Source: Acidobacteriota bacterium
GTDB taxonomy: Bacteria > Acidobacteriota > UBA6911 > RPQK01 > JADFOI01
Direction of reading: 5' to 3'
Assembly: GCA_963663035.1 (NCBI GenBank)
Contig: OY760074.1
Span: forward strand, 2,560,001-2,624,000
Length of the DNA stretch: 64,000 nucleotides
Position numbers and translations under genes: made by a program. Below the pieces are notes generated by a model that saw nothing but the letters and a program-made list of their open reading frames with translations, ran no database searches and was not told the DNA's origin. This document shows, one piece after another, positions 1 to 64,000 of this stretch; position 1 is the first letter of the stretch; the number at the start of each line of letters is the position of its first letter.

Positions 1-850
1 TGGTGACCCCAGCGGCGGCGTTCTCGAGTAATCCCAGGTGAAGGATCTCTTTTAACTGGTCCGTCTTGTCGGAGAAGTAGCCATCCACCACCACTTCCCG
101 ACGGTACTCCACCCCCAGATCAGCAAAGCCCACTTCAGTCCAGCCCTCCGGGTAATCCTCAGTCTTACCGCCATACATTTCCTCCAGTTGATTCATGGCC
201 GCGGTATTGATGATGTAAGCGGGATGAGCCGCCAGAAGAACAGGCTTCTCCAGACCAGTGATCTCGTCAATCTCCTGGGCGGTCATATCCTCTTTTCGCA
301 GAAAGTCATAGCCCTCTCCCCCACCTGTGCCAAAGGATGGATTGGGCAGATAAAAGAAGCTCCACTGGCCTGGCCTTATATTGCCCATTCGCTCCTTCAT
401 CAGGGTTTCCAAGTTCTTACGAATCTCAACCCGGTTTTGCCCCGGGACCCGAAAGACCTTCACGGCCGTGGTGTCGGGGTTGTCAGCAACCCATCCATTC
501 ATGGCGCCATCGTGGATGTGGGTGTGGACATTGATGACACCGGGAATGATGGTCCTTCCTTTGGCATCAATCCGAATCGTTTCGGGCCCGGTATAGCGAA
601 GGATTTCCGCAGCGCTCCCCAGCTTAAACACCTTGCTGTCACGGACCGCCATGGCCGCGAAGGTTTGCCCCACATTGGGATTGATGTCGTAGTCGTCCAT
701 GGTGACGATCTTGGCGTTGTAAACGATCAACTCCGGGTAGACCAGCAGGTCGGTAGTAATATCAGCCTGTTGAGCTCGTCCAATCAGAGGAGAGAAAATC
801 CAGACAAACAAAACAATCCAAATTCTTGCAGTGTGACCGATTTCTTTCAT
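1..850 (-). CDS. Amidohydrolase family protein (YtcJ-like, amidohydro_3), exported; 3' end runs off the window
   Basis: Not in the ORF track; translated by hand from ATG at 850: MKEIGHTARIWIVLFVWIFSPLIGRAQQ (signal) ...LIVYNAKIVTMD...AMAVRDSKV...IDAKGRTIIPGVINVHTHIHD (HxH metal motif). Confidence 0.85.
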   Translation of the reverse strand, partial: MKEIGHTARIWIVLFVWIFSPLIGRAQQADITTDLLVYPELIVYNAKIVTMDDYDINPNVGQTFAAMAVRDSKVFKLGSAAEILRYTGPETIRIDAKGRTIIPGVINVHTHIHDGAMNGWVADNPDTTAVKVFRVPGQNRVEIRKNLETLMKERMGNIRPGQWSFFYLPNPSFGTGGGEGYDFLRKEDMTAQEIDEITGLEKPVLLAAHPAYIINTAAMNQLEEMYGGKTEDYPEGWTEVGFADLGVEYRREVVVDGYFSDKTDQLKEILHLGLLENAAAGVT

Positions 851-956
851 AGCTTTTCCCCCCTCACTGGATTGAAAACACCCTGTTGAAAATAAAAAAG
901 GGTCTCAGGCCTTTTCTTCCTTATCCTCTTGTGTTTAGAATACATCGCAAAAAATT

Positions 957-2837
957 ATGGGTTGCCCGCTAACCTATAAACTTAGTAAGCCTTTGTCAAG
1001 GTTCGGGCTATCGGAGAGGATCACAAGGAAGGAAGCTATTAAAAAAGGAAACAAGTATCGGATTTTACTTCTCTCAGGCCTGCTGATTCTATTGGTACTG
1101 TACGCCCTCTCTCCCACAACCTCGACGTTGACAACGGTTCGTGGGAATCCCGTCACAGTGGATCAACTGAAACCCGATAAGGTTTTGTTCAATGGCAAGA
1201 TCGTCACCGTTGACCAGGATTTCAGCATCGCCGAGGCAGTGGCGATCAAAACTGGAAAATTCGTGGCGGTGGGCACAAACGCTGAAATCCGGGCGTTGAT
1301 CGGGCCGAACACGGAAGAGATCGATTTGGAGGGAAGAACTGTTTTGCCCGGGTTTACTGATCCGCATGTACATTTTGCCCACAAGGTGGGCAAGATCGAC
1401 GACGCTATTGAAGAGATGTTCAGTCAAGCCCGCTCAATTGAGGAGGTACGGAAGGCAGTACAACTGAAGGCGGCCGAAACTCCTCCCGAAGAGATCATCT
1501 GGTTTTCAAGGGGACCCTCTCGAGAGCGTATGGGGATAGACCGCTGGCCCAACCGCTATGATCTGGATCCGGTGTCGCCGGATAATCCTGTCATTCTGGG
1601 TTTTGCTGCGGATCACGTGACGGTGGTCAACAGTAAGCTGATCGATATGGTGGGCACAATCACCAAGGATACACCACAGCCCTACGAAAGGGGATTCGCA
1701 GGCGAGATCGTCAAGGACCCCGACACCGGAGAGCCCACCGGCATCTTGCTGGAAAAGGGAGCCACCACTCTGGCTCGCGGTCCCTTCAACCTCTACCCCA
1801 CAGAGACGCTCGAAGAGAACATCAAGAGAGGCTCCGAGAAGGTGGTCCAGTACGGCATCACAAGCCTCTTTGACCCCTGCACCAATATCGGAAAGGGCAT
1901 GGACAATCAGCCTGGCTTACAGGCCTACCAGCGCCTCAGTGCACAGGGGGAGCTGACGGTTCGCATCAGTGCCATGATCCGAATGCCCATCCGGGTGCAA
2001 ACCCTTGAAGAGAATCTGGACTTCCTCAAGAACTTTCTCTTTGCTCCCGGATTTCGCAATGATCGGCTCAGAATAGGGACTCTGAAAGTCAGCGTTGATG
2101 GCTCGGGGATGCGCGTGCCCCCGGAAAAGGTAAAGGCCATTCTCAAAGCGGCCCACAAGGCAGGCTGGCAGCTGTATATTCATCTCAGCAGCGGTGAATC
2201 TTTCGATGTCGTGACCGACGCTCTGGAAGAAGCCTATACAGAATTTCCACGCCAGGACGCTCGCCATGTCATCACTCACGCCCGCTGGCCCTCTCAGAAG
2301 AATATCGAAGTTCTGAAGAAATACGATGTCATAGTTGAACCGCAAATGGGTTTCTCCCGGGCCAATGATCCGATTCCGCCGGCCCCCCCTTCGGGCAGGC
2401 TCGCTGAAACCCCAAATAACGCACCCCCCGACCGATATGGACCGAGACCGGCCAGAACCTATCTGGACAATGGCATCCGTGTCATGACCGGCTCAGATCA
2501 GAAGCCCATTGGCCCGTTATTTACAGTCTGGGGGGCTGTGAATCGCTTGCGCAGCTCGGGAAAGGTACTGCAGCCGGAGCAGCGGATGACCCTGGAAGAG
2601 GCCATCCGCGCAATCACGATCGTCCCGGCCTACTCCATCTTTGAGGAGAACATCAAAGGCTCGATAGAGGTTGGGAAATTGGCAGATCTGGTGGTGCTGG
2701 GAAGAGACATTTTGACCGTCCCCCACGAACAAATTCGGGAAGTACCTGTGATGATGACTATGATTGGGGGAAAATTCGTGTATATTAACCCGAATCAGGA
2801 TCCGAATCAGAAGGTTGTGTATCCTTATTTCGGCTGA
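957..2837 (+). CDS. Amidohydrolase family protein (YtcJ-like), exported
   Basis: VLFNGKIVTVD, DLEGRTVLPGFTDPHVH, GEPTGILLE, GSD, KGSIEVGKLADLVVL; hydrophobic N-terminal segment; true start uncertain. Confidence 0.9.
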   Translation: MGCPLTYKLSKPLSRFGLSERITRKEAIKKGNKYRILLLSGLLILLVLYALSPTTSTLTTVRGNPVTVDQLKPDKVLFNGKIVTVDQDFSIAEAVAIKTGKFVAVGTNAEIRALIGPNTEEIDLEGRTVLPGFTDPHVHFAHKVGKIDDAIEEMFSQARSIEEVRKAVQLKAAETPPEEIIWFSRGPSRERMGIDRWPNRYDLDPVSPDNPVILGFAADHVTVVNSKLIDMVGTITKDTPQPYERGFAGEIVKDPDTGEPTGILLEKGATTLARGPFNLYPTETLEENIKRGSEKVVQYGITSLFDPCTNIGKGMDNQPGLQAYQRLSAQGELTVRISAMIRMPIRVQTLEENLDFLKNFLFAPGFRNDRLRIGTLKVSVDGSGMRVPPEKVKAILKAAHKAGWQLYIHLSSGESFDVVTDALEEAYTEFPRQDARHVITHARWPSQKNIEVLKKYDVIVEPQMGFSRANDPIPPAPPSGRLAETPNNAPPDRYGPRPARTYLDNGIRVMTGSDQKPIGPLFTVWGAVNRLRSSGKVLQPEQRMTLEEAIRAITIVPAYSIFEENIKGSIEVGKLADLVVLGRDILTVPHEQIREVPVMMTMIGGKFVYINPNQDPNQKVVYPYFG

Positions 2838-2848
2838 ATAGTTACGAA

Positions 2849-3730
2849 ATGATACCAGGTGAAATCGAGGAAAACCTCTACTACATCGAGCTCTTCACCA
2901 AGAAGAAGATTCGCAACCCTTTAGTGGGCAACCATATCAGCTTGCTCAAGGGCCACGGCTACGACTTCTGGGACCACAAGAAGTACCAGTTTGGGGACGA
3001 CACCCGGAAAATTGACTGGAATGCGACAGCAAGGATGGGATATACCCTCATCAAAAATACCCATGAGGAGAAGGATATCGATATTTTTGTGATGGGGGAC
3101 TTGTCCAACTCCATGAATTTCGTCACCGGGAGACATTCTAAAAAAGAGCTCTTGATGTACATCACAGCCATGTTGGCCTACTCTGCCTTAGCCGATCAGA
3201 TGCGGGTCGGCTTCCTGGGGTTTTCGGATCAGGTCGAAATCGAGATCAAGCCGAAAAAAGGCAGGGCACACTTGTGGTCAATATTGAACCAGTTGTGGGA
3301 GTTCACACCCCACAAACATAAGACAACCTGCGTCATGCCCGCCTTTGAGCAGCTCCGCCAGTGTTTGAGTAGAATGAGTATTGTCTTCCTGATCTCGGAT
3401 TTCTATTTTCAAGAAGACATGTTCAAAGAACTCATCTTTAAGCAACTGGTTTCCAAGAATGACTTGATTCCCATTCTTCTCAACGACCCCTTCGAAGAGA
3501 ACTTACCCCAGGGGAGCGGTTATCTGCGACTTCGGGACCTGGAAACAGGTCGGCAACAATATGTTCGTCTGTCTGCAAGGAACCGGCTTCTCTACTGTGA
3601 GCATCTCAGAGAACGACATCGTGCCCTGATTAGGCAATTTTATCAGTTTGGTCTAGACTTTCAGGAGATCCAGACGAACGAGTCTTTTTACGAATTGCTT
3701 TTTAGTTTATTTTTGATGAGGAAGAGATGA
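2849..3730 (+). CDS. DUF58 domain protein (MoxR-associated, VWA-like)
   Basis: G-H-G-Y-D-F...YQFGDDTRKIDWNATAR, DLSNSM, VFLISDFY, LRDLETG motifs. Confidence 0.9.
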   Translation: MIPGEIEENLYYIELFTKKKIRNPLVGNHISLLKGHGYDFWDHKKYQFGDDTRKIDWNATARMGYTLIKNTHEEKDIDIFVMGDLSNSMNFVTGRHSKKELLMYITAMLAYSALADQMRVGFLGFSDQVEIEIKPKKGRAHLWSILNQLWEFTPHKHKTTCVMPAFEQLRQCLSRMSIVFLISDFYFQEDMFKELIFKQLVSKNDLIPILLNDPFEENLPQGSGYLRLRDLETGRQQYVRLSARNRLLYCEHLRERHRALIRQFYQFGLDFQEIQTNESFYELLFSLFLMRKR

Positions 3731-4683
3731 TGCGAAATGGACTGATCACCGTAGTTTTACTTGTTGGCATGACCCTTTCATTGAATGCCCAGACCGAGGA
3801 GGAGGCTCCAACTGACATTAGCTTCGAGAGAAGCATCAGCCAGACCTCAGTGTGGGCGGGGGACCGAGTTCACTATCTGATCACCCTGACGGTAGGGCCG
3901 GATGTGAAAATCGCCATGGGGGACTTTGACGAAGTGAATGTCAGCTTCGAGCCTTTCTTTCTGATGGAATTGGTGCACAGCGAAGAAGTAGTGGGGGAAC
4001 AGGTTCGACATGTCTTCGATTACCTGTTGGCGAACTATGAAATCGGTGACAAGATAGTGGAAATTCCTGGTCTGATCTTTCGCTACGAAACGCCTGGACC
4101 AGTGGAAGCGAACGCAGCCACTACCAAAGAAATGCAGATCCCCCCATTGCCAATATCGGTACGAAGCACACTGAATCAGCCGCTCAATGAATCATGGATT
4201 CTGGAAAACCTTCCCATCACCCAGCTCCCCATCGGAAGTTGGGTGCCCCTTATCGCCGGTCTGGGGGGGTTGCTGATCAGTACCTTGCCGCTGGGAGTTT
4301 GGGTTTGGAAAAAAGTGCCCGACTGGCAAGCACGGAGGCGCCAGTTGAGCCGGAAACAGTTCCTGACCCAATGCTCAGCCTCAATAGGTCAGCTGGAAAA
4401 ACGTTTTCCCAACAACAATGCTGAGATCAAAGATCATTACCACGACCTGGAGCAGATAGTGGGTAAATACATCCATTATTTCTGGGATATTCAAGCCCAA
4501 GGGCTGACCCATGCAGAGTTAGCGACCAGGCTGAAGCAGGGACAGCTCCTCCCCAAGCAAAGTGAAGCTCTTAGTGGAGTTCTTGACCATGGTCAGAGCT
4601 GCCGCTATGCCCCAGATAGCAGCTCCGGGTGGGAAGACACCCTGCGGCAGGATCTCCAGCAAATTAAGCAAATGTGTGTCTAG
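3727..4683 (+). CDS. BatD/MxaA-like exported membrane-anchored protein
   Basis: Signal peptide, Ig-like N-domain (SVWAGDRVHYLITL), one TM helix, C-terminal helical domain; lies between DUF58 and VWA genes. Confidence 0.6.
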   Translation: MMRNGLITVVLLVGMTLSLNAQTEEEAPTDISFERSISQTSVWAGDRVHYLITLTVGPDVKIAMGDFDEVNVSFEPFFLMELVHSEEVVGEQVRHVFDYLLANYEIGDKIVEIPGLIFRYETPGPVEANAATTKEMQIPPLPISVRSTLNQPLNESWILENLPITQLPIGSWVPLIAGLGGLLISTLPLGVWVWKKVPDWQARRRQLSRKQFLTQCSASIGQLEKRFPNNNAEIKDHYHDLEQIVGKYIHYFWDIQAQGLTHAELATRLKQGQLLPKQSEALSGVLDHGQSCRYAPDSSSGWEDTLRQDLQQIKQMCV

Positions 4684-4689
4684 GAAGCC

Positions 4690-5703
4690 GTGCAATTCGA
4701 ACAATTTGACCTCCTGTACAAGGTTCTAATCCCGGTCTTTCTTCTGCTGGCGCTCATCCAGTGGAGGAAGAAAAAGCACTTCCTGGCCCACAGCCTGGTG
4801 AGTGATCCGCTCATGCGATCCATGAAGCCTTCTTCTCTCAGGCTTCTCCCGCGAGTCTTCCTCATCATTGGGCTGGTGGCTGCCGGACTTGCCCTGATGG
4901 AGCCCCGTATTACCTTCCAAGAAGGTGTCACACAGTTGGAAGGGCTGGACATTATTCTGGTCGTCGATCTTTCCTCCAGCATGCAAGAGGTGATGGGGGG
5001 ATGGGAAGAACATCGAGAGATGTACCAGGCACGAGTCCAGGGAGGTGCCACGGGCCTCCCTATTCCTGAGACCCGAATGCAGGCTGTCCAAAACGCCATA
5101 CTGGATTTCGTGTCAAAACGAAAGAGTGATCGACTAGCTCTGGTCACTTTCTCTGAAAGTAGTTACGTGGTCACTCCTCTGACCACTGATCGCACTTATC
5201 TGGAGAAATACATTTCCCTGGTAGATCCAGCCATATTGATCGGTGAAGGGATGACTGCTATTGGGGAAGGCATCAATACGGCGATCGAGCTGTTTCGACG
5301 CGAAGATGATCCGGAAACCAAAAACAAGGTGATTCTTATTTTCAGCGACGGCGAACACAACTATGGAAGAGATCCGGTGGATGCGCTCAGCGAGGCACGT
5401 TTTTATGGTTATCGTGTCTATCTCATTGGGGTGGAGCTGGGAGCAGAGATCACTGGAAAAGAGCGAGTACAGGCGCTCATTCAGGCGATTTCGGACTCAG
5501 GGGGGCAGTATTATGACGCCGCTAACCAAAGCGAACTAGAAAAGGCTTATTCATCGATTGACCAGATTGAAAAGGGGGTGTTTGTCCAGCGGTCTCTGGA
5601 GACCAACGTTCCCTATTATCAGATTTTTCTCTCCACATCCCTCGTCTTCCTCTCGATGAGCCTTGTCCTCAGTACCGTTCCCTATTTCATCGAAATCAGT
5701 TAG
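4690..5703 (+). CDS. VWA domain membrane protein (BatA/MxaC-like)
   Basis: MIDAS DLSSSM, PLTTDR, TAIGEGI, IFSDGEHN; N- and C-terminal TM helices. Confidence 0.9.
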   Translation: MQFEQFDLLYKVLIPVFLLLALIQWRKKKHFLAHSLVSDPLMRSMKPSSLRLLPRVFLIIGLVAAGLALMEPRITFQEGVTQLEGLDIILVVDLSSSMQEVMGGWEEHREMYQARVQGGATGLPIPETRMQAVQNAILDFVSKRKSDRLALVTFSESSYVVTPLTTDRTYLEKYISLVDPAILIGEGMTAIGEGINTAIELFRREDDPETKNKVILIFSDGEHNYGRDPVDALSEARFYGYRVYLIGVELGAEITGKERVQALIQAISDSGGQYYDAANQSELEKAYSSIDQIEKGVFVQRSLETNVPYYQIFLSTSLVFLSMSLVLSTVPYFIEIS

Positions 5704-5864
5704 CTCAGCTAGTGGAGAGGACTCCACAGTCTGCTGGCGTACTAGCTGAAAGGGCAAAGACAGCCTTTCCTCTCTTCCTGATGAAAAACCCCTTCAGTTG
5801 ATGTATAATCAAAGATAACCGACTAATAACTAGGAAATAGCTCAAAGGATAAGAGAGGGAACAA

Positions 5865-7460
5865 ATGGTGAAAATGGCGAGGATTTTTCTATTTGCCGCT
5901 GTGGGGTCCTCATTACTTCTAGGATCTTTGACGGCCCAGTCCCGCGACGAAGAAGAGGTGGATTACTTCAAAAAGTGGTTGGAAGAAGATGTGCTTTATA
6001 CCATCACTGCGGAAGAGAAAACGGTCTTCAATAAACTGCAGACCATCGAAGAAAGGGAAAGATTCATCGAACAATTCTGGGCTCGACGCGACCCCTCCCC
6101 GCGAACCAGTTACAACGAATACAAGGAAGAACACTACCGACGTATCCAGTATTCCAATGAACGCTATGCCTCAGGCATTCCGGGTTGGAAAACGGATCGT
6201 GGAATGATCTACATCAAGTTCGGTGAGCCCGATCGTATCGAAGCTCATCCCACCGGGGGCTATATGCAGCGACCGACTTGGGAAGGTGGTGGGTTCACCA
6301 GCCATTTTCCTTTCGAAACCTGGGAGTACCGCTACCTGGAAGGCGTTGGGCAGGATATAGAGATCGAATTCGTGGATAACACCCAAACCGGTGAGTACCA
6401 CATCACAATGAACCCCTGGGAGAAGGATGCGCTGTTAACCTCCGGTGGCGGAGACACGGATAAGGAGGCCGATGGAACAGGGAACAGGGTGGATCGAGTG
6501 CGGCCCTTGACCAACCCCATGCCCGATAATAATCCGCTCCTGATTGGCTATGGCAGAGTCAAGGATCAACCCTTTGAGAAATTGAACCTCCTGGCCAACC
6601 TGCAAAGACCACCCAGTATCAATTTTGACGATTTCAAACGTCCCGAGGTCATCACCAACATCCGCTATGAGCTGCTGCCATTTGAGGTCGGGGTCAACCA
6701 TTTCCCTGTGGACGAGAACAATTACCTGGTGCCTGTGACCATAGTGGTCCCCCTCAGACACCTCGATTACGTCCGTGAGGGCGACCTGTATCGCTCTTCC
6801 ATTGACGTTTATGGTCAGGTGAGCTCCATCAGCGGGCAAGTGATTGAGGTCTTTGAGGAGACCATCGGAAGTACAAGGGAGTCAGCCGCAGCAAGCGGGA
6901 GTGCAGACCAGCAATCCATGTACCAGAAATCACTGCAGCTGCCGCCCGGTCGTTATAAGCTGGATGTGATCCTTCACGACGCAAATAGTGAAAAAGTGGG
7001 GACCAGAAGCACCGGTATTATCCTTCCCACAGTCTCAAGTGATGAACTGACCATTAGCTCAGTGGTGCTGGCCAATCGCATTGAAATTCGAGACGAAATG
7101 AGCCAGGCTAGTGCTTTTGGCCCGGCTAAGGTCTTTCCCAACGTCTCGGGAGCGTATCTGCCCGACCAGACTGTCCTCCTCTTTTTTCAACTCTCGAACT
7201 TCAAGATTGACGCTTCCTCCCAATCAGGCTATCTCCTCAGCACAGCTGAACTCATGCAGGGTTTCCAGAAGCTCCACAGCGAACAGTTTACGATTGACAG
7301 TTCGAATGCCGAAAACCGAGAGCGGCTTCATTTGGTCCACCAGTTCGACTTGGCGGGTCTGAAGCCGGGTGAATATGAGGTGGTGCTCGAGGTCCAGGAT
7401 CAGATTGCCGAGCAGAGCCTCCAGCGCCGGATACCGTTTAGCATTGTCCCTTCGAATTGA
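5865..7460 (+). CDS. GWxTD domain protein
   Basis: FIEQFWARRDPSP...EEHYRR...PGWKTDRGMIYIKFGEPD; signal peptide. Confidence 0.92.
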   Translation: MVKMARIFLFAAVGSSLLLGSLTAQSRDEEEVDYFKKWLEEDVLYTITAEEKTVFNKLQTIEERERFIEQFWARRDPSPRTSYNEYKEEHYRRIQYSNERYASGIPGWKTDRGMIYIKFGEPDRIEAHPTGGYMQRPTWEGGGFTSHFPFETWEYRYLEGVGQDIEIEFVDNTQTGEYHITMNPWEKDALLTSGGGDTDKEADGTGNRVDRVRPLTNPMPDNNPLLIGYGRVKDQPFEKLNLLANLQRPPSINFDDFKRPEVITNIRYELLPFEVGVNHFPVDENNYLVPVTIVVPLRHLDYVREGDLYRSSIDVYGQVSSISGQVIEVFEETIGSTRESAAASGSADQQSMYQKSLQLPPGRYKLDVILHDANSEKVGTRSTGIILPTVSSDELTISSVVLANRIEIRDEMSQASAFGPAKVFPNVSGAYLPDQTVLLFFQLSNFKIDASSQSGYLLSTAELMQGFQKLHSEQFTIDSSNAENRERLHLVHQFDLAGLKPGEYEVVLEVQDQIAEQSLQRRIPFSIVPSN

Positions 7461-7469
7461 GGTCATCCC

Positions 7470-8543
7470 ATGTTTCTATCCTTGCTTCTCTTAGTGTTTA
7501 CGCTGCAAACCCATGAGAGTGAAGATATCTCGCGCTGGCTGGGCTATCTCGAGAGTGGAAATTTAGAGGAATTGAGAGAAGCCATCCGCCAGGAACCCGA
7601 CGAAGCCAAGGCTGCAGTTGAATCGCTCATGGCCGACTTCGATCACTCCATCCACTCATGGCGCGACGCACCAGAACAGCGCAGGGTCAACTACTCGGAG
7701 ACCCTTCTCGATAGCGGGTTGCGACTGACTCAGATGGTGACGGAGGTGACGGGAGACGAATTCCTTCAAAGACGCTTCGAAGCCCGAAGGGACCGAGTCA
7801 CAGCAACCGAACTCCTCAATGACGGTGAGTTTGAAAGGGCCATGTCCCTGATCCAGGAAGTGCGCTCAACAGCCAGGCAACTGGAAGATCAATCATTTCT
7901 GTTTTCTACCTATCTTTCGAGTGCCTACGCCCACCTGGGAATGGGGATGGCGGAGAAGACCTTGGAGGACAGCGAGACCGCTCTGCAAATTGCCCGCCAG
8001 ATCGGTGAGAAGGTCAAGTACACTCTCGCTCTTTTCAATTTGGGGACGGCTCACCTGCACCTGGGCCATAATGATGAAGCACTTCGCTATTCGAGTGAAG
8101 CGGCTGAGTCCGCGGCCGAGATCGGTAACTCGATTTGGGAGGCCAACGCCTGGCTGAATGTGGGTTACGTTGAGATCACCCAGCGGAACAACCAAGCTGC
8201 AGAGGAAGCCTTTGCGAAGACCTTGAGTCTGTCACAGAAATCGGGCGATCCTGTGGGAGAAGGTCGCGCCTTTTACAATCTTGGGATTGTTTATCTCAAC
8301 CAGAAGGAATGGGTCTTGGCTCGTGAGCATCTGGAAAGCAGCCTCAGGTTCATTCGGGACGTAGACATTCGCCACTCACACGACATCGATGAGTATAACT
8401 CCGTGGAGAAGTTTACGCTGGAAGCCTTGCTTCATATTTATAAGCAATTGAACCTGGAGGATTCCGCTGTGATTGATCCGGTTCGGCATCGCCTGGAAGA
8501 GTTCGCAGGTCAATCCCCCAGCGGTGATCAGCATGCTCATTAG
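7470..8543 (+). CDS. Tetratricopeptide repeat protein, exported
   Basis: Repeated ALFNLG / AWLNVG / AFYNLG TPR helices; N-terminal hydrophobic stretch; HSH and C-terminal HAH. Confidence 0.8.
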   Translation: MFLSLLLLVFTLQTHESEDISRWLGYLESGNLEELREAIRQEPDEAKAAVESLMADFDHSIHSWRDAPEQRRVNYSETLLDSGLRLTQMVTEVTGDEFLQRRFEARRDRVTATELLNDGEFERAMSLIQEVRSTARQLEDQSFLFSTYLSSAYAHLGMGMAEKTLEDSETALQIARQIGEKVKYTLALFNLGTAHLHLGHNDEALRYSSEAAESAAEIGNSIWEANAWLNVGYVEITQRNNQAAEEAFAKTLSLSQKSGDPVGEGRAFYNLGIVYLNQKEWVLAREHLESSLRFIRDVDIRHSHDIDEYNSVEKFTLEALLHIYKQLNLEDSAVIDPVRHRLEEFAGQSPSGDQHAH

Positions 8544-8593
8544 TGTCTCGTGACCTACCTTCACTTCTTGCGCGGAGTTGAGAGCCGATCTTG

Positions 8594-8787
8594 AGCCCGC
8601 ATTATGTATAAATTTTCTGCTGCAGTGGCGCCATCATCCGCGCTGACTGCGTTGTGCTTCCTTCCGCTCCTCGACGTACTGCACGAGTACGGCTGCGGGG
8701 CGCGACCCGTGGCGGGTACCCCTCACACGCCTTGTCATCGCGGCGCTTGCGCCACTTCGCTACGAAAACCTATGCATAATGCGGGCT
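8594..8787. repeat. MITE-like structured repeat, copy A
   Basis: Terminal inverted repeats AGCCCGCATTATGTATA...TATGCATAATGCGGGCT; core shared with copies at 22146, 54899 and 63863. Confidence 0.8.
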
Positions 8788-8846
8788 AGCAACTCCAGCG
8801 AATCCAAGGTGCCTCGTTTCATCAATACGGTATCGGAGTACAGTCG

Positions 8847-10046
8847 TTGAAAGGACCTTTAGCAGGGATTCGCGTACTCGACCTTGCGACCAATATCTCT
8901 GGAGCCTTCGCCACCATGATATTGGCCGATCTGGGTGCGGATGTCGTTAAGGTGGAGCGCCCGGATAAGGGCGACGTCACGCGTGAGATGGGTCCTCACC
9001 AAGGTCAGTGGGGAGCTCACTTCGTAGCCACCAATAGAGGAAAGCGTTCACTGGCCCTGGACGTTCGCCGGCCTGAGGGCTGTGAGGTCATTCTCCGGTT
9101 GGCCCAGCAAAGTGATGTCCTGGTGGAAAGTTTTCTGGGTTGGAAAGCCACCTCGCTGGGTTTTGACGAGAAAGCCGTCCGCGCAGTACGACCCAATATC
9201 ATTTACGTATCACTGTCAGCCTATGGTTCCCGGGGCCCCGATCACGAGAAGCCCGGTTATGACGCGCTCTTACAGGCCCGCACCGGGATCCTGAGCGTAA
9301 CCGGACCACCAGATGGACCTCCAGCGGGTGTTGGAGTGCCGATCCTGGACATGGGCAGCGGAATGTGGGCAGCTCTCGGAATCATGGCAGGCTTGTTCGA
9401 GCGTGAACGCTCGGGAGAGGGGCAGAAGGTAGCGGGCTCGTTGTTTCAGACCGGCGTCATGTGGATGACCTCTCAGTTGCTAGGCCAGCAATTTACCGGC
9501 CAAGATCCCAAGCCGGAGGGGACCTGTCATCCAGATTTTGCGCCCTATGGTGATTTTCCAACTGCTGATGGTACACTTTTGATCAGCATACCCACTGATC
9601 GTCTCTTTGCCCGGCTGTGTATGGCGATCGGTCGCACCGATTGGAACAATGATTCGCGTTATGTCACGAACCGCGACCGCTTGGCGAACCGTCAGCAGCT
9701 GCGTGAGGAAATGGCGTTAGTCCTGAAAGAATCGCCCACAGAAACGTGGTTGGAACAGTTCGGTCAGTATGGTGTACCTGCCAGTCCCGTTCAGGCGGTG
9801 GGTCAATTACTGGAGGATGACCAATTGGCTGCCCTGAAGCAGCTCCAGGAAATCCAGCTGCCGGATGAAGAAGGCCCTTCAGTGCGGCTGCCCCGTTTAC
9901 CGATTGAGTTCTCCCCCACACCTACCGGTATTGCTGGGCCTCCCCCCCATCTCGGTGAACACGGACGAGACATCTTGAGTGAAGTTGGATTTTCCGATGG
10001 GGAAATTGAGAGTTTGGCTCATCAGGGTGTGATTCGACTAGCTTGA
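8847..10046 (+). CDS. CoA-transferase family III (CaiB/BaiF)
   Basis: PLAGIRVLDL, LADLGADVVKVE, NRGKRSLALD, PGYD, catalytic D in PILDMGSG, PPHLGEH. Confidence 0.93.
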   Translation: MKGPLAGIRVLDLATNISGAFATMILADLGADVVKVERPDKGDVTREMGPHQGQWGAHFVATNRGKRSLALDVRRPEGCEVILRLAQQSDVLVESFLGWKATSLGFDEKAVRAVRPNIIYVSLSAYGSRGPDHEKPGYDALLQARTGILSVTGPPDGPPAGVGVPILDMGSGMWAALGIMAGLFERERSGEGQKVAGSLFQTGVMWMTSQLLGQQFTGQDPKPEGTCHPDFAPYGDFPTADGTLLISIPTDRLFARLCMAIGRTDWNNDSRYVTNRDRLANRQQLREEMALVLKESPTETWLEQFGQYGVPASPVQAVGQLLEDDQLAALKQLQEIQLPDEEGPSVRLPRLPIEFSPTPTGIAGPPPHLGEHGRDILSEVGFSDGEIESLAHQGVIRLA

Positions 10047-10066
10047 GAAAAGGAAAGAGGAAAACT

Positions 10067-11392
10067 ATGAACTATTTTACAGATTTTGCTTTTCAACGGC
10101 GACTCGCCTGCGCCTTGCTAATTCTGGTCCCTGCCACCTTCTCCTTGCGGGCTCAGCAGGAACTGAGGCTTCAAGAGGCCCTGGCTCAAGCCCAGAACAA
10201 TCAGCTTTACCAGGCCCGGCTTGTGCAGATAGAGGTTTTACAGGGCAAGCTGCAACAGGCGGGAAGGCGACCTAACCCGCAGATCGAGTCCGAGTTTGAA
10301 ACCGGAGCGCCGTGGGAAGACAGCAACAGTTACTTGCTTTCACTCGTGCTTTCACAGACATGGGAGCGGGGCGGCAAGAGGGATTTGCGCCAGCAGATCG
10401 CTCAAGCCGATTTGGAACAGGCAAGTCTGGAAGCAGAAGATTATATGAGGGTCTTGACCTCTAACATTCGTCTGGCCTTTGTGGAGCTGTTGCAGCTTCA
10501 AAGGCAGGTCTCACTGCTCGAGACCCACGCTGAGAGAATCGAGAGGGTTCTCCAGTTTGATCAAGTCAGGGTGCGAGAAGGTGAAATTCCTTCTCTGAAC
10601 CCTGAGTACTTGCTTGCTGAGCTGACCGAGCTGGCTGCTCAACGAGGGGAGTTCGTGACCCAGCGCTTCCAGGTTCAGTATCAACTGAACACCCTCATGG
10701 GAGCCCCGGTCGAAACTGAGTACGGGCCCGTTGAGGAGGAGCAGCACGAGATCACGCTCCCTTCCGTTGAGGAAGTCCTGCGCTTCGCCTCAAGAAACCG
10801 TTCCGACCTGAGGAAACTACGGAGTGCCATCCAGCAGGCCGATCTGGAAATCAGCATGGAAAGGGCCGTGGCAAAAAGGGATTGGGACCTCGGATTGGGG
10901 TACCATCTCACTCGCGGCGCCATGGAGAGCACTGACTTCCGTCCTCAGGGCATCATTGACTCGGCGGACGCCGGCTCCAATCTTGTCGAGCTGCGTCTCA
11001 CCATCCCCCTTTCCCTCTGGGATGACAATTCTGGAAACCTCTCCGCAGCCATGGCGGCCAAGACCGTCAGAGAGAGAGAACTGGCCTATGCAGAATCCCT
11101 GGTCCAAAGCGAAGTCCTGTCAGCCTACCAGCAGTTTCAGTTCAATCAACAGAGAGGTGAGCTGTATCGGCAAAACCTGTTGCCGAAACTCGAAGAGAAT
11201 CTGCAGCGGCTGGAAGCAGCCTACCAGTTAACCGGAGAAGAGGTCTCAGAATGGCTGGGAACTCAGCGGGAGTTCCTGTACGCAGCTTTGCAAGGTCTGC
11301 GGGCTGATTTTCATTCGAGAGAATCCGTGGTAAAATTGGAGAAAGCAATGGGTGGATCGCTTGAAGAAGTCACACTGGCACCCTCTCCTTGA
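10067..11392 (+). CDS. TolC family outer-membrane protein (CzcC-like)
   Basis: AGRRPNP, LSQTWERGGKR, NRSDL, TIPLSLWDDNSG; ATG at 10067 after GAGG. Confidence 0.88.
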   Translation: MNYFTDFAFQRRLACALLILVPATFSLRAQQELRLQEALAQAQNNQLYQARLVQIEVLQGKLQQAGRRPNPQIESEFETGAPWEDSNSYLLSLVLSQTWERGGKRDLRQQIAQADLEQASLEAEDYMRVLTSNIRLAFVELLQLQRQVSLLETHAERIERVLQFDQVRVREGEIPSLNPEYLLAELTELAAQRGEFVTQRFQVQYQLNTLMGAPVETEYGPVEEEQHEITLPSVEEVLRFASRNRSDLRKLRSAIQQADLEISMERAVAKRDWDLGLGYHLTRGAMESTDFRPQGIIDSADAGSNLVELRLTIPLSLWDDNSGNLSAAMAAKTVRERELAYAESLVQSEVLSAYQQFQFNQQRGELYRQNLLPKLEENLQRLEAAYQLTGEEVSEWLGTQREFLYAALQGLRADFHSRESVVKLEKAMGGSLEEVTLAPSP

Positions 11393-11464
11393 GAGAAATT
11401 CCTCCTTCACCCTGTCTGCCCACTGAAGGGTTGTTACTTTTTCCGTGGAAGGAGTACAGAAACG

Positions 11465-13033
11465 ATGGCGAGAAGAAGATTACTGATCCCCCTTTTTTCT
11501 CTCAGTCTTCTGGCATCTTTGACTCCAGTCTGGTCCCATGACGGAGTCATCCACGCGGACGGAGTGGAAGTCCATTTCAAGCAGGAGATTCTCACAGTCG
11601 GCCCCGACCAGCGATTTCAAGTGACCCTGGCCTATCTGCCGAATACCCCCCAAACAGGCCAGGATGTCCAATTTCTCGTCCGTCTGGAAGAAACTCTGGC
11701 TGAAGTTGACCCTTTGTTGGGTGGGCATACACCAGTTGTTCCCCAGTCTTTCAAGGTGTGGATTGAAGGAGAGCAGGGGTCGAGTCTCCCTCTGGAAGTA
11801 CGAGGGGAAGAAGAGGCTGGTGTGTACGCTTTCAATCACGACTTTGCTCGGTCAGGAGAATGGAAGCTTCTTTTTGAGTTCGAAGACACTCACCAGGTCA
11901 AGGGAACTGGGGAGTTGATCATTCCTCTGAAGAGTGCGCCGGTGAACTGGCCCTTTTTACTGTTCCAAGGGATGATCATCGTGACCTCGCTAGGCCTGGT
12001 GTTTCAGCGCTTCCGGGCTCCCACTGGGGGCTCCTTCCTGCTCTTCTCCTTGGTTGTCCTGGCCATCGGCAGCACTTCCCTGATTCTTGCGGACAGTTTT
12101 TGGCCTTCCGACGACCTGGGAACTCTGGAAATCGCAGCACTTGCTCCTCCTCCCGAGGAGCCCTCTGGCCTGGAAGACTGGAATCAGACACCTGAGGCGC
12201 TGCTTCAGGAGCCCCAGTTCGTCTCTGAGAGCCGAAACCTCGTGGGAACAGTCCGTCATGCCACCAATCGAATTATGCTGGTACGCAGTCCTTTTCCGGG
12301 GACGGTCGTTTTCCACAACGCAGTTCCCAAGATAGGTGACCGGGTAGAAGAAGGTCAGGTACTGGCCACGATCGAAAATCAATTTATTGTGCATGACTAT
12401 TCTCATCTTCTCAATCTACGCTGGGAGCTCCAGAAGGTCATCATGGAGACCAGCGAACAAAAGGTTCAAGCTGAAGCAGCCTTCCAGCGAGCAGCAAGTC
12501 TTTTGGATCTCGGTGTCATTTCGCGTCGCGAATTTGAAAGGATGGAACTGGAGTTCAACCAGGCCGACACAGAGGCTAGGATGGCACAAGAACGTCTCAG
12601 GTTACACGACACTGAACTCCGACGAAGCGATCTATACGAGACCCAGCTTCTCTCCCCCATCACCGGATTCATCAGCCGCGCGACCTATTCAGCGGGGCAA
12701 ATGATTTACGAAGACGATCCCCTATTTGAGATCGTCGACTCGTCAGTGGTGTGGGTGGAGGTCTTTGCACTTCCTCAGGACCTCGCTCAGATGGAAAGCG
12801 AGCCCGAGATCTCATTGCGTTCTCCTGTCTTGAAGCAAACCTTTACGGGTCGACTGGTCGACATCAGGCCTGATACGGAACCCAGCTCGAAAGCCCTGCG
12901 TGTGCTCTACGAGGTAACCAATCCTGACCTGTGGCTAAGACCCGGGATGCTGCTGGATGTTCATCCTCCAGTAGAGGGTGAAGACACTCAGCAAGCTGCA
13001 ACCCAACCCCTGAATCTGGAGGCGGGCAACTGA
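11465..13033 (+). CDS. Efflux membrane-fusion (adaptor) protein with extra N-terminal His-start periplasmic domain and two TM helices
   Basis: Signal then HDGVIH; YtkA-like beta domain; two TMs; MFP core (IGDRVEEGQVL, LLSPITGFI, VWVE, LRPGM). Confidence 0.8.
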   Translation: MARRRLLIPLFSLSLLASLTPVWSHDGVIHADGVEVHFKQEILTVGPDQRFQVTLAYLPNTPQTGQDVQFLVRLEETLAEVDPLLGGHTPVVPQSFKVWIEGEQGSSLPLEVRGEEEAGVYAFNHDFARSGEWKLLFEFEDTHQVKGTGELIIPLKSAPVNWPFLLFQGMIIVTSLGLVFQRFRAPTGGSFLLFSLVVLAIGSTSLILADSFWPSDDLGTLEIAALAPPPEEPSGLEDWNQTPEALLQEPQFVSESRNLVGTVRHATNRIMLVRSPFPGTVVFHNAVPKIGDRVEEGQVLATIENQFIVHDYSHLLNLRWELQKVIMETSEQKVQAEAAFQRAASLLDLGVISRREFERMELEFNQADTEARMAQERLRLHDTELRRSDLYETQLLSPITGFISRATYSAGQMIYEDDPLFEIVDSSVVWVEVFALPQDLAQMESEPEISLRSPVLKQTFTGRLVDIRPDTEPSSKALRVLYEVTNPDLWLRPGMLLDVHPPVEGEDTQQAATQPLNLEAGN

Positions 13034-13944
13034 TGAGCAAGTCCTCCTGCCAACTGAGACGCTGCTCAACATTGGGGTTCTTGGCCCTGGCCCTTCTTCT
13101 CTCTCTCACTACCAAGGAAGGGCAGGCTCAAAGCCAGGAAGGAACTGGCCCGGAAGAGATGGAGTTCAGGTCCCCGGGACAGACGCTGAGATTCCAGGGA
13201 GAGGTGGTTGCCAAGCCTGATCTGGTTATACCAGTGAAGGCCTCGATGTGGGGCAAGATTTATCTGGAAGAGGGAATTTATGAGGGTGCCAAGGTCGAAA
13301 AGGATCAACCGCTGGCCCGCACTGTGCTCGAGATGACTGCTCTGGAACGGCTGCCCCTGGAAGACCGAACTTTAGAAATTATGCTGTTTCTGGAGGTGGC
13401 CAAAGGAAAGGCGCGCCTGGCCCTGGATGACTATCAGAGGGCTGTGGAAATCAGCAAGGAGAATCCCGGTTTTGAGCAGGAAAGGGATCGGCGACAAAAA
13501 GTCTACAAAAACGCTCAAAGGGAGCTTCAAATCGTGACCCAGCAGAACACCCGGCAAACGAGTGTCATCAAAAGACGCGATCCCAGGACAGTCATGATCA
13601 ACTCCCCCATCTCCGGTTATATCGACGAAATCTATTTTGTACCGGGTGACATCAACCCCGACGGCGAGTTTCGAGAACTCTTGACCATTGTCGACCTGTC
13701 CACTGTGTGGGTTCAAGCTCAAGTTTACGAAAAGGACTTGATCACCTTCCAGAATGCTCGGGAAGCGCTGATTGTCATCCAAGCTTTCCCGGATCAGGTC
13801 TTTCGTGGCCGCTTCCAAGCCTTCGGAAGCGAGATCGACCCTCAGACCAGGACCATTTCCGTCTTTTACGAAATTCCCAATCCGGATCAAAAGCTCAAGA
13901 TCGGACTGCCCGTCCGCCTCAGTCCAATCACTGACGAAACCTAA
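13033..13944 (+). CDS. Efflux RND-type periplasmic adaptor subunit
   Basis: SPISGYI, IVDLSTVWVQAQVYEKDL, IDPQTRT, NPDQKLKIG. Confidence 0.85.
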   Translation: MSKSSCQLRRCSTLGFLALALLLSLTTKEGQAQSQEGTGPEEMEFRSPGQTLRFQGEVVAKPDLVIPVKASMWGKIYLEEGIYEGAKVEKDQPLARTVLEMTALERLPLEDRTLEIMLFLEVAKGKARLALDDYQRAVEISKENPGFEQERDRRQKVYKNAQRELQIVTQQNTRQTSVIKRRDPRTVMINSPISGYIDEIYFVPGDINPDGEFRELLTIVDLSTVWVQAQVYEKDLITFQNAREALIVIQAFPDQVFRGRFQAFGSEIDPQTRTISVFYEIPNPDQKLKIGLPVRLSPITDET

Positions 13945-13956
13945 CCTCTCTAAGAG

Positions 13957-14118
13957 AAATTCTAAATCCTAAATTCCAAACTCCAAACAAATTCCAAGCT
14001 CCAAATTCAAAATTCCAAACCAGAAGCCTGAAGTTACCCCACTTTTGTGGACAGTTTCTAGTTTGTGATTTGTGATTTGAAATTTGTTTAGGATTTGGAA
14101 TTTCTAATTTGGAGTTTG
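13957..14118. repeat. Inverted pair of degenerate heptamer (AAATTCC-like) arrays
   Basis: aaattct/aaatcct/aaattcc/aaactcc... on the left and complementary tttgtga/tttgaaa/tttggaa/tttggag on the right, between convergent genes. Confidence 0.75.
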
Positions 14119-14122
14119 CTTC

Positions 14123-15511
14123 TTAGCCTCCTTCGGTCATTGACCATGGGTCAAGAGCCTGCTCCAGTTCCTTCTCTGGCAGAACTTTCTTCTCCTGGGC
14201 GACTTCGCGGACCGTGCGGCCTGTCTGATAAGCCTCCTTGGCAATCTCAGCCGCTTTGTCATATCCAATCTTAGGGGCCAGGGAAGTCACCATGGCCAGG
14301 GATCGTTCGACCAGTTCTTCACACCGTTCGCGGTTGGCCACCAGACCATCCACGCACCGTTGGCTCAGAACGGAGCAGCCATTGCTCAGGAGCTGAATGG
14401 ACTGGAGGAGATTGTAGGCAATAACCGGCTTCATGACATTCAATTCGAAATTGCCTGACTGACCCGCGATGGAAATGGTGACATCATTCCCCATCACCTG
14501 GGCGGCAATCATAGTGACGGCCTCAGGAATGACGGGATTCACCTTGGCCGGCATAATGGAGCTTCCCGGCTGAGTGGGAGGAAGAAAAAGCTCTCCGATG
14601 CCACAGCGAGGACCGGAGCCCAGCCAGCGCAGGTCGTTGGCGATTTTCATTAAACTGCAGGCGACGGTCTTAAGCATGCCGCTGGTTTCAACAGCCGCAT
14701 CTTTACTGGCCAGCGCCTCAAACTTGTTGCTGGCCTCCCGAAAGGACACTTCAGTCCATTCTGAAAGCTTTTTAACCACCCCGCCGGCGAATTTTGGAGG
14801 GCAATTGAGACCGGTCCCCACAGCGGTGCCGCCTATGGCCAGTTCCGAGAGGGTCAAGCGCACCGACTCCACTCTTCTGATGGCGTTCTCCATCATGGAA
14901 GCGTAGGCGGAGAACTCCTGTCCCAGGCGAATGGGAACTGCGTCCTGCAGGTGAGTTCGGCCAATTTTCACAATCTCGTCAAACTCGTTAACCTTGCCCT
15001 CCAGTGAGGCGTGAAGCTGCTGGAGCGCTGGAATCAGTGTCTTCTCAATCTCCTCCAGAGCTGAGACATGAATGGCTGTGGGAATGACGTCGTTGCTCGA
15101 CTGGCCCATGTTGACGTGGTCATTGGGATGCACATCTCGGCTGCCAATTTCTCCGCCCCGAATCTGGATGGCGCGGTTGGCAATGACCTCGTTGGTGTTC
15201 ATATTGGTGGAAGTGCCAGAGCCGGTCTGGAAGATGTCTACCACAAACTGGTCATCCAGTTTGGCCTCAATCACCTCATCGGCCGCCTGGACGATGGCCG
15301 AGGCCAAGTCTTCCTCCAACAGGCCCAACTCCAGATTGGTCCGAGCGGCCGCTTTCTTGATCAGCCCCAAAGCGCGAATAAAGGGTCTTGGGAAACGCAA
15401 ATCGCTGATCGGAAAGTTCAATACGGCGCGCTGGGTTTGCGCTCCGTAGTAGCTGTCGGCTGGGACCTGCATCTCTCCCATAGAATCTTTCTCTATTCTG
15501 TACTCCGTCAT
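14123..15511 (-). CDS. fumC: Class II fumarate hydratase
   Basis: YRIEKDSMGE, YGAQTQRA, QTGSGTSTNMNTNEVI, VHPNDHVN, GRTHLQDA, GSSIMPAKVNP; start at 15511. Confidence 0.95.
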   Translation of the reverse strand: MTEYRIEKDSMGEMQVPADSYYGAQTQRAVLNFPISDLRFPRPFIRALGLIKKAAARTNLELGLLEEDLASAIVQAADEVIEAKLDDQFVVDIFQTGSGTSTNMNTNEVIANRAIQIRGGEIGSRDVHPNDHVNMGQSSNDVIPTAIHVSALEEIEKTLIPALQQLHASLEGKVNEFDEIVKIGRTHLQDAVPIRLGQEFSAYASMMENAIRRVESVRLTLSELAIGGTAVGTGLNCPPKFAGGVVKKLSEWTEVSFREASNKFEALASKDAAVETSGMLKTVACSLMKIANDLRWLGSGPRCGIGELFLPPTQPGSSIMPAKVNPVIPEAVTMIAAQVMGNDVTISIAGQSGNFELNVMKPVIAYNLLQSIQLLSNGCSVLSQRCVDGLVANRERCEELVERSLAMVTSLAPKIGYDKAAEIAKEAYQTGRTVREVAQEKKVLPEKELEQALDPWSMTEGG

Positions 15512-15572
15512 TCTGCCCTCCCTTTCCTCAAGCAAGAATAAGCCAAAATGTGTGGATTAGAAAGGATCTACC

Positions 15573-17150
15573 CGTTGCCTCACGTAAAAATCTATTCGAA
15601 AGGGTATTGGTTGCCTCATTAAAAATCTATCCGAAAGGGATTGCAGGAAGGGGTGGAAAAAAGCACCAGCCAGAGGAGTGGCAAAGTCTTGTTCAACACC
15701 CGCAGCCTGTAGCCAGAGAAAGATTTTCACATCCAGCCCGCTTCGCATCGTTTCTTCTGTTCAGGAGTCAGTTTGAGTAAAAGGCAATTCTGAAGCCAGC
15801 CGATCTGCCGTGCCAGCTGGGCCGGATTGAGCTTCTCATACTCTTGGGCTAGTTCCCGCTTGATCTTGTCCGCCACCTCAGGGGACTGGCAGATCCGCCG
15901 GTAGGGAGTTTTGGGAACATCATACGTTTTCCAGATCCGAGACCCTCGAGGTTGCTTGGCCACCATCTTCATGACCGGCTTGAAAAAGTTGATCTGCAGT
16001 CGCAGCCGATCGTACAACTCGTTGCCCAGTTCCAGTTCTCGCTCTCCCTCGTAGCGAGCATAACCCACGGCCCGCCGAACCACCGAATAGTTTTTCTGTT
16101 CCACATAAGGGTTGTCATTCTTGCGGGAGGGGCGGGTGCGGGTGAAGGTGATCTTGTGCTGCTCACAAAAACGAATCAAGTGTGGGTTGATGAACTCGCC
16201 GCCGTTGTCCGAAGCGATCCCCAGCCAGGGGAAGGGCGAGCGCTTCTGCAGGAGCTTCATGGCTTCCAGGACCCACACCTGGGCCTTATTGCGCACCGCT
16301 CGCACCTCCGTCCAGCCCGTGTACACATCCGTTACATCCAGGGTTTGACAGTAATCCCCCCGCCCTATGCCTCCCTCATGGCCCACCAGGTCCACTTCCA
16401 CAAAACCGGGGCGATCCTCTTGCCAGTCGGCGAAACGCTTGATCGGAATCTGATGTTTGAGCAGCGTCCCCGGCTTGGTCCCGGATCGCCCCTTGAGCTG
16501 ATGCTTGCGCCTCTCGGGCGCCAGCAGCCGATCGATGGTGGCGGCGCTGATCTGGATCAACCGCTCTCGTGTCCTGGCATCCACTTTCAGCTCCCCATGT
16601 CTTTCTAAAATCGGCACCACTTCCGGCAAAATGGCCACCAGACGTTTCCCACACAAATAGTCCAGTATCTTCCAGATGATCTTGAGCGCCTCCACAACTT
16701 TCTGGTCGTATTTGCGGGCCCGCTGCCCACCACCTTTCTTGCCCACATCCCCCAGAGCCACCACTTTGGGGCTCAACCAAATCCGCTTGCCCTGGTGGCG
16801 AAGCAGATAGGCCCCATAGCAGCGGTTGTATCCCGTCATCTGGGTAAACTCCGTCAGCACTTCCCCCTTCACCTTCTTGCGCTTCTTCCGGTAGCGGGGG
16901 GCAAAGCTTTTGATCAAGACACGCTTTTTGCTCATCGTTAACCTCATGGGTGCCCTCCATTCCTTCATGGAGGACACTTCTATTCCCCTGCTCAGGCCCA
17001 GGCATTTTCGAATAGATTTTTAAATGAGGCAACGAATCCCTTTCGAATAGATTTTTGATGAGGCAATTCGGCCTACGCACAGGCAATTTCGAATAGATTT
17101 TTAAATGAGGCAACGTATCTATTTCGAATAGATTTTTGATGAGGCAATTC
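15573..17150 (-). mobile_element. IS element with rve-type DDE transposase (ISNCY-type, family not assigned) and multiple end repeats
   Basis: Motif TTCGAATAGATTTTT-n-TGAGGCAA occurs 2x inverted at 15573-15639 and 4x at 17006-17150, flanking the transposase. Confidence 0.8.
15727..16977 (-). CDS. Transposase, integrase core (DDE)
   Basis: ISAATIDRLL, PGFVEVDLVGH, DVYTGW, SDNGGEFIN, RPSRKNDNPYVEQKN. Confidence 0.9.
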   Translation of the reverse strand: MSSMKEWRAPMRLTMSKKRVLIKSFAPRYRKKRKKVKGEVLTEFTQMTGYNRCYGAYLLRHQGKRIWLSPKVVALGDVGKKGGGQRARKYDQKVVEALKIIWKILDYLCGKRLVAILPEVVPILERHGELKVDARTRERLIQISAATIDRLLAPERRKHQLKGRSGTKPGTLLKHQIPIKRFADWQEDRPGFVEVDLVGHEGGIGRGDYCQTLDVTDVYTGWTEVRAVRNKAQVWVLEAMKLLQKRSPFPWLGIASDNGGEFINPHLIRFCEQHKITFTRTRPSRKNDNPYVEQKNYSVVRRAVGYARYEGERELELGNELYDRLRLQINFFKPVMKMVAKQPRGSRIWKTYDVPKTPYRRICQSPEVADKIKRELAQEYEKLNPAQLARQIGWLQNCLLLKLTPEQKKRCEAGWM

Positions 17151-17288
17151 GCGGCATTGCTTTGAAGGTCCGCAGTGAGTATCATCGGCAGAAACTGGGC
17201 ATAGACCAGCAAACGCTATTAGCCTTCAAGCGCCTGACATCCTCCCCCAGACGGAAGATCAGCGCTTCTCACAAGAAGGGAGCTTGAA

Positions 17289-19058
17289 ATGAGAAGATCG
17301 AGCCTTTTTTCAGTGCAGCGATCGGTTCAGACGTTCCTTATCGGGGCGATTCTTTTGGGGATCACGCCCGAGTTACTGGGTCACGCCCAGTTACTGCAAA
17401 CGGTGCCCCCGGCCAATGCGCGGCTCGAGCAGGCTCCCCGAAAGGTGCTGCTGCTCTTTAATGAAGGAATTGAGTCGATTTTTAATGGCGTGGTAGTACT
17501 CAACCGCAATGGCTTGCCCGTTCACAGCGGCGAAGCCACCCTGTCCCGAAACCAGCAGGAACTGTCCGTGGAGGTCAAGGACAACCTTCCAAACGGAATC
17601 TATACCGTCTCCTGGCGAGCCACTTCCTCTGATGGCCATCAAATTGGGGGCAACTTCGGTTTTTCAGTGGGAGAGGAATTTCAGGCCTCGGGGATGGTTG
17701 CCGTCCCCTCCGAAGGCGGGGAAGACTGGCCTGCCTTCTCGATGGCAGCTAACAGATGGCTCTATTTTCTGGCCAGTATGATGTTCGTTGGAGGCTTCAC
17801 CTTTGGGGCCCTCATCCTTGTCCCTGTGATCAAGCACCCCACATTGGAGATCCCGGCCGAAGTCTTGACTGGGGTGCGGCGCCTCTTTCTCCGTTTCTTT
17901 TCCTGGAGTTGGGTCGTGCTCCTGGTAACAGCCTTTCTCAATCTACTGTTCAAGGCGGCGGCCATGGCCGACTCCAGCCTACTGGAGGCCGCCGATCGGG
18001 ACATCCTGGCAGCCGTCATCTCCTTCACTCAGTACGGACGCATGTGGGCCGCTGGAATGGTACTGATCGTCGCTTCCGGAATTTTGTTTTTTCTGTATCG
18101 ACGCATCTGGACGGCTCCAGAGGATCTTTCCAAAAGTACCCTCTTGCTGTACCTGGGAGCAGCACTGGGTGCCCTGATGCTCTTTACGGTATCCAACTCG
18201 GGACACGCAGCGGCCGAAACCGAGTGGAGAGCACTTGCCTTAGGGGCCGACGCGCTTCATCTCGTGGCCACGGCCATGTGGGTCGGTGGTCTGGTTTATA
18301 TGGTGCTTTTCATGAGATCACTCTCGGCAGCAGAAGCGAGCCTGCGGGCTCAAGTACTGGGTGAGGTCATTCCACAGTTTTCTCGGATGGCACAGTACTG
18401 TGTGATTACCATCGTGCTCACGGGCCTGTATGCAACCTGGCTTCATATGCCCTCCTGGTCCTCATTTGTGACCACCTGGTACGGGTGGACACTTCTCACA
18501 AAACTCCTCCTGGTCCTCCCGCTCCTGGCCATAGGAGCGATGAACCTCCTGATCATCAAGCCGCAACTGAGACAGAATCTCCTCGAGCAGGGCGAAAAAG
18601 CTTTGGAAGCCACCTCTGCAGTGCTGAACCGCTTTCGTCCTCTGGTTCAGGCCGAGGTGGCCCTGGGTGTGGCTATCCTTTTGGTGGTGACGGTCCTAAC
18701 CAACATATCTCCTGCGGCCACGGCGACTTCCGGTGGGCCAGTCATGGTATCCAACGGCACCGATTTTGACATCATTTTGGAGATCGCACCCAATCAGATC
18801 GGACACAATATCGTCCAGATCCTAATTAAGGACCAGGAAGGAAACTCCGTCAGCAATCTGGGTAGTGTTCTTCTGGATGTCAATATGACCGACATGGACA
18901 TGCCCTGGCAGCGGCTCGAGGCCAGCCCCCGGGAGGACGGTTCCTATGAGGCGGAAGCCGTCCTGGGCATGGCTGGGAATTGGAGGGTCAACGTTCGAGT
19001 CACGGAGGAGGGTTCCTCCCAGCAGCAGTCCGCCGTCTTCGACAACTATATTCCTTAG
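17289..19058 (+). CDS. CopC-CopD (YcnJ-like) copper import protein with C-terminal YtkA/FixH-like domain
   Basis: Signal then HAQLLQTVP...SSDGH (CopC); multi-TM domain with SGHAAA, DALHLVATAMWVGGL, TWYG (CopD); MTDMDM and GMAGNW (YtkA-like). Confidence 0.92.
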   Translation: MRRSSLFSVQRSVQTFLIGAILLGITPELLGHAQLLQTVPPANARLEQAPRKVLLLFNEGIESIFNGVVVLNRNGLPVHSGEATLSRNQQELSVEVKDNLPNGIYTVSWRATSSDGHQIGGNFGFSVGEEFQASGMVAVPSEGGEDWPAFSMAANRWLYFLASMMFVGGFTFGALILVPVIKHPTLEIPAEVLTGVRRLFLRFFSWSWVVLLVTAFLNLLFKAAAMADSSLLEAADRDILAAVISFTQYGRMWAAGMVLIVASGILFFLYRRIWTAPEDLSKSTLLLYLGAALGALMLFTVSNSGHAAAETEWRALALGADALHLVATAMWVGGLVYMVLFMRSLSAAEASLRAQVLGEVIPQFSRMAQYCVITIVLTGLYATWLHMPSWSSFVTTWYGWTLLTKLLLVLPLLAIGAMNLLIIKPQLRQNLLEQGEKALEATSAVLNRFRPLVQAEVALGVAILLVVTVLTNISPAATATSGGPVMVSNGTDFDIILEIAPNQIGHNIVQILIKDQEGNSVSNLGSVLLDVNMTDMDMPWQRLEASPREDGSYEAEAVLGMAGNWRVNVRVTEEGSSQQQSAVFDNYIP

Positions 19059-19115
19059 CGCTAGCCGCTCTGAAGATTCGGCACCTGAGGTGCCTCCCAC
19101 GCTACAGCGCGGCCG

Positions 19116-19706
19116 CTAGCCGTTGTGGTTGTTCCTTCTATTGACGACCAACACCAAACCTGCCCCGATCAGACCTCCAAATAGCCCGCTCAATCCCAGG
19201 TAGTAGGGCATGCTCGGCTCTCCCTCTGCTCCTTCAGTCAGCATAATTACGGGAGCAGGTTTCTCCACACCTTCCTCACTGCGGTCTTCTATCCAGGCCA
19301 CCACACTACCGTCGGAATACTTCTGGTAGGCCTTGATCTGCTGCCCTCCAGTCAGCTCGGGCATGGTCATGATCAGATTGAACTGGATAAAGGTATAATC
19401 GGGAGCCGCAGCTCCGGACCAGGTGACGCTTTGAATCCAGTTGTCCTGATCCCTTTCAATGGCCACATCCCAGAGTGGATCCAGTTCGACCTTGTCCACC
19501 TGGCCTCCGGCTTCCTTCCATTCCGGTGGAATGAGGATCTTCAACTCCACCGTGGGGATGTCCTTCTCAACCGGAGCTCTAACCGAAAAGGTCACATGGC
19601 GCGCTCCGGAAACGGCCCGTCTGGGCTGGAGCCCCACATGGGCAAACGCCTGAGCAGCGAAGAAACCTCCTACGGCTAACAAACAAGCACAGTGTCTTAA
19701 TCTCAT
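19116..19706 (-). CDS. YcnI family (DUF1775) copper-binding protein, paralogue 1
   Basis: AFA-HV signal cleavage, RAPVEKDIP, YQKYSDGSVVAW, C-terminal TM. Confidence 0.88.
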   Translation of the reverse strand: MRLRHCACLLAVGGFFAAQAFAHVGLQPRRAVSGARHVTFSVRAPVEKDIPTVELKILIPPEWKEAGGQVDKVELDPLWDVAIERDQDNWIQSVTWSGAAAPDYTFIQFNLIMTMPELTGGQQIKAYQKYSDGSVVAWIEDRSEEGVEKPAPVIMLTEGAEGEPSMPYYLGLSGLFGGLIGAGLVLVVNRRNNHNG

Positions 19707-19746
19707 TTTGCCCTCCTAGTGATCATAAAACCCATTCTACTGGATA

Positions 19747-21213
19747 TCACAGGCTGGGACGCCTTTCATGCCAGTGATTTTCAGATTCATAGGCAAAGGC
19801 CACACGATAGATCATTTCTTCCTCAAAAGGCCTTGCTGCAATCTGCAGCCCGACCGGAAGTCCTGGAGGAGAAGTGGAAAAGCCGGCCGGCAGAGCCAGC
19901 GCCGGAAAGCCACTGCAATTAAACATTTTGGCGAAGTCCTGTGCCAGTCCGGATTGCGGTCTCTCACCAGCAGGAGCGGGTCTCCCAGGCGTGATAAAGA
20001 CATCAAAGGAGCGAAACAGTTCGTGCATTTCCTTCATAAAGACCTTCCGCAACTTTTGCGCCCGCAGATATTCCACGGCCGGAATGAGAGCACCGACTTC
20101 GGCCTCTGCCCTCGGTCGTCCGGAATCTCCATAGCGGTCAGCCTGACGAGCCAGAAAATATTCGTGATAGGAGGCAGCTTCACAGATCCGGATCACTCGT
20201 TGACCGGAGTCCATCGCTTGAAGGGTGGAAGGCATTCCGACCTCCACGACCTGGGCGCCTAATCTCCTGTAAACCTCCAAAGCGTCCTCAAAGGCTTTGC
20301 TGCACTCGGCGTGAAAAGGTTCGATCAAGGAGTGTTTGGGGATACCGATACGAAGACCCCTCACGCCTCCTCTTAAAGCCTTGGTGTAATCCGGGATTGG
20401 AACATCGGCGGTGTAATCGTCCAGCGGATCATGGCCAGCCATGACATTGAGCATCAGTGCATTATCTTCCACCGTGCGTGTCATGGGACCGATGTGATCC
20501 AGGGTCCAACTAATGGGAATGATGCCATAGCGGCTGACCAGACCAAATGTGGCCTTCATCCCCACCACATTGCACAAGGTGGAAGGGTGTCGGATGGAGT
20601 TTGAGGTGTCCCCTCCGGTGGCTCCGGTGAGCATGCCCGCTGCCAGGGCCACGGCAGAACCACCGCTGGACCCCCCAGGGGTTCTGGTGAGATCCCAGGG
20701 ATTCTTGGAAGGAGTGTCGCCGCCCATCGAGAAAGGGGGAAGCTTGGTCTTTCCGATCAGGATGGCACCCGCCTCCTTCAACCGATCCACCACCGTGGCA
20801 TCGTGAGTGGGAAAGAAGTCATCCAGCAGCGGAGACCCGCCGGTTGTTTTGATCCCTTTGGAATAGTGAGTGTCCTTCACCCCCACGGGAATCCCGTGCA
20901 AAGGTCCTCGGTATTGACGACTCCCAATCTCTTGTTCGGCCAAGCGCGCTGCCTGCAAAGCCTCATCTCGGGCCAGGGTGATGAAAGCCTGAACCTTTGG
21001 TTCCACCTCATCGATTCGTTCGAACACGGCCTGGATCAGCTCAACCGGTGAGAGCTGCCTTGTGCGGATCAATTCTGCGGCCTGAACGATGCTCAGATAA
21101 GGCAAATCACCGCTGGCGGAAGCGGCTCCCTGCGACTGTGCCGATCTTGTGGAACGAGAAGCGACCGCCCCAGCAAGAGACCCCTGAAGAAAAGTACGTC
21201 TGGTAACACTCAT
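19747..21213 (-). CDS. Amidase signature family enzyme with Tat signal
   Basis: TRRTFL Tat motif; GPLHGIPVGVKD, PGGSSGGS, GGDTSNSIRHP, GLPVGLQI. Confidence 0.9.
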   Translation of the reverse strand: MSVTRRTFLQGSLAGAVASRSTRSAQSQGAASASGDLPYLSIVQAAELIRTRQLSPVELIQAVFERIDEVEPKVQAFITLARDEALQAARLAEQEIGSRQYRGPLHGIPVGVKDTHYSKGIKTTGGSPLLDDFFPTHDATVVDRLKEAGAILIGKTKLPPFSMGGDTPSKNPWDLTRTPGGSSGGSAVALAAGMLTGATGGDTSNSIRHPSTLCNVVGMKATFGLVSRYGIIPISWTLDHIGPMTRTVEDNALMLNVMAGHDPLDDYTADVPIPDYTKALRGGVRGLRIGIPKHSLIEPFHAECSKAFEDALEVYRRLGAQVVEVGMPSTLQAMDSGQRVIRICEAASYHEYFLARQADRYGDSGRPRAEAEVGALIPAVEYLRAQKLRKVFMKEMHELFRSFDVFITPGRPAPAGERPQSGLAQDFAKMFNCSGFPALALPAGFSTSPPGLPVGLQIAARPFEEEMIYRVAFAYESENHWHERRPSL

Positions 21214-21252
21214 CTCGATACCCCCTCTTAATGGTTACTGGTGCCGAGGCAC

Positions 21253-21456
21253 TTAACCTTTCTCGAGTCGGAAAGCGGGAATCGGATCGTCCTCCAACTC
21301 CAGCTCCACCTCATGCACGGCATCTACAGCCACCAGGTGCCTTTTCAAGGTAGCAAGGTCCTTGTCCAACCTGTCCTCGCTCAAATCCAACCCTGCTATT
21401 TTGGCCATGTGCCTCATTGCCTCTTTGAGTTCCTCATCCGTCATATTTTCATGCAT
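21253..21456 (-). CDS. Small GatC/AtzG-like amidase partner protein
   Basis: 67 aa, MAKIAGLDLSEDRL...PIPAF; directly upstream of the amidase. Confidence 0.65.
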   Translation of the reverse strand: MHENMTDEELKEAMRHMAKIAGLDLSEDRLDKDLATLKRHLVAVDAVHEVELELEDDPIPAFRLEKG

Positions 21457-21518
21457 GGTTTGTTTCTCCCCAATCCATAAGCATCGACTCTCCCCTGGCC
21501 CGCTTCACTTCAGGGGAA

Positions 21519-22037
21519 CTATTGAGGGCCACGAGTCTCAACGAGATAGTCGGCCATAGTGTTGATCTCCTCCTCTGTCCAGAGCGCGCCCCGTCCCACC
21601 ATCCGGTAAAGTGTTCCTTCCCAGCCGCGACGATCCTGTCTGAGGTCACTCCACATCCCCTCACCATGACACTGAAAACACTTGTCCGTGAAAAGCTCTG
21701 CTGCTGCCGACTGGGGGGGAGCAGAACCCATCTGACCTCCATAGTGTTCACCCAGATAGCTGACAATGGTGTCGATTTCCTCGGGGAACATCTGAGCTCC
21801 TCTGGAAATCATCTCATTCACTTTCTCTTCCCATTCCTCGCTGCTTTTCCGCTGCGTCAGGACGTTCCCCAGCGTATGACATCCTGAACAGATGCTGGCA
21901 ACCATTTGTTTCCCCTGGCCTTCGGGCATCGACTCCACCAGCTCAGGTTCTCCCTGCTGCAAGATCGCCAACACCGGGACCATGAGAAAAAATCCAAGGC
22001 AGATCACCGCCGTCACGACTTTAAGCTTGTCTACCAT
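21519..22037 (-). CDS. Periplasmic dihaem cytochrome c
   Basis: Signal; CSGCH and CFQCH, each followed by W...M-x-x-RGA repeat domain. Confidence 0.88.
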   Translation of the reverse strand: MVDKLKVVTAVICLGFFLMVPVLAILQQGEPELVESMPEGQGKQMVASICSGCHTLGNVLTQRKSSEEWEEKVNEMISRGAQMFPEEIDTIVSYLGEHYGGQMGSAPPQSAAAELFTDKCFQCHGEGMWSDLRQDRRGWEGTLYRMVGRGALWTEEEINTMADYLVETRGPQ

Positions 22038-22145
22038 ACCAAACTCCTTCTCCGCGCAATTCTGTGCAACTGTAGTTCTTGGCGTAGCTTTGAAATATCA
22101 CCATTCTCACAGCCATGTCAACCGGAAAGAAGACTCCTCTTCTCA

Positions 22146-22294
22146 AGCCGGAATTATGCATAGATTATCTACTGCAGTGCCACAAACATCCACGCTGACT
22201 TCGTTGTGCGACCCGCAAGCGGGTACCCCTCGCACGCCTTGTCATCGCGGCGCCTGCGGCACTTCGTCACGAAAACCTATGCATAATCCCGGCT
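22146..22294. repeat. MITE-like structured repeat, copy B
   Basis: AGCCGGAATTATGCATAG...CTATGCATAATCCCGGCT with shared core GCGACCCGCAAGCGGGTACCCCTCGC. Confidence 0.8.
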
Positions 22295-22426
22295 TTAGTT
22301 CCTCACCACCTCCTCAAAAACCCGCAGCAGGTTTTCCCCCATGATCTTAGCCACATCCTCGCTGTAACCTCTTCCTAACAGGGCCTGGGCAATATTCTGG
22401 TACTCCCCTGCGTTTTCAATTCCCTT
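22295..22426 (-). pseudogene. C-terminal relic of an M19 dipeptidase paralogue
   Basis: Translates KGIENAGEYQNIAQALLGRGYSEDVAKIMGENLLRVFEEVVRN*, nearly identical to the C-terminus encoded at ~39271-39400. Confidence 0.85.
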
Positions 22427-22428
22427 AC

Positions 22429-22570
22429 TGTGTCGATGCCAGATCTCAATCCACTTAAAAAACCACTCTCAAACCAAGCTGAATCTCGCGCGGACTGTTG
22501 GTCACGTCCTCGATAAATCTGGCGCTGCTGCGTGGGGATCCGCTTCGACTGAAGACCTCCGTGTTTGGCA
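22429..22570 (-). pseudogene. 3' relic (plus 3' flank) of a TonB-dependent receptor paralogue
   Basis: PNTEVFSRSGS...FIEDVTNSPREIQLGLRVVF*; near-identical DNA to 33510-33650 including downstream non-coding bases. Confidence 0.88.
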
Positions 22571-22673
22571 TAGCCGGATCGTCACGTTTCAGATGGCGGA
22601 GGTAGCGGTAAGCGAGGAGACATGGGCCGAGAGGTTGTCTCGGATTGACCGCTTGAGATGGATGACAGTCTAG
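22569..22673 (+). mobile_element. IS1380-family transposase C-terminal relic
   Basis: HSRIVTFQMAEVAVSEETWAERLSRIDRLRWMTV* resembles the VTFQMAEVAV tail typical of IS1380 transposases (recalled, not searched). Confidence 0.65.
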
Positions 22674-22910
22674 CGCCAAGTGTTTCTGATCAAGATGGCT
22701 GGAGAGGTGTCTGAACTGATCGGATTCTAACTAAAGCACCTTAATAATCCAGGGATCAGATGCGCTTTTCAGCCGAAAAATGAGGAAAGAACAGTTGATT
22801 CAAGGTTGGGGAGTGGATAGGCTTCGGTCATTCATTACCAGTTGGCTTGAGGACTTATATCCGAAGCTAATATTGAGGAATGTCAGTTTTTATCGCAGGA
22901 GGTCTTCACC

Positions 22911-23546
22911 ATGATCCAGCATGCATCCAAGCAGACACGTTTACTTTTTACGTTCTGGGCAGCTGTGATCTGTGCCCTTTTCTCGACATCTCTTTTTGCC
23001 CACGTGGCCATCTTTCCGCAGACGATTGCGGCAGGCACCCGTCACCACAACTTTTACATACGGGCGCCGGTTGAGAAAGACATTCCGGTGGTAGAGATGG
23101 GCTTTGAGGTGGATGAACGATGGCTCGAAAACCGGGGAAGTTTTGATTTCCAGCACGTAGCGGATTGGGACCTGCACGTGGAGTTAAACGAAGACGAAAG
23201 GGTCCATAAGGCATGGTGGACGGCAAAAGGAGAGGGAGCCTTGGCGGGAACCTTCCAGTTGATTTTCATGCGTGTGAATGTTCCTAGTACGCCTGGGGTG
23301 TATAACTTCGTTGCCTGGCAAAAGTACTCAGATGGAAGCGAGGTGTGGTGGAACGAAGTGCGAGGAGAAGAGGGTGTCAGTACCCCCTGGGCAAACGTGA
23401 CGGTAGAAGCAGAGCCCCTCTTTGGAGCTGGGCCTCTTGAGATAAGCGTGGCGGGCTTTGCCTTCCTGGCTCTGGCACTTTCTTTCTATGCTTTGGCTAC
23501 TGTGAGAAAGCTGCTGGCTTCAGGAAATCAAAAGGCGGATTCGTAG
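22911..23546 (+). CDS. YcnI family (DUF1775) copper-binding protein, paralogue 2
   Basis: LFA-HV, RAPVEKDIP, WQKYSDGSEVWW, C-terminal TM. Confidence 0.85.
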   Translation: MIQHASKQTRLLFTFWAAVICALFSTSLFAHVAIFPQTIAAGTRHHNFYIRAPVEKDIPVVEMGFEVDERWLENRGSFDFQHVADWDLHVELNEDERVHKAWWTAKGEGALAGTFQLIFMRVNVPSTPGVYNFVAWQKYSDGSEVWWNEVRGEEGVSTPWANVTVEAEPLFGAGPLEISVAGFAFLALALSFYALATVRKLLASGNQKADS

Positions 23547-23649
23547 CACGCGCACACGTTCCTGATTGTCTTCAGGCGGGTAGCAGGGGTACCAGTTGCG
23601 ACCGAACCTGGTCGATCGAATCCTGGTTTAGAACGGAAATGTGGGAAAC

Positions 23650-23691
23650 AAAAAGGGCCCGCCACGAAACTTCGTGACGGGCCCTTTTTTT
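23650..23691. terminator. Bidirectional intrinsic terminator
   Basis: A5-GGGCCCGCCACGAA-ac-TTCGTGACGGGCCC-T7 between convergent genes. Confidence 0.88.
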
Positions 23692-23715
23692 GTTCCCTTC
23701 TTGTCAGACGTTTGT

Positions 23716-26700
23716 CTAAAACAGGATTCTGAGACCGAACTGAATCTGGCGCGGCCTGGTGGTGAGTGACCTCAGCTCCCCGGCGTTGCTTCGGACCCTG
23801 CCATCGTCGCGGAAGAGGTTAGTCCGGGGCGCACGGAAGTTGGCCCGGTTGAAGGCGTTGAAAAATTCGGCCCGAAACTGCACATTTATGTCTTCCGTGA
23901 TCTGATTGTTCTTGGTCAAAGAAAGATCGATATTTGCTATACCCGGTGCGATCAGGGTGTTGCGTCCCACATTACCGATGGTGACGATTTCACCGAAGTT
24001 GGGAGAAGCGGGGTCAGTGTTCGCAGGAGGTGGCCTGAAACCTGAAACATCGAAGTAGTGAAGATGATCTTTCGTTCCTAGGACCGGACTGAGGCTGTTA
24101 CCCGGAATAAGGTCGGGCATCTGCTGGCGAAGCTCCAGGTCATCGACAAAATCAGAAGCCGACATAGTGATGGTTTGCGCTGGCCCATCTGCCAGTCTCA
24201 CGATAGTGCTCAGCTGCCAGCCGCCTAGAACCGTATTCACCGCGTTGTTCCAACTGTTCCCCAAGGCCTTGCCCTGCCCGAAGGGAAGCTCAATAACGCT
24301 GCTGGCTGAGAAGGCATTTTGCACATGAAATGCGGCCAGGCTTCTGCGCAGGTCGGGCTCCGGATAGTAGCTGACGCCGCCGCCCTGGTTGCTAAAGCTG
24401 CCATTGACCTGGGAGCTTTCATCGATGGTCCTGGAGAAAGTGTAGGAAACCTGCAGCTGCCAGCCATCTCGAAAGCGGCGCTGAAAACCTGTTTGAAGGC
24501 TATGGTACCAGGAATCGACGGAGGTCTCTTGGCTGAGCAGGCACAAATCCGCTATCGCGGGGGCCGTGTTGCGCACCGTTGCATCGTCTGCATACACCAG
24601 GCGGCCATTGACGTTGTCGGCAACACCCATATTGATGCAGGTCTGGTGGAACAGGTTCAAGCCTCGAGAGCCGGCATAGCCGATTGTCACTGCGGCTCCG
24701 GGCAGAACCTCGTGCTGAATGTTGAGATTCCACTGGTACGTATGAGGATTCTTCATATAGTCATAGGCAAACGGCTGGATATCCTCACTCCCAATTCCCT
24801 GTTCTGTCACTTGGCGGTAGACACCGTTTGGGTCATCCCCGGGAGCAAAGGTCCCGTTTAAGCCACTGCGAAAGTTCTGCTCCCTCATATGGGGAGTGTT
24901 GCGAAAGCCGGCCCGCCGGAAGGCACCCGGTTGGATGTGATTGTAAAAGAGTCCGGCGCCCAGCCGGAAGGCGGTCTTTCCAGATCCGGTGGGATCATAG
25001 GCGAAGCCGATTCGAGGCATGAAACTCTTCACTGAAGGATTTTCAAACCAGGAATCACCATTCTTGCCATTGACGGTGACGCCAGTGTCGGTCAGGGGAC
25101 TCTTCATGTTGGAAAGTTTTCCGTCCGCTTCCGTGGGCACGGTGAAAAACTCGTGGCGGAGGCCCAGGTTGGCGGTGAGTTTGGGAGAAATTTGCCAGTC
25201 ATCCTGGAGGTACCAGGCTATGATGTCGGTATGGAAGTCCCTTATGCCGTCGGAATCCTCCAGAAGATTCCCGCGAAATCGACTGGGTTGGTTGAACATA
25301 AAGCGCACCATGTTGGAAAAGGAAAAATCCCCGGCAATACGGGACGGGTTCTCGCCGCCGAAGTCCACGCGATGCCAGGAGAACCCTGCTTTCAGAGAGT
25401 GAGGGCCCGTGTTGTAAATGATATCGTCCTGCCATTGGTAGTTGGTGGTTTTGGCAAACGTCCAGCCATTGGCTCCTCCTGCCGGCGCTGACACGCCTGC
25501 AGCGGAAAGGCCGCCAGGATTATACTCACCCATAGTCGGCTGTTTACTCTCTTCAGTACCGAAAGTTGGGGTTTTAAATTTATCTAGCGGAATAAAGTTA
25601 AGAGCGGGGTTGCAACAACCGTCCTGTTCAGTAGATGTCGCAAAATTCTGGCGGCGACCGATGCCAACACGAGCGATGTTCAGGAGTTGAGGCGAGAAGA
25701 TATGTTTCTCCTCGAAGGTCGAAAAGTCATTCTCGACAATCTCCGCTGTGCTCCAAAAAGGAATATCATGGATCGCATTTCGGTCGGAGTCCTGCCAGGT
25801 ATAGCGCCCGAAAATGGAGTCAGACTCGGAGAAGTTGTGATCGACTCGGAGCTGATAATAGTCTTCGCTCACTGGACGGGGTGTATCGAACCTCTCTTCA
25901 GTTGTTCCATCTTCTTGGTCGATTGTATTGGACGCGGCTAGAGGATAAAAGTCAGTCGTCAGGTAGCGAAGAACGCCGGGGTCAAAGGCCGCGAACTGGC
26001 GCATGTCGGCCAGAGGGGCGCCTTCGTCAATGCTCGGCCTGCCCCTTGAATCCAAGACGATATCGCCATTGCTATCAACCTCGAGCGGCAGAAAGCCATT
26101 CCGTGTGGCGTCGGTGGGAAGGGTGCGCGACCGCGCTTGGGCCTTCCGCTCTCGCATGCCTTCGAAATTAAAAAAGAAGAAGGTTTGATTTTCAATAATG
26201 GGGCCTCCGATGCTGAACCCATACTGATTGCGGATGAACTCCGCTTTTTCTAGGCCCGCGTCCAGCTTGCTGAAGAAGTCGGAGGCATCCAGATTGTCGT
26301 TGCGAATATATTCATAGATGGAGCCATGAAACTCGTTGCCGCCGGCCTTGCTGACCACGTTGATTACGCCTCCCGCGGCACCTCCAAACTGGGCACTGTA
26401 GGAATTCCTTTCGACCCTGAACTCCTGGACGGCTTCCCCACCCAGAAAACTTCCTGAGACACCTGCCGGAACACCTTGGTCGGAACCCTTCACCGAACTG
26501 CCGTCCAGCAATACCGCCGAGTCGTGGGGGCGAGCGCCGCCGACAGACACCCTCTGGGAGTAGCCGTTGTTGACACCTCCTTCACCCAGACCACCGGCTG
26601 TGGTGACATGGACGGCTCCGGGCTGCAGCGTCATCAGTGAGGTCAGGTCCCGTCCATTGAGAGGAAGCTCCAGAACCGTGTGGCGGTCCACCAGAGAGCC

Positions 26701-27093
26701 CAGGGCGCCCGAGGTGGTCTCCACCAGGGGAGCTTCACCGGTCACGGTCACCCGCTCGGTGATCTCTCCTACGTTCAGGTTGAAGTTCACCACAGCGCGT
26801 CGGCCGATGGTCAGCTCAATACCCGTGCGGACCTCAGTCTGAAAGCCGGGCAGGCTTGCCGCAATCTCATAGTCGCCCAAGTTCAAATTCGGCGCCAGGT
26901 ATCTGCCCTCATCATCGCTGATGACGGTCCTGCTAATCGCGGTGTCCAGGTGGGTGACCGTTACTTCGGTTCCCGGCAGTACAGCACCCGTGGCATCCTG
27001 GACGGTTCCCAAGACCGTACCCGTAGTGACCTGGGCCCAGGCCAGAGAAAAGTGAAAAGTCACGACTAACAGTATGGAAAATACTTTAGCCAT
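23716..27093 (-). CDS. TonB-dependent receptor 1 (carboxypeptidase-regulatory-like N-domain, Oar/acidobacterial type)
   Basis: GTVQDATGAVLPG, ELPLNGR, AVQEF, NEFHGS, LQDDWQ, RQIQFGLRILF; start at 27093 after GGGAGG. Confidence 0.93.
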   Translation of the reverse strand: MAKVFSILLVVTFHFSLAWAQVTTGTVLGTVQDATGAVLPGTEVTVTHLDTAISRTVISDDEGRYLAPNLNLGDYEIAASLPGFQTEVRTGIELTIGRRAVVNFNLNVGEITERVTVTGEAPLVETTSGALGSLVDRHTVLELPLNGRDLTSLMTLQPGAVHVTTAGGLGEGGVNNGYSQRVSVGGARPHDSAVLLDGSSVKGSDQGVPAGVSGSFLGGEAVQEFRVERNSYSAQFGGAAGGVINVVSKAGGNEFHGSIYEYIRNDNLDASDFFSKLDAGLEKAEFIRNQYGFSIGGPIIENQTFFFFNFEGMRERKAQARSRTLPTDATRNGFLPLEVDSNGDIVLDSRGRPSIDEGAPLADMRQFAAFDPGVLRYLTTDFYPLAASNTIDQEDGTTEERFDTPRPVSEDYYQLRVDHNFSESDSIFGRYTWQDSDRNAIHDIPFWSTAEIVENDFSTFEEKHIFSPQLLNIARVGIGRRQNFATSTEQDGCCNPALNFIPLDKFKTPTFGTEESKQPTMGEYNPGGLSAAGVSAPAGGANGWTFAKTTNYQWQDDIIYNTGPHSLKAGFSWHRVDFGGENPSRIAGDFSFSNMVRFMFNQPSRFRGNLLEDSDGIRDFHTDIIAWYLQDDWQISPKLTANLGLRHEFFTVPTEADGKLSNMKSPLTDTGVTVNGKNGDSWFENPSVKSFMPRIGFAYDPTGSGKTAFRLGAGLFYNHIQPGAFRRAGFRNTPHMREQNFRSGLNGTFAPGDDPNGVYRQVTEQGIGSEDIQPFAYDYMKNPHTYQWNLNIQHEVLPGAAVTIGYAGSRGLNLFHQTCINMGVADNVNGRLVYADDATVRNTAPAIADLCLLSQETSVDSWYHSLQTGFQRRFRDGWQLQVSYTFSRTIDESSQVNGSFSNQGGGVSYYPEPDLRRSLAAFHVQNAFSASSVIELPFGQGKALGNSWNNAVNTVLGGWQLSTIVRLADGPAQTITMSASDFVDDLELRQQMPDLIPGNSLSPVLGTKDHLHYFDVSGFRPPPANTDPASPNFGEIVTIGNVGRNTLIAPGIANIDLSLTKNNQITEDINVQFRAEFFNAFNRANFRAPRTNLFRDDGRVRSNAGELRSLTTRPRQIQFGLRILF

Positions 27094-27104
27094 GGTGCCC
27101 TCCC

Positions 27105-28484
27105 GAGGTTCCGTCAATAAGTGTGTAAATAGACATCAGGCGGCTTTCTCCTGGGTGACTGGGTTGACTGGAACTCCATTGACATATTGGGCTCCTTGGT
27201 AGACATCCTTCATCAAGTGGGGAGCCTTCAAACGGCGAAATCTCTTCTCAGCGACCAGCAGCATCTTCCAGATGACAGCCCGTGCGTTGGCCACTTTCTT
27301 GAACCTTCGAGCAGCATCGGTTCGCAGTCGCAGAGCAGAGAAGGGAGACTCCACTGGGTTGGTAGTCCGCAGATGTTGCCACTGCTGTTTGGGATAGTTG
27401 TAAAACGTCACCATCCGCTCCCAGTCCTGGTCGATCAGATCAGCCGCTGCCTCCAGGCCTCTCTTGCTACACCAATGTTGGAATCGTCCTTTGACTCGCT
27501 CGGCTTCCTGCCGTGTTTCTGCATAAGGGATCTGCCGCAACATCAACAAGGCCGCTTTGTGCCGACTCTTGGGGATCTTGGCCAGCAAGTTGACGATGCG
27601 ATGATTCCAGCATCTCTGCTCGTCGGCTTCTGGGAACACGTTGCGCAACGCTCCCCAGATCCCCAGATGCCCGTCAGCGATCACCAGACGGGGTGGGTTC
27701 ATCCCCCGCTCTTTGAGATCCCGCAGCACTTCGGACCAGCTCTGGGTCGATTCTCGATAACCACTACTGACGGACACCACCACTTTAGTGCCATCACTTA
27801 AAGCGGCGATCACTACCAGAATCACGGCCTTCTCCTTCTCCAGCCCTGCTTTGATGTACACGCCGTCCGCCCACAAATACACGACTTCCAGATCATCCAG
27901 CCGACGGCTCTGCCAGGCCTCCATTTCTCCCTGCCACTTCTGTTTCAACCGGGCTACGGTGCTGGGGGACAGCGGCGCTTCTTCCCCTAAAAGCCCTCTC
28001 AAGGCCAGATCGAAATCCCCCTCGGCCAGACCATGTAAATAGAGTTCTGGAATCAAGTCTCGTACCTCTCGCGTTCGCTTGGCAAACAGCGGCAAGACCC
28101 GGCTCTCAAAACGCTCTTCCAGATCCCGCACTCGGGGACGCCGCAGCTTGATCGTTCCGCAACTCATCGTCAGTCGCCGCTCCTTGCCGTAGCCGTTGCG
28201 ATAGCCACCGGAGGCGTCCACTTCTCGGCGACGCTCATTCTTTCTTCGTCCCAGCAGCTGTGTCACTTCATCCTCCAGCAGTTCCTGTACGTAAAACTGG
28301 ATCTGCTCTCGCACCCACTCTTCCAGCTGTTCAAAGCAGACTCTTGACTCCACACTGTGATCAATGTTCTTCTTGCTCATGGCGGTGTGACTCCTTCCTT
28401 TCGGGCTCTTCCGCCCGGGTTTTTATTTTCACCCGGAAGGATAATCACCGCCTGTGCTATTTACACACCTTTTGAGGGTAGCTC
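27105..28484 (-). mobile_element. Complete IS256-family element with 8-bp target duplication
   Basis: Imperfect IRs GAG..CAA.A.GTGTGTAAATAG at both ends; TSD GCCCTCCC at 27097-27104 and 28485-28492. Confidence 0.93.
27136..28380 (-). CDS. IS256 family transposase
   Basis: YRNGY, PRVRD, YLWADG, IADGHLG, QRCWNH, LRTTNPVES. Confidence 0.95.
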   Translation of the reverse strand: MSKKNIDHSVESRVCFEQLEEWVREQIQFYVQELLEDEVTQLLGRRKNERRREVDASGGYRNGYGKERRLTMSCGTIKLRRPRVRDLEERFESRVLPLFAKRTREVRDLIPELYLHGLAEGDFDLALRGLLGEEAPLSPSTVARLKQKWQGEMEAWQSRRLDDLEVVYLWADGVYIKAGLEKEKAVILVVIAALSDGTKVVVSVSSGYRESTQSWSEVLRDLKERGMNPPRLVIADGHLGIWGALRNVFPEADEQRCWNHRIVNLLAKIPKSRHKAALLMLRQIPYAETRQEAERVKGRFQHWCSKRGLEAAADLIDQDWERMVTFYNYPKQQWQHLRTTNPVESPFSALRLRTDAARRFKKVANARAVIWKMLLVAEKRFRRLKAPHLMKDVYQGAQYVNGVPVNPVTQEKAA

Positions 28485-28551
28485 GCCCTCCCTCTCAGTT
28501 GAAGTGGCTAGCTTAAAACTGGATGTTGTACCTCAAACAAAACTTGTCTGA

Positions 28552-28580
28552 CTAATACACCTTATCCAACTACCTGTCAA
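28552..28580 (-). promoter_or_regulatory. Sigma70-like promoter, native promoter of TonB receptor 1
   Basis: TTGACA-17 nt-TATTAG on the minus strand; same ggtgTATTA context as the promoter at 36816-36844. Confidence 0.7.
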
Positions 28581-28599
28581 GCAAGAAATCGACATTCCT

Positions 28600-28722
28600 C
28601 ATGGTGATGAAGAATTCATCGACGTGCCAGATGTCGCCGAGTCTTCCCTGTTTACGACGCAGAGTTCGAGAGTAGGATGGTCCGAATTTCTGACACCAGT
28701 ATCGGATCGCTTCGTAGGAGAC
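28600..28722 (-). mobile_element. IS6-family transposase relic
   Basis: VSYEAIRYWCQKFGPSYSRTLRRKQGRLGDIWHVDEFFITM matches the IS6 N-terminal motif. Confidence 0.8.
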
Positions 28723-28760
28723 AAGAAGGAGCGGGCGGGGGAACGAGCATGCCTTATCTG

Positions 28761-28808
28761 GGGTTGAGCGGACTTCTTGGAGGTCTGGTCGGGGCGGGCT
28801 TGGTCCTT
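28761..28808. repeat. 48-bp imperfect direct repeat, left of the copper cassette
   Basis: 41/48 identical by eye to 32428-32475. Confidence 0.75.
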
Positions 28809-28876
28809 GTGATCCGTAGAAGCCTGTGATATAAAATTGATTTTGGATCAAGGAGAGGATTCGATAAGGAGAGGAC

Positions 28877-29218
28877 ATGAAACTGAGTTCGTCCTCATTG
28901 GCGACTCTTGCCGTCCTTCTGCTGGTGATCCAGGGGAGTCCGCAGCAGGTGCAGGAGGCTACCGTTAAAGTGACCGAAAAGGGCTATGAGCCAGCTGAGC
29001 TTAAGCTTCAGCTGGGGGTTCCGGCCCGGCTGACGTTTGTACGCGAAACGGACAAAACCTGTGGAACTGAAGTCGTCCTTCCGGAATACCACATCGAGCG
29101 CGCACTGCCGCTGAATGAGCGCGTAGTCATTGAGTTCACACCGCAAAAGTCCGGAACATTTGGGTTCGCTTGCGGCATGAATATGCTGAAAGGCAGGCTG
29201 GTCATTTCCGAAAACTAG
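28877..29218 (+). CDS. Cupredoxin-domain protein (CupA-like)
   Basis: Signal; GYEPAEL, CGTEV, FACGMNMLKG. Confidence 0.88.
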   Translation: MKLSSSSLATLAVLLLVIQGSPQQVQEATVKVTEKGYEPAELKLQLGVPARLTFVRETDKTCGTEVVLPEYHIERALPLNERVVIEFTPQKSGTFGFACGMNMLKGRLVISEN

Positions 29219-29233
29219 GAGCCCGCTTTTCCT

Positions 29234-31114
29234 TTGACAAGGTTCCATATTCTTCTGATTGGCCCACTGGCGCTTGTTACGATGAGCACCGGCTGCGTGT
29301 CTACAACCCTACCGTTGGCTTCAGATCACCCGGCCTTGGCCGATGCCCCTAGCGGGCGGGTAGAAAGCGAACCCGCGGCCGTCCTGCTCCCGGACGCACC
29401 TTTGTACCCGGAGGTGGGAAACCGGGAACTTGAGCGGGGTTCAGTTTCCAGTGCCGATGATCCTGAGCCCGATGGGACGCGTGAAGCGCCGTATGTCGGA
29501 CGCGGGGTGATTCAGAGAATCGGCGAAGGCCAGCTGGAGATCCAGCATGAGGCCATCCCTGGTCTCATGGGCGCAATGACGATGGCCTTTCCAGTCGTTG
29601 AGGAAGCGATGGGCGATTCCCTGGAAGTGGGTGATGAGATCATCTTTAGGATCGAGAATCACCCGGAACACGGTTATCAAATCTTCAGTGTCGATGCGGC
29701 GACCCCCTGCCTTGAAGGTTTAAAAATGGGAATAGCAAAACCAGTCACGCTCGTGTGCATGCTCGTTCTGTTGGGCAGTCTCTCTGCATGCGCGCCACGC
29801 GATGCCGGCTTCGGGTCCGTTCAGGTTCTACTCGAGCAAAGGGCCGGGCTTGACGTGCGGTGGCGTTACCTCGATGGACCGACGGATGAGACGGTGGCGG
29901 AAATGCTTGCTCAGCCCGTGGGTCCCGAGGAGGCCGTTCGAATCGCTCTCCTGAACAACCGCGACCTGCAGGCATCTTTTGAAGAGTTGGGGATAGCGCG
30001 GGCCTCACTTTTGGGGGCCAGTTTGCCGCCCAATATCGAAGTCGACTTCGACAGGCATCGAGTACCAGGCGCAAAGTCCGAGTTCTCCTTTGCAGCAACG
30101 ATCGATCTGTCCCGTGTGCTGTTCCTGTCGATGCGCCGGGGAGTGGTCTCCGCCGAACTGGATGCAGTTCGCTTTCAGACAACGGGCACGCTTTTGGGGT
30201 TTGCACAGGCCGTCCGCACTGCCTATTACGACTATCAGGCGGCCGAACAGCTGTTGGAGCTGATCCAGACTGTGCTTGAAGCTGCTGCGGCCTCCTACGA
30301 TGTCGCCCAGCGTCTCCACGAAGCCGGCAACATCACGGCGCTGGAACTGGCCAACGAACGAGCATTCTACGAGGAAAGCCGAAGCCAGATCGCCCTCTCT
30401 GAAGCAGTCACCTTCAGCCGTCGAGAGGAGCTCACTGCGCTGATGGGTCTGTCGGGGATGGAGACCCACTGGCAACTGGCAGGGCGGTTGGTGGAGCCGC
30501 CAGAGGAGTCGCCCCATCTAGCAAATCTGGAGGCACGAGCGATCGAACAAAGCCTGGACCTTGTCGCACTGGAGCATCGGTATGTGGGGGCAGCCCGGCG
30601 CGCCAACCTCGCCCGGGCCGAGGGGCTCCTGCCCACGTTGCGTGCCGGAATCCATATGGACAGTGATGAGGGTCTCCGTGAATTCGGCCCGGTGATTTCG
30701 TTCGACCTACCCGTATTCGACCAGGGGCAGGCTGGGGTTGCGCTCGCGCGTGCCGAAATGCGGCAACTGGAACAGCGGTACAGAGCGCTCGCCATCCGTA
30801 TCCGCGCCACCGTGCGTACCGCGCGGAACGCCCTGCTGATCGCCGGCCGACGAGTCGATCACTATCAGGATGTCCTGCTCCCCTTGAGGGAACAGATCGT
30901 AGAACAGACTCAACGGCAGTACAACGCGATGGAGCTAGGCGTGTTTCAACTGATCGTGGCTCGGCGAGATCAGGTGCGGACGGCCCAAGAATACGTGATC
31001 GCACTTCGCGGATACTGGCACGCGCGGGCCACGCTGGACCAGATCCTGGCCGGCCGGCTCGTGTCTGTCGGGGGCTATCTCGGTGCTATGCCTGAGGGTC
31101 TGGAGATGCCGTGA
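29234..31114 (+). CDS. CusF-like copper-binding lipoprotein fused in frame to a TolC-family lipoprotein
   Basis: Lipobox STGC; HEAIPGLMGAMTMAF; second signal MGIAK...LSAC from 29726; EAVRIALLNNRDLQA, QYNAMELGVFQL. Confidence 0.82.
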   Translation: MTRFHILLIGPLALVTMSTGCVSTTLPLASDHPALADAPSGRVESEPAAVLLPDAPLYPEVGNRELERGSVSSADDPEPDGTREAPYVGRGVIQRIGEGQLEIQHEAIPGLMGAMTMAFPVVEEAMGDSLEVGDEIIFRIENHPEHGYQIFSVDAATPCLEGLKMGIAKPVTLVCMLVLLGSLSACAPRDAGFGSVQVLLEQRAGLDVRWRYLDGPTDETVAEMLAQPVGPEEAVRIALLNNRDLQASFEELGIARASLLGASLPPNIEVDFDRHRVPGAKSEFSFAATIDLSRVLFLSMRRGVVSAELDAVRFQTTGTLLGFAQAVRTAYYDYQAAEQLLELIQTVLEAAAASYDVAQRLHEAGNITALELANERAFYEESRSQIALSEAVTFSRREELTALMGLSGMETHWQLAGRLVEPPEESPHLANLEARAIEQSLDLVALEHRYVGAARRANLARAEGLLPTLRAGIHMDSDEGLREFGPVISFDLPVFDQGQAGVALARAEMRQLEQRYRALAIRIRATVRTARNALLIAGRRVDHYQDVLLPLREQIVEQTQRQYNAMELGVFQLIVARRDQVRTAQEYVIALRGYWHARATLDQILAGRLVSVGGYLGAMPEGLEMP

Positions 31115-31136
31115 ATTGGGGGAAAGGAGACTTCGA

Positions 31137-32396
31137 ATGATCTCAAGAAGAAATTTCGTGATGGGGTCATGGATCGCCGGCGGCGGGCTTCTGGCTGCAC
31201 GCCCAGCTGTTGCCCAAGCCGCACAGATCCAAGAGACCGGCTACACGTCGGTCGTGACTCCGAACGGCGTGTCGCTTCCCTTTCGGATGGTAGAGGGCGT
31301 GAAAGTCTTCCACCTGATCTCCGAACCGGTGGAGCACGAGTTCGCTTCGGGCTTGAAAGCGAGCTGCTGGGGTTACAACGGCAGGACGTCGGGACCGACG
31401 ATCGAAGCCGTGGAAGGTGATCGGGTTCGCATCTACGTCACCAACCGTCTGCCTGAGCCCACAACCGTCCACTGGCATGGCATCATCCTGCCCAACGGCA
31501 TGGACGGCGTGGGCGGTCTGACCCAGCCCTATATCCGCCCTGGAGAAACTTTCAGGTATGAGTTCCCGTTCCTCTATCCGGGGACGTTCATGTACCACCC
31601 GCACGTCGACGAGATGACTCAGATGGGCATGGGACTCATGGGCATGATTGTCGTCCATGAACGGAACCCGCAATACCCGGTTGATCGCGACTTCGCCATC
31701 ATGCTGAGCGAGTGGTATGTCCCGATTGGCACCCGCCGTCCCGACCCGCGCGAGATGTCGGATTTCAATGTTTTGACGATGAACAGCAAAGCTTTCCCGG
31801 GGACCGATCCACTCGTTGTCCGCACGGGTCAACGGGTCCGTATGCGATTTGGGAACCTGAGCGCGATGGACAACCATCCGATCCACCTGCACGGCTATTC
31901 TTTCAAGATCGCTGGAACCGACGGGGGACGCATTGCGGAAACGGCTCAGCAGCCGGAAACGACCGTTCTGGTGCCCGTGGGAGCGACGCGAGACATCGAG
32001 TTCGTCGCCGATGCACCCGGGGACTGGGCGATGCACTGCCATTTCACCCACCACATCATGAACCAGATGGGGCACGAAGGACCGAATATGATCGGACTTG
32101 ACACAGACGGACTGGACGGCAGAATTCGCCCGCTGCTGCCGGGGTATATGACCATGGGACAGAGCGGCATGTCGGGTATGGGGCACATGGGAATGGACGT
32201 GCCCGACAACAGCATCCCGATGGTGGGAGCACCCGGCAAGCACGACTACCTCGACATGGGAGGGATGTTCACCGTATTGAAAGTTCGCGACGACATCACC
32301 AGCTACCAAGACCCGGGCTGGTACGACAACCCGCCAGGAACTCTGGCAAGGCAGGCCTCGAGTGAGGAATTGAAGGCGGACGGAATCAGTGTATGA
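31137..32396 (+). CDS. Tat-exported multicopper oxidase (CopA/CueO-related, compact type)
   Basis: SRRNF; HWHG, MYHPH, HPIHLHG, MHCHFTHH; Met-rich C-terminus. Confidence 0.93.
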   Translation: MISRRNFVMGSWIAGGGLLAARPAVAQAAQIQETGYTSVVTPNGVSLPFRMVEGVKVFHLISEPVEHEFASGLKASCWGYNGRTSGPTIEAVEGDRVRIYVTNRLPEPTTVHWHGIILPNGMDGVGGLTQPYIRPGETFRYEFPFLYPGTFMYHPHVDEMTQMGMGLMGMIVVHERNPQYPVDRDFAIMLSEWYVPIGTRRPDPREMSDFNVLTMNSKAFPGTDPLVVRTGQRVRMRFGNLSAMDNHPIHLHGYSFKIAGTDGGRIAETAQQPETTVLVPVGATRDIEFVADAPGDWAMHCHFTHHIMNQMGHEGPNMIGLDTDGLDGRIRPLLPGYMTMGQSGMSGMGHMGMDVPDNSIPMVGAPGKHDYLDMGGMFTVLKVRDDITSYQDPGWYDNPPGTLARQASSEELKADGISV

Positions 32397-32427
32397 ACGG
32401 ATGGAAATCCACTACGTGTCTTTGCCC

Positions 32428-32475
32428 GGGTTGAGCAGGCTTCTTGGAGGTCTGATTCGGCCGGGCTTGGTCTTT
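32428..32475. repeat. 48-bp imperfect direct repeat, right of the copper cassette
   Basis: Matches 28761-28808. Confidence 0.75.
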
Positions 32476-32725
32476 ACTTCTGGATCTGCTTGCTGGTGAG
32501 CCACTTGCGGCTGAAAGCAAGATTGAAGACGCTGTTGACCTGATGGAAGTCTGCCGCTTCTGCCCTCCAGTTCAGCCATGATTATTCCAAAACAGAAACT
32601 AAAAAACGTCTGTTGACTCTAGGGGGCAACAGGGGCTACGGAGGGAAGAGGGAGAAAAGGAAGGCAGGGCTAACCTCAGCGGAACCCTGCCCTCCTTTAG
32701 GCAATACAAAAAACGTCTGCCTCAA

Positions 32726-33319
32726 TCAGGAATGGTTGTTCTTGCGACCATTCCTGAAGGCAAGCAGAGAAATCGCAAGCGCCAGCACAGCAATCGCGCT
32801 TGAGCTGACCCGAACCACCCCAGCCGTGAGGATCGGTGCTTCTATCACCTGCACAGCCGCAAAGGGGTTTGCCACACCCTGGCCGCGAGGCTCGTTCCAC
32901 CAAACCACGCTGCCATCGGTGTATTTCTGCCAGGAGTTGAACGGATAGAGCCCTGGCTTTTCGGGAACATTCATGCTCATGTAAATCATCTGAAAGGTTT
33001 CAACGATAGCCCCTTCACCGGTCCACCAGACTCGTTCGACCTTCCCTGTATCATCAAACTCCACATGCAGGTCCATGCCCGGGATGTCCTGAAAAGAGTT
33101 GATGTCCCCGCCGTTATCGCGCCATTCCTGAGACACTTCGAGCCCCAACTCGACCACTGGGATACTCTTTTCCACCGGTGCCCGAAGGAAAAAGACCTTG
33201 TGGTGAATCCCGGCCTCGGTGGTGCGCGGGTTGACACTCACATGCCCAAAGAGCGGAACGGCAGAAGCACCCACAACAATAAGTGCCAAGAGCAGAGTGC
33301 CCCACTTGTGTGTTCGCAT
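32726..33319 (-). CDS. YcnI family (DUF1775) copper-binding protein, paralogue 3
   Basis: LFG-HV, RAPVEKSIP, WQKYTDGSVVWW, C-terminal TM; start at 33319 after GGAGG. Confidence 0.85.
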   Translation of the reverse strand: MRTHKWGTLLLALIVVGASAVPLFGHVSVNPRTTEAGIHHKVFFLRAPVEKSIPVVELGLEVSQEWRDNGGDINSFQDIPGMDLHVEFDDTGKVERVWWTGEGAIVETFQMIYMSMNVPEKPGLYPFNSWQKYTDGSVVWWNEPRGQGVANPFAAVQVIEAPILTAGVVRVSSSAIAVLALAISLLAFRNGRKNNHS

Positions 33320-33534
33320 GGTTGAATCCTCCATATAAAGTGATTGGAGTATAGCTAGGGACGACTGCACGAGGCTATCTTTAGTTCAATAGAGTAACCT
33401 TCGCGACTTTTCCCTACTGTTCTGGACAAAAAATTGACCTATTTGTTATTGACTATCACTACAGTGGTCCCACTGTCAAGCAGAAAAGAGCCAGATGTTG
33501 GACACCACCGTGTCGATGCCAGATATCAATCCAC

Positions 33535-36500
33535 TTAAAAAACCACTCTCAAACCAAGCTGAATCTCGCGCGGGCTGTTGGTCAGGTCCTCGATAAATCC
33601 GGCGCCGGTTTGAGCGGATCCGCTTCGACTAAAGACCCGCGTGTTTGGCAAAGCGTAGTTGGCCCGGTTGAGGATGTTGAAAAATTCAGCCCGAAACTGC
33701 ACATTCACTGTTTCGGTAGCCTGGGTGTTTTTGGTCAGCGAAAAGTCCACTACGGCCACACCCGGCCCGATCAAGGTGTTTCGTCCCACCGTGCCAATCG
33801 TTCTATCGGGAGGAAAAACAAAATCTGAGACATCGAAGTATTGATCGGGACCGCCCAAAACCGGACTGGTGCTGCCACCCGGAGCCAGATCGGGAGTGTC
33901 AGTGCGAAGCCCCAGGTCACGTAAGTCGCGGCGCCCCTGTATCGTAATCATGACCGGTGGCCCATCCGACAGCTTAAAAATGCTGCTGAGCTGCCAGCCG
34001 CCCAAAACTTTCTCCGTCACGCCACTCCAGCCGCTCCCAAAGGCTTTGCCCGGCCCAAAGGGAAGCTGCCAGATGCCGCTGGCTGCAAAGGACCTGCTCA
34101 CGTGGAAGGCCGCCAGGCTTCTGTGCATGTCGGGATCCGGGTAATAGTTGACGCCACCACCCTGGTTACTAAAAGCCTGGTTGATCTGGGACGATTCATC
34201 CACGGTCCTGGAGTAGGTGTAGGCAAGCTGCAGCTGCCAGCCCGCTTGAAAGCGGCGCTGCAGGCCCATTTCCAGGCCATTGTGCCAGGAATCAATGGAC
34301 GACTCCTGGCTGAGCAGATCCAGGTTGTCAAAAGTCTGGTTGGGCAAGGCAGCAGTGTCTGCAAAGACGTAGCGCCCATTGACATTGTCCGCAGTGGCGG
34401 TATTCAGAAACACCTGGTGCATCAGGTTGAAGCCTCGAGAGCCGGCATAGCCAAGAGTCACGGCTGTTCCGGGCATAATCTCATGCTGGATGTTCAGATT
34501 CCACTGGTACATGTGAGGGTTTCTCATATAGTCAAAGGAAAACGGTTGGATGTCTGGCTGCCCCACACCCTGGGCCACTACAGCGTCAAAGATATCTGGA
34601 AAGGGAATATTCGACCCCCGGATATTGGTTTCCAACTGAAAGGGAGCGGTGCGATGCACGGCCCGAATGAAAGTATCCGATTGGATGTGATTGTAAAAGA
34701 GCCCAGCCCCCAGCCGGAGAGCGGTCTTTCCCGCACCCGTGGGATCCCAGGCCAGGCCGATTCGAGGCATGAAACTTGCCTTTGAAGGATTGTTAAACCA
34801 GGCATCGTCGGTGTCGGCGGCCAGGTATGTGATTGAGGTGTCCGTCAAGGGACTCCTCAAGTTGGCAAGCTTGTCGTTGACCTCGTAGGGCACGGTGAAA
34901 AACTCGTGCCGAAGGCCCAGGTTGACAGTGAATTGGGGAGAAACCTGCCAGTCGTCCTGGATGTACCACCCCGCGATGTTCATGCGAAGTCCCCGAATGC
35001 TGGTGGTCTCAGGTATAATGTCGCCTCGAAAGCGGTTGGGTTCGCCCAGCAACAGAAAGTCCTCCAGGGAGCCAAATGAAAATGCCCCGGCCGGGCGGGA
35101 GGGGCTGTCGCCGTTATACTGAAGACGACGCCAGGTGAACCCGAGTTTCAAGGAGTGAGCACTCCGTTCATAGATGACATCATCAAAATATTCAAAGCTG
35201 TTCACCTTTCGATCCACCCAGCCGCGTCCCAGACCGACAGTTGAGAGACCCGTGCCGTTGATCTCACCCTGAACATACTCAGCACCCAGAGGGGCCCTCC
35301 AGGCCGACTCCGGAACGAAGCGGAGGGCGGTGTCCGTGATGGGGTCCTCAGTAGACAACTGCCCCAGGCCGCGACGATTGAACCCAAAACGAAAGCTGTT
35401 GAGGACTCGAGGGGAGAAAATCTTCTTCGCCTCGAGGGTCACAAAGGTATTGTTGACAAACTCATTTTGCACCCACCGATCAATCTCCCGGGGGTTGGCC
35501 CTATCAGAGGTCTGGCGGGTCACCCGTACAAACAGGGAGTCGGAATCCGAGAGGTTGTGGTCCACTCGTACCTGGTAGAAGTCTTCGTTGGTGGGCTGGC
35601 TAAAGCCCGCCGGCTCCCGTGCCCTTCCATCCAGCAGGTCCACCGCCAGGGGCCCAGGTCTCGGCCACAGCTCAAGATAGGGGATGACATCCGCATCATA
35701 TGTCACCGGCACCAAGGGCGCGCTCGTATCGATATCTCCGTTAGCATCCAGCCGCAGCAGGCCGTTTCGTGCATCGTCGCTCAAAACGGTTCGGAATTCC
35801 GTGCGGCCGCGTCGATCCCGCAAACCTTCGTAATTGAAGAAAAAGAAGGTTTTACGCTGGATGACGGGGCCGGACAGGCTGAACCCATACTGGTTGCGCT
35901 TGAACTCCGGTCTGTCCTTTTCAATGAAATTTCCGGAGGAATCGAAAAGAGGGATATCGCGAAAATGGGCTGCATCCAGGTTGTCGTTTCGATGAAATTC
36001 ATAGATAGAGCCATGAAAGTCGTTGCCGCCGGACTTACTGACCACGTTGATGACACCCCCCGCGGCGCCTCCAAACTGGGCACTGTAGGAGTTCCTCTCG
36101 ACCTTAAACTCCTGGATGGCTTCCCCACCTATAAAATTTCCCGAGATACCTGCCGGAACGCCTTGATCAATGCTTTTCACCTCAGTCCCGTCCAGCAACA
36201 CCGAAACGTCCAGGGGACGCGCTCCGGCAATGCTGACCCGGTTGGTGAAGCCCGCGTTGGTACTTTTACCGCCTGTTGTCACAGGGACGTTTCCCGGCTG
36301 CAGCGTCAGCAGGCCGGTCATGTCGCGTCCATTGAGGGGAAGCTCGATTACCGTGTTACGATCCACCAGACCCCCCAGGGTACCTGAGGAGGTCTCCACC
36401 AGTGGGGTCTCCCCGGTCACGGTCACCCTCTCGGTGATCTCTCCCACCCTCAGGGTGACCTCCACTATCGCTCGTCGGCCGATGGTCAGCTCGATTCCTG

Positions 36501-36774
36501 TTTGGACTTCGGTCTGAAAACCGGGCAGGCTTGCTGCCACTTCATAGTCGCCCAAATTCAGATTCGCGATTCGGTACCTGCCTTCATCATCGCTCACGAC
36601 TGTTCTGGATAGTCCGGTGTCCAAGTGGGTGGCCGTCACCTCGACTCCCGGCAGGACAGCACCTGTGGCATCCTGAATGGTGCCCAAGACGGTCGCCAAA
36701 TTGACCTGGGCCCCAGCGAAAGAAAAGTGAAGGGTCAGTACCAGAAGAATGGAAGAAATTCTAGACATGTTCAT
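33535..36774 (-). CDS. TonB-dependent receptor 2 (paralogue of receptor 1)
   Basis: Same motifs as receptor 1; ends REIQLGLRVVF; start at 36774 after AAGGGAG. Confidence 0.93.
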   Translation of the reverse strand: MNMSRISSILLVLTLHFSFAGAQVNLATVLGTIQDATGAVLPGVEVTATHLDTGLSRTVVSDDEGRYRIANLNLGDYEVAASLPGFQTEVQTGIELTIGRRAIVEVTLRVGEITERVTVTGETPLVETSSGTLGGLVDRNTVIELPLNGRDMTGLLTLQPGNVPVTTGGKSTNAGFTNRVSIAGARPLDVSVLLDGTEVKSIDQGVPAGISGNFIGGEAIQEFKVERNSYSAQFGGAAGGVINVVSKSGGNDFHGSIYEFHRNDNLDAAHFRDIPLFDSSGNFIEKDRPEFKRNQYGFSLSGPVIQRKTFFFFNYEGLRDRRGRTEFRTVLSDDARNGLLRLDANGDIDTSAPLVPVTYDADVIPYLELWPRPGPLAVDLLDGRAREPAGFSQPTNEDFYQVRVDHNLSDSDSLFVRVTRQTSDRANPREIDRWVQNEFVNNTFVTLEAKKIFSPRVLNSFRFGFNRRGLGQLSTEDPITDTALRFVPESAWRAPLGAEYVQGEINGTGLSTVGLGRGWVDRKVNSFEYFDDVIYERSAHSLKLGFTWRRLQYNGDSPSRPAGAFSFGSLEDFLLLGEPNRFRGDIIPETTSIRGLRMNIAGWYIQDDWQVSPQFTVNLGLRHEFFTVPYEVNDKLANLRSPLTDTSITYLAADTDDAWFNNPSKASFMPRIGLAWDPTGAGKTALRLGAGLFYNHIQSDTFIRAVHRTAPFQLETNIRGSNIPFPDIFDAVVAQGVGQPDIQPFSFDYMRNPHMYQWNLNIQHEIMPGTAVTLGYAGSRGFNLMHQVFLNTATADNVNGRYVFADTAALPNQTFDNLDLLSQESSIDSWHNGLEMGLQRRFQAGWQLQLAYTYSRTVDESSQINQAFSNQGGGVNYYPDPDMHRSLAAFHVSRSFAASGIWQLPFGPGKAFGSGWSGVTEKVLGGWQLSSIFKLSDGPPVMITIQGRRDLRDLGLRTDTPDLAPGGSTSPVLGGPDQYFDVSDFVFPPDRTIGTVGRNTLIGPGVAVVDFSLTKNTQATETVNVQFRAEFFNILNRANYALPNTRVFSRSGSAQTGAGFIEDLTNSPREIQLGLRVVF

Positions 36775-36815
36775 TGACTCCCTTGGTTGAAAACTTCGAA
36801 GAAAAACTTGCAAAA

Positions 36816-36844
36816 ATAATACACCTGTTCACATTTCTTGTCAA
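36816..36844 (-). promoter_or_regulatory. Sigma70-like promoter of TonB receptor 2
   Basis: TTGACA-17 nt-TATTAT on the minus strand. Confidence 0.72.
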
Positions 36845-36892
36845 GAGAATACTTGAGACCCAAGACATTCCATCTCTACCGGTAGAAACAGA

Positions 36893-37996
36893 TTAGTATT
36901 CGTTGAATATTCGCTGGATCTCCTTCAAATCAGAAGTCTTTGTCAGAGCCAGCTGTAAGAGGATTCGCGCCTTGTGTGCTATCAGGTTATCCCCTTCGAT
37001 AAACTTGTCCTGCGTGTTGACATTGACTCGGTTATTCATGCCCCCGCGTGCTGTCCGCACGATGGGCATCCCTCTATCCGCCAAACTTTCCAATAAGGGC
37101 TGCTGGTCGACATGGGGACCACCGCCCGTGGTCAACCCGTTGAGGACGATTCCCTTGACACCCAGGTCAGCTGCTGCCTGGATCAGTCCCGGGTCGGCGT
37201 CGAAGTAAGCCGAGATGACTTCCACTTTGGGTAGAGTCGTGATGGTATTGATGTCAAACTCAGAGTTTATGGTGTGTCGACGGGTGGGAGCGCGATAAAA
37301 GGTCACCCGGTCTGCCTCAATTATTCCGAGAACGCCATATATCGCAGACAGGTAGGCGCCGGGACGCCCGCTGGTCTTCAAGACCTCGCGGCCCGAATTG
37401 ATGGTCTGATTGTGGACAACCAGCACTCCTTTTCCGGCTGCCTCGGGAGAGAGCACCACCGAGACAGCGTCAAGGAAGTTTTTGTCTCCATCATTACTAA
37501 CGGTGCCGTGGAGACGTTGGGAGTTGGTCACGACTATGGGTTTGTCGCTTTTGACGAGTAAATGAAGAAAGTATGCTGTTTCCTCCGTAGTCACTGTGCC
37601 CTGGGTGACGATGACACCTTTCACTTCAGGATCCTGGATGATCTCGTTGACGGTGCGAGCGACGTCGACGAACTCTTTGGAGGTGAATCTGCTGCTCCCC
37701 GTGCGGATGAGATCAGTCACTTCCAGTCTCACGCTATCCAGGAGCTCCACAGTCTCTGGAAAGTTTTTACGAATATCTGAGATGGTCTGCTGGATAGGGA
37801 TACGACCGTCCAGAGTATTTGCGATTGTCCCGCCAGTGGCCACCACCTTGATCAGGGGTTTGCTCTGGTCTTGCCCAAACGCCAGCGGCCAGGCCAGCGC
37901 GACAAACAGAGTCGCAACCACCGCCAGGAGACCGAGGCTGGGCATCCCTTTCCCCTGAAAAACTGAATATCTCTGTTCTAGTCTTCTCTTCATCAT
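36893..37996 (-). CDS. Exported type II asparaginase-fold protein with divergent active site
   Basis: ATGGTIA, TQGTVTTEETAY, KPIVVTNSQR, KARILLQLAL; signal peptide. Confidence 0.85.
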   Translation of the reverse strand: MMKRRLEQRYSVFQGKGMPSLGLLAVVATLFVALAWPLAFGQDQSKPLIKVVATGGTIANTLDGRIPIQQTISDIRKNFPETVELLDSVRLEVTDLIRTGSSRFTSKEFVDVARTVNEIIQDPEVKGVIVTQGTVTTEETAYFLHLLVKSDKPIVVTNSQRLHGTVSNDGDKNFLDAVSVVLSPEAAGKGVLVVHNQTINSGREVLKTSGRPGAYLSAIYGVLGIIEADRVTFYRAPTRRHTINSEFDINTITTLPKVEVISAYFDADPGLIQAAADLGVKGIVLNGLTTGGGPHVDQQPLLESLADRGMPIVRTARGGMNNRVNVNTQDKFIEGDNLIAHKARILLQLALTKTSDLKEIQRIFNEY

Positions 37997-38009
37997 AGCC
38001 CTCCTTTTT

Positions 38010-39260
38010 TTAGTTTGTGGCGGTGCTTACCACCTCATCAAAAAGACGCAGCATGTTTTCTCCCATGATCTTGGCCACATCCTCGGAACTGTACCCTCTG
38101 TTCGAAAGTGCCTGAGCGATATTCTGGTATCCACTGGCGTCTTCGATTCCCTGGAGGTTGACGGGGTAGCCTCCAAAGTCGGTGCTGATTCCCACATAGT
38201 CCACACCCACCAGCCTCACGATGTGGTCAATATGGTCAATCAGAAGAGAGAGGGGCTGAAGGTTTCGGCGGCGCTCCTCGATCGATGCCCCCCGACGGGC
38301 TTCACTTGCTCTATTTCGCTCGTCGATAAATTCGTAAATCTTGGTTGGATCTCCTGTGTACAGAAGGGGCTCATTACCCATGAGGCGGGATCCCCGCGGA
38401 GGCCCGCTGGGCGTGGCACTTCGTCGAGTGGCTAGCTGGGGCATGGCTGGGACGCAAATGACCCCGTTCATCTTGGCCAGCGTCTGAATCATCTCATCGC
38501 TCCAACCACTGCCCAGGGATCGAGCTCCCGAGTGAGTCGTGGAGACTGGCTGTGTACTGACTGCCATCACATCCAGGATGGTTTGCTCACCGGCGTGGGA
38601 AAGATCAATCAGGATCCCCAGTCGATTCATCTCAGCCACCAATTCCCGCCCGAAATCGGTCAGGCCATAACCCTTGCCGTCATTGCTACGGCTGAACCCC
38701 ACATCGCCGATGTTATTGGCAAGGAGGTGGACCAGATTCATCTCGCGCAATCCCAGCCGGTGGAACATCCGCAGCACCCCCAGGTCACTCTCAATGGCCA
38801 GCGCTCCTTCGATGGCCAGGATACCTGCAATTTTGCCCTCTCGGCGAAGGGCTCTGACCTCCTCGGCATTGGTGGCCACTCCCACTTGATCGGGGTACTT
38901 GGCAATTTCCCGATAGAAGCGGTCAATCTGCCTGAGAGCGTCTTTGACGGCCAGATGGTTGACTTCATAAAACTCATCAATCGAGGTATTGAAGAGGGCC
39001 GCTCCCAGGCCACCCTTCTGGGCCAGGGAGAGGGTAAATCGGGGATCGGCATTGGGCTCTCCGATGGTTCCTCCTCGGCGATAAACGGATGAGATGGGAT
39101 GCATGTGCCCATCAAAGACCCAGACCCTGCTGTCTGGGGAGCTCTGGGCATAGCTGGTCAAGGACCCGGTCCAAATGGGCGGGGGGAAAATCCCCAGTGA
39201 AAACGAAAGTGCCACAAACAGAGCACCCAGGCTCAGTAGCCCACCAGTGAAGCGATGCAT
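38010..39260 (-). CDS. Membrane dipeptidase (peptidase M19), exported
   Basis: DGHMH, AIEG, GLTDFG, IDLSH, TTHS, GISTDFGG, KIMGENMLR. Confidence 0.9.
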   Translation of the reverse strand: MHRFTGGLLSLGALFVALSFSLGIFPPPIWTGSLTSYAQSSPDSRVWVFDGHMHPISSVYRRGGTIGEPNADPRFTLSLAQKGGLGAALFNTSIDEFYEVNHLAVKDALRQIDRFYREIAKYPDQVGVATNAEEVRALRREGKIAGILAIEGALAIESDLGVLRMFHRLGLREMNLVHLLANNIGDVGFSRSNDGKGYGLTDFGRELVAEMNRLGILIDLSHAGEQTILDVMAVSTQPVSTTHSGARSLGSGWSDEMIQTLAKMNGVICVPAMPQLATRRSATPSGPPRGSRLMGNEPLLYTGDPTKIYEFIDERNRASEARRGASIEERRRNLQPLSLLIDHIDHIVRLVGVDYVGISTDFGGYPVNLQGIEDASGYQNIAQALSNRGYSSEDVAKIMGENMLRLFDEVVSTATN

Positions 39261-39270
39261 AGCTCACCTC

Positions 39271-40525
39271 CTAATTTGTCACCTCATCAAACACCCGCAG
39301 CAGGTTTTCTCCCATGATCTTGGCCACATCCTCAGAACTGTACCCTCGGCCCGAAAGGGCCTGAGCGATATTCTGGTACTCACCGGCGTTCTCAATCCCT
39401 TTGATATTGACCGAGTAGCCTCCCCAGTCTGAGCTGATCCCCACATAATCAGGCCCCACCAGCCTGACGATGTGGTCGATGACATCAATAAGGTTCGAGA
39501 GAGGAGGGATGTCCTGGCGGCGCTGGAGAATCGTTTCACTCGGTCCTGATCCCCCCCCCACCTGTTCGTTCAGCGATGAAATCGTAGATCTTGGTGGGGT
39601 CTCCCCGGTAGACCAGCGGCTCCAGTCCCATGATGCCCGAGCCGCGCTGGCGGCCTCCGTGCCACTTGGCATCGTACTCCCGGCTCACCTGCTGAGGTAA
39701 GAAGGCAACGGAAATGACTCCTCTCTTGTCGGCCAGGGCTCGGATCATGTCGTCGCTCCAGTTCCCGGGCCGATCCACCAGGGCTCGAGCCCCCGAGTGA
39801 GTCGTCGCCACCGGCTGGGTGCTGGCTGCCATCACATCCCAGATGGTTTGCTCAGCCGCGTGGGAGAGATCAATCAGAATTCCCAGTCGATTCATCTCGG
39901 CCACCAGCTCTCGGCCGTAGGCAGTCAGCCCTGACCCCTTACCCTGGTTTTTGGTGGTGTACATGACATCACCGATATTGTTCTCAAGGTTGTGGACCAG
40001 GTTCATCTCGCGCAGGCCCAGCCTGTGCAGCATGCGCAGAACTCCCAGGTCGCTCTCAATGGCAAGGGCTCCTTCAATCGCCATGACGGCTGCTAGTTTG
40101 CGCTCTCTGCGAAGGGCGCGAACATCGGCAGCATTCCTAGCCACTCCAACCTGATCCGGGAACATGGCGATTTGGCGATAGAAGTGATCAAACTGCCTCA
40201 GCGCCTCTTTGACGGCCAAATGGTTGGCTTCGAAGAACTCGTCAATCGAGGTGTTAAAAAAAGCAGCCCCCAGTCCCCCCTCTTGAGCCATGGAGAGCGT
40301 AAAGCGGGGATCGGGACTCGGCTCTCCAATGTTGCCTCCTCGCCGATAGGCGGAGGATGTGGGGTGCATGTGCCCATCAAAGTCCCAGAATTTGCCGTCC
40401 TGGAGGCTCTGGGCTTGGCTGGTCGAAGACCCGGGCCAAAAGGCCGGGGAGAAAATACCCAGTGCCAAGGCAAGTGCTAAAAGCACGGCAACCAGCATGA
40501 GCCACCGCGCACTGGAGAGATTCAT
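39271..40525 (-). pseudogene. Second M19 dipeptidase, frameshifted in a G9 tract
   Basis: N-part 40525-39536 and C-part in another frame to 39271; C9 at 39551-39559 on plus strand, and removing one base restores the frame. Confidence 0.85.
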
Positions 40526-40569
40526 AGCTCACCTCCTGTGATATTCCTATGATTCTCTTCTCCTCTTGC

Positions 40570-42741
40570 TCAAAAGTCAAAGGAGTGGGTGAGTTTGACG
40601 ATGATTGTTCGATCGGTGAGATCCGACCTGCGCGTTTGATTGTAAACCACGAACAAATCATCGCCTAGTCGGTAGATATAGTTGAGTCGAAAGTTGATAT
40701 TGAACAGATCTTCCAGGTTGTCGTATTGGAGAGTGGTGCTGGTGAGCCACTCGTTGGTCAAGTTGTAATTGATCCCTATGTTGCTCACGCTGGAAGAAAA
40801 CTCGCCGCCCGGCAACACGACATCATCCAGCCTGTACTGAATGTCAAAGGAGAGGTTTTGTGACCACTTGATATTGGGGTCCAGATTCAGCGTGGTTCTG
40901 CTGCCATCCCAGAAGTTATTTTCTCGTTGGACCTGGAAGAAGCCACTCACTCTTCTACCCCCGTAGGAGTTGAATTGCGCCTGGAAGCGATCACTGCTGT
41001 ACGATCCAGGTGGAACCGGAATCCGTCCCCTCAACTGAAAGGGATCCTCCAGGAATTCAAAAGCCTTGGTGTAGCCAAACTGAAGGGAGTCTCCACTTTC
41101 CAATGCTACGCCGAACCTTAGGGCCTGCTCTCTTGTTTCTAAAACCTCGTCCTGGTTGCTGAGGTAACGCAAGTCGGCACCCAGCTCAAAGCGCCGGATC
41201 CATTCGCTGCTGGGTCGTGGGTTGACCTGGAAGTTCAACATACTCTGGTTCATGCCCGCCCGCGGGACGAAACCCATCTCGGCATTGAAGTTCCGCCCAA
41301 TGATCATGTGTTCCGCGTTGGCGGAAAAAAAGTCGGTTTGCCAGGTTATCTGAAGCGGTCTGGTCGCCCAATCGTCTTCATCAACTCCGGGGGTTTGAGA
41401 ACTGGTGAAGAAAGATTCCACGTGCAGGTTGTCAAAAAACACGAAATTTCCGTCCACACCAAAAACACGGTTGGAGTCGTCCTCCAGGCTGGACTGGCGA
41501 TTGGTGAGCATGGCGCCCACATTTGAACGAGACAGGAATCTTTTTCTGAACCTCAGCACCGAGAAATTACTGCCGGGGGTACCCTCAATATCGTCCGTCT
41601 GCATGTTTATGAAGCCTAAGTCCAAACCCTTGATCTGCCCGGTGAGTTTGACCCCGGCAAGAATGTCTATCGGCTCCCGACTGTCTGATAAACCGATGGT
41701 TCGACTATGAAAGAGTTTCACTTCCGGTACAAATCCCCCCGGACCGAAATCAAAAAGGCTGGCATTTTCCTGGAAGAACTCTCTTCTTTCAGGAAAGAAT
41801 ACGGAAAATCGTGTCAGGTTCACGATCTGTTGATCGACATCTGCTTGGGCGAAATCCGGATTGGCAGTGAAATCCAGGGTCAGACTGGGAGTCAGCTGAT
41901 ATTTCACATCCTCCAGTCCCACATCGAACAGATGATCCGTCTCCGCTGTTCCGTCCCTGAAGGCACGGGACGCACCTCCAGTCAAGTAGGGCTTGATGCG
42001 GAGTCTGTGCTCACTGGAAATGTTCTCCAAACCAACCAGTTCACCCGCTTGAGAGACCTGAAGGAAGTTGAAGTCGCGCCGATAATTGCTCCATACGGCC
42101 TCCTCGTTTTTTCGCCTGATGTTTCGCTTGAAGTCGATTCCCCACACTTGACTGTCCCGGTCCGGCATTCGTATGGAGTTGAAGGGGATCTCGATTTCAA
42201 CCATCCAGCCCACCTCATTTCTGGTGGCGGCCACCAGCCAGCGTTCATCCCAGTTGGAGTTTTCACGCCCTCCTTCGTCGGTGATCCAGGAGTCAAACTT
42301 GGTTCCCAAGGGATTGGTGCGAAAGAGAAAACCATCCTGATGGTTGTGAAAAGTATCCAGGATGATCTCAAAGGTATCGTCGCTCCCCAGTGAGTCATCC
42401 CGAGCTCTCTCATGGGCGATGATCCTTCCGGCTTGAGAATCCTCACACAGGACGCCAAAGAAAATGGACTCGTCATTGTAGATGATCCTAATGACGGTTC
42501 TTTCGGTAGCTGCTGTCCCTTCCTGGGGATCCCGCTGCAGGAATCCAGAGACAACAGGCGCCCCATTCCAGATTGCCTCGCTCAGATCGCCATCCACAGT
42601 CGGTGAGCCATCCACCCGCAGGGCCTGAGCGACTTTCCTGGCCGGGCCCTGCACCACCGCGGGCCGCGCCATCGCATGGCAGACACAGCTAACCCCAATC
42701 ATCAGGATAAGGACAATGACCGAGTTGACACGCCAGGGCAT
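40570..42741 (-). CDS. DUF5916 outer-membrane protein with N-terminal CBM9-like domain
   Basis: PTVDGDLSE, LDTFH, EIEIPF, NPDFAQ, FFPERREFFQE, C-terminal Phe (THSFDF). Confidence 0.85.
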   Translation of the reverse strand: MPWRVNSVIVLILMIGVSCVCHAMARPAVVQGPARKVAQALRVDGSPTVDGDLSEAIWNGAPVVSGFLQRDPQEGTAATERTVIRIIYNDESIFFGVLCEDSQAGRIIAHERARDDSLGSDDTFEIILDTFHNHQDGFLFRTNPLGTKFDSWITDEGGRENSNWDERWLVAATRNEVGWMVEIEIPFNSIRMPDRDSQVWGIDFKRNIRRKNEEAVWSNYRRDFNFLQVSQAGELVGLENISSEHRLRIKPYLTGGASRAFRDGTAETDHLFDVGLEDVKYQLTPSLTLDFTANPDFAQADVDQQIVNLTRFSVFFPERREFFQENASLFDFGPGGFVPEVKLFHSRTIGLSDSREPIDILAGVKLTGQIKGLDLGFINMQTDDIEGTPGSNFSVLRFRKRFLSRSNVGAMLTNRQSSLEDDSNRVFGVDGNFVFFDNLHVESFFTSSQTPGVDEDDWATRPLQITWQTDFFSANAEHMIIGRNFNAEMGFVPRAGMNQSMLNFQVNPRPSSEWIRRFELGADLRYLSNQDEVLETREQALRFGVALESGDSLQFGYTKAFEFLEDPFQLRGRIPVPPGSYSSDRFQAQFNSYGGRRVSGFFQVQRENNFWDGSRTTLNLDPNIKWSQNLSFDIQYRLDDVVLPGGEFSSSVSNIGINYNLTNEWLTSTTLQYDNLEDLFNINFRLNYIYRLGDDLFVVYNQTRRSDLTDRTIIVKLTHSFDF

Positions 42742-42760
42742 TTTCGTGAATTCAGGACTG

Positions 42761-42790
42761 CTAGCCGGGATTATGCATATTCCCGGCTAG
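42761..42790. repeat. Collapsed MITE-like copy C (terminal repeats only)
   Basis: CTAGCCGGGATTATGCATATTCCCGGCTAG near-perfect palindrome matching the ends of copies B and E. Confidence 0.75.
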
Positions 42791-43377
42791 AAATCAAAGG
42801 TGTGGGTGATTTTAAAGAGAATAGACCAGCTGCGTTCCTCGCTGGCTTGATCGAGGTCGGTCAGGCTTCGATTGAAAACCAGGAAGATGTCGTCTCCGGG
42901 CCGATAGATGTAGTTCAGGCGAACGTTCAGCCCCCACTCCTTATCCAGATGGTTGTACTGAAGGGTCGTGCTGGTGAGCCACTGGTTGGTGAGATTGAGG
43001 TCGAATCTCCCATTGGCAACGTGAGAGGTGAACGCTCCCTGGGGCAGATCTACCTTCTCCAGCTCGTATTCAAACTCAGTCAGAAACTGATCGGACCATC
43101 GCATCTCTGGTCCGAGTTGGAGCGAGGATTTCTTGCCTCCCCAAAAGTCCTCTCTGGAGATCATGAAGAAGCCGGAAACCCATCTTCCACCATAGGGACG
43201 CAACTGAAGAGAAAACTCGTCGTTCCGATAGGTTCCAGCAGGAACAGGAATTCTGCCGGCCAGAAGAAACCCATCCTCCTCCTCCAAATTTCTGGCATAC
43301 CCAAGCTCCACTGACCTTGCCCCCTAAAACGAGTCCAGTTTGAATGTTAGGATTTCCGGTTTAGGAAGGAGGCAAGG

Positions 43378-43656
43378 ATGGCAGGGAAGCGGTTTAGGGC
43401 AGAACAGATCATCATGAAGCTGCGTGAGGCAGAGGTGGGTCTGGCCCAAGGACAGAGGGTGGGACAGGTGTCGAAGCAGATGGGGGTGAGCGAGCAGACC
43501 TACTACCGGTGGCGCAAAGAGTACGGAGGGCTCCGGTTGGACCAGGCCAAGAGGTTGAAGGTGTTGGAGAAGGAGAATACCCGGTTGAAGAAGCTGGTGG
43601 CGGATCTGTCTTTGGACAAGCAGATCCTGAAGGAAGTGTCCTCGGGAAACTTCTAG
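43378..43656 (+). CDS. IS3 transposase OrfA
   Basis: [19 protein letters not shown]; slippery G-GGA-AAC at 43644-43650. Confidence 0.92.
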
Positions 43657-44549
43657 GCCCGGCGAACAGGAGACGAGCGGTGATGTGGGTACGAGAGCGA
43701 TTAGGAGCAGAGCGAGTCTCCGAACGTCGGGCCTGCCAAGTGCTGGGACAGGTTCGATCGACCCAGCGAAGGGAAAGGCAAATTCCCGATGATGAGGCCC
43801 GATTGGTGGCCCGGATGGTGGAGTTGGCTACGCAATACGGGCGTTATGGCTACCGGCGGGTCACGGCGATACTTCATGGGGAAGGGTGGAAGGTGAATCC
43901 TAAGCGGGTGGAGAGGCTGTGGAGACAAGAAGGGCTGAAAGTCCCGTCCAGACAGCCGAAACGAAGGAGGCTGTGGCTTAATGACGGTTCCTGTGTTCGG
44001 TTACGAGCGGCTCGCAAGAACCACGTCTGGAGCTATGATTTCGTGCATGAACGGACCCATGATGGGCGAGCCTTTCGGCTATTGACGATCCTGGATGAGT
44101 ACACCAGAGAGTGCCTCGCCATTGATGTGAAACGGCAGATGAATCACCAAGACGTGTTGGACCGGCTGGCGGAGTTATTCGTTGATCGGGGAGTGCCTGA
44201 GTTTATCCGGTCCGATAACGGATCGGAGTTTACGGCACAGGCGGTCCGGGACTGGCTGCAGGCTGTTGGGGTAAGGACCTTGTACATCGAGCCGGGCAGC
44301 CCCTGGGAGAATGGGTACATTGAGAGTTTCAACGGGAAACTACGGGATGAGCTGCTGAACATGGAGATCTTCGACACGCTGGGGGAAGCCAAGGTGTTGG
44401 TAGAACGCTGGCGGAGGGATTACAATCAGATCCGGCCTCACAGCGCCTTGGCCTATCGGCCGCCGGCGCCAGAGGCCAAACTACCTAGGTCGCAGGCACT
44501 GGATCCAATCCCTTGGAGTGGACTTCAAATGGTCCCGGGTCTAGCATAG
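43509..44549 (+). CDS. IS3 transposase OrfB (translated via -1 frameshift)
   Basis: [32 protein letters not shown]. Confidence 0.92.
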
Positions 44550-46373
44550 AGGGTGGACTCGTTCGTGGGGGCAGGTCACCACGGCATCTCCACTTTCCAT
44601 GTCCAGACCGAAGCTGACACTCTGCTCCCGGCTCTGTAAGTTTCCGTCCATATCCGTCAGGTACTCCAGGTCGGCACTGAATTCCAACTGGCGGAGCCAC
44701 TCGGCTCCGGGTCGCGGGCTGAACTCCAAGCCGACAACACTTTTTTGGATGTCGGATCGGCTGACAAAACCCACCTCAGCGCTAAAATCTTCCTCCACGA
44801 TCAAGTGGCGCGCCAGGGCGGAGAAACGGTCCGTGTCCCAAGTGAGCCAGAAAGGGACAGCAGCCCACCCATTTCCGGAGTCGCCGCTGGACTCTGATTT
44901 GACGACGAAACCCTGAAATTGGAGATTTTCCATAAAGATGAAATGGGAATCCACTCCAAAAGTTACGTTGTTCCCCTCTGCCGTGTTTTGCAAATGGGTG
45001 GCCATTGCGCCCACATAGGATCGAGCAAAGAGATTCTTTCTCAGCCGATAGGCGCCATAATTGGTGCCTGGCGTTCCTTCGTGCTCTCGGGTCTGCGCAT
45101 TCATGACTCCCAGACCCCAGCCAGGAAACTGGCCGGTCAGTCGAGCGCCAAAGAGAATGGGAATGGGCTCTGCCCTTCGCCCGCTCGTCAGTCCAATGCG
45201 CCGGGTATGCAACAGCTTGACCTCGGGTCTTCCTCTCCCCCCCGTTCCAAACTCAAACAGGCCGGCGTCTTCCAGGAAAAACTCCCGCTTTTCCTGAAAG
45301 AAAAGGGAAAAGCGCGTCAGATTGATCTGTAAGTCATCCACCTCGGCCTGGGCAAAATCGGGATTGACCGTCGCATCCAGCTTTAAGCGGTTGGTGAGGG
45401 TGTATCGGACGTTCTCCAGGCCCACATCCAGCTCTTCCTCAGTTAGCCGCTCACTCTGCGAGCTCACTCGAAGCGTCCCTCCCACAAAGTAGGGCTTCAC
45501 CTGTAAACTCAGGATCCGCACGCTGTCTGGGAGCTCAGTGAGATGTCCCGCTTGAGACACCTCCACAAACCCGTAGTCCCTTTGGTAGTTGCTCCATACC
45601 ACGGTTTCGTTCTTTCGGCGAATCTCCCTCCTAAAATCGATGCCCCAGACAGCCTCGTCCATCTGCGGTATCCGAAGGATCTTGAATGGAATCTTGATTT
45701 CCGCTCCCCACCCCCAGGAATAGACTTGAGCCGCCACTTCCCAGCGGCCATCCCACTCTTCGTTTTGAAGCTTCCCTTCGTCCGTGATGAGTGCATCCCA
45801 CAGGTTGCCCAGAGGATTGGTACGAAAGAAGTAGGAGTCTCGATGGCTGTGAAAAGTGTCCAGGACAAACCCAAAAGTATCATCGGCCTCCATATCGGCG
45901 TCACGCCTTCTCTCAGTGGCCCGAATTTGCTGCGGTGCTGAATCATAGCATCGCACAGCCAAAAAAAGAGTATCGCTGGTATAAATGATCTGCACCTCCG
46001 TCCTCTCGCTGGGTTCGCCCCCTTCGTTCGGTTCCTGTTGGCGAAAGTCGGAGATCGCAGGAGCATTGACCCATTGGGGGTCGGTGAACTCTCCATCTAA
46101 AACAGGGCCTTCTGCTACGGCCACGGCCTGAATGACTTTGGTGCTTTCCGCTGTGGCGTCTTGCTGAGCCTCTGCTGAAGAGAGTCCCAGCAGAAGGATC
46201 AGTAAGATTGTGAAGGCTTTCGTCACGGGCTGCACTCTATTCAAACTTCCCTTTCGATAGTAAAGATGGCTCAACTAATAAAGACCTTCACCCGGGTCAG
46301 GGCGTTCGCTTTTTTTTGGTGTCACGGTTGCTTTCCAGCGATTCTATGGCCAGGGAAAAAGAAGGTCAAGGCA

Positions 46374-46402
46374 CACGACTGCACGACTGCACGACTGCAC
46401 GA
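46374..46402. repeat. Tandem octamer (CACGACTG) x3.6
   Basis: Directly after the MFS stop codon. Confidence 0.8.
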
Positions 46403-46404
46403 AC

Positions 46405-47949
46405 TCAGCGCCGGGCGTGCTGGCGGGCTGATCCCGGCGGCACCAGAAAGGCCGAAGCCAGAGCCAGAAGAGAAGCCAGGAAGCCGACCAGGAAAACATC
46501 CTGCAAAACCGCCCCAAATATACCTTGCAGTCTTTCCAACAACTCCGGGGGAATCTGAGCGCGGCTGAGGGGGTTCACGATAGCATCAGGGTGGCGAGCA
46601 ATATAAGCGACCTGCTCGGTCTGTTCCGCGGCCTCCAGGGTAGCGAGTTTTGACAGCATCTGGCCGGCCATGACGGTTCCCATGATAGCGATTCCGATGG
46701 AGGCCCCAATGGTGCGAAAAAACTGGGTTGCGGAAGTCGCTATCCCCAGGTAGCTGCGAGGAAACCGGTTCTGAACGGCGATGAGCATGGAGATCATGCT
46801 GAGCCCCATTCCCATACCCATGAGAACCAACACCATCGTCAGATGTAAAGAAGTGACTTGGACCGTGATCCGGCTGAGCAGAAAAAAGCCGGTGCTCAGG
46901 CAAACCATTCCGGCAATGACCGTTTTGCGGTATCCCACGATGAGAATCAAGCGTCCCCCGATAATAGAGAAAGTCACCCAACCCAACATGAGCGGAGTCA
47001 GTGCCCATCCGGCTTCTGTGGCCCCGGTGCCCAGTACCCCCTGGACGAAGAGAGGAAGAAAGGAAATCGCTCCGAAGAGGGCCATCCCACTGAAAAAACC
47101 GTTGAGTGCGGCAGCGGTAAAGATTCGATCGCGAAAGAGGTGTAAAGGAAAAATAGGGTCAATGGCTCTCCTTTGCTGGAAAAGAAACAGGGCCAACAGA
47201 ACGACTCCTGCCATCAAGAGCAGAGACGGGTCAGGACTCGATTGGCCTCTTCTCCACTGATCCAGGCCGAAGAGAAGAAGGGAAAAGGAGACCATCAAAA
47301 GTAGAGCTCCCAGGTAATCCACCCGGCTGCGGCGTTCCTTCCTGGGCTCAACCAGGGCCAGAGTGATGATGCTCCCCGCTAAAATGCCAAAGGGAATATT
47401 GAGAAAAAATACCCATCGCCAGGACAGGTGGTCGGTGATGAGTCCTCCCAGAAGGGGTCCGACGATACTGCTCAGCCCCCATACCCCACTGAACCAGCCT
47501 TGCATGCGGGCACGACGCTCCAGAGAGTAAATGTCGCCGACGATGGTCATTCCCAGGGGAAGCAAGGCTCCCGCCCCCAAACCCTGAAGGGCTCGAGCAG
47601 CAATCAGCTGTATCATCGACTGGCTCAAACCACAGAGAACCGAACCGGAAACAAAGAGTACAATGCCGGTGAGATAGAATACGCGTCGCCCATAGAGATC
47701 GGAAAGACGTCCCCACAGAGGAACTGTTACGGTGGCCGTAAGGAAGTAAATCGAGTACACCCAACTGTACAGCTCCAACCCTCCCAGGCTTGAGATGACG
47801 GTGGGCATGGCCGTCACCACCGCCGTGCCTTCCAGGGCGCTGAGAAAAAGTCCCATCATGACTCCTGCCGTGATCCAGAGCCGCCGGCGCGGAGTCAAGT
47901 TCAAGGGGCCCACCCTCTCATGTGGGCTTGCAGGTATCTCTTGTGACAT
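46405..47949 (-). CDS. MFS drug:H+ antiporter (DHA2/EmrB-like, 14 TM)
   Basis: WGRLSDLYGRR, RALQGLGAG, SWRWVFFLNIPFG, FRTIG. Confidence 0.92.
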   Translation of the reverse strand: MSQEIPASPHERVGPLNLTPRRRLWITAGVMMGLFLSALEGTAVVTAMPTVISSLGGLELYSWVYSIYFLTATVTVPLWGRLSDLYGRRVFYLTGIVLFVSGSVLCGLSQSMIQLIAARALQGLGAGALLPLGMTIVGDIYSLERRARMQGWFSGVWGLSSIVGPLLGGLITDHLSWRWVFFLNIPFGILAGSIITLALVEPRKERRSRVDYLGALLLMVSFSLLLFGLDQWRRGQSSPDPSLLLMAGVVLLALFLFQQRRAIDPIFPLHLFRDRIFTAAALNGFFSGMALFGAISFLPLFVQGVLGTGATEAGWALTPLMLGWVTFSIIGGRLILIVGYRKTVIAGMVCLSTGFFLLSRITVQVTSLHLTMVLVLMGMGMGLSMISMLIAVQNRFPRSYLGIATSATQFFRTIGASIGIAIMGTVMAGQMLSKLATLEAAEQTEQVAYIARHPDAIVNPLSRAQIPPELLERLQGIFGAVLQDVFLVGFLASLLALASAFLVPPGSARQHARR

Positions 47950-47996
47950 GGAGGCGGAATTATAGCAGGCTGGAGTTTGCTTGAGCTGACTTTTGC

Positions 47997-49007
47997 ATGG
48001 TAGGCTCACCTCGGAATTATTCGATAGTGGCCCATTTTGAACCCAGCCCCGAAAATCTTATTCGTCACGATTGGAGTGATGAGGAGATCGAGGCAATCCA
48101 CAATCTACCCGTCCCCGATCTGCTGTTTCGGGCCCAGCTCGAACACCGCCGCTACCACGATCCTCAGAAGGTGCAGCTGTGCACCCTGTTGAGCATCAAG
48201 ACAGGCGGCTGTCCGGAGGACTGTGCCTATTGCCCACAAAGCGCCTACTACGACAGCGGCGTCCCTTCGCAAGCCTTGCTGGAGACGGCTGAGGTTGTAG
48301 AGGCCGCCCGCCAAGCACGGGATAACGGTTCGACTCGTTTTTGCATGGGCGCTGCCTGGCGAGAGGTCCGCCAGGGTCCTGAATTCGAACGGGTACTCGA
48401 GATGGTCGGGCAGGTCCGTGAACTGGGATTGGAGGTTTGCTGCACTCTGGGAATGCTCACGCTCGACCAGGCCAAGCGCCTGGCTGAAGCGGGACTGACA
48501 GCTTACAACCACAACCTGGATACCGGCCCTGATTACTACAGCCGCATCATTTCCACTCGAACTTATCAGGACCGCCTCCAGACTCTCGCACATGTCCGCG
48601 AGGCGGGTGTGACCGTCTGCTGTGGAGGAATCCTGGGCATGGGGGAAGGTCTGCAGGATCGGATCGCCCTGTTGCGGGTTCTTTCCCACCTGAATCCCCA
48701 TCCGGAAAGCGTTCCCATCAACGCACTGGTTCGAGTGGAGGCCACTCCTTTGGGTCATGCGCCTCCAGTGGATCCGATCGAGATCGTCCGCATGATCGCC
48801 ACGGCACGGATCGTGATGCCCAGGAGCCGCGTCCGACTCAGTGCGGGACGAACCGAAATGTCAGTGGAGACGCAGGCCCTTTGTTTCGTGGCTGGAGCCA
48901 ACTCCATTTTTAGCGGGGAGAAACTCCTCACCACGCCCAATCCTGGCATCTCGCATGATCGGGCATTGCTGGCGAAACTGGGTCTCTCGCCGCTTGAAGG
49001 ATTATGA
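47997..49007 (+). CDS. bioB: Biotin synthase
   Basis: [13 protein letters not shown] radical SAM motif, [23 protein letters not shown]. Confidence 0.97.
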
Positions 49008-50155
49008 AAGCTCTTCTTCGGGAACTGGAAAAGCAACTGGAGGAGATCCGGACCCAGAAACTCTACCGCAGGTTGGACGATCCCCAAGGCCTTGATTTTT
49101 GCTCCAACGACTATCTGGGCTTCTCCCAGGACCCCAACTTTCGCGCTGCCATTCTGGAGAAGCTCAGCCAGACTGCCGAACTGTACCCGCTCTCTTCACC
49201 GGCATCCAGACTTTTGCGCGGTAACACCTCGCAGCATCAATCCCTGGAGAAAAGACTGTCTCTTTTCAAGGGGACAGAAGCGGCCCTGATTTTCCCCACC
49301 GGATACCAGACCAATTTGGGAGTCTTAACGACCCTGATAGAACCCCAGGATCGTGTTCTTTCCGATTCTCAGAATCACGCCAGTATTATCGACGGCTTGC
49401 GCCTGAGCGGCTGCCAGAAGATCATCTTCGCTCACCTCGATGTAGGTGCGGTGGAGAAGGCTCTGAGCCGTCCCCATCCAGAGGGAAAAACTTTTCTGGT
49501 GACCGAATCCCTTTTCAGCATGGACGGAGATATCGCTCCTCTTGACACCTATGCTGAGTTGGTGGAGAGGAGTGGGGCCTACCTCATTGTGGACGACGCC
49601 CATGCGACTGGCATCTTTGGCGACGAGAGAGGCTCCGGACTGACCGAGAGGTTCCACATAGAAAAGCGAGCCATCGCCATTATCTCGACCTTCGGCAAAG
49701 CGCTGGGCCTTTTTGGAGCCTTCGTGGCAGGACCAAGGGTCGTCATCGACTCCCTGATCAACCGCAGCCGCCCCTTCATTTTTACGACAGCCGTTCCGCC
49801 CTTTCTTCTGTGGGGTTTAGAAGCGGCTCTTGACTTGCTCAGCACCCGGCCAGAGCGGCGAGAGCGAGTGTGCTTCCTGGGCGATCGGCTCCGTCACCAG
49901 TTAAAGGAGAAAGGGCTGGATACTCTCCACAGCAGGGGTCCAATCGTCCCGGTGGTACTGGGAGAAAGCGAGCGGGCTCTCATTGTCGCCGAGCGGCTCC
50001 AGAAACAGGGTCTTGACGTGCGTGCCATTCGCCCCCCCACCGTGGCACCCGGTACGGCACGACTGAGAATCTCTGTGCATGCCAATCACACAGAAAAGGA
50101 AATTGATCAGTTGGCCGAAGCTCTGGTTGGGGCGGTCGAGACCCCCAACCCTTGA
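49004..50155 (+). CDS. bioF: 8-amino-7-oxononanoate synthase
   Basis: [35 protein letters not shown]. Confidence 0.95.
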
Positions 50156-50173
50156 TGCAGACAGGGAAGAGAG

Positions 50174-50839
50174 ATGAGCCTGGTCGTTGTTGGAACAGGA
50201 ACTGAAATCGGCAAGACCATCACTTGTGCTGTCTTGTTGTCCCGTTACTCGGGGATATCCAGCTTGGCCTATTGGAAACCCATTGCCACCGGCTCAGCCC
50301 AGGACAGGGACAGTCTCGTGATCAAACGCCTTTGTGCTCATCAGGTCGAGATCCTTCAGGAGTCTTACCTTTTTGAACCCCCTGTCTCCCCTCACCTGGC
50401 AGCTCGGTTGGCCCGCAAGCGAATCCGTCCTGAAAGGATCTTGGAAGCACTGGGGACCTTTCAGCGTCAGAAGGGCGGACGGGCTTTGATCATCGAGGGC
50501 ATCGGCGGGCTGCTCGTACCCCTGACCGCAGGCGGTCATCTGCTGGCAGATCTTCTCCAGGAGATGTCCCTTCCCTGTTTGCTGGTCGCCTCCAGTACCC
50601 TGGGAACGATTAATCACACACTCCTGACCATTGAGGCCATGCGCTCCCGAGACTTAAACTTAGTGGGAGTGGTGCTCAATGGACCCCTCAATCGCGAGAA
50701 TCGCCTGGCCATCCAAAAATTCGGGAAGGCCAAAATGATTAGCGAAATTGAGCCCATGAAGGCCTTATCAAAGGAAAGTGTGGCGCGAGCCTCTCGTGGA
50801 TTCGATCGACGGGCCCTGCTAAAGTCGTATCTGACATGA
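50174..50839 (+). CDS. bioD: Dethiobiotin synthase
   Basis: GTGTEIGKT, WKPI, SPHLAA, EGIGG, LGTINH. Confidence 0.95.
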   Translation: MSLVVVGTGTEIGKTITCAVLLSRYSGISSLAYWKPIATGSAQDRDSLVIKRLCAHQVEILQESYLFEPPVSPHLAARLARKRIRPERILEALGTFQRQKGGRALIIEGIGGLLVPLTAGGHLLADLLQEMSLPCLLVASSTLGTINHTLLTIEAMRSRDLNLVGVVLNGPLNRENRLAIQKFGKAKMISEIEPMKALSKESVARASRGFDRRALLKSYLT

Positions 50840-52137
50840 GCCCACAGACTTCTCACTGGATGTCGCAAGACCGACTCTCTGTTTGGCATCCTTATACTCA
50901 GATGCTCACCGCGCCAGATGCCATCGGTGTGGAACGGGCCGAAGGCGTGTATCTCTACACCTGTGACGGGCACCGCATCCTGGATGGCATCTCTTCCTGG
51001 TGGGTCAACATTCTGGGTCATAATCATCCCCGTTTGAATCGAGCCTTACAGGAGCAGGCAGCCCGATTCGCTCAGGTGATCTTTGCCGGCTTCACTCACG
51101 AACCTGCCGTTCGTCTGGCTGGAGAACTGATCCAACGAACACCGGAAAATCTTACCCGTGTCTTCTTCTCCGACAATGGTTCCACGGCAGTGGAGGTTGC
51201 GCTCAAGATGGCCTATCAGTCTTGGAGGAACCGGGGAGACCTCACCAGGAATCTCTTTGTGGCCTTTGAGCACGCCTACCACGGAGACACCTTCGGGGCG
51301 ATGGCGGTTGGGGGCGTCGAGGTCTTTCACTCACAATTCAGCGATCTCTTTTTTGAAGTCCGGCGAGCTAAAGTTCAGTCTGGCAGTCAGCCTGGTACGG
51401 AATGTGGTGAGGACCTTGAACAGATCCTGGAGAAGGAAGGACAGCGCGTGGCAGCGGTGATCATGGAACCCATGGTGCAGGCGGCCGGCGGTATGATCAT
51501 CTGGCCCGTTGAGTTTTTGCGTCATGTGCGAGAGGTGACCAGGCGCCACGGCATCCCCTTGATTGCCGATGAAGTGTTCACGGGCTTCGGCCGAACCGGA
51601 AAGATGTTTGCCTGCCAGCACGGTCCCATCGAGCCCGACATCCTGTGTCTCTCCAAAGCCATAACGGGTGGCTATCTGCCTCTTGCAGCCACCCTGGCCA
51701 GTGAAGATATCTATCAGACGTTTTTGAGCGAGGACCGTCGAAAAACGTTTTTCCACGGCCATTCTTACACCGGCAATGCTCTGGCTTGCGCCGTGGCCCT
51801 GGAGAGTCTTGCCGTGCTGGAGGAAACAAAGAGCCTGGATCGGGTCATGGAGCTGGAGGGGCTCTTCAGGGAGCGGCTGGAGCAGCTGCAATCTCTGCCC
51901 GTGGTGGAGCAAGTTCGTGGGATAGGAGCACTGGGGGTACTGGAACTGAAGCCCCAGAGGCAAAGTGGTTATCTGGACGAGCGGGGCCCGAGAATGGCAC
52001 AGGCCTTCCTGGAACGGGGGGTTCTCCTGCGTCCCCTGGGAAACGTTCTCTATTTTCTTCCTCCCTATGTCATCACTGATGAGGAAGCACATGGGGTTTT
52101 CGATGTGATTGAGGAAGTGCTAAACGCTGACCACTGA
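50836..52137 (+). CDS. bioA: Adenosylmethionine-8-amino-7-oxononanoate aminotransferase
   Basis: WHPYTQM, DGISSWW, DNGSTAVEVALKMA, YHGDT, SKAITGG, HGHSY. Confidence 0.96.
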   Translation: MSPQTSHWMSQDRLSVWHPYTQMLTAPDAIGVERAEGVYLYTCDGHRILDGISSWWVNILGHNHPRLNRALQEQAARFAQVIFAGFTHEPAVRLAGELIQRTPENLTRVFFSDNGSTAVEVALKMAYQSWRNRGDLTRNLFVAFEHAYHGDTFGAMAVGGVEVFHSQFSDLFFEVRRAKVQSGSQPGTECGEDLEQILEKEGQRVAAVIMEPMVQAAGGMIIWPVEFLRHVREVTRRHGIPLIADEVFTGFGRTGKMFACQHGPIEPDILCLSKAITGGYLPLAATLASEDIYQTFLSEDRRKTFFHGHSYTGNALACAVALESLAVLEETKSLDRVMELEGLFRERLEQLQSLPVVEQVRGIGALGVLELKPQRQSGYLDERGPRMAQAFLERGVLLRPLGNVLYFLPPYVITDEEAHGVFDVIEEVLNADH

Positions 52138-52180
52138 CCACTGACCGAAACCCTGACAACTGACAACTGACAACTGACAA
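52127..52180. repeat. CTGAC(C/A)A heptamer array
   Basis: About 7 units overlapping the bioA stop; related array at 54802-54833. Confidence 0.8.
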
Positions 52181-52253
52181 GAAGAGTCCTCTCTACGGGA
52201 AAATACAGATCTCCGCAAGAGTATAAAGCTCGCCCTTGACAAGCCTGGGAACG

Positions 52254-52312
52254 GTGCCCTTCCTCAGCTTAATGAAATTGATTTTCAATTTCATTAAGCT
52301 GAGGAAGGGCAC
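52254..52312. promoter_or_regulatory. Perfect 28-bp inverted repeat (3-nt loop) covering the RBS, with AT-rich Fur-box-like centre
   Basis: GTGCCCTTCCTCAGCTTAATGAAATTGA-ttt-TCAATTTCATTAAGCTGAGGAAGGGCAC then ATG. Confidence 0.8.
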
Positions 52313-54805
52313 ATGAAACCTGTGGAGGGCAGATGGGGTCTTTTCATCTTCTTTTTCCTGGCTCTTTCAGCAGTGGTGCTGCCGGCCCAACCCTCGGCCT
52401 CGGATGGCAGCGGTTCCCTTTCAGGGCGTATCGTTGACTCGAGAGGCGGAGTCATCCATCAAGTCACGGTTACATTGAGAGACCAGGAGACGGGCTTTGA
52501 GAGAAGCCTGAACACGGACCTTCTGGGCACTTTTCGATTTGAAACCTTACCCCCTGCTCTCTATTATCTGAGCACGGAAAAAGAGAACTTCCAGAGTGCC
52601 GTCCAAGAGATTTTCTTATCTCCTGACCAGAACCATGAGATTGATCTCACCCTTCAGATAGATTCAGAGCTGATCATTCATGAGCGGGTGATGGTGATCG
52701 GGGACGCCTCCCTGGTCAGTGAAATTCCCGGCTCCGCCCATTTAATTGCCCAGGAGACGTTAGAGAGGCAGAAACTGGCTTTCGACGACATTCATCAGAT
52801 CCTGCGACAAGTTCCCGGCGTCAATACTCAGGAAGAGGACGGCTATGGTCTGCGTCCCAATATCGGCATGCGGGGCACAGGCGCTGAGCGAAGCTCTAAA
52901 ATCACCCTCATGGAGGACGGGGTTCTCATTGCGCCCGCACCCTATGCCGCGCCTGCAGCCTACTACTTCCCTATCACGGGACGCATGGAAGCCATTGAAG
53001 TGCGCAAGGGTTCCAGTCAGATCAAGTATGGCCCCAGAACCAATGGTGGCACTCTCAATCTGATCTCCACCAGCATACCCCAGGACTTCAACTTGAGCGG
53101 TAATGTGGCCCTGGGGGTCGACAACACCCAAAAGCTTCATCTCAATCTGGGTGACTCCTACAAGCATTTCGCCTGGGTGGCAGAAACCTACCAGATTGTC
53201 ACCGACGGCTTTAAAAAGCTTGATGGGGGCGGCCATACGGGTTTTGACTTGGACGATTACCTGGCCAAATTCCGCTTCCAAAGCGACGGCAGCACCGGTA
53301 TCTATCAAGAACTGGAGATCAAGCTGGGCAAGACCCAACAACTCTCGGATGAGACCTATCTGGGCTTGACCGATGTCGATTTCGCAGAGAACCCCTTCCG
53401 GCGTTATCGCGGATCACAGCAAGACGTGTTTCGGTCAGACCACGAGCAGTACCAGGCCCGCTATTTTATTGTGCCAACCAGAAACGTGGATGTCACGACG
53501 GTCATATACCGGAACAACTTCCATCGCAACTGGTACAAACTGCAAAGCGTATCGGGAACGAGTATCAGCGAAATCCTCAATGACCCTGAGAGTTATGCGG
53601 CTCCATTAGCCATCGTTCAGGGTGCAAATAGCGATGCTGATGCACTGGCCGTGCGGGCCAACAACCGCGACTACTTTTCACAGGGAATTCAGACCGTCCT
53701 GGGGCTAGAACTTGACAGGGGTGAGACTCGAAACAGTTTTGAGCTTGGCTTTCGCTATCACAAGGATCAGGAAGACCGTTTTCAACATGAGGATGGGTTT
53801 CAAATGGTGAACGGCTCGATGGTCCTCACCTCTCAGGGAGCACCAGCCAGTCAAGCCAATCGCATCGGCGACGCCACAGCCTGGGCTCTCTTCATCCAAG
53901 ACAAAATTGAGCGAGGCAGATGGACTCTGAGTCCGGGTTTCAGATACGAAAACATCGATCTCCTGAGGACAGATTTTTCCACAGCTGATCCAGAGCGACT
54001 CACCCCCACCAGGAGTCGCAAAAATGGCGTTGAAGTCTTTATTCCCGGCCTCGGCGTCAAGTTCGACGTCACTCCAACCTTCGGCCTCTTCGGGGGACTC
54101 CATAAGGGCTTCTCCCCACCAGGTCCCGGTTCGAACGAAGATACGAAGGCAGAGGAAAGCCTCAACTATGAATTCGGGTTCCGTTTACACAGCCAACCTG
54201 TGAGCCTAGAGGTAGCTGGTTTCATCAACGATTATGCTAACTTGCTGGGTGCCGATACGTTGTCTGCCGGAGGCAGAGGAGAGGGTGCTCTCTTCAATGG
54301 TGGCGACGTCCAGGTCGCGGGACTGGAAGCATCCGGGTCCTTTGATCCGGGTCAGACTTTTCATTCGAGCTTCCGCTTTCCTGTGAGCTTCGCCTACACC
54401 TTCACCGAAGCGGAATTCAAGAATAGCTTTGAGTCTCAATTCGAACCCTGGGGCAATGTTGTGGCTGGAGATCAGATCCCCAATCTGCCCAGACACCAGC
54501 TTCAGGCAAGCTTTGGTTTGGAGAAGGCCCGCTGGCGCCTGAGTCTGGAGAGTCAGGCCGTCAGCCAGAAGCGCACCAAGGCCGGCCAGGGTCCGATTCC
54601 TGGGTTAGAAGCCACCGATGCCTATCTCGTTTTCAACCTTTCCGGTGAGTACGACTTGAATGCCGAGGAAAAGGGAGCCTCTCTCTTTCTCTCCGTTCGC
54701 AACCTGACGGACCAAGCCTACATCGTGGCACGGCGTCCCGCCGGTGCCCGTCCTGGGTTGCCGCGCACGGTGATGGGCGGCATCAGGTTCAAACTGGGAC
54801 GCTGA
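52313..54805 (+). CDS. TonB-dependent receptor, FecA-like (probable iron uptake)
   Basis: EEDGYGLRPNIGMRG, KITLMEDG, APAPYAAPAAYYFP, GARPGLPR. Confidence 0.88.
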   Translation: MKPVEGRWGLFIFFFLALSAVVLPAQPSASDGSGSLSGRIVDSRGGVIHQVTVTLRDQETGFERSLNTDLLGTFRFETLPPALYYLSTEKENFQSAVQEIFLSPDQNHEIDLTLQIDSELIIHERVMVIGDASLVSEIPGSAHLIAQETLERQKLAFDDIHQILRQVPGVNTQEEDGYGLRPNIGMRGTGAERSSKITLMEDGVLIAPAPYAAPAAYYFPITGRMEAIEVRKGSSQIKYGPRTNGGTLNLISTSIPQDFNLSGNVALGVDNTQKLHLNLGDSYKHFAWVAETYQIVTDGFKKLDGGGHTGFDLDDYLAKFRFQSDGSTGIYQELEIKLGKTQQLSDETYLGLTDVDFAENPFRRYRGSQQDVFRSDHEQYQARYFIVPTRNVDVTTVIYRNNFHRNWYKLQSVSGTSISEILNDPESYAAPLAIVQGANSDADALAVRANNRDYFSQGIQTVLGLELDRGETRNSFELGFRYHKDQEDRFQHEDGFQMVNGSMVLTSQGAPASQANRIGDATAWALFIQDKIERGRWTLSPGFRYENIDLLRTDFSTADPERLTPTRSRKNGVEVFIPGLGVKFDVTPTFGLFGGLHKGFSPPGPGSNEDTKAEESLNYEFGFRLHSQPVSLEVAGFINDYANLLGADTLSAGGRGEGALFNGGDVQVAGLEASGSFDPGQTFHSSFRFPVSFAYTFTEAEFKNSFESQFEPWGNVVAGDQIPNLPRHQLQASFGLEKARWRLSLESQAVSQKRTKAGQGPIPGLEATDAYLVFNLSGEYDLNAEEKGASLFLSVRNLTDQAYIVARRPAGARPGLPRTVMGGIRFKLGR

Positions 54806-54833
54806 CAAAACCCTGACAGCTGACCACTGACAA
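54802..54833. repeat. CTGAC heptamer array, second copy
   Basis: ctgacaaaaccctgacagctgaccactgacaa, overlapping the receptor stop. Confidence 0.7.
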
Positions 54834-54898
54834 GATTAGGAGTCGGAGCCGCAGGCTTCGGGCGCGCCCGTTTAGCCTGCGGGCCTCTCGCGCCCCTA

Positions 54899-55101
54899 CT
54901 AGCCCGCATTTCTCACACTAGGTCGTCGCGAAGCGGTGGAAGGGCCGGAAAACAGAGCCGTGGGCTTTGGCCCACGGGCCCGCAGGCTAAAGCCTGCGGG
55001 CCCGACTGACGCGCGAGGGGTACCCGCTTGCGGGTCGCGCAACACAGTCAGGTCGGATCATTGCGCCGATGCAGCAGACCGAGTGTGAGAAGTGCGGGCT
55101 A
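54899..55101. repeat. MITE-like copy D (variant TIRs, reversed core, nested hairpins)
   Basis: CTAGCCCGCATTTCTCACACT...AGTGTGAGAAGTGCGGGCTA; core GAGGGGTACCCGCTTGCGGGTCGC is the reverse complement of the copy B core. Confidence 0.75.
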
Positions 55102-55734
55102 TTCAGCGTTTATCCAGCCGGAGAACTCCAGCAGGTGTTCCTCCAGGGGCACCTTCAGCCCGCTGTGAATGGTATTGTACAATTTCCAGAATCCAACCAG
55201 GGCCGACAATTCCACAATCTGTGCAGGTGAGAGGAGCCGCTTGACGCGCTCGTAAACCTCATCCGGGATGGAGGTGGGATCCAGGGTCATGGCATCGGCG
55301 AAATCAAAGCAAGCTTTCTCGAACTCGTCTTGTCCACTCTGCTCATCGACCAGCAGGGAGTGAACATCCTCATCACTCAGACTCCACCCCTCGTTCTTCA
55401 TTTTGTTGTCTCCCTTCCGGCGCTGCAGGATGCCGCAGTGGTGACTCACACAATAGGTGGAGTTATTGAGTTTGCCCAGCCGTGTGGCAATCCGGCGTTT
55501 GAGACCTTGCGCCAGCGTGGAAGAGCCATCGCGCATGATGGCACTATTGAGATCCCACAGTGGTGCCGCAATCTGGGGACGATGGGCATACAGCTTGTTG
55601 CAGTTGGGAAGAAACCCCATGCGCTGAGAATAGCTTTGGGAACGCTTTTTCAACATGGGATCGAAGTCCTCCAGATCGACGTAGGGGATGACGGGCTCTT
55701 CTTCTCGGTGAACTTTGGGGGCCGGTTTGCTCAT
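55099..55734 (-). CDS. Carboxymuconolactone decarboxylase/AhpD-like protein
   Basis: YAHRP, NNSTYCVSHH, LSPAQIVEL...FWKLYN. Confidence 0.8.
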   Translation of the reverse strand: MSKPAPKVHREEEPVIPYVDLEDFDPMLKKRSQSYSQRMGFLPNCNKLYAHRPQIAAPLWDLNSAIMRDGSSTLAQGLKRRIATRLGKLNNSTYCVSHHCGILQRRKGDNKMKNEGWSLSDEDVHSLLVDEQSGQDEFEKACFDFADAMTLDPTSIPDEVYERVKRLLSPAQIVELSALVGFWKLYNTIHSGLKVPLEEHLLEFSGWINAE

Positions 55735-55748
55735 TTTTTCTCCTTCAT

Positions 55749-57191
55749 TCAGTTTTGAACCTCCAAAAGGCCTGTGGGAATAACCCCGTCAGGCGCCTCG
55801 AATGGGAGGCCCAGAAGTTCGGCAATCAGTGGGGCAATGTCTTCGAGTCCCATGCTGGGTACGACAGCCTGGGAGCGAAAGCCTGCTCCCCAGCCAACAA
55901 ATCCGGTGTGGATCTGGTGAAAATCGGGGTAATGTCCATGGGTTCCACCCGTCGCCGCTCTTATGGCGGGCCCTCTCGGTGAGGTAATGAAAGCGACGCC
56001 GGGAACAGCCGACAGGGACAAGGGCACGGTGGGATCGGAACCGATGCGATCACGCTCCTCTGGCTCAATGATCCGAAACAGACTCTGCACGTCGCCGGGC
56101 AACCCGGCCAATAGAGCGCGCACCTCGGAGACCGCTTCTCGATCTTCAGGATCGGCCAGGTGCAAAAAGACTGAGCCGCCATTCCTATGGAAAGTCGCTC
56201 GCCAATCCCCACGATCGCGCCGCGCCTCCATCAATCCCCCCTCAACCAGCCAGACATTGGGAGCCACCTCAGTATTGACGTCGACAAATCCATGATCGCC
56301 CATCACGATAAAAGCAGTACGGCCGTCGATGCCGGCTCGTTCGGCCGCTTCGACTATGTGGCTGACCGCTCGGTCGGCCGCGGCGACCGCCCGCTGGACA
56401 CTCGGACCTTGGCGTCCCGATTGATGCTGGTAATGGTCCACCGCAATCAGGTGAACGGTTAACAGGGCAGGACGATAGCGTTCCAACAAATGGCCGGCAA
56501 TGACACCAGTCCGATCTTCCCGAATCAGGCGATCCGCGAAGTCTGAGGCCGTCAGAGTTCCCGTCGCTTCCTGCTCAATCTCCGGAAAGAGATCAGCAGG
56601 CCTGCTCGCCGACCGGATCGCGGTCATAAGATCAACATCCTGTTCAACAGACCAAACTTCCGGAATATTCCAATCGATGGGGGCATCGACGCTGACAGGC
56701 CATCCGATACTGGCGCTTTTCAGGCCTGCCTGCCGCACCGCATCCCAGAGGGTGGGCACGCGGATGGCCGATTCGTACCAATGATACCGCCCGCTTTGCC
56801 CTTTGGGTTCAAAAGGGGTGTTGTAATAAATGCCATGCCGGCTGGGGAATGCACCGGTCACAATCGTCGTATGGGAGGGATAAGTCTCGGAAGGAAACAC
56901 TCCCCGAACTGCCGTTGCGTAAGCTCCCTCGCGAGCCATCTGCTGGATCATTGGGGCAGGCCAAGTCGTGTCCAGATAGAGTTCCGGTCGAAACCCGTCG
57001 ATCGAAATGAGAACAACATGATCTGGATAAACTTGATTCTGAGCGCCCGAACAGGCCAGTACGAGGACCAGAACCAGGACAACCACTGCAGTCCAAAGCA
57101 TCGAGACCCTGTTGTGAGAATGTGCGAGTCGCATGAGCATCCTAGCCAAAGTCTTCTGTTCCATCCGCCCGCGGTGGCACGAAGGTAGCAC
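55749..57191 (-). CDS. Alkaline phosphatase superfamily nucleotide pyrophosphatase/phosphodiesterase (lipoprotein)
   Basis: LISIDGFRP, FPSETYPSH, VDHYQH, GDHG, GTHG; lipobox LAC; true start probably downstream of 57191. Confidence 0.88.
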   Translation of the reverse strand: MLPSCHRGRMEQKTLARMLMRLAHSHNRVSMLWTAVVVLVLVLVLACSGAQNQVYPDHVVLISIDGFRPELYLDTTWPAPMIQQMAREGAYATAVRGVFPSETYPSHTTIVTGAFPSRHGIYYNTPFEPKGQSGRYHWYESAIRVPTLWDAVRQAGLKSASIGWPVSVDAPIDWNIPEVWSVEQDVDLMTAIRSASRPADLFPEIEQEATGTLTASDFADRLIREDRTGVIAGHLLERYRPALLTVHLIAVDHYQHQSGRQGPSVQRAVAAADRAVSHIVEAAERAGIDGRTAFIVMGDHGFVDVNTEVAPNVWLVEGGLMEARRDRGDWRATFHRNGGSVFLHLADPEDREAVSEVRALLAGLPGDVQSLFRIIEPEERDRIGSDPTVPLSLSAVPGVAFITSPRGPAIRAATGGTHGHYPDFHQIHTGFVGWGAGFRSQAVVPSMGLEDIAPLIAELLGLPFEAPDGVIPTGLLEVQN

Positions 57192-57328
57192 ACCCGGTAG
57201 TTGGTGTACAGGTACGAGAGTTCGGGGACAGGTCCCGAACTTTCCTAAGAATTCGCTTGTCGTCTTCTCAGGTTCTCTGCAATAATGGCGCGGAATTGCT
57301 TGCCCCTACAAATTAACAGGAGCTTTGG

Positions 57329-58465
57329 GTGATCGAACCGTACACCGCTTTATGCATCCAGAACACCAACTTCTGTGTGCGTAATAAGAAAGATCTTCAG
57401 AAGAATCTGGACCTCATCTGTGAGGTCATCGACCACTCTCACTACACCAGGATAGAGTACCCCGTCAGATTAATTACCATCCCTGAAGCGGGCATTCAAT
57501 CGTTCGTCGATTCCCAGATGGACTGGGAGCACAAAGAAGTTGCCAAGGGCCTGTTCAATACGACAGTTCCTGGACCTGAAACCGACGTCCTGGCTGCTAA
57601 AGCGAAGGAGCGAGGAGCCTACATCTGCGGTCAATTGAGGGCTCTTGAACCCGAGATAAGCGACGATCTTTACTTCAACATCGGCTTTGTCATTGATCCA
57701 AAGGGCGAGGTCATCTTAAAGCACCACAAGCTTCAAGTCTTCGCTCCGGAACGTTCATGTGTCCCCCACGATATCTGGGATAAGTGGGTCGAGAAGTATG
57801 GAACCGGTCTGGACGCTTTTTATCCGGTGGCTCGCACCGAGATCGGGAACATCGGCGTAAATATCTGTATGGAAACCAGCTACCCGGAGACATCGCGGGG
57901 TCTGGCCGTTAACGGGGCCGAAATCATTTACGCTCCCACCTACATTGAGCCTTACTACAGTCGAGGCTGGCACGAACTGCAGCTGCGGGCTCGTGGCCTG
58001 GACAATAGTTGTTATGTGGTGGCGCCCAACAGCGGCGATTGGTACATGACCCCTGAATCCAAGGTTCCTACGGCCATCCATGGCGGTAACAGTTTGATCA
58101 TTGACTACCAGGGACAGGTCCTCACCCGGACCACCACTCACGGGACAAGCTATTGCAGTGCAATTATTGATGTTGAGGCCCTCAGGTATTGGCGGGAAAC
58201 CACCATGTTCGGGAGTTGGCTGAAGGATCTTCGCACGGAGCAGTACAAGATCATTTATGAAGAGCCTATCTTCCCAAAGAATCTCTGGCTGGACCCACCG
58301 CCGGGTTACGGCAAGACGGCTGGCCGCATGGCTGTGCTGCGCGAAAGCGTCGAGACACTGCTCAAAAGGGGCACTTACGTTCCCAGCCTCTATGCAGAAC
58401 TGAAGAAGGAGAAAGAAAAGAAAGCAACAGAGACAGTCGGGGCTGGCAAAACTGACTCCCAGTAG
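57329..58465 (+). CDS. Nitrilase-related carbon-nitrogen hydrolase
   Basis: Glu-Lys-Cys triad: IPEA, HHKL, NICME. Confidence 0.88.
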   Translation: MIEPYTALCIQNTNFCVRNKKDLQKNLDLICEVIDHSHYTRIEYPVRLITIPEAGIQSFVDSQMDWEHKEVAKGLFNTTVPGPETDVLAAKAKERGAYICGQLRALEPEISDDLYFNIGFVIDPKGEVILKHHKLQVFAPERSCVPHDIWDKWVEKYGTGLDAFYPVARTEIGNIGVNICMETSYPETSRGLAVNGAEIIYAPTYIEPYYSRGWHELQLRARGLDNSCYVVAPNSGDWYMTPESKVPTAIHGGNSLIIDYQGQVLTRTTTHGTSYCSAIIDVEALRYWRETTMFGSWLKDLRTEQYKIIYEEPIFPKNLWLDPPPGYGKTAGRMAVLRESVETLLKRGTYVPSLYAELKKEKEKKATETVGAGKTDSQ

Positions 58466-58506
58466 CCTTCCCCCAGCTGTTAATGAAGAGGAGGTAACTG
58501 ACTATT

Positions 58507-58833
58507 ATGGCATGGAACGAAGACTGGCTCAAAGCGAATCGACCACCCGCATCTGAGCACCCCAAGAAATACACCCTCTGGCCGCGGGGGCCAGCCCGAG
58601 TGGTCCTCTCTTATTTCATCATCATTATCCTTCTGGATTTCTTTGTTTTGACGATCTTTGGCGGGCAACCCACTGTCATTGGCGGCTTTCCCCTGCTGAT
58701 CTGGATCACGGTAATTTTTTCTTTACTGACGATTGCTGGGATACTCGGATTCAGTTCCCAGAAAGAGGATCAAGGCACACCACCTGTGGAAACTCCACAG
58801 ATTGAAGACGATGAGTCAAGGAGCGACCAATGA
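58507..58833 (+). CDS. Small 2-TM partner of a solute symporter
   Basis: Two TMs, IGGFPLLIW; overlaps the SSS start. Confidence 0.7.
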   Translation: MAWNEDWLKANRPPASEHPKKYTLWPRGPARVVLSYFIIIILLDFFVLTIFGGQPTVIGGFPLLIWITVIFSLLTIAGILGFSSQKEDQGTPPVETPQIEDDESRSDQ

Positions 58834-60353
58834 GACTATTTCCTCCTGAGATTAGCGAACTTGTTCAGTCCAACTACGCGCTGATTCTCGCGACTCTGGC
58901 TGGATACTTTATCATTTTTTGTGTGATTTCCTGGGCGGCCAAGCGAAGACTGGCCAAAGATGTAGGCGACTACGTGGTGGCCTCCCGGAATCTGGGATGG
59001 GTGATTGTAACCTTCACCATGTATGCATCAGTTTTAAGTGGGGTGGGAATGGCCGGAATTCCCGGCACCATCTACATAGTTGGTGCACCGTTTGTGGTGG
59101 CGGCGCTAACAGGAATTACGGTCTCAACAGCCCTCCTGTGGTACCTCGGCCCCCGCATCTGGGTACTGGGAAAGGAATATAACTACACCACTCCGGGTGA
59201 TCTTCTGGGAGAATATTACCAAAGCGATCTGGTTCGACTTTACACGGTCATCGCCAGCGTGCTTTACAACATCGCCTATATTGTGGCCCAGCTTCTGGCG
59301 GGAGGGATCCTGCTGAATGTCCTTTCCGGGAATTTCATTTCCTTCTCAGTGGGGATCTGGATTATCACCATTGTGGTGATCATTCATGTGGCTCTGGCAG
59401 GCTTGCGCGGTATTGCCTGGTTAGATTTTTTCAATGGCATGTTGATTGTCGTTTTGCTCGTTCTATTCGGCGTGGGCATCATGATTGCTGCCGGGGGACC
59501 TGGCGGCGTGCTGGCCGGGCTGGGTGAGATACGAAACAGGTTCATCAGCATGCCCGGGATGGTTGGTATTTTTACTTCTACCCGCATCTACGGTATCGCC
59601 ATTGGTCTCAGTATCGGAGCAATCGTACTCTCTCCATCAGCCTGGATCCGCATGTACTCAGCCCGCAGTAAATCACACTTTGCCAAGATCGGCGTGTTGA
59701 TGCTGGTGCTGTGGATCATTTCACACGTGTTTGGGACTTTCCTCATCGGTGCTTACGGTAAAGTGCTGTACCCCACCGTGGAAAACCCAGACTTCGTCTC
59801 TTCACTCCTGGCCTTCGGGGTTCTGCCCATCTTTCTTGCGACTCTGTTCTTGATTGCAGTTCTGGCCGCCATCATTTCCACCACCGATACCTATATTCAT
59901 ACTCTGACGGCCACTGTCGTTCGAGATTTTATCAAGGCTCTTTTTGTGCCAAAGATGGAAGATGCTCAAGAGTTTAAACTCAATCGTGTCATCACCATTG
60001 GGGCGGCGGCCGTTTGTGTTTTGCTGGCCTTATCGAATCCTGTTCTCATCACCCCTCTGGCCATCTTTGCAGGTGGGATTACGGTGCAGCTTCTCCCTCC
60101 GCTGTTGGGCGCCGTGACATGGTCCCGTGCCTCTACCGAAGCGGCCATCATCGCTCCTGCCGTCGGCATGGCACTGACCTTGGGATGGGAGCTGGGCTTT
60201 ATCCCGAATCCGGTTGGGCCTGCTGTACTGCCCGGGCTGGCGACTGCATTTTTCATCAATGTCTTCCTTTTTATTGTGATCTCGCTGCTCACCAAACCTC
60301 AATCCCCTGACATCGTTGAAAAGTTCCACGGATTGCTGGCTAGAGAACTGTAA
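58830..60353 (+). CDS. Sodium:solute symporter family transporter
   Basis: DYVVASRNLG, YTTPGDLL, AAIISTTD, about 13 TMs. Confidence 0.92.
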   Translation: MRLFPPEISELVQSNYALILATLAGYFIIFCVISWAAKRRLAKDVGDYVVASRNLGWVIVTFTMYASVLSGVGMAGIPGTIYIVGAPFVVAALTGITVSTALLWYLGPRIWVLGKEYNYTTPGDLLGEYYQSDLVRLYTVIASVLYNIAYIVAQLLAGGILLNVLSGNFISFSVGIWIITIVVIIHVALAGLRGIAWLDFFNGMLIVVLLVLFGVGIMIAAGGPGGVLAGLGEIRNRFISMPGMVGIFTSTRIYGIAIGLSIGAIVLSPSAWIRMYSARSKSHFAKIGVLMLVLWIISHVFGTFLIGAYGKVLYPTVENPDFVSSLLAFGVLPIFLATLFLIAVLAAIISTTDTYIHTLTATVVRDFIKALFVPKMEDAQEFKLNRVITIGAAAVCVLLALSNPVLITPLAIFAGGITVQLLPPLLGAVTWSRASTEAAIIAPAVGMALTLGWELGFIPNPVGPAVLPGLATAFFINVFLFIVISLLTKPQSPDIVEKFHGLLAREL

Positions 60354-60360
60354 CGAGGTA

Positions 60361-60390
60361 TGTAGGGGCGCACAGACGTGCGCCCCTACA
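60361..60390. repeat. GTAG-type REP-like palindrome
   Basis: TGTAGGGGCGCAC-agac-GTGCGCCCCTACA between convergent genes; related gcgcccctac at ~54890. Confidence 0.7.
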
Positions 60391-60431
60391 CTAAGAAACC
60401 TGGGTCAGCCGTCTCCTCTTGAGACTTACCC

Positions 60432-61115
60432 CTACCGCTCAGAGAGAATCTCATCCTCATCGAAGTAATCCACCTTGTGCACCGGCATGACGACGCTTGA
60501 CACCACGTTCAGAAGATGGCCTCCGATGCGCTTATAGTACCGGGTGGCGAGAACAAGGGCGGTGGTGGTCCCCGTATCGTATTTCGCCCCAGCGATTCGC
60601 TCGATCAGAGCATCACTCCCCTGGGCAATTTCGCGCCCCTCCCGAATCAACTGAAGAGCCCGCTCGGGTTTCAGGGTAGTGAAAACCTCCGATGCCGCCT
60701 GGAAGGCCTCCTCGATCCCCTGACGGATGGAAAGCAAGTTCTTGACGACCTCGTCATCGGGCAATCTCTCCGGGGAAAAGTCCACCAACTCCAAGATATT
60801 TTTAGCATAATCGCCTAAGCGCTCGACATCCTTGACCAGGCTCATCAAGAGAAGGCAATAGGGGACATCCGCGGTATTTCCCGGGACTGAAAGGTGTGCC
60901 ACGACTTGTTTGCGAATCCTTCGCTCGAGTTGATTGACCTGGATGTCCTGCTTTCGAATGCGCTTTCGCTCCTCCGGCACGGTGTTTCTTTCGAAAAAGC
61001 TGACACCGGCTGAGAGCGTCATCTCCTGGGCCAACTTGAGCATCCGGGCGAAGTCTTCGCCCATCTCAGTGAGCGGGTTCTGGGATCGAAAAATACTAAG
61101 CAATTCACGAAACAT
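60432..61115 (-). CDS. PhoU domain protein
   Basis: DIQVNQLERRIR, KDVERLGDYAKN, RYYKRIGGH; start at 61115. Confidence 0.85.
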   Translation of the reverse strand: MFRELLSIFRSQNPLTEMGEDFARMLKLAQEMTLSAGVSFFERNTVPEERKRIRKQDIQVNQLERRIRKQVVAHLSVPGNTADVPYCLLLMSLVKDVERLGDYAKNILELVDFSPERLPDDEVVKNLLSIRQGIEEAFQAASEVFTTLKPERALQLIREGREIAQGSDALIERIAGAKYDTGTTTALVLATRYYKRIGGHLLNVVSSVVMPVHKVDYFDEDEILSER

Positions 61116-61129
61116 TTGCACCTCCTTTG

Positions 61130-62305
61130 CTACTCGAAGAATCTCTTCAAAACCACGAGTATCGCGGGGAGCCCGTAAAACAAACCTGCCACATAGAGGA
61201 GCGCCCACCTGCGGGACTCTACCGCCGTCCGGGCCAGTCTTCTGGCGGCGCGCAGGGGCAAGCGCCGGATAAAAGGCACCGGGTAGATCAACAGTATTCC
61301 AGAAAGGTTGAAAAGAACATGGACTAGTGCGATTTCCACACCAGCTTGGGCATTCGCTCCCGAAACGGCCAGGGTGGCCAACAGAGCTGTCACAGTGGTG
61401 CCGACATTGGCACCGATGGTTACAGGAAAGGCCTGCTCGAGAGTCAGCAAACCTGCACCTGCCAGGGGTACCAGAAGCGAGGTCGTAATGCTGCTGGATT
61501 GCACCATTACGGTCACCACCGTCCCTAACAGGATTGAGCGGAAAGCGTTTTGACCCAGAAAGCGGGAGATGAAGACCTCCATGCTCGATTGGGTCGCCGA
61601 TCGCATCAACTTCACCAGGAGCAGAAGCGCTCCGAAGATCAAGATGGCACTGACCAGAACAATCAGAATCCCTTGAGCTTGCTCGGCCTCCACAAGCGCA
61701 CCGGCAAAGCCTTTGACGGGCTCCAGGGCAGCTTTCAGTGCGTCCTTGAGGGGATTCTCGTAGGTGACGCCGCCGATCCCACCGAAAGTCGAGGCCAAAG
61801 CTGTGGCCGTGTGACGGAGGTAACCGGTCGCCATCTCCAGTGGCAGGAGCACGGCCACGGTTATGAAGTTGAAAAAGTCATGACAAGTGGCCACTGAAAA
61901 AGCCCGACAGAACTCCTCCCGGCGCCCCATGTGAGCCAGGGAAACCACCGTGTTGGTGACCGTTGTTCCGATGTTGGCGCCCATGATCATGGGCACGGCA
62001 TTGGCCAGAGGCAGCGGATTCTCCGGGGCCGCTACCAGGCCCACAATCATGGCCGTCGTTACCGACGAGCTTTGCATCAGCGTCGTCGCCAAAATGCCCA
62101 CCACCAAGGCCAGAAAGGGATTCTCGGTGGTGGCAAAGAAGGCATCGAGCAGATCCCGCCCCAGCAGTTTGAATCCGTCGCCAAGGCCCTGGACCCCCAG
62201 CAGAAAGAAGAAGAGCAAGATGAGCAGAGTCGCGGTCTTCCGCGCGGTAGAAACCACTCCAGGGAGAGTCGCTGCTTGCTTCCCCGGTGGCGAGATTGGT
62301 TCCAT
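61130..62305 (-). CDS. Na/Pi cotransporter (NptA/SLC34-like)
   Basis: Duplicated QSSS and GAN(I/V)GTT motifs, HDFFN. Confidence 0.92.
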   Translation of the reverse strand: MEPISPPGKQAATLPGVVSTARKTATLLILLFFFLLGVQGLGDGFKLLGRDLLDAFFATTENPFLALVVGILATTLMQSSSVTTAMIVGLVAAPENPLPLANAVPMIMGANIGTTVTNTVVSLAHMGRREEFCRAFSVATCHDFFNFITVAVLLPLEMATGYLRHTATALASTFGGIGGVTYENPLKDALKAALEPVKGFAGALVEAEQAQGILIVLVSAILIFGALLLLVKLMRSATQSSMEVFISRFLGQNAFRSILLGTVVTVMVQSSSITTSLLVPLAGAGLLTLEQAFPVTIGANVGTTVTALLATLAVSGANAQAGVEIALVHVLFNLSGILLIYPVPFIRRLPLRAARRLARTAVESRRWALLYVAGLFYGLPAILVVLKRFFE

Positions 62306-62335
62306 AGGACGACCCCGACCACTACCCTCAGAATT

Positions 62336-63772
62336 TCACTCTATCTCAAAAGTGATGAACCTGAGTGCCTCCCCGCGCTGCACCTGAACCACTACGGAAG
62401 CTCCGCTTTCCAGTTCAGCCACCCGGGCACGTAGACTTTCAAGGCTGCTGATTTCCGTGCCATTGATGCTGTAAATCACATCACCAGGCAAGAACCCCTC
62501 TTGCCAGTAGAGAAAGTTCCCCGAGCGGGCAGCAACCAGCACTCCTCCCAGTCTTCGTGGTGGAAAGAGTATCTTGGCGATCTGACCGTCAATATCGAGG
62601 CCCAGAATTCCCAATTCGGGTACCAGGCTCTCTTCTGGTGTCACCATGTCGGCAAAGAGACCGAAATCATCTTCTCGTTCGATGACGCGGACTCGAAAGG
62701 CAAGCTTCTGGAAATTCCGCAGCACATCCAAAGTGACCATGTCTCCAATTGCACGCTGGTAGAGATTCACGTCGAACTGGCGTCCGTTTTCCATGACTTT
62801 GCCATCCAGAGCCAGAATCAGGTCCCCCACTTTGAGTCCGGCCATGTCGCCCGGACCTCCCGGCAAGACGTCCCCCAGTATCACTCCCCACTCCTGAGGG
62901 AGATCCAATCCCTCGGCCAGAGTGGTGGTCACGGTCTGAGCGGAAACTCCAATCTGTCCGCGAGCCACACGACCCCTCTCGCGGAGCTGGGCGTAGACAC
63001 TCCTCACGATATTGCTGGGCACAGCAAAGCCAAGCCCCTCATTTCCCCCTGACTGGGAAAAGATAAAGGTATTGATCCCCACCGCCTCTCCATTGGCATT
63101 CACCAGGGGACCGCCACTGTTTCCAGGGTTGATGGGAGCGTCGGTCTGAATGTAAACCATGGGATCTTCCGGCTGGAACTGGCGTGCCACTGCACTCACC
63201 ACACCCAGTGTTACTGAATTCTCCAGACCGAAGGGACTTCCGAAAGCCAGCACCAGTTGTCCTTGCCTCAGTTCATCAGAATCTCCCAATTCTACAAAGG
63301 GGAGTTCTCGTTTAGCGATTTTTAACACAGCCAGGTCAGTCTCTCGGTCGATTCCGACAACTTCGGCTTCCACTATCTCCCCTCTGCCCTTGAGAATGGA
63401 TGATCCCTCAGGTATACCTCGCAGCGACATGGCCAGCAGAACCTGGACACGACTGGCACCTTCGACCACATGAGCATTGGTGACGATGTATCCCTCCCTG
63501 TCGAGGATGACACCGGAGCCACCACTGCTCTGCCTGCTCAGCAAACTGGACTCTGAGCTACCCACGCCTAAGCTATGGCCCGTGGCAAGAATCTGGACCA
63601 CGGCCGGGCTAATTTGCTTCGCGAGATCCTCAAATGAGTTGCTGAGCCGAACTAGCGCGGGTTCGCTCTCCGATGAGGATTGCGCCAAACTGCTGGTGGC
63701 ACAGAGAGACACAACCAGCAGACATCCGGCAAGACCTAGAACACCCAAGATACTACTCTTGTGATGCTCCAT
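62336..63772 (-). CDS. HtrA/DegP-like serine protease with two PDZ domains
   Basis: TNAHV, DLAVL, INPGNSGGPL. Confidence 0.93.
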   Translation of the reverse strand: MEHHKSSILGVLGLAGCLLVVSLCATSSLAQSSSESEPALVRLSNSFEDLAKQISPAVVQILATGHSLGVGSSESSLLSRQSSGGSGVILDREGYIVTNAHVVEGASRVQVLLAMSLRGIPEGSSILKGRGEIVEAEVVGIDRETDLAVLKIAKRELPFVELGDSDELRQGQLVLAFGSPFGLENSVTLGVVSAVARQFQPEDPMVYIQTDAPINPGNSGGPLVNANGEAVGINTFIFSQSGGNEGLGFAVPSNIVRSVYAQLRERGRVARGQIGVSAQTVTTTLAEGLDLPQEWGVILGDVLPGGPGDMAGLKVGDLILALDGKVMENGRQFDVNLYQRAIGDMVTLDVLRNFQKLAFRVRVIEREDDFGLFADMVTPEESLVPELGILGLDIDGQIAKILFPPRRLGGVLVAARSGNFLYWQEGFLPGDVIYSINGTEISSLESLRARVAELESGASVVVQVQRGEALRFITFEIE

Positions 63773-63862
63773 GCGCCCTTCCTCTTTGCAAGAAGAAAAT
63801 CTTTCCGGCTGTGGAGACAGGAATGGGATTCAGTGAAACGAAGAAACCGTTACCGGTCTTCC

Positions 63863-63995
63863 AGCCGGGTTTATGCATAAATTATCTACTGCAGTACCGC
63901 AATCATCCCCGCTGACTGCGTTGTGCGACCCGCACGCCTTGCCATCGCGACGCCTGCGGCACTTCGTCACGACAACCTATGCATAAATCTCGGCT
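63863..63995. repeat. MITE-like structured repeat, copy E
   Basis: AGCCGGGTTTATGCATAA...CTATGCATAAATCTCGGCT; internal deletion relative to copy B. Confidence 0.8.
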
Positions 63996-64000
63996 ACGAA

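Follow-up and report, generated by a model that had tools for sequence, protein, structure and literature searches.

YcnI, a DUF1775 protein, binds Cu(II) and frequently neighbours CopCD, as stated in the available text of PMC8424229, and Cu(II) is exchanged between YcnI and YcnJ (available text of PMC12362106). Copper supply also involves TonB receptors, for which the accessible parts of two further reports give TccA and PcuB (PMC12617631) as well as NosA/OprC and MbnT (PMC7558416). In the window analysed here, a continuous stretch of 64,000 nt of Acidobacteriota DNA, genes of both kinds are found together with exported hydrolases. YcnI, receptor and an unusual exported dipeptidase recurrently adjoin each other in one uncultured Acidobacteriota family, which hints at peptide uptake tied to copper handling. 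Tentatively, we read the window as a lineage-specific copper-handling island in which YcnI paralogues may have been fixed as partners of TonB-dependent uptake loci, with capture of peptide-borne Cu(II).

Two runs of genes on the minus strand make up most of the region (Table 1). Run 1 reads DUF5916b, DUF5916a, M19b, M19a, asparaginase, TonB receptor 2 and YcnI-3, with intergenic gaps of 10-79 bp from DUF5916b through receptor 2 and of 164 bp between receptor 2 and YcnI-3. Run 2 is decayed and consists of a receptor relic, an M19 relic, the dihaem cytochrome c, a 67-aa ORF, the Tat-amidase and YcnI-1, which converges on CopC-CopD-YtkA on the plus strand. The gene map of the preliminary description, comprising these runs, copC-copD and the YcnI-2/receptor 1 pair, was correct, and each gene named in it was borne out by Pfam scans and paralogue BLAST. 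Missing from it was the cupredoxin/CusF-OEP/multicopper oxidase block that separates the two runs. Export signals of the hydrolases were assigned by visual inspection of the N-terminal sequences.

Table 1. Features of the window, numbered along the whole 64,000-nt stretch.
Feature	Position	Strand	Support
CopC-CopD-YtkA fusion, YcnJ-like inner-membrane copper protein	17289..19058	+	Pfam CopC 1.3e-20, CopD 3.1e-21, YtkA 2.2e-9
YcnI-1, clade 1	19116..19706	-	Pfam DUF1775 4.6e-14, full profile; signal peptide, N-terminal His, RAPVEK Glu, C-terminal membrane anchor
Tat-amidase, amidase-signature enzyme	19747..21213	-	Pfam Amidase 1.9e-100; twin-arginine leader MSVTRRTFLQG
67-aa small ORF upstream of amidase	21253..21456	-	conserved beside amidase
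Dihaem c-type cytochrome, signal anchor	21519..22037	-	Pfam Dehyd-heme_bind 1.6e-11, Cytochrome_CBB3 2.7e-9; two CxxCH motifs in translation
MITE-like dispersed repeat, ~150 bp, between cytochrome gene and relics	22146..22294		blastn >100 matches, 80-97% identity, genome-wide
M19 relic, last ~41 codons of M19a-like dipeptidase	22304..22426	-	tblastn 93% identity to M19b C-terminus (E 8e-19), 76% to M19a
Receptor relic, last 49 codons of receptor-2-like TonB receptor	22458..22604	-	tblastn 67% identity to receptor 2 end, E 1.8e-14
YcnI-2, clade 2, converges on receptor 1	22911..23546	+	Pfam DUF1775 2.3e-5
Oar-type TonB-dependent receptor 1	23716..27117	-	Pfam OMP_b-brl_4 1e-168, CarboxypepD_reg 3.2e-18
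IS256/Mutator-family IS, abuts receptor 1 start	27105..28485	-	Pfam Transposase_mut 1e-59; ~20 near-identical genome copies
Cupredoxin, CusF-OEP fusion and multicopper oxidase; periplasmic copper oxidation/efflux block	28877..32396	+	Pfam Cupredoxin_1 1.1e-17; CusF_Ec 1.8e-12 and OEP 6.7e-31; Cu-oxidase_3/_2
YcnI-3, clade 3	32726..33370	-	Pfam DUF1775 1.8e-6; signal peptide, N-terminal His, RAPVEK Glu, conserved Trp, C-terminal anchor
Oar-type TonB-dependent receptor 2	33535..36813	-	Pfam OMP_b-brl_4 6.6e-171, CarboxypepD_reg 3.9e-20, Plug 3.6e-4
Asparaginase/glutaminase, exported, type II-like	36893..37996	-	Pfam Asparaginase 2.3e-36, Asparaginase_C 1.9e-23
M19a, exported M19-family dipeptidase, HxH subfamily	38010..39260	-	Pfam Peptidase_M19 1e-79; PDB Sco3058 3id7 E 9e-43; HxHP motif
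M19b, second HxH-type M19 dipeptidase	39271..40525	-	two ORFs, Pfam M19 profile positions 9-245 and 243-319
DUF5916a, outer-membrane beta-barrel with N-terminal CBM9-like domain	40570..42741	-	Pfam DUF5916 3.7e-19, CBM9_1 1.6e-7
DUF5916b, IS3-split	42787..46274 (N-terminal part 44541-46274; C-terminal part 42787-43311)	-	BLAST to DUF5916a
IS3-family element, splits DUF5916b	43311-44578		Pfam rve/rve_3; >60 genome copies

The YcnI proteins of this lineage fall into three well-supported clades. The residues that make up the copper site in B. subtilis (N-terminal His, Glu and Trp) are retained in all copies aligned; His and Glu were kept in 33 of 34 translations, and the remaining one (L019) is truncated at a contig end before the N-terminus. 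YcnI-3, the translation of which likely starts at the Met at 33319, matched B. subtilis YcnI (7me6) with a phmmer E of 7.9e-8 in an alignment beginning at the mature His1, and 7me6 was also the best fold match of its structure model (E 7e-8). The genome carries four DUF1775 genes and one CopCD. Of the 14 genomes of the family, 11 carried DUF1775, as did 8 of 401 genomes of the phylum, and the 26 genomes sampled elsewhere in the order had none. In other Acidobacteriota it sits within copper-resistance islands, and the YcnI link could be for detoxification instead of uptake.

Conserved co-occurrence in related genomes, the absence of which had been named beforehand as refuting, was found for YcnI-3-type genes, which adjoin an Oar-type receptor or an M19a-like dipeptidase on most related contigs. 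Counting a receptor or M19 gene at a distance of at most 1.5 kb, and within one bacterial family whose related contigs are not independent, such a neighbour was present for 10 of 11 clade 3 genes on genome contigs and for 14 of 23 on metagenome contigs, most of the misses having less than 900 bp of flank. Clade 2 served as internal control and gave 0 out of 20. As background, regions no more than 1.5 kb from a receptor or M19a-like gene make up an estimated 2.8% of the genome, and two of the four YcnI genes are located in them. Gene orders varied, including receptor-YcnI, YcnI-receptor-M19, SnoaL-YcnI-M19-SnoaL and M19-YcnI, and the YcnI-3/M19 pair was the commonest arrangement. YcnI-2 does converge on receptor 1 as described, but this pairing is not conserved. 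Since none of the 20 clade 2 genes elsewhere has a receptor or M19 gene nearby, the pair is probably incidental. YcnI-2 is a gene-sized duplicate (739 bp, 87.7% identical to C1:1645762-1646500, 0.94 Mb away).

Receptors were found next to 5 of 15 clade 1 genes, further neighbours being CopCD, the amidase operon and copper oxidase/efflux genes. CopCD adjoined YcnI-1-type genes in all three places where it was found. The CopC-CopD-YtkA gene is single-copy (one tblastn match), and its predicted mature N-terminus starts with His (LLG|HAQL); its matches to the NCBIfam CopD and CopC models score under the cut-offs. The cupredoxin/CusF-OEP/oxidase block follows YcnI-1-type genes at four loci (L022, L023, L103 and L116), in the order receptor, YcnI-1, cupredoxin, CusF-OEP and oxidase in L023 and L103 and as YcnI-1, cupredoxin and CusF-OEP in L116. 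Amidase and YcnI-1 are separated by 40 bp in the window and also follow each other in L022 and L024, the latter holding an intact counterpart of the decayed run (M19, cytochrome c, small subunit, amidase, YcnI-1). The nearest NCBIfam models of the amidase were GatA, generic amidase and AtzE-family models, none of which reached its cut-off. Five other loci (L022, L024, L067, L069 and L080) also have the 67-aa ORF beside the amidase, with 64-96% identity. The ORF gave no match in the Pfam search and is possibly a GatC/AtzG-like partner of the amidase, a weak call from an NCBIfam GatC match (E 0.007) far under the cut-off.

The genome is rich in insertion sequences and MITE-like repeats. The receptor relic shares 89.9% nucleotide identity with 33507-33654. 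In a genome of the same genus (G005) CopCD, YcnI-1 and the flanking MFS gene are present and the entire 19.7-46.3 kb block is absent, which indicates that this block is accessory.

In the receptor tree, a clade of 13 rows with an SH-like support of 99 contains only YcnI-linked or M19-linked receptors, namely a YcnI-1-adjacent subclade (4), a YcnI-3-adjacent subclade (8) and one M19-adjacent row. The receptors adjoining clade 1 and clade 3 YcnI thus form sister clades matching those of YcnI, and the receptor-YcnI pair is therefore old. Receptors 1 and 2, which are 55.7% identical by BLAST, lie outside this clade and inside an amidohydrolase-linked one, which counts against a coupling. The genome has 14 Oar-type receptors, and the five of them nearest to receptor 2 in sequence have Amidohydro_3, Amidohydro_1 or asparaginase genes as neighbours and no YcnI. 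Loci combining a receptor with an exported amidohydrolase or asparaginase in the absence of YcnI are a genome-wide theme, which likewise counts against coupling. Hence the hydrolases need no copper role, and they are probably nutrient enzymes first.

The preliminary description had considered that the linkage might reflect incidental shuffling, which does not fit its recurrence in clade 3 of relatives and the 0 out of 20 in clade 2. A broader form of this view survives best among the alternatives, and we regard it as unlikely: ordinary organic-nitrogen uptake loci and a separate YcnI copper-homeostasis set would be co-located, without functional coupling, in an accessory IS-rich island that one family passes on as a unit. 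The block missing between the same flanks in G005, the heavy IS and MITE-like repeat load with relics in the window, the receptor-plus-amidohydrolase loci lacking YcnI and the unconserved YcnI-2/receptor-1 pair all speak for it. The window yielded neither a copper-responsive regulator nor a shared operator, promoter-like and terminator-like sites were not more frequent than in shuffled sequence, and none of the RNA-library contigs listed spans receptor 2 to YcnI-3; each of these results counts against coupling. RNA-library contigs of at least 99% identity do cover cupredoxin, YcnI-3, receptor 2 (piecewise), asparaginase, M19a and M19b, a weak hint of expression. What this alternative does not account for is that the genes remain neighbours where their proteins are 50-70% identical and across several gene orders, that clade 2, belonging to the same protein family and genomes, lacks it, and that the receptor subclades mirror the YcnI clades.

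A direct copper-uptake pair, with an Oar-type receptor importing Cu(II) or a small Cu(II) complex, YcnI as periplasmic acceptor and the hydrolases as bystanders, seems improbable to us. It would suit the co-divergence of receptors and YcnI, the precedent of TonB receptors in copper supply (available text of PMC12617631 and PMC7558416) and eight loci with a receptor followed by YcnI and no hydrolase seen (L002, L003, L005, L023, L026, L083, L114, L119). However, many of these contigs stop at the pair, and longer ones add M19 (L007, L086, L087, L090, L118). M19 follows YcnI at seven loci whose contigs carry no receptor (L004, L008, L009, L011, L091, L093, L094). Furthermore, the receptors of the window scored 21.7 and 14.5 bits with the NCBIfam 'CU motif-type' receptor model, far under its cut-off of 700.

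The linked M19 enzymes represent a lineage-specific subfamily in which HxH replaces the usual HxD. HxHP was found in 28 of 29 rows at least 49% identical to M19a, one row being cut at the motif, whereas canonical M19 enzymes of the same genomes showed HxD in 3 of 5 rows at 31-32% identity to M19a. A profile of M19a-like enzymes (A3) scored 722 and 573 bits in the genome, and no score above 288 bits came from the rest of the 401-genome sample. M19b is frameshifted in the assembly at a C9 run (39551-39559); contigs of three other runs (X14, X4 and X6) have one C fewer, so the gene is probably intact. Of the 48 M19 matches found in the family outside the genome, only some 9, by an approximate count, have DUF1775 within 5 kb on the contig, and M19 copies reach up to 10 per genome, exceeding the expected trace-metal need; both count against coupling. 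Among loci around M19 matches lacking a DUF1775 match on the contig, a YcnI fragment was detected at one M19a-like locus (L081) and at none of five canonical ones (L062-L064, L078, L079). To our knowledge, no M19 enzyme uses copper. That YcnI-3 serves the HxH-type M19 enzyme by metallation or as redox or protective partner, the altered metal site using or being poisoned by copper, is very unlikely, since most M19a-like genes have no nearby YcnI and YcnI-3 pairs with receptors alone too, despite the uniform HxHP, the invariant ligand set (H52, H54, E157, H222, H243, D361 in the alignment), the frequency of the YcnI-3/M19 pair and the confinement of both protein families, among the genomes sampled, to one bacterial family.

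Asparaginase and DUF5916, also proposed as partners, turned out not to be specific to YcnI. The asparaginase scored 242 bits with the NCBIfam type II asparaginase model, under the cut-off of 314. In fold comparison, an AlphaFold2 model of DUF5916a (pLDDT 92.3) matched large outer-membrane barrels as well as CBM9 (1i82, TMt 0.75). DUF5916b shares 49% identity with DUF5916a over residues 36-553 and 47% over residues 553-723 (BLAST).

The proposal that receptors import a peptide- or amide-based copper complex from which hydrolases release the metal for YcnI and CopCD is thus retained as to the conserved YcnI-3 linkage, the intact form of run 2 and the YcnI-1/CopCD adjacency, and loses the conservation of YcnI-2/receptor-1 and the specificity of asparaginase and DUF5916. 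In a copper-handling island of this kind, Oar-type receptors and DUF5916 barrels would import small peptides or amides to the periplasm, where M19, asparaginase and amidase would cleave them, mainly as nutrients. Cu(II) carried by such ligands may be released upon entry or hydrolysis, and the adjoining YcnI may take it up and hand it on, the recipient being the sole CopC-CopD-YtkA with its CopC domain (supply) or the neighbouring oxidase/efflux set (protection).

Compared with B. subtilis ycnKJI, the window shares the three-domain CopC-CopD-YtkA fusion and an adjoining DUF1775 protein with signal peptide, N-terminal His, Glu, Trp and C-terminal anchor. In contrast, the host is diderm, Pfam showed no YcnK-like repressor in the window, and four YcnI paralogues, in three clades with distinct neighbours, occur per one CopCD. 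TonB receptors and M19 are not among the YcnI partners named in the available text of PMC8424229 and PMC12362106. The proteobacterial systems NosA/OprC, TccA and Bradyrhizobium pcuABCDE, a Cu-starvation operon with the receptor PcuB, likewise combine a TonB receptor with periplasmic copper-handling proteins and a CopC/CopD-type protein (available text of PMC12617631 and PMC7558416). They differ from the window, where the receptors are Oar-type (PF25183 barrel and carboxypeptidase-regulatory-like N-domain) with no NCBIfam copper-motif match and have exported hydrolases in their neighbourhood. PcuA of Bradyrhizobium is perhaps a DUF1775 protein.

The proposed sequence of TonB import of a metal-ligand complex, enzymatic ligand breakdown and metal capture by a binding protein resembles MbnT/MbnE for methanobactin and Fes/IroE-type esterases for enterobactin. 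Unlike these chalkophore and siderophore systems, the window contains no biosynthesis genes, periplasmic solute-binding protein or dedicated ABC importer according to Pfam; its hydrolases come from large multi-copy nutrient-type families, and the ligand is hypothetical. With polysaccharide-utilisation-type loci it has in common a receptor, a second outer-membrane barrel (DUF5916, CBM9-like) and exported hydrolases in a tight co-oriented run, a theme that recurs many times across the genome. A SusD-like lipoprotein is absent here, the enzymes act on amide instead of glycosidic bonds, and some of the loci contain a copper chaperone.

The best-supported result of our analysis is a core composed of clade 1 and clade 3 YcnI, an Oar-type TonB-dependent receptor and an M19 protein of the HxH type. 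A tree of 34 YcnI (DUF1775) sequences contained three clades, to which YcnI-1 (clade 1), YcnI-2 together with YcnI-4 from another locus of this genome (clade 2), and YcnI-3 (clade 3) belong. When scanned, species-representative genomes yielded 26 loci, spread over about nine Acidobacteriota genomes, and metagenome contigs yielded 39 further loci; the contigs of relatives carry the label Acidobacteriota. Homologues of window genes were counted as adjacent if located no more than 1.5 kb from YcnI. A receptor or M19 gene was found near 10 out of 11 clade 3 genes on genome contigs and near 14 out of 23 on metagenome contigs, where most of the nine misses had less than 900 bp of flank and one frameshifted gene was counted twice. 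A receptor was near 2 out of 8 (genome contigs) and 3 out of 7 (metagenome contigs) clade 1 genes, whose other neighbors were an amidase (2) and cupredoxin/CusF-OEP genes (2 and 2, respectively). For clade 2, neither a receptor nor M19 was nearby in 9 genome contig and 11 metagenome contig genes. We estimate from copy counts that stretches no farther than 1.5 kb from a receptor or M19a-like gene make up about 3% of this genome. The check on relatives, which could have refuted the idea, did not do so: the co-occurrence proposed in the preliminary description for all three YcnI proteins is conserved in relatives for clades 1 and 3 with Oar-type receptors and HxH-type M19, but not for clade 2. 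The convergent pair of YcnI-2 and receptor 1, which had been included in the proposed system, was not kept in any of the 20 clade 2 genes and probably is a by-product of rearrangement. Clade 2 genes instead adjoin a dienelactone-hydrolase-family gene, a convergent MFS gene or a multicopper oxidase, and the fourth YcnI locus of the genome lacks receptor, M19 and copper genes.

The gene list of the preliminary description was borne out by Pfam scans and paralogue BLAST. The features are arranged mainly in two minus-strand series, run 1 and the decayed run 2. The genome is a single contig of 3.59 Mb (96.6% complete), in which the window occupies positions 2,560,001-2,624,000.

Features of the YcnI region (coordinates within the window)
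Feature	Position	Strand	Remarks
DUF5916b	44541-46274; C-terminal piece 42787-43311	-	run 1
DUF5916a	40570-42741	-	run 1
M19b	39271-40525	-	run 1
M19a	38010-39260	-	run 1
Asparaginase	36893-37996	-	run 1
Oar-type TonB receptor 2	33535-36813	-	run 1
YcnI-3	32726-33370	-	run 1
Cupredoxin, CusF-OEP fusion, multicopper oxidase	28877-32396	+	between the runs; absent from the preliminary description
Receptor 1	23716-27117		partner of convergent YcnI-2
YcnI-2	22911-23546	+	convergent with receptor 1
Receptor C-terminal relic	22458-22604	-	run 2
M19 C-terminal relic	22304-22426	-	run 2
Dihaem cytochrome c, 67-aa ORF, twin-arginine amidase, YcnI-1		-	run 2, after the relics
CopC-CopD-YtkA fusion	17289-19058		YcnI-1 convergent with the fusion

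Spacing in run 1 is 10-79 bp as far as receptor 2 and 164 bp ahead of YcnI-3. Within the window, identities between paralogues were 55.7% for the two receptors, 47.6% for YcnI-2 and YcnI-3, 36% for YcnI-1 and either of these, about 70% for M19a and M19b, and 49% for DUF5916a and DUF5916b. The genome encodes 4 DUF1775 proteins, 14 Oar-type receptors and one CopC-CopD-YtkA fusion, and its M19a-like genes were found by tblastn in the window only (threshold for copy numbers E<=1e-8 with at least 30% of the query covered). The surroundings of a third TonB-dependent receptor of the window (52313-54805), which has a CarboxypepD_reg N-domain and a classical PF00593 barrel, include an alkaline-phosphatase-family gene and genes for phosphate transport. 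Both this genome and a relative encode large ankyrin-repeat proteins (L054 2919-5171; L125 11713-13209), one of them fused to a nucleotide cyclase domain.

The mobile-element load of the genome is very heavy. DUF5916b is interrupted by an IS3-family element (43311-44578) that occurs more than 60 times in the genome, an IS256-family element (27105-28485; about 20 copies) adjoins the start of receptor 1, and a MITE-like repeat of about 150 bp (22146-22294; more than 100 copies) adjoins the relics. M19b carries a frameshift at a C9 run (39551-39559). Contigs from three other public runs of other studies have one C fewer at this site, and the gene therefore probably is intact. Four more single-base indels relative to contigs of other runs (29702, 31041, 40255 and 43074), two of them in the CusF-OEP and oxidase genes, may reflect strain variation or homopolymer errors in the assembly.

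Asparaginase and DUF5916, listed earlier as members of the system, can be ruled out as specific partners of YcnI. Both are multi-copy (7 and 29 genome-wide tblastn matches, respectively) and are paired elsewhere without YcnI (L125). The linkage of YcnI-1 to CopC-CopD proposed at the same time recurs: the fusion adjoins clade 1 YcnI wherever it was found (the window, L021 and L050). YcnI-1 is also tied to the oxidase/efflux block, i.e. the cupredoxin, CusF-OEP and multicopper oxidase genes. An intact counterpart of the decayed run, with M19, cytochrome c, small ORF, amidase and YcnI-1, is present in L024, and in L022 this run continues from YcnI-1 into cupredoxin, CusF-OEP, oxidase and a second YcnI-1. 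The gene orders that recur near clade 3 members include TBDR-YcnI, YcnI-TBDR-M19, M19-YcnI, and SnoaL-like-YcnI-M19-SnoaL-like.

Further genes accompany YcnI-3 in relatives. In seven loci (L008, L009, L011, L091, L093, L094, L097), the YcnI-3/M19 pair is bordered by genes for small SnoaL_3/DUF4440 proteins, and the same domain is fused to DUF1775 within copper-resistance islands of another acidobacterial family (L042, L044, L046). All four of L004, L006, L086 and L087 encode an ABC ATPase immediately upstream of YcnI-3 in the opposite orientation, followed by one or two ABC-2/DUF3526 permeases in L004 and L086, where the contig is longer. L054 (10560-11111) and L112 (6063-6509) encode a BlaI/CopY-family (Penicillinase_R) repressor in divergent orientation to YcnI-3. 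Behind it an ORF of no known identity precedes efflux genes, which include an OEP in both loci, an RND pump in L054 and an HlyD-type adaptor in L112.

All four YcnI proteins of the genome scored above the PF07987 cut-off of 25 bits (YcnI-1 53.4, YcnI-2 25.2, YcnI-3 28.8 and YcnI-4 29.2), the match in clades 2 and 3 being limited to the C-terminal half of the profile. Each has a signal peptide ending just ahead of a His, a RAPVEK motif and a C-terminal membrane anchor. The mono-histidine brace of Bacillus subtilis YcnI consists of His27, the first mature residue, and Glu50, with Trp137 nearby. In the phmmer alignment of YcnI-3 with this protein (7me6), which starts at the mature His1, RAPVEK corresponds to KVPSEK and VVWW to IVEW, and the copper-site Glu and Trp are matched. 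His and Glu are retained in all 33 YcnI translations that reach the N-terminus; the 34th (L019) is cut at a contig end. These retained ligands suggest that the paralogues are putative Cu(II)-binding proteins, the copper chemistry itself being taken from excerpts of the literature (PMC8424229, PMC12362106). The AlphaFold2 model of YcnI-3 was of moderate quality (pLDDT 68, with low confidence around the N-terminus), and its best PDB match was 7me6 (E 7.3e-8, TM 0.69 on target), in agreement with the cupredoxin/Ig-like fold of solved YcnI. YcnI-2 is a gene-sized duplicate: 22888-23626 shares 87.7% nucleotide identity with G000:C1:1645762-1646500 of the same genome. In the tree it is nearer to the gene at the YcnI-4 locus of another genome (L020, 91% amino acid identity) than to its own genome's YcnI-4, which suggests gene conversion or exchange between relatives.

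M19a was assigned to its family with 268.5 bits (PF01244, cut-off 26) and is similar to dipeptidases of solved structure such as Sco3058 (3id7, E 9e-43). The first metal-binding motif of canonical M19 proteins (membrane or renal dipeptidase) is HxD. Among the M19 sequences at least 49% identical to M19a, 28 out of 29 have HxHP instead, and the remaining one is cut there. Five sequences at 31-32% identity have H-I-D (3) or H-V-H (1) or lack the region (1). Canonical M19 of the same genomes have HxD where the M19a-like proteins have HxHP, and the other metal ligands of the latter are invariant. Signal peptides were recognized in all M19a-like sequences, as judged by eye from the N-termini. Thus, the M19a-like proteins appear to be a divergent M19 subfamily with putative dipeptidase activity. 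In the bacterial family to which this genome belongs, M19 genes number up to 10 in a single genome, frequently arranged in tandem as groups of 2-3, and most are located away from YcnI, clustering with receptors, DUF5916 and the cytochrome/small-ORF/amidase set. A complex prediction for M19a (residues 40-416) and the soluble domain of YcnI-3 (26-160) scored 0.00, which has no bearing either way on binding.

The twin-arginine amidase reached 268 and 255 bits with the AtzE models, which require 461 and 426. Upstream of it, the small ORF, which is conserved beside the amidase, matched GatC weakly (E 0.007). In relatives the dihaem cytochrome c and this small ORF are separated by a gene for a thiamine-diphosphate enzyme, as identified by Pfam in L022 (488-2371) and deduced from a gap of about 2 kb in L069 (2935-4996). 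The enzyme is missing in the window, where the distance is only 62 bp (21456-21519). The DUF5916a model (pLDDT 92.3) consists of a CBM9-like domain on a large outer-membrane beta-barrel; a sequence search yielded no solved relative. DUF5916 comprises 22,318 representative clusters, and we know of no function for it.

Pfam classified both receptors as Oar-type: receptor 1 by the PF25183 barrel (1e-168) and CarboxypepD_reg (3.2e-18), receptor 2 by PF25183 (6.6e-171), CarboxypepD_reg (3.9e-20) and a weak Plug (3.6e-4). A FastTree analysis of 26 Oar-type receptors contained a clade of 13 (SH-like support 99), of which 4 adjoin clade 1 YcnI, 8 adjoin or are near clade 3 YcnI, and 1 adjoins three M19 genes; receptors of relatives had been chosen for nearness to YcnI or M19, so that only those of this genome form an unbiased set. 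YcnI-1-adjacent and YcnI-3-adjacent receptors formed separate subclades. This mirrors the YcnI tree and suggests that an old receptor-YcnI pair was duplicated as a unit. None of this genome's receptors fell into the clade of 13. Receptors 1 and 2 grouped with five paralogues from the same genome, whose neighbors are Amidohydro_3, Amidohydro_1 and asparaginase genes but not YcnI.

DUF1775 was present in 11 out of 14 other genomes of the family, in none of 26 that represent fifteen further families of the order, and in 8 out of 401 genomes sampled across the phylum. With the M19a-like profile, this genome gave scores of 722 and 573 bits, and no other genome of the 401-genome sample exceeded 288 bits; the DUF1775 and M19a-like tallies include the unpublished genomes G017, G180 and G063 (at most 3 counts). 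None of seven DUF1775 loci from six other Acidobacteriota genomes outside the family had a receptor or M19 nearby, and the linkage therefore could be traced within the family only. Four of these loci encode DUF1775 fused to a SnoaL/DUF4440 domain, and five are located among CusABC, CopA-type ATPase, multicopper oxidase, CopB or MerR genes. In a genome of the same genus (G005), the CopC-CopD-YtkA fusion, YcnI-1 and the MFS and biotin flank are present; the entire 19.7-46.3 kb block is missing, as is any M19.

Contigs from two metatranscriptome libraries (at least 99% identity) covered the cupredoxin, YcnI-3, receptor 2, asparaginase, the M19a/asparaginase junction and M19b, although such contigs are not proof of transcription. 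None of those listed spans receptor 2 to YcnI-3. No RNA-library cover was seen for the multicopper oxidase and DUF5916a, which cannot be read as silence. Visual inspection of the 130 bp upstream of 66 YcnI genes gave no palindrome common across clades. Promoter-like sites (10 versus 8.3 in shuffled sequences) and terminator-like sites (21 versus 19.8) were uninformative, and the sites preceding receptor 2 and YcnI-3 do no more than match a consensus.

We favor the view that the YcnI paralogues capture Cu(II) which enters with, or is freed from, imported and hydrolyzed peptide-like ligands, the movement of copper being putative. A role in protection is favored by the copper-resistance surroundings seen in other members of the phylum and by the neighboring oxidase/efflux genes, a role in supply by the YcnJ-like partner. 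The asparaginase, the DUF5916 barrels and the receptor-plus-amidohydrolase theme are assigned to a genome-wide nutrient strategy. A more far-reaching idea, which we regard as rather unlikely, is TonB-dependent copper salvage in diderms without a home-made chalkophore. Oar-type receptors would import environmental Cu(II)-peptide complexes, the dedicated HxH-type M19 dipeptidase would destroy the ligand in the periplasm, and membrane-anchored YcnI-3 would take the freed Cu(II) and pass it via YcnI-1 and CopC to CopD. If true, enzymatic destruction of a ligand to free copper would be without precedent, and the YcnI/YcnJ pathway would gain its first outer-membrane partner. For capture of Cu(II) by YcnI in general, a real coupling would connect the scavenging of organic nitrogen with trace-metal supply or protection; failing that, the locus still illustrates clearly how accessory islands come together in IS-rich genomes. 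The pairing of YcnI paralogues with TonB receptors, the linked lineage-specific dipeptidase subfamily and YcnI clade 2 as internal negative control are defined and open to direct test.

To our knowledge, YcnI has been studied only in a monoderm, and copper's route across the outer membrane to CopC/CopD-type importers in diderms is largely unknown. YcnI beside TonB receptors or M19 enzymes was not reported in the open literature searched, a scope that leaves out most subscription journals; the portions available of PMC6669012 contained nothing relevant. Other work treats YcnI structure and gene neighborhoods (PMC8424229), TccA and PcuB as TonB receptors in copper supply (PMC12617631), copper exchange between YcnI and YcnJ (PMC12362106), and copper uptake in a review (PMC7558416). 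The MFS gene at 46405-48009 was rejected as a copper importer and is not part of the system, since NCBIfam places it in the DHA2/EmrB efflux pumps. In contrast to methanobactin uptake, with its MbnT receptor, MbnE-like binding protein and Mbn biosynthesis, Pfam scans of the window gave no solute-binding protein or biosynthesis-type genes. Unlike NosA/OprC and the NCBIfam "CU motif-type" receptors, receptors 1 and 2 fail the family model NF049946 (21.7 and 14.5 bits versus a cut-off of 700). In contrast to the ycnKJI operon with its YcnK copper repressor beside ycnJ and ycnI, no helix-turn-helix regulator was present among the scanned ORFs of the window. The likeness is to the YcnJ-type importer: the window encodes a three-domain fusion of CopC (residues 32-127), CopD (359-470) and YtkA (488-569), and its mature N-terminus, HAQL, provides the N-terminal His of CopC.
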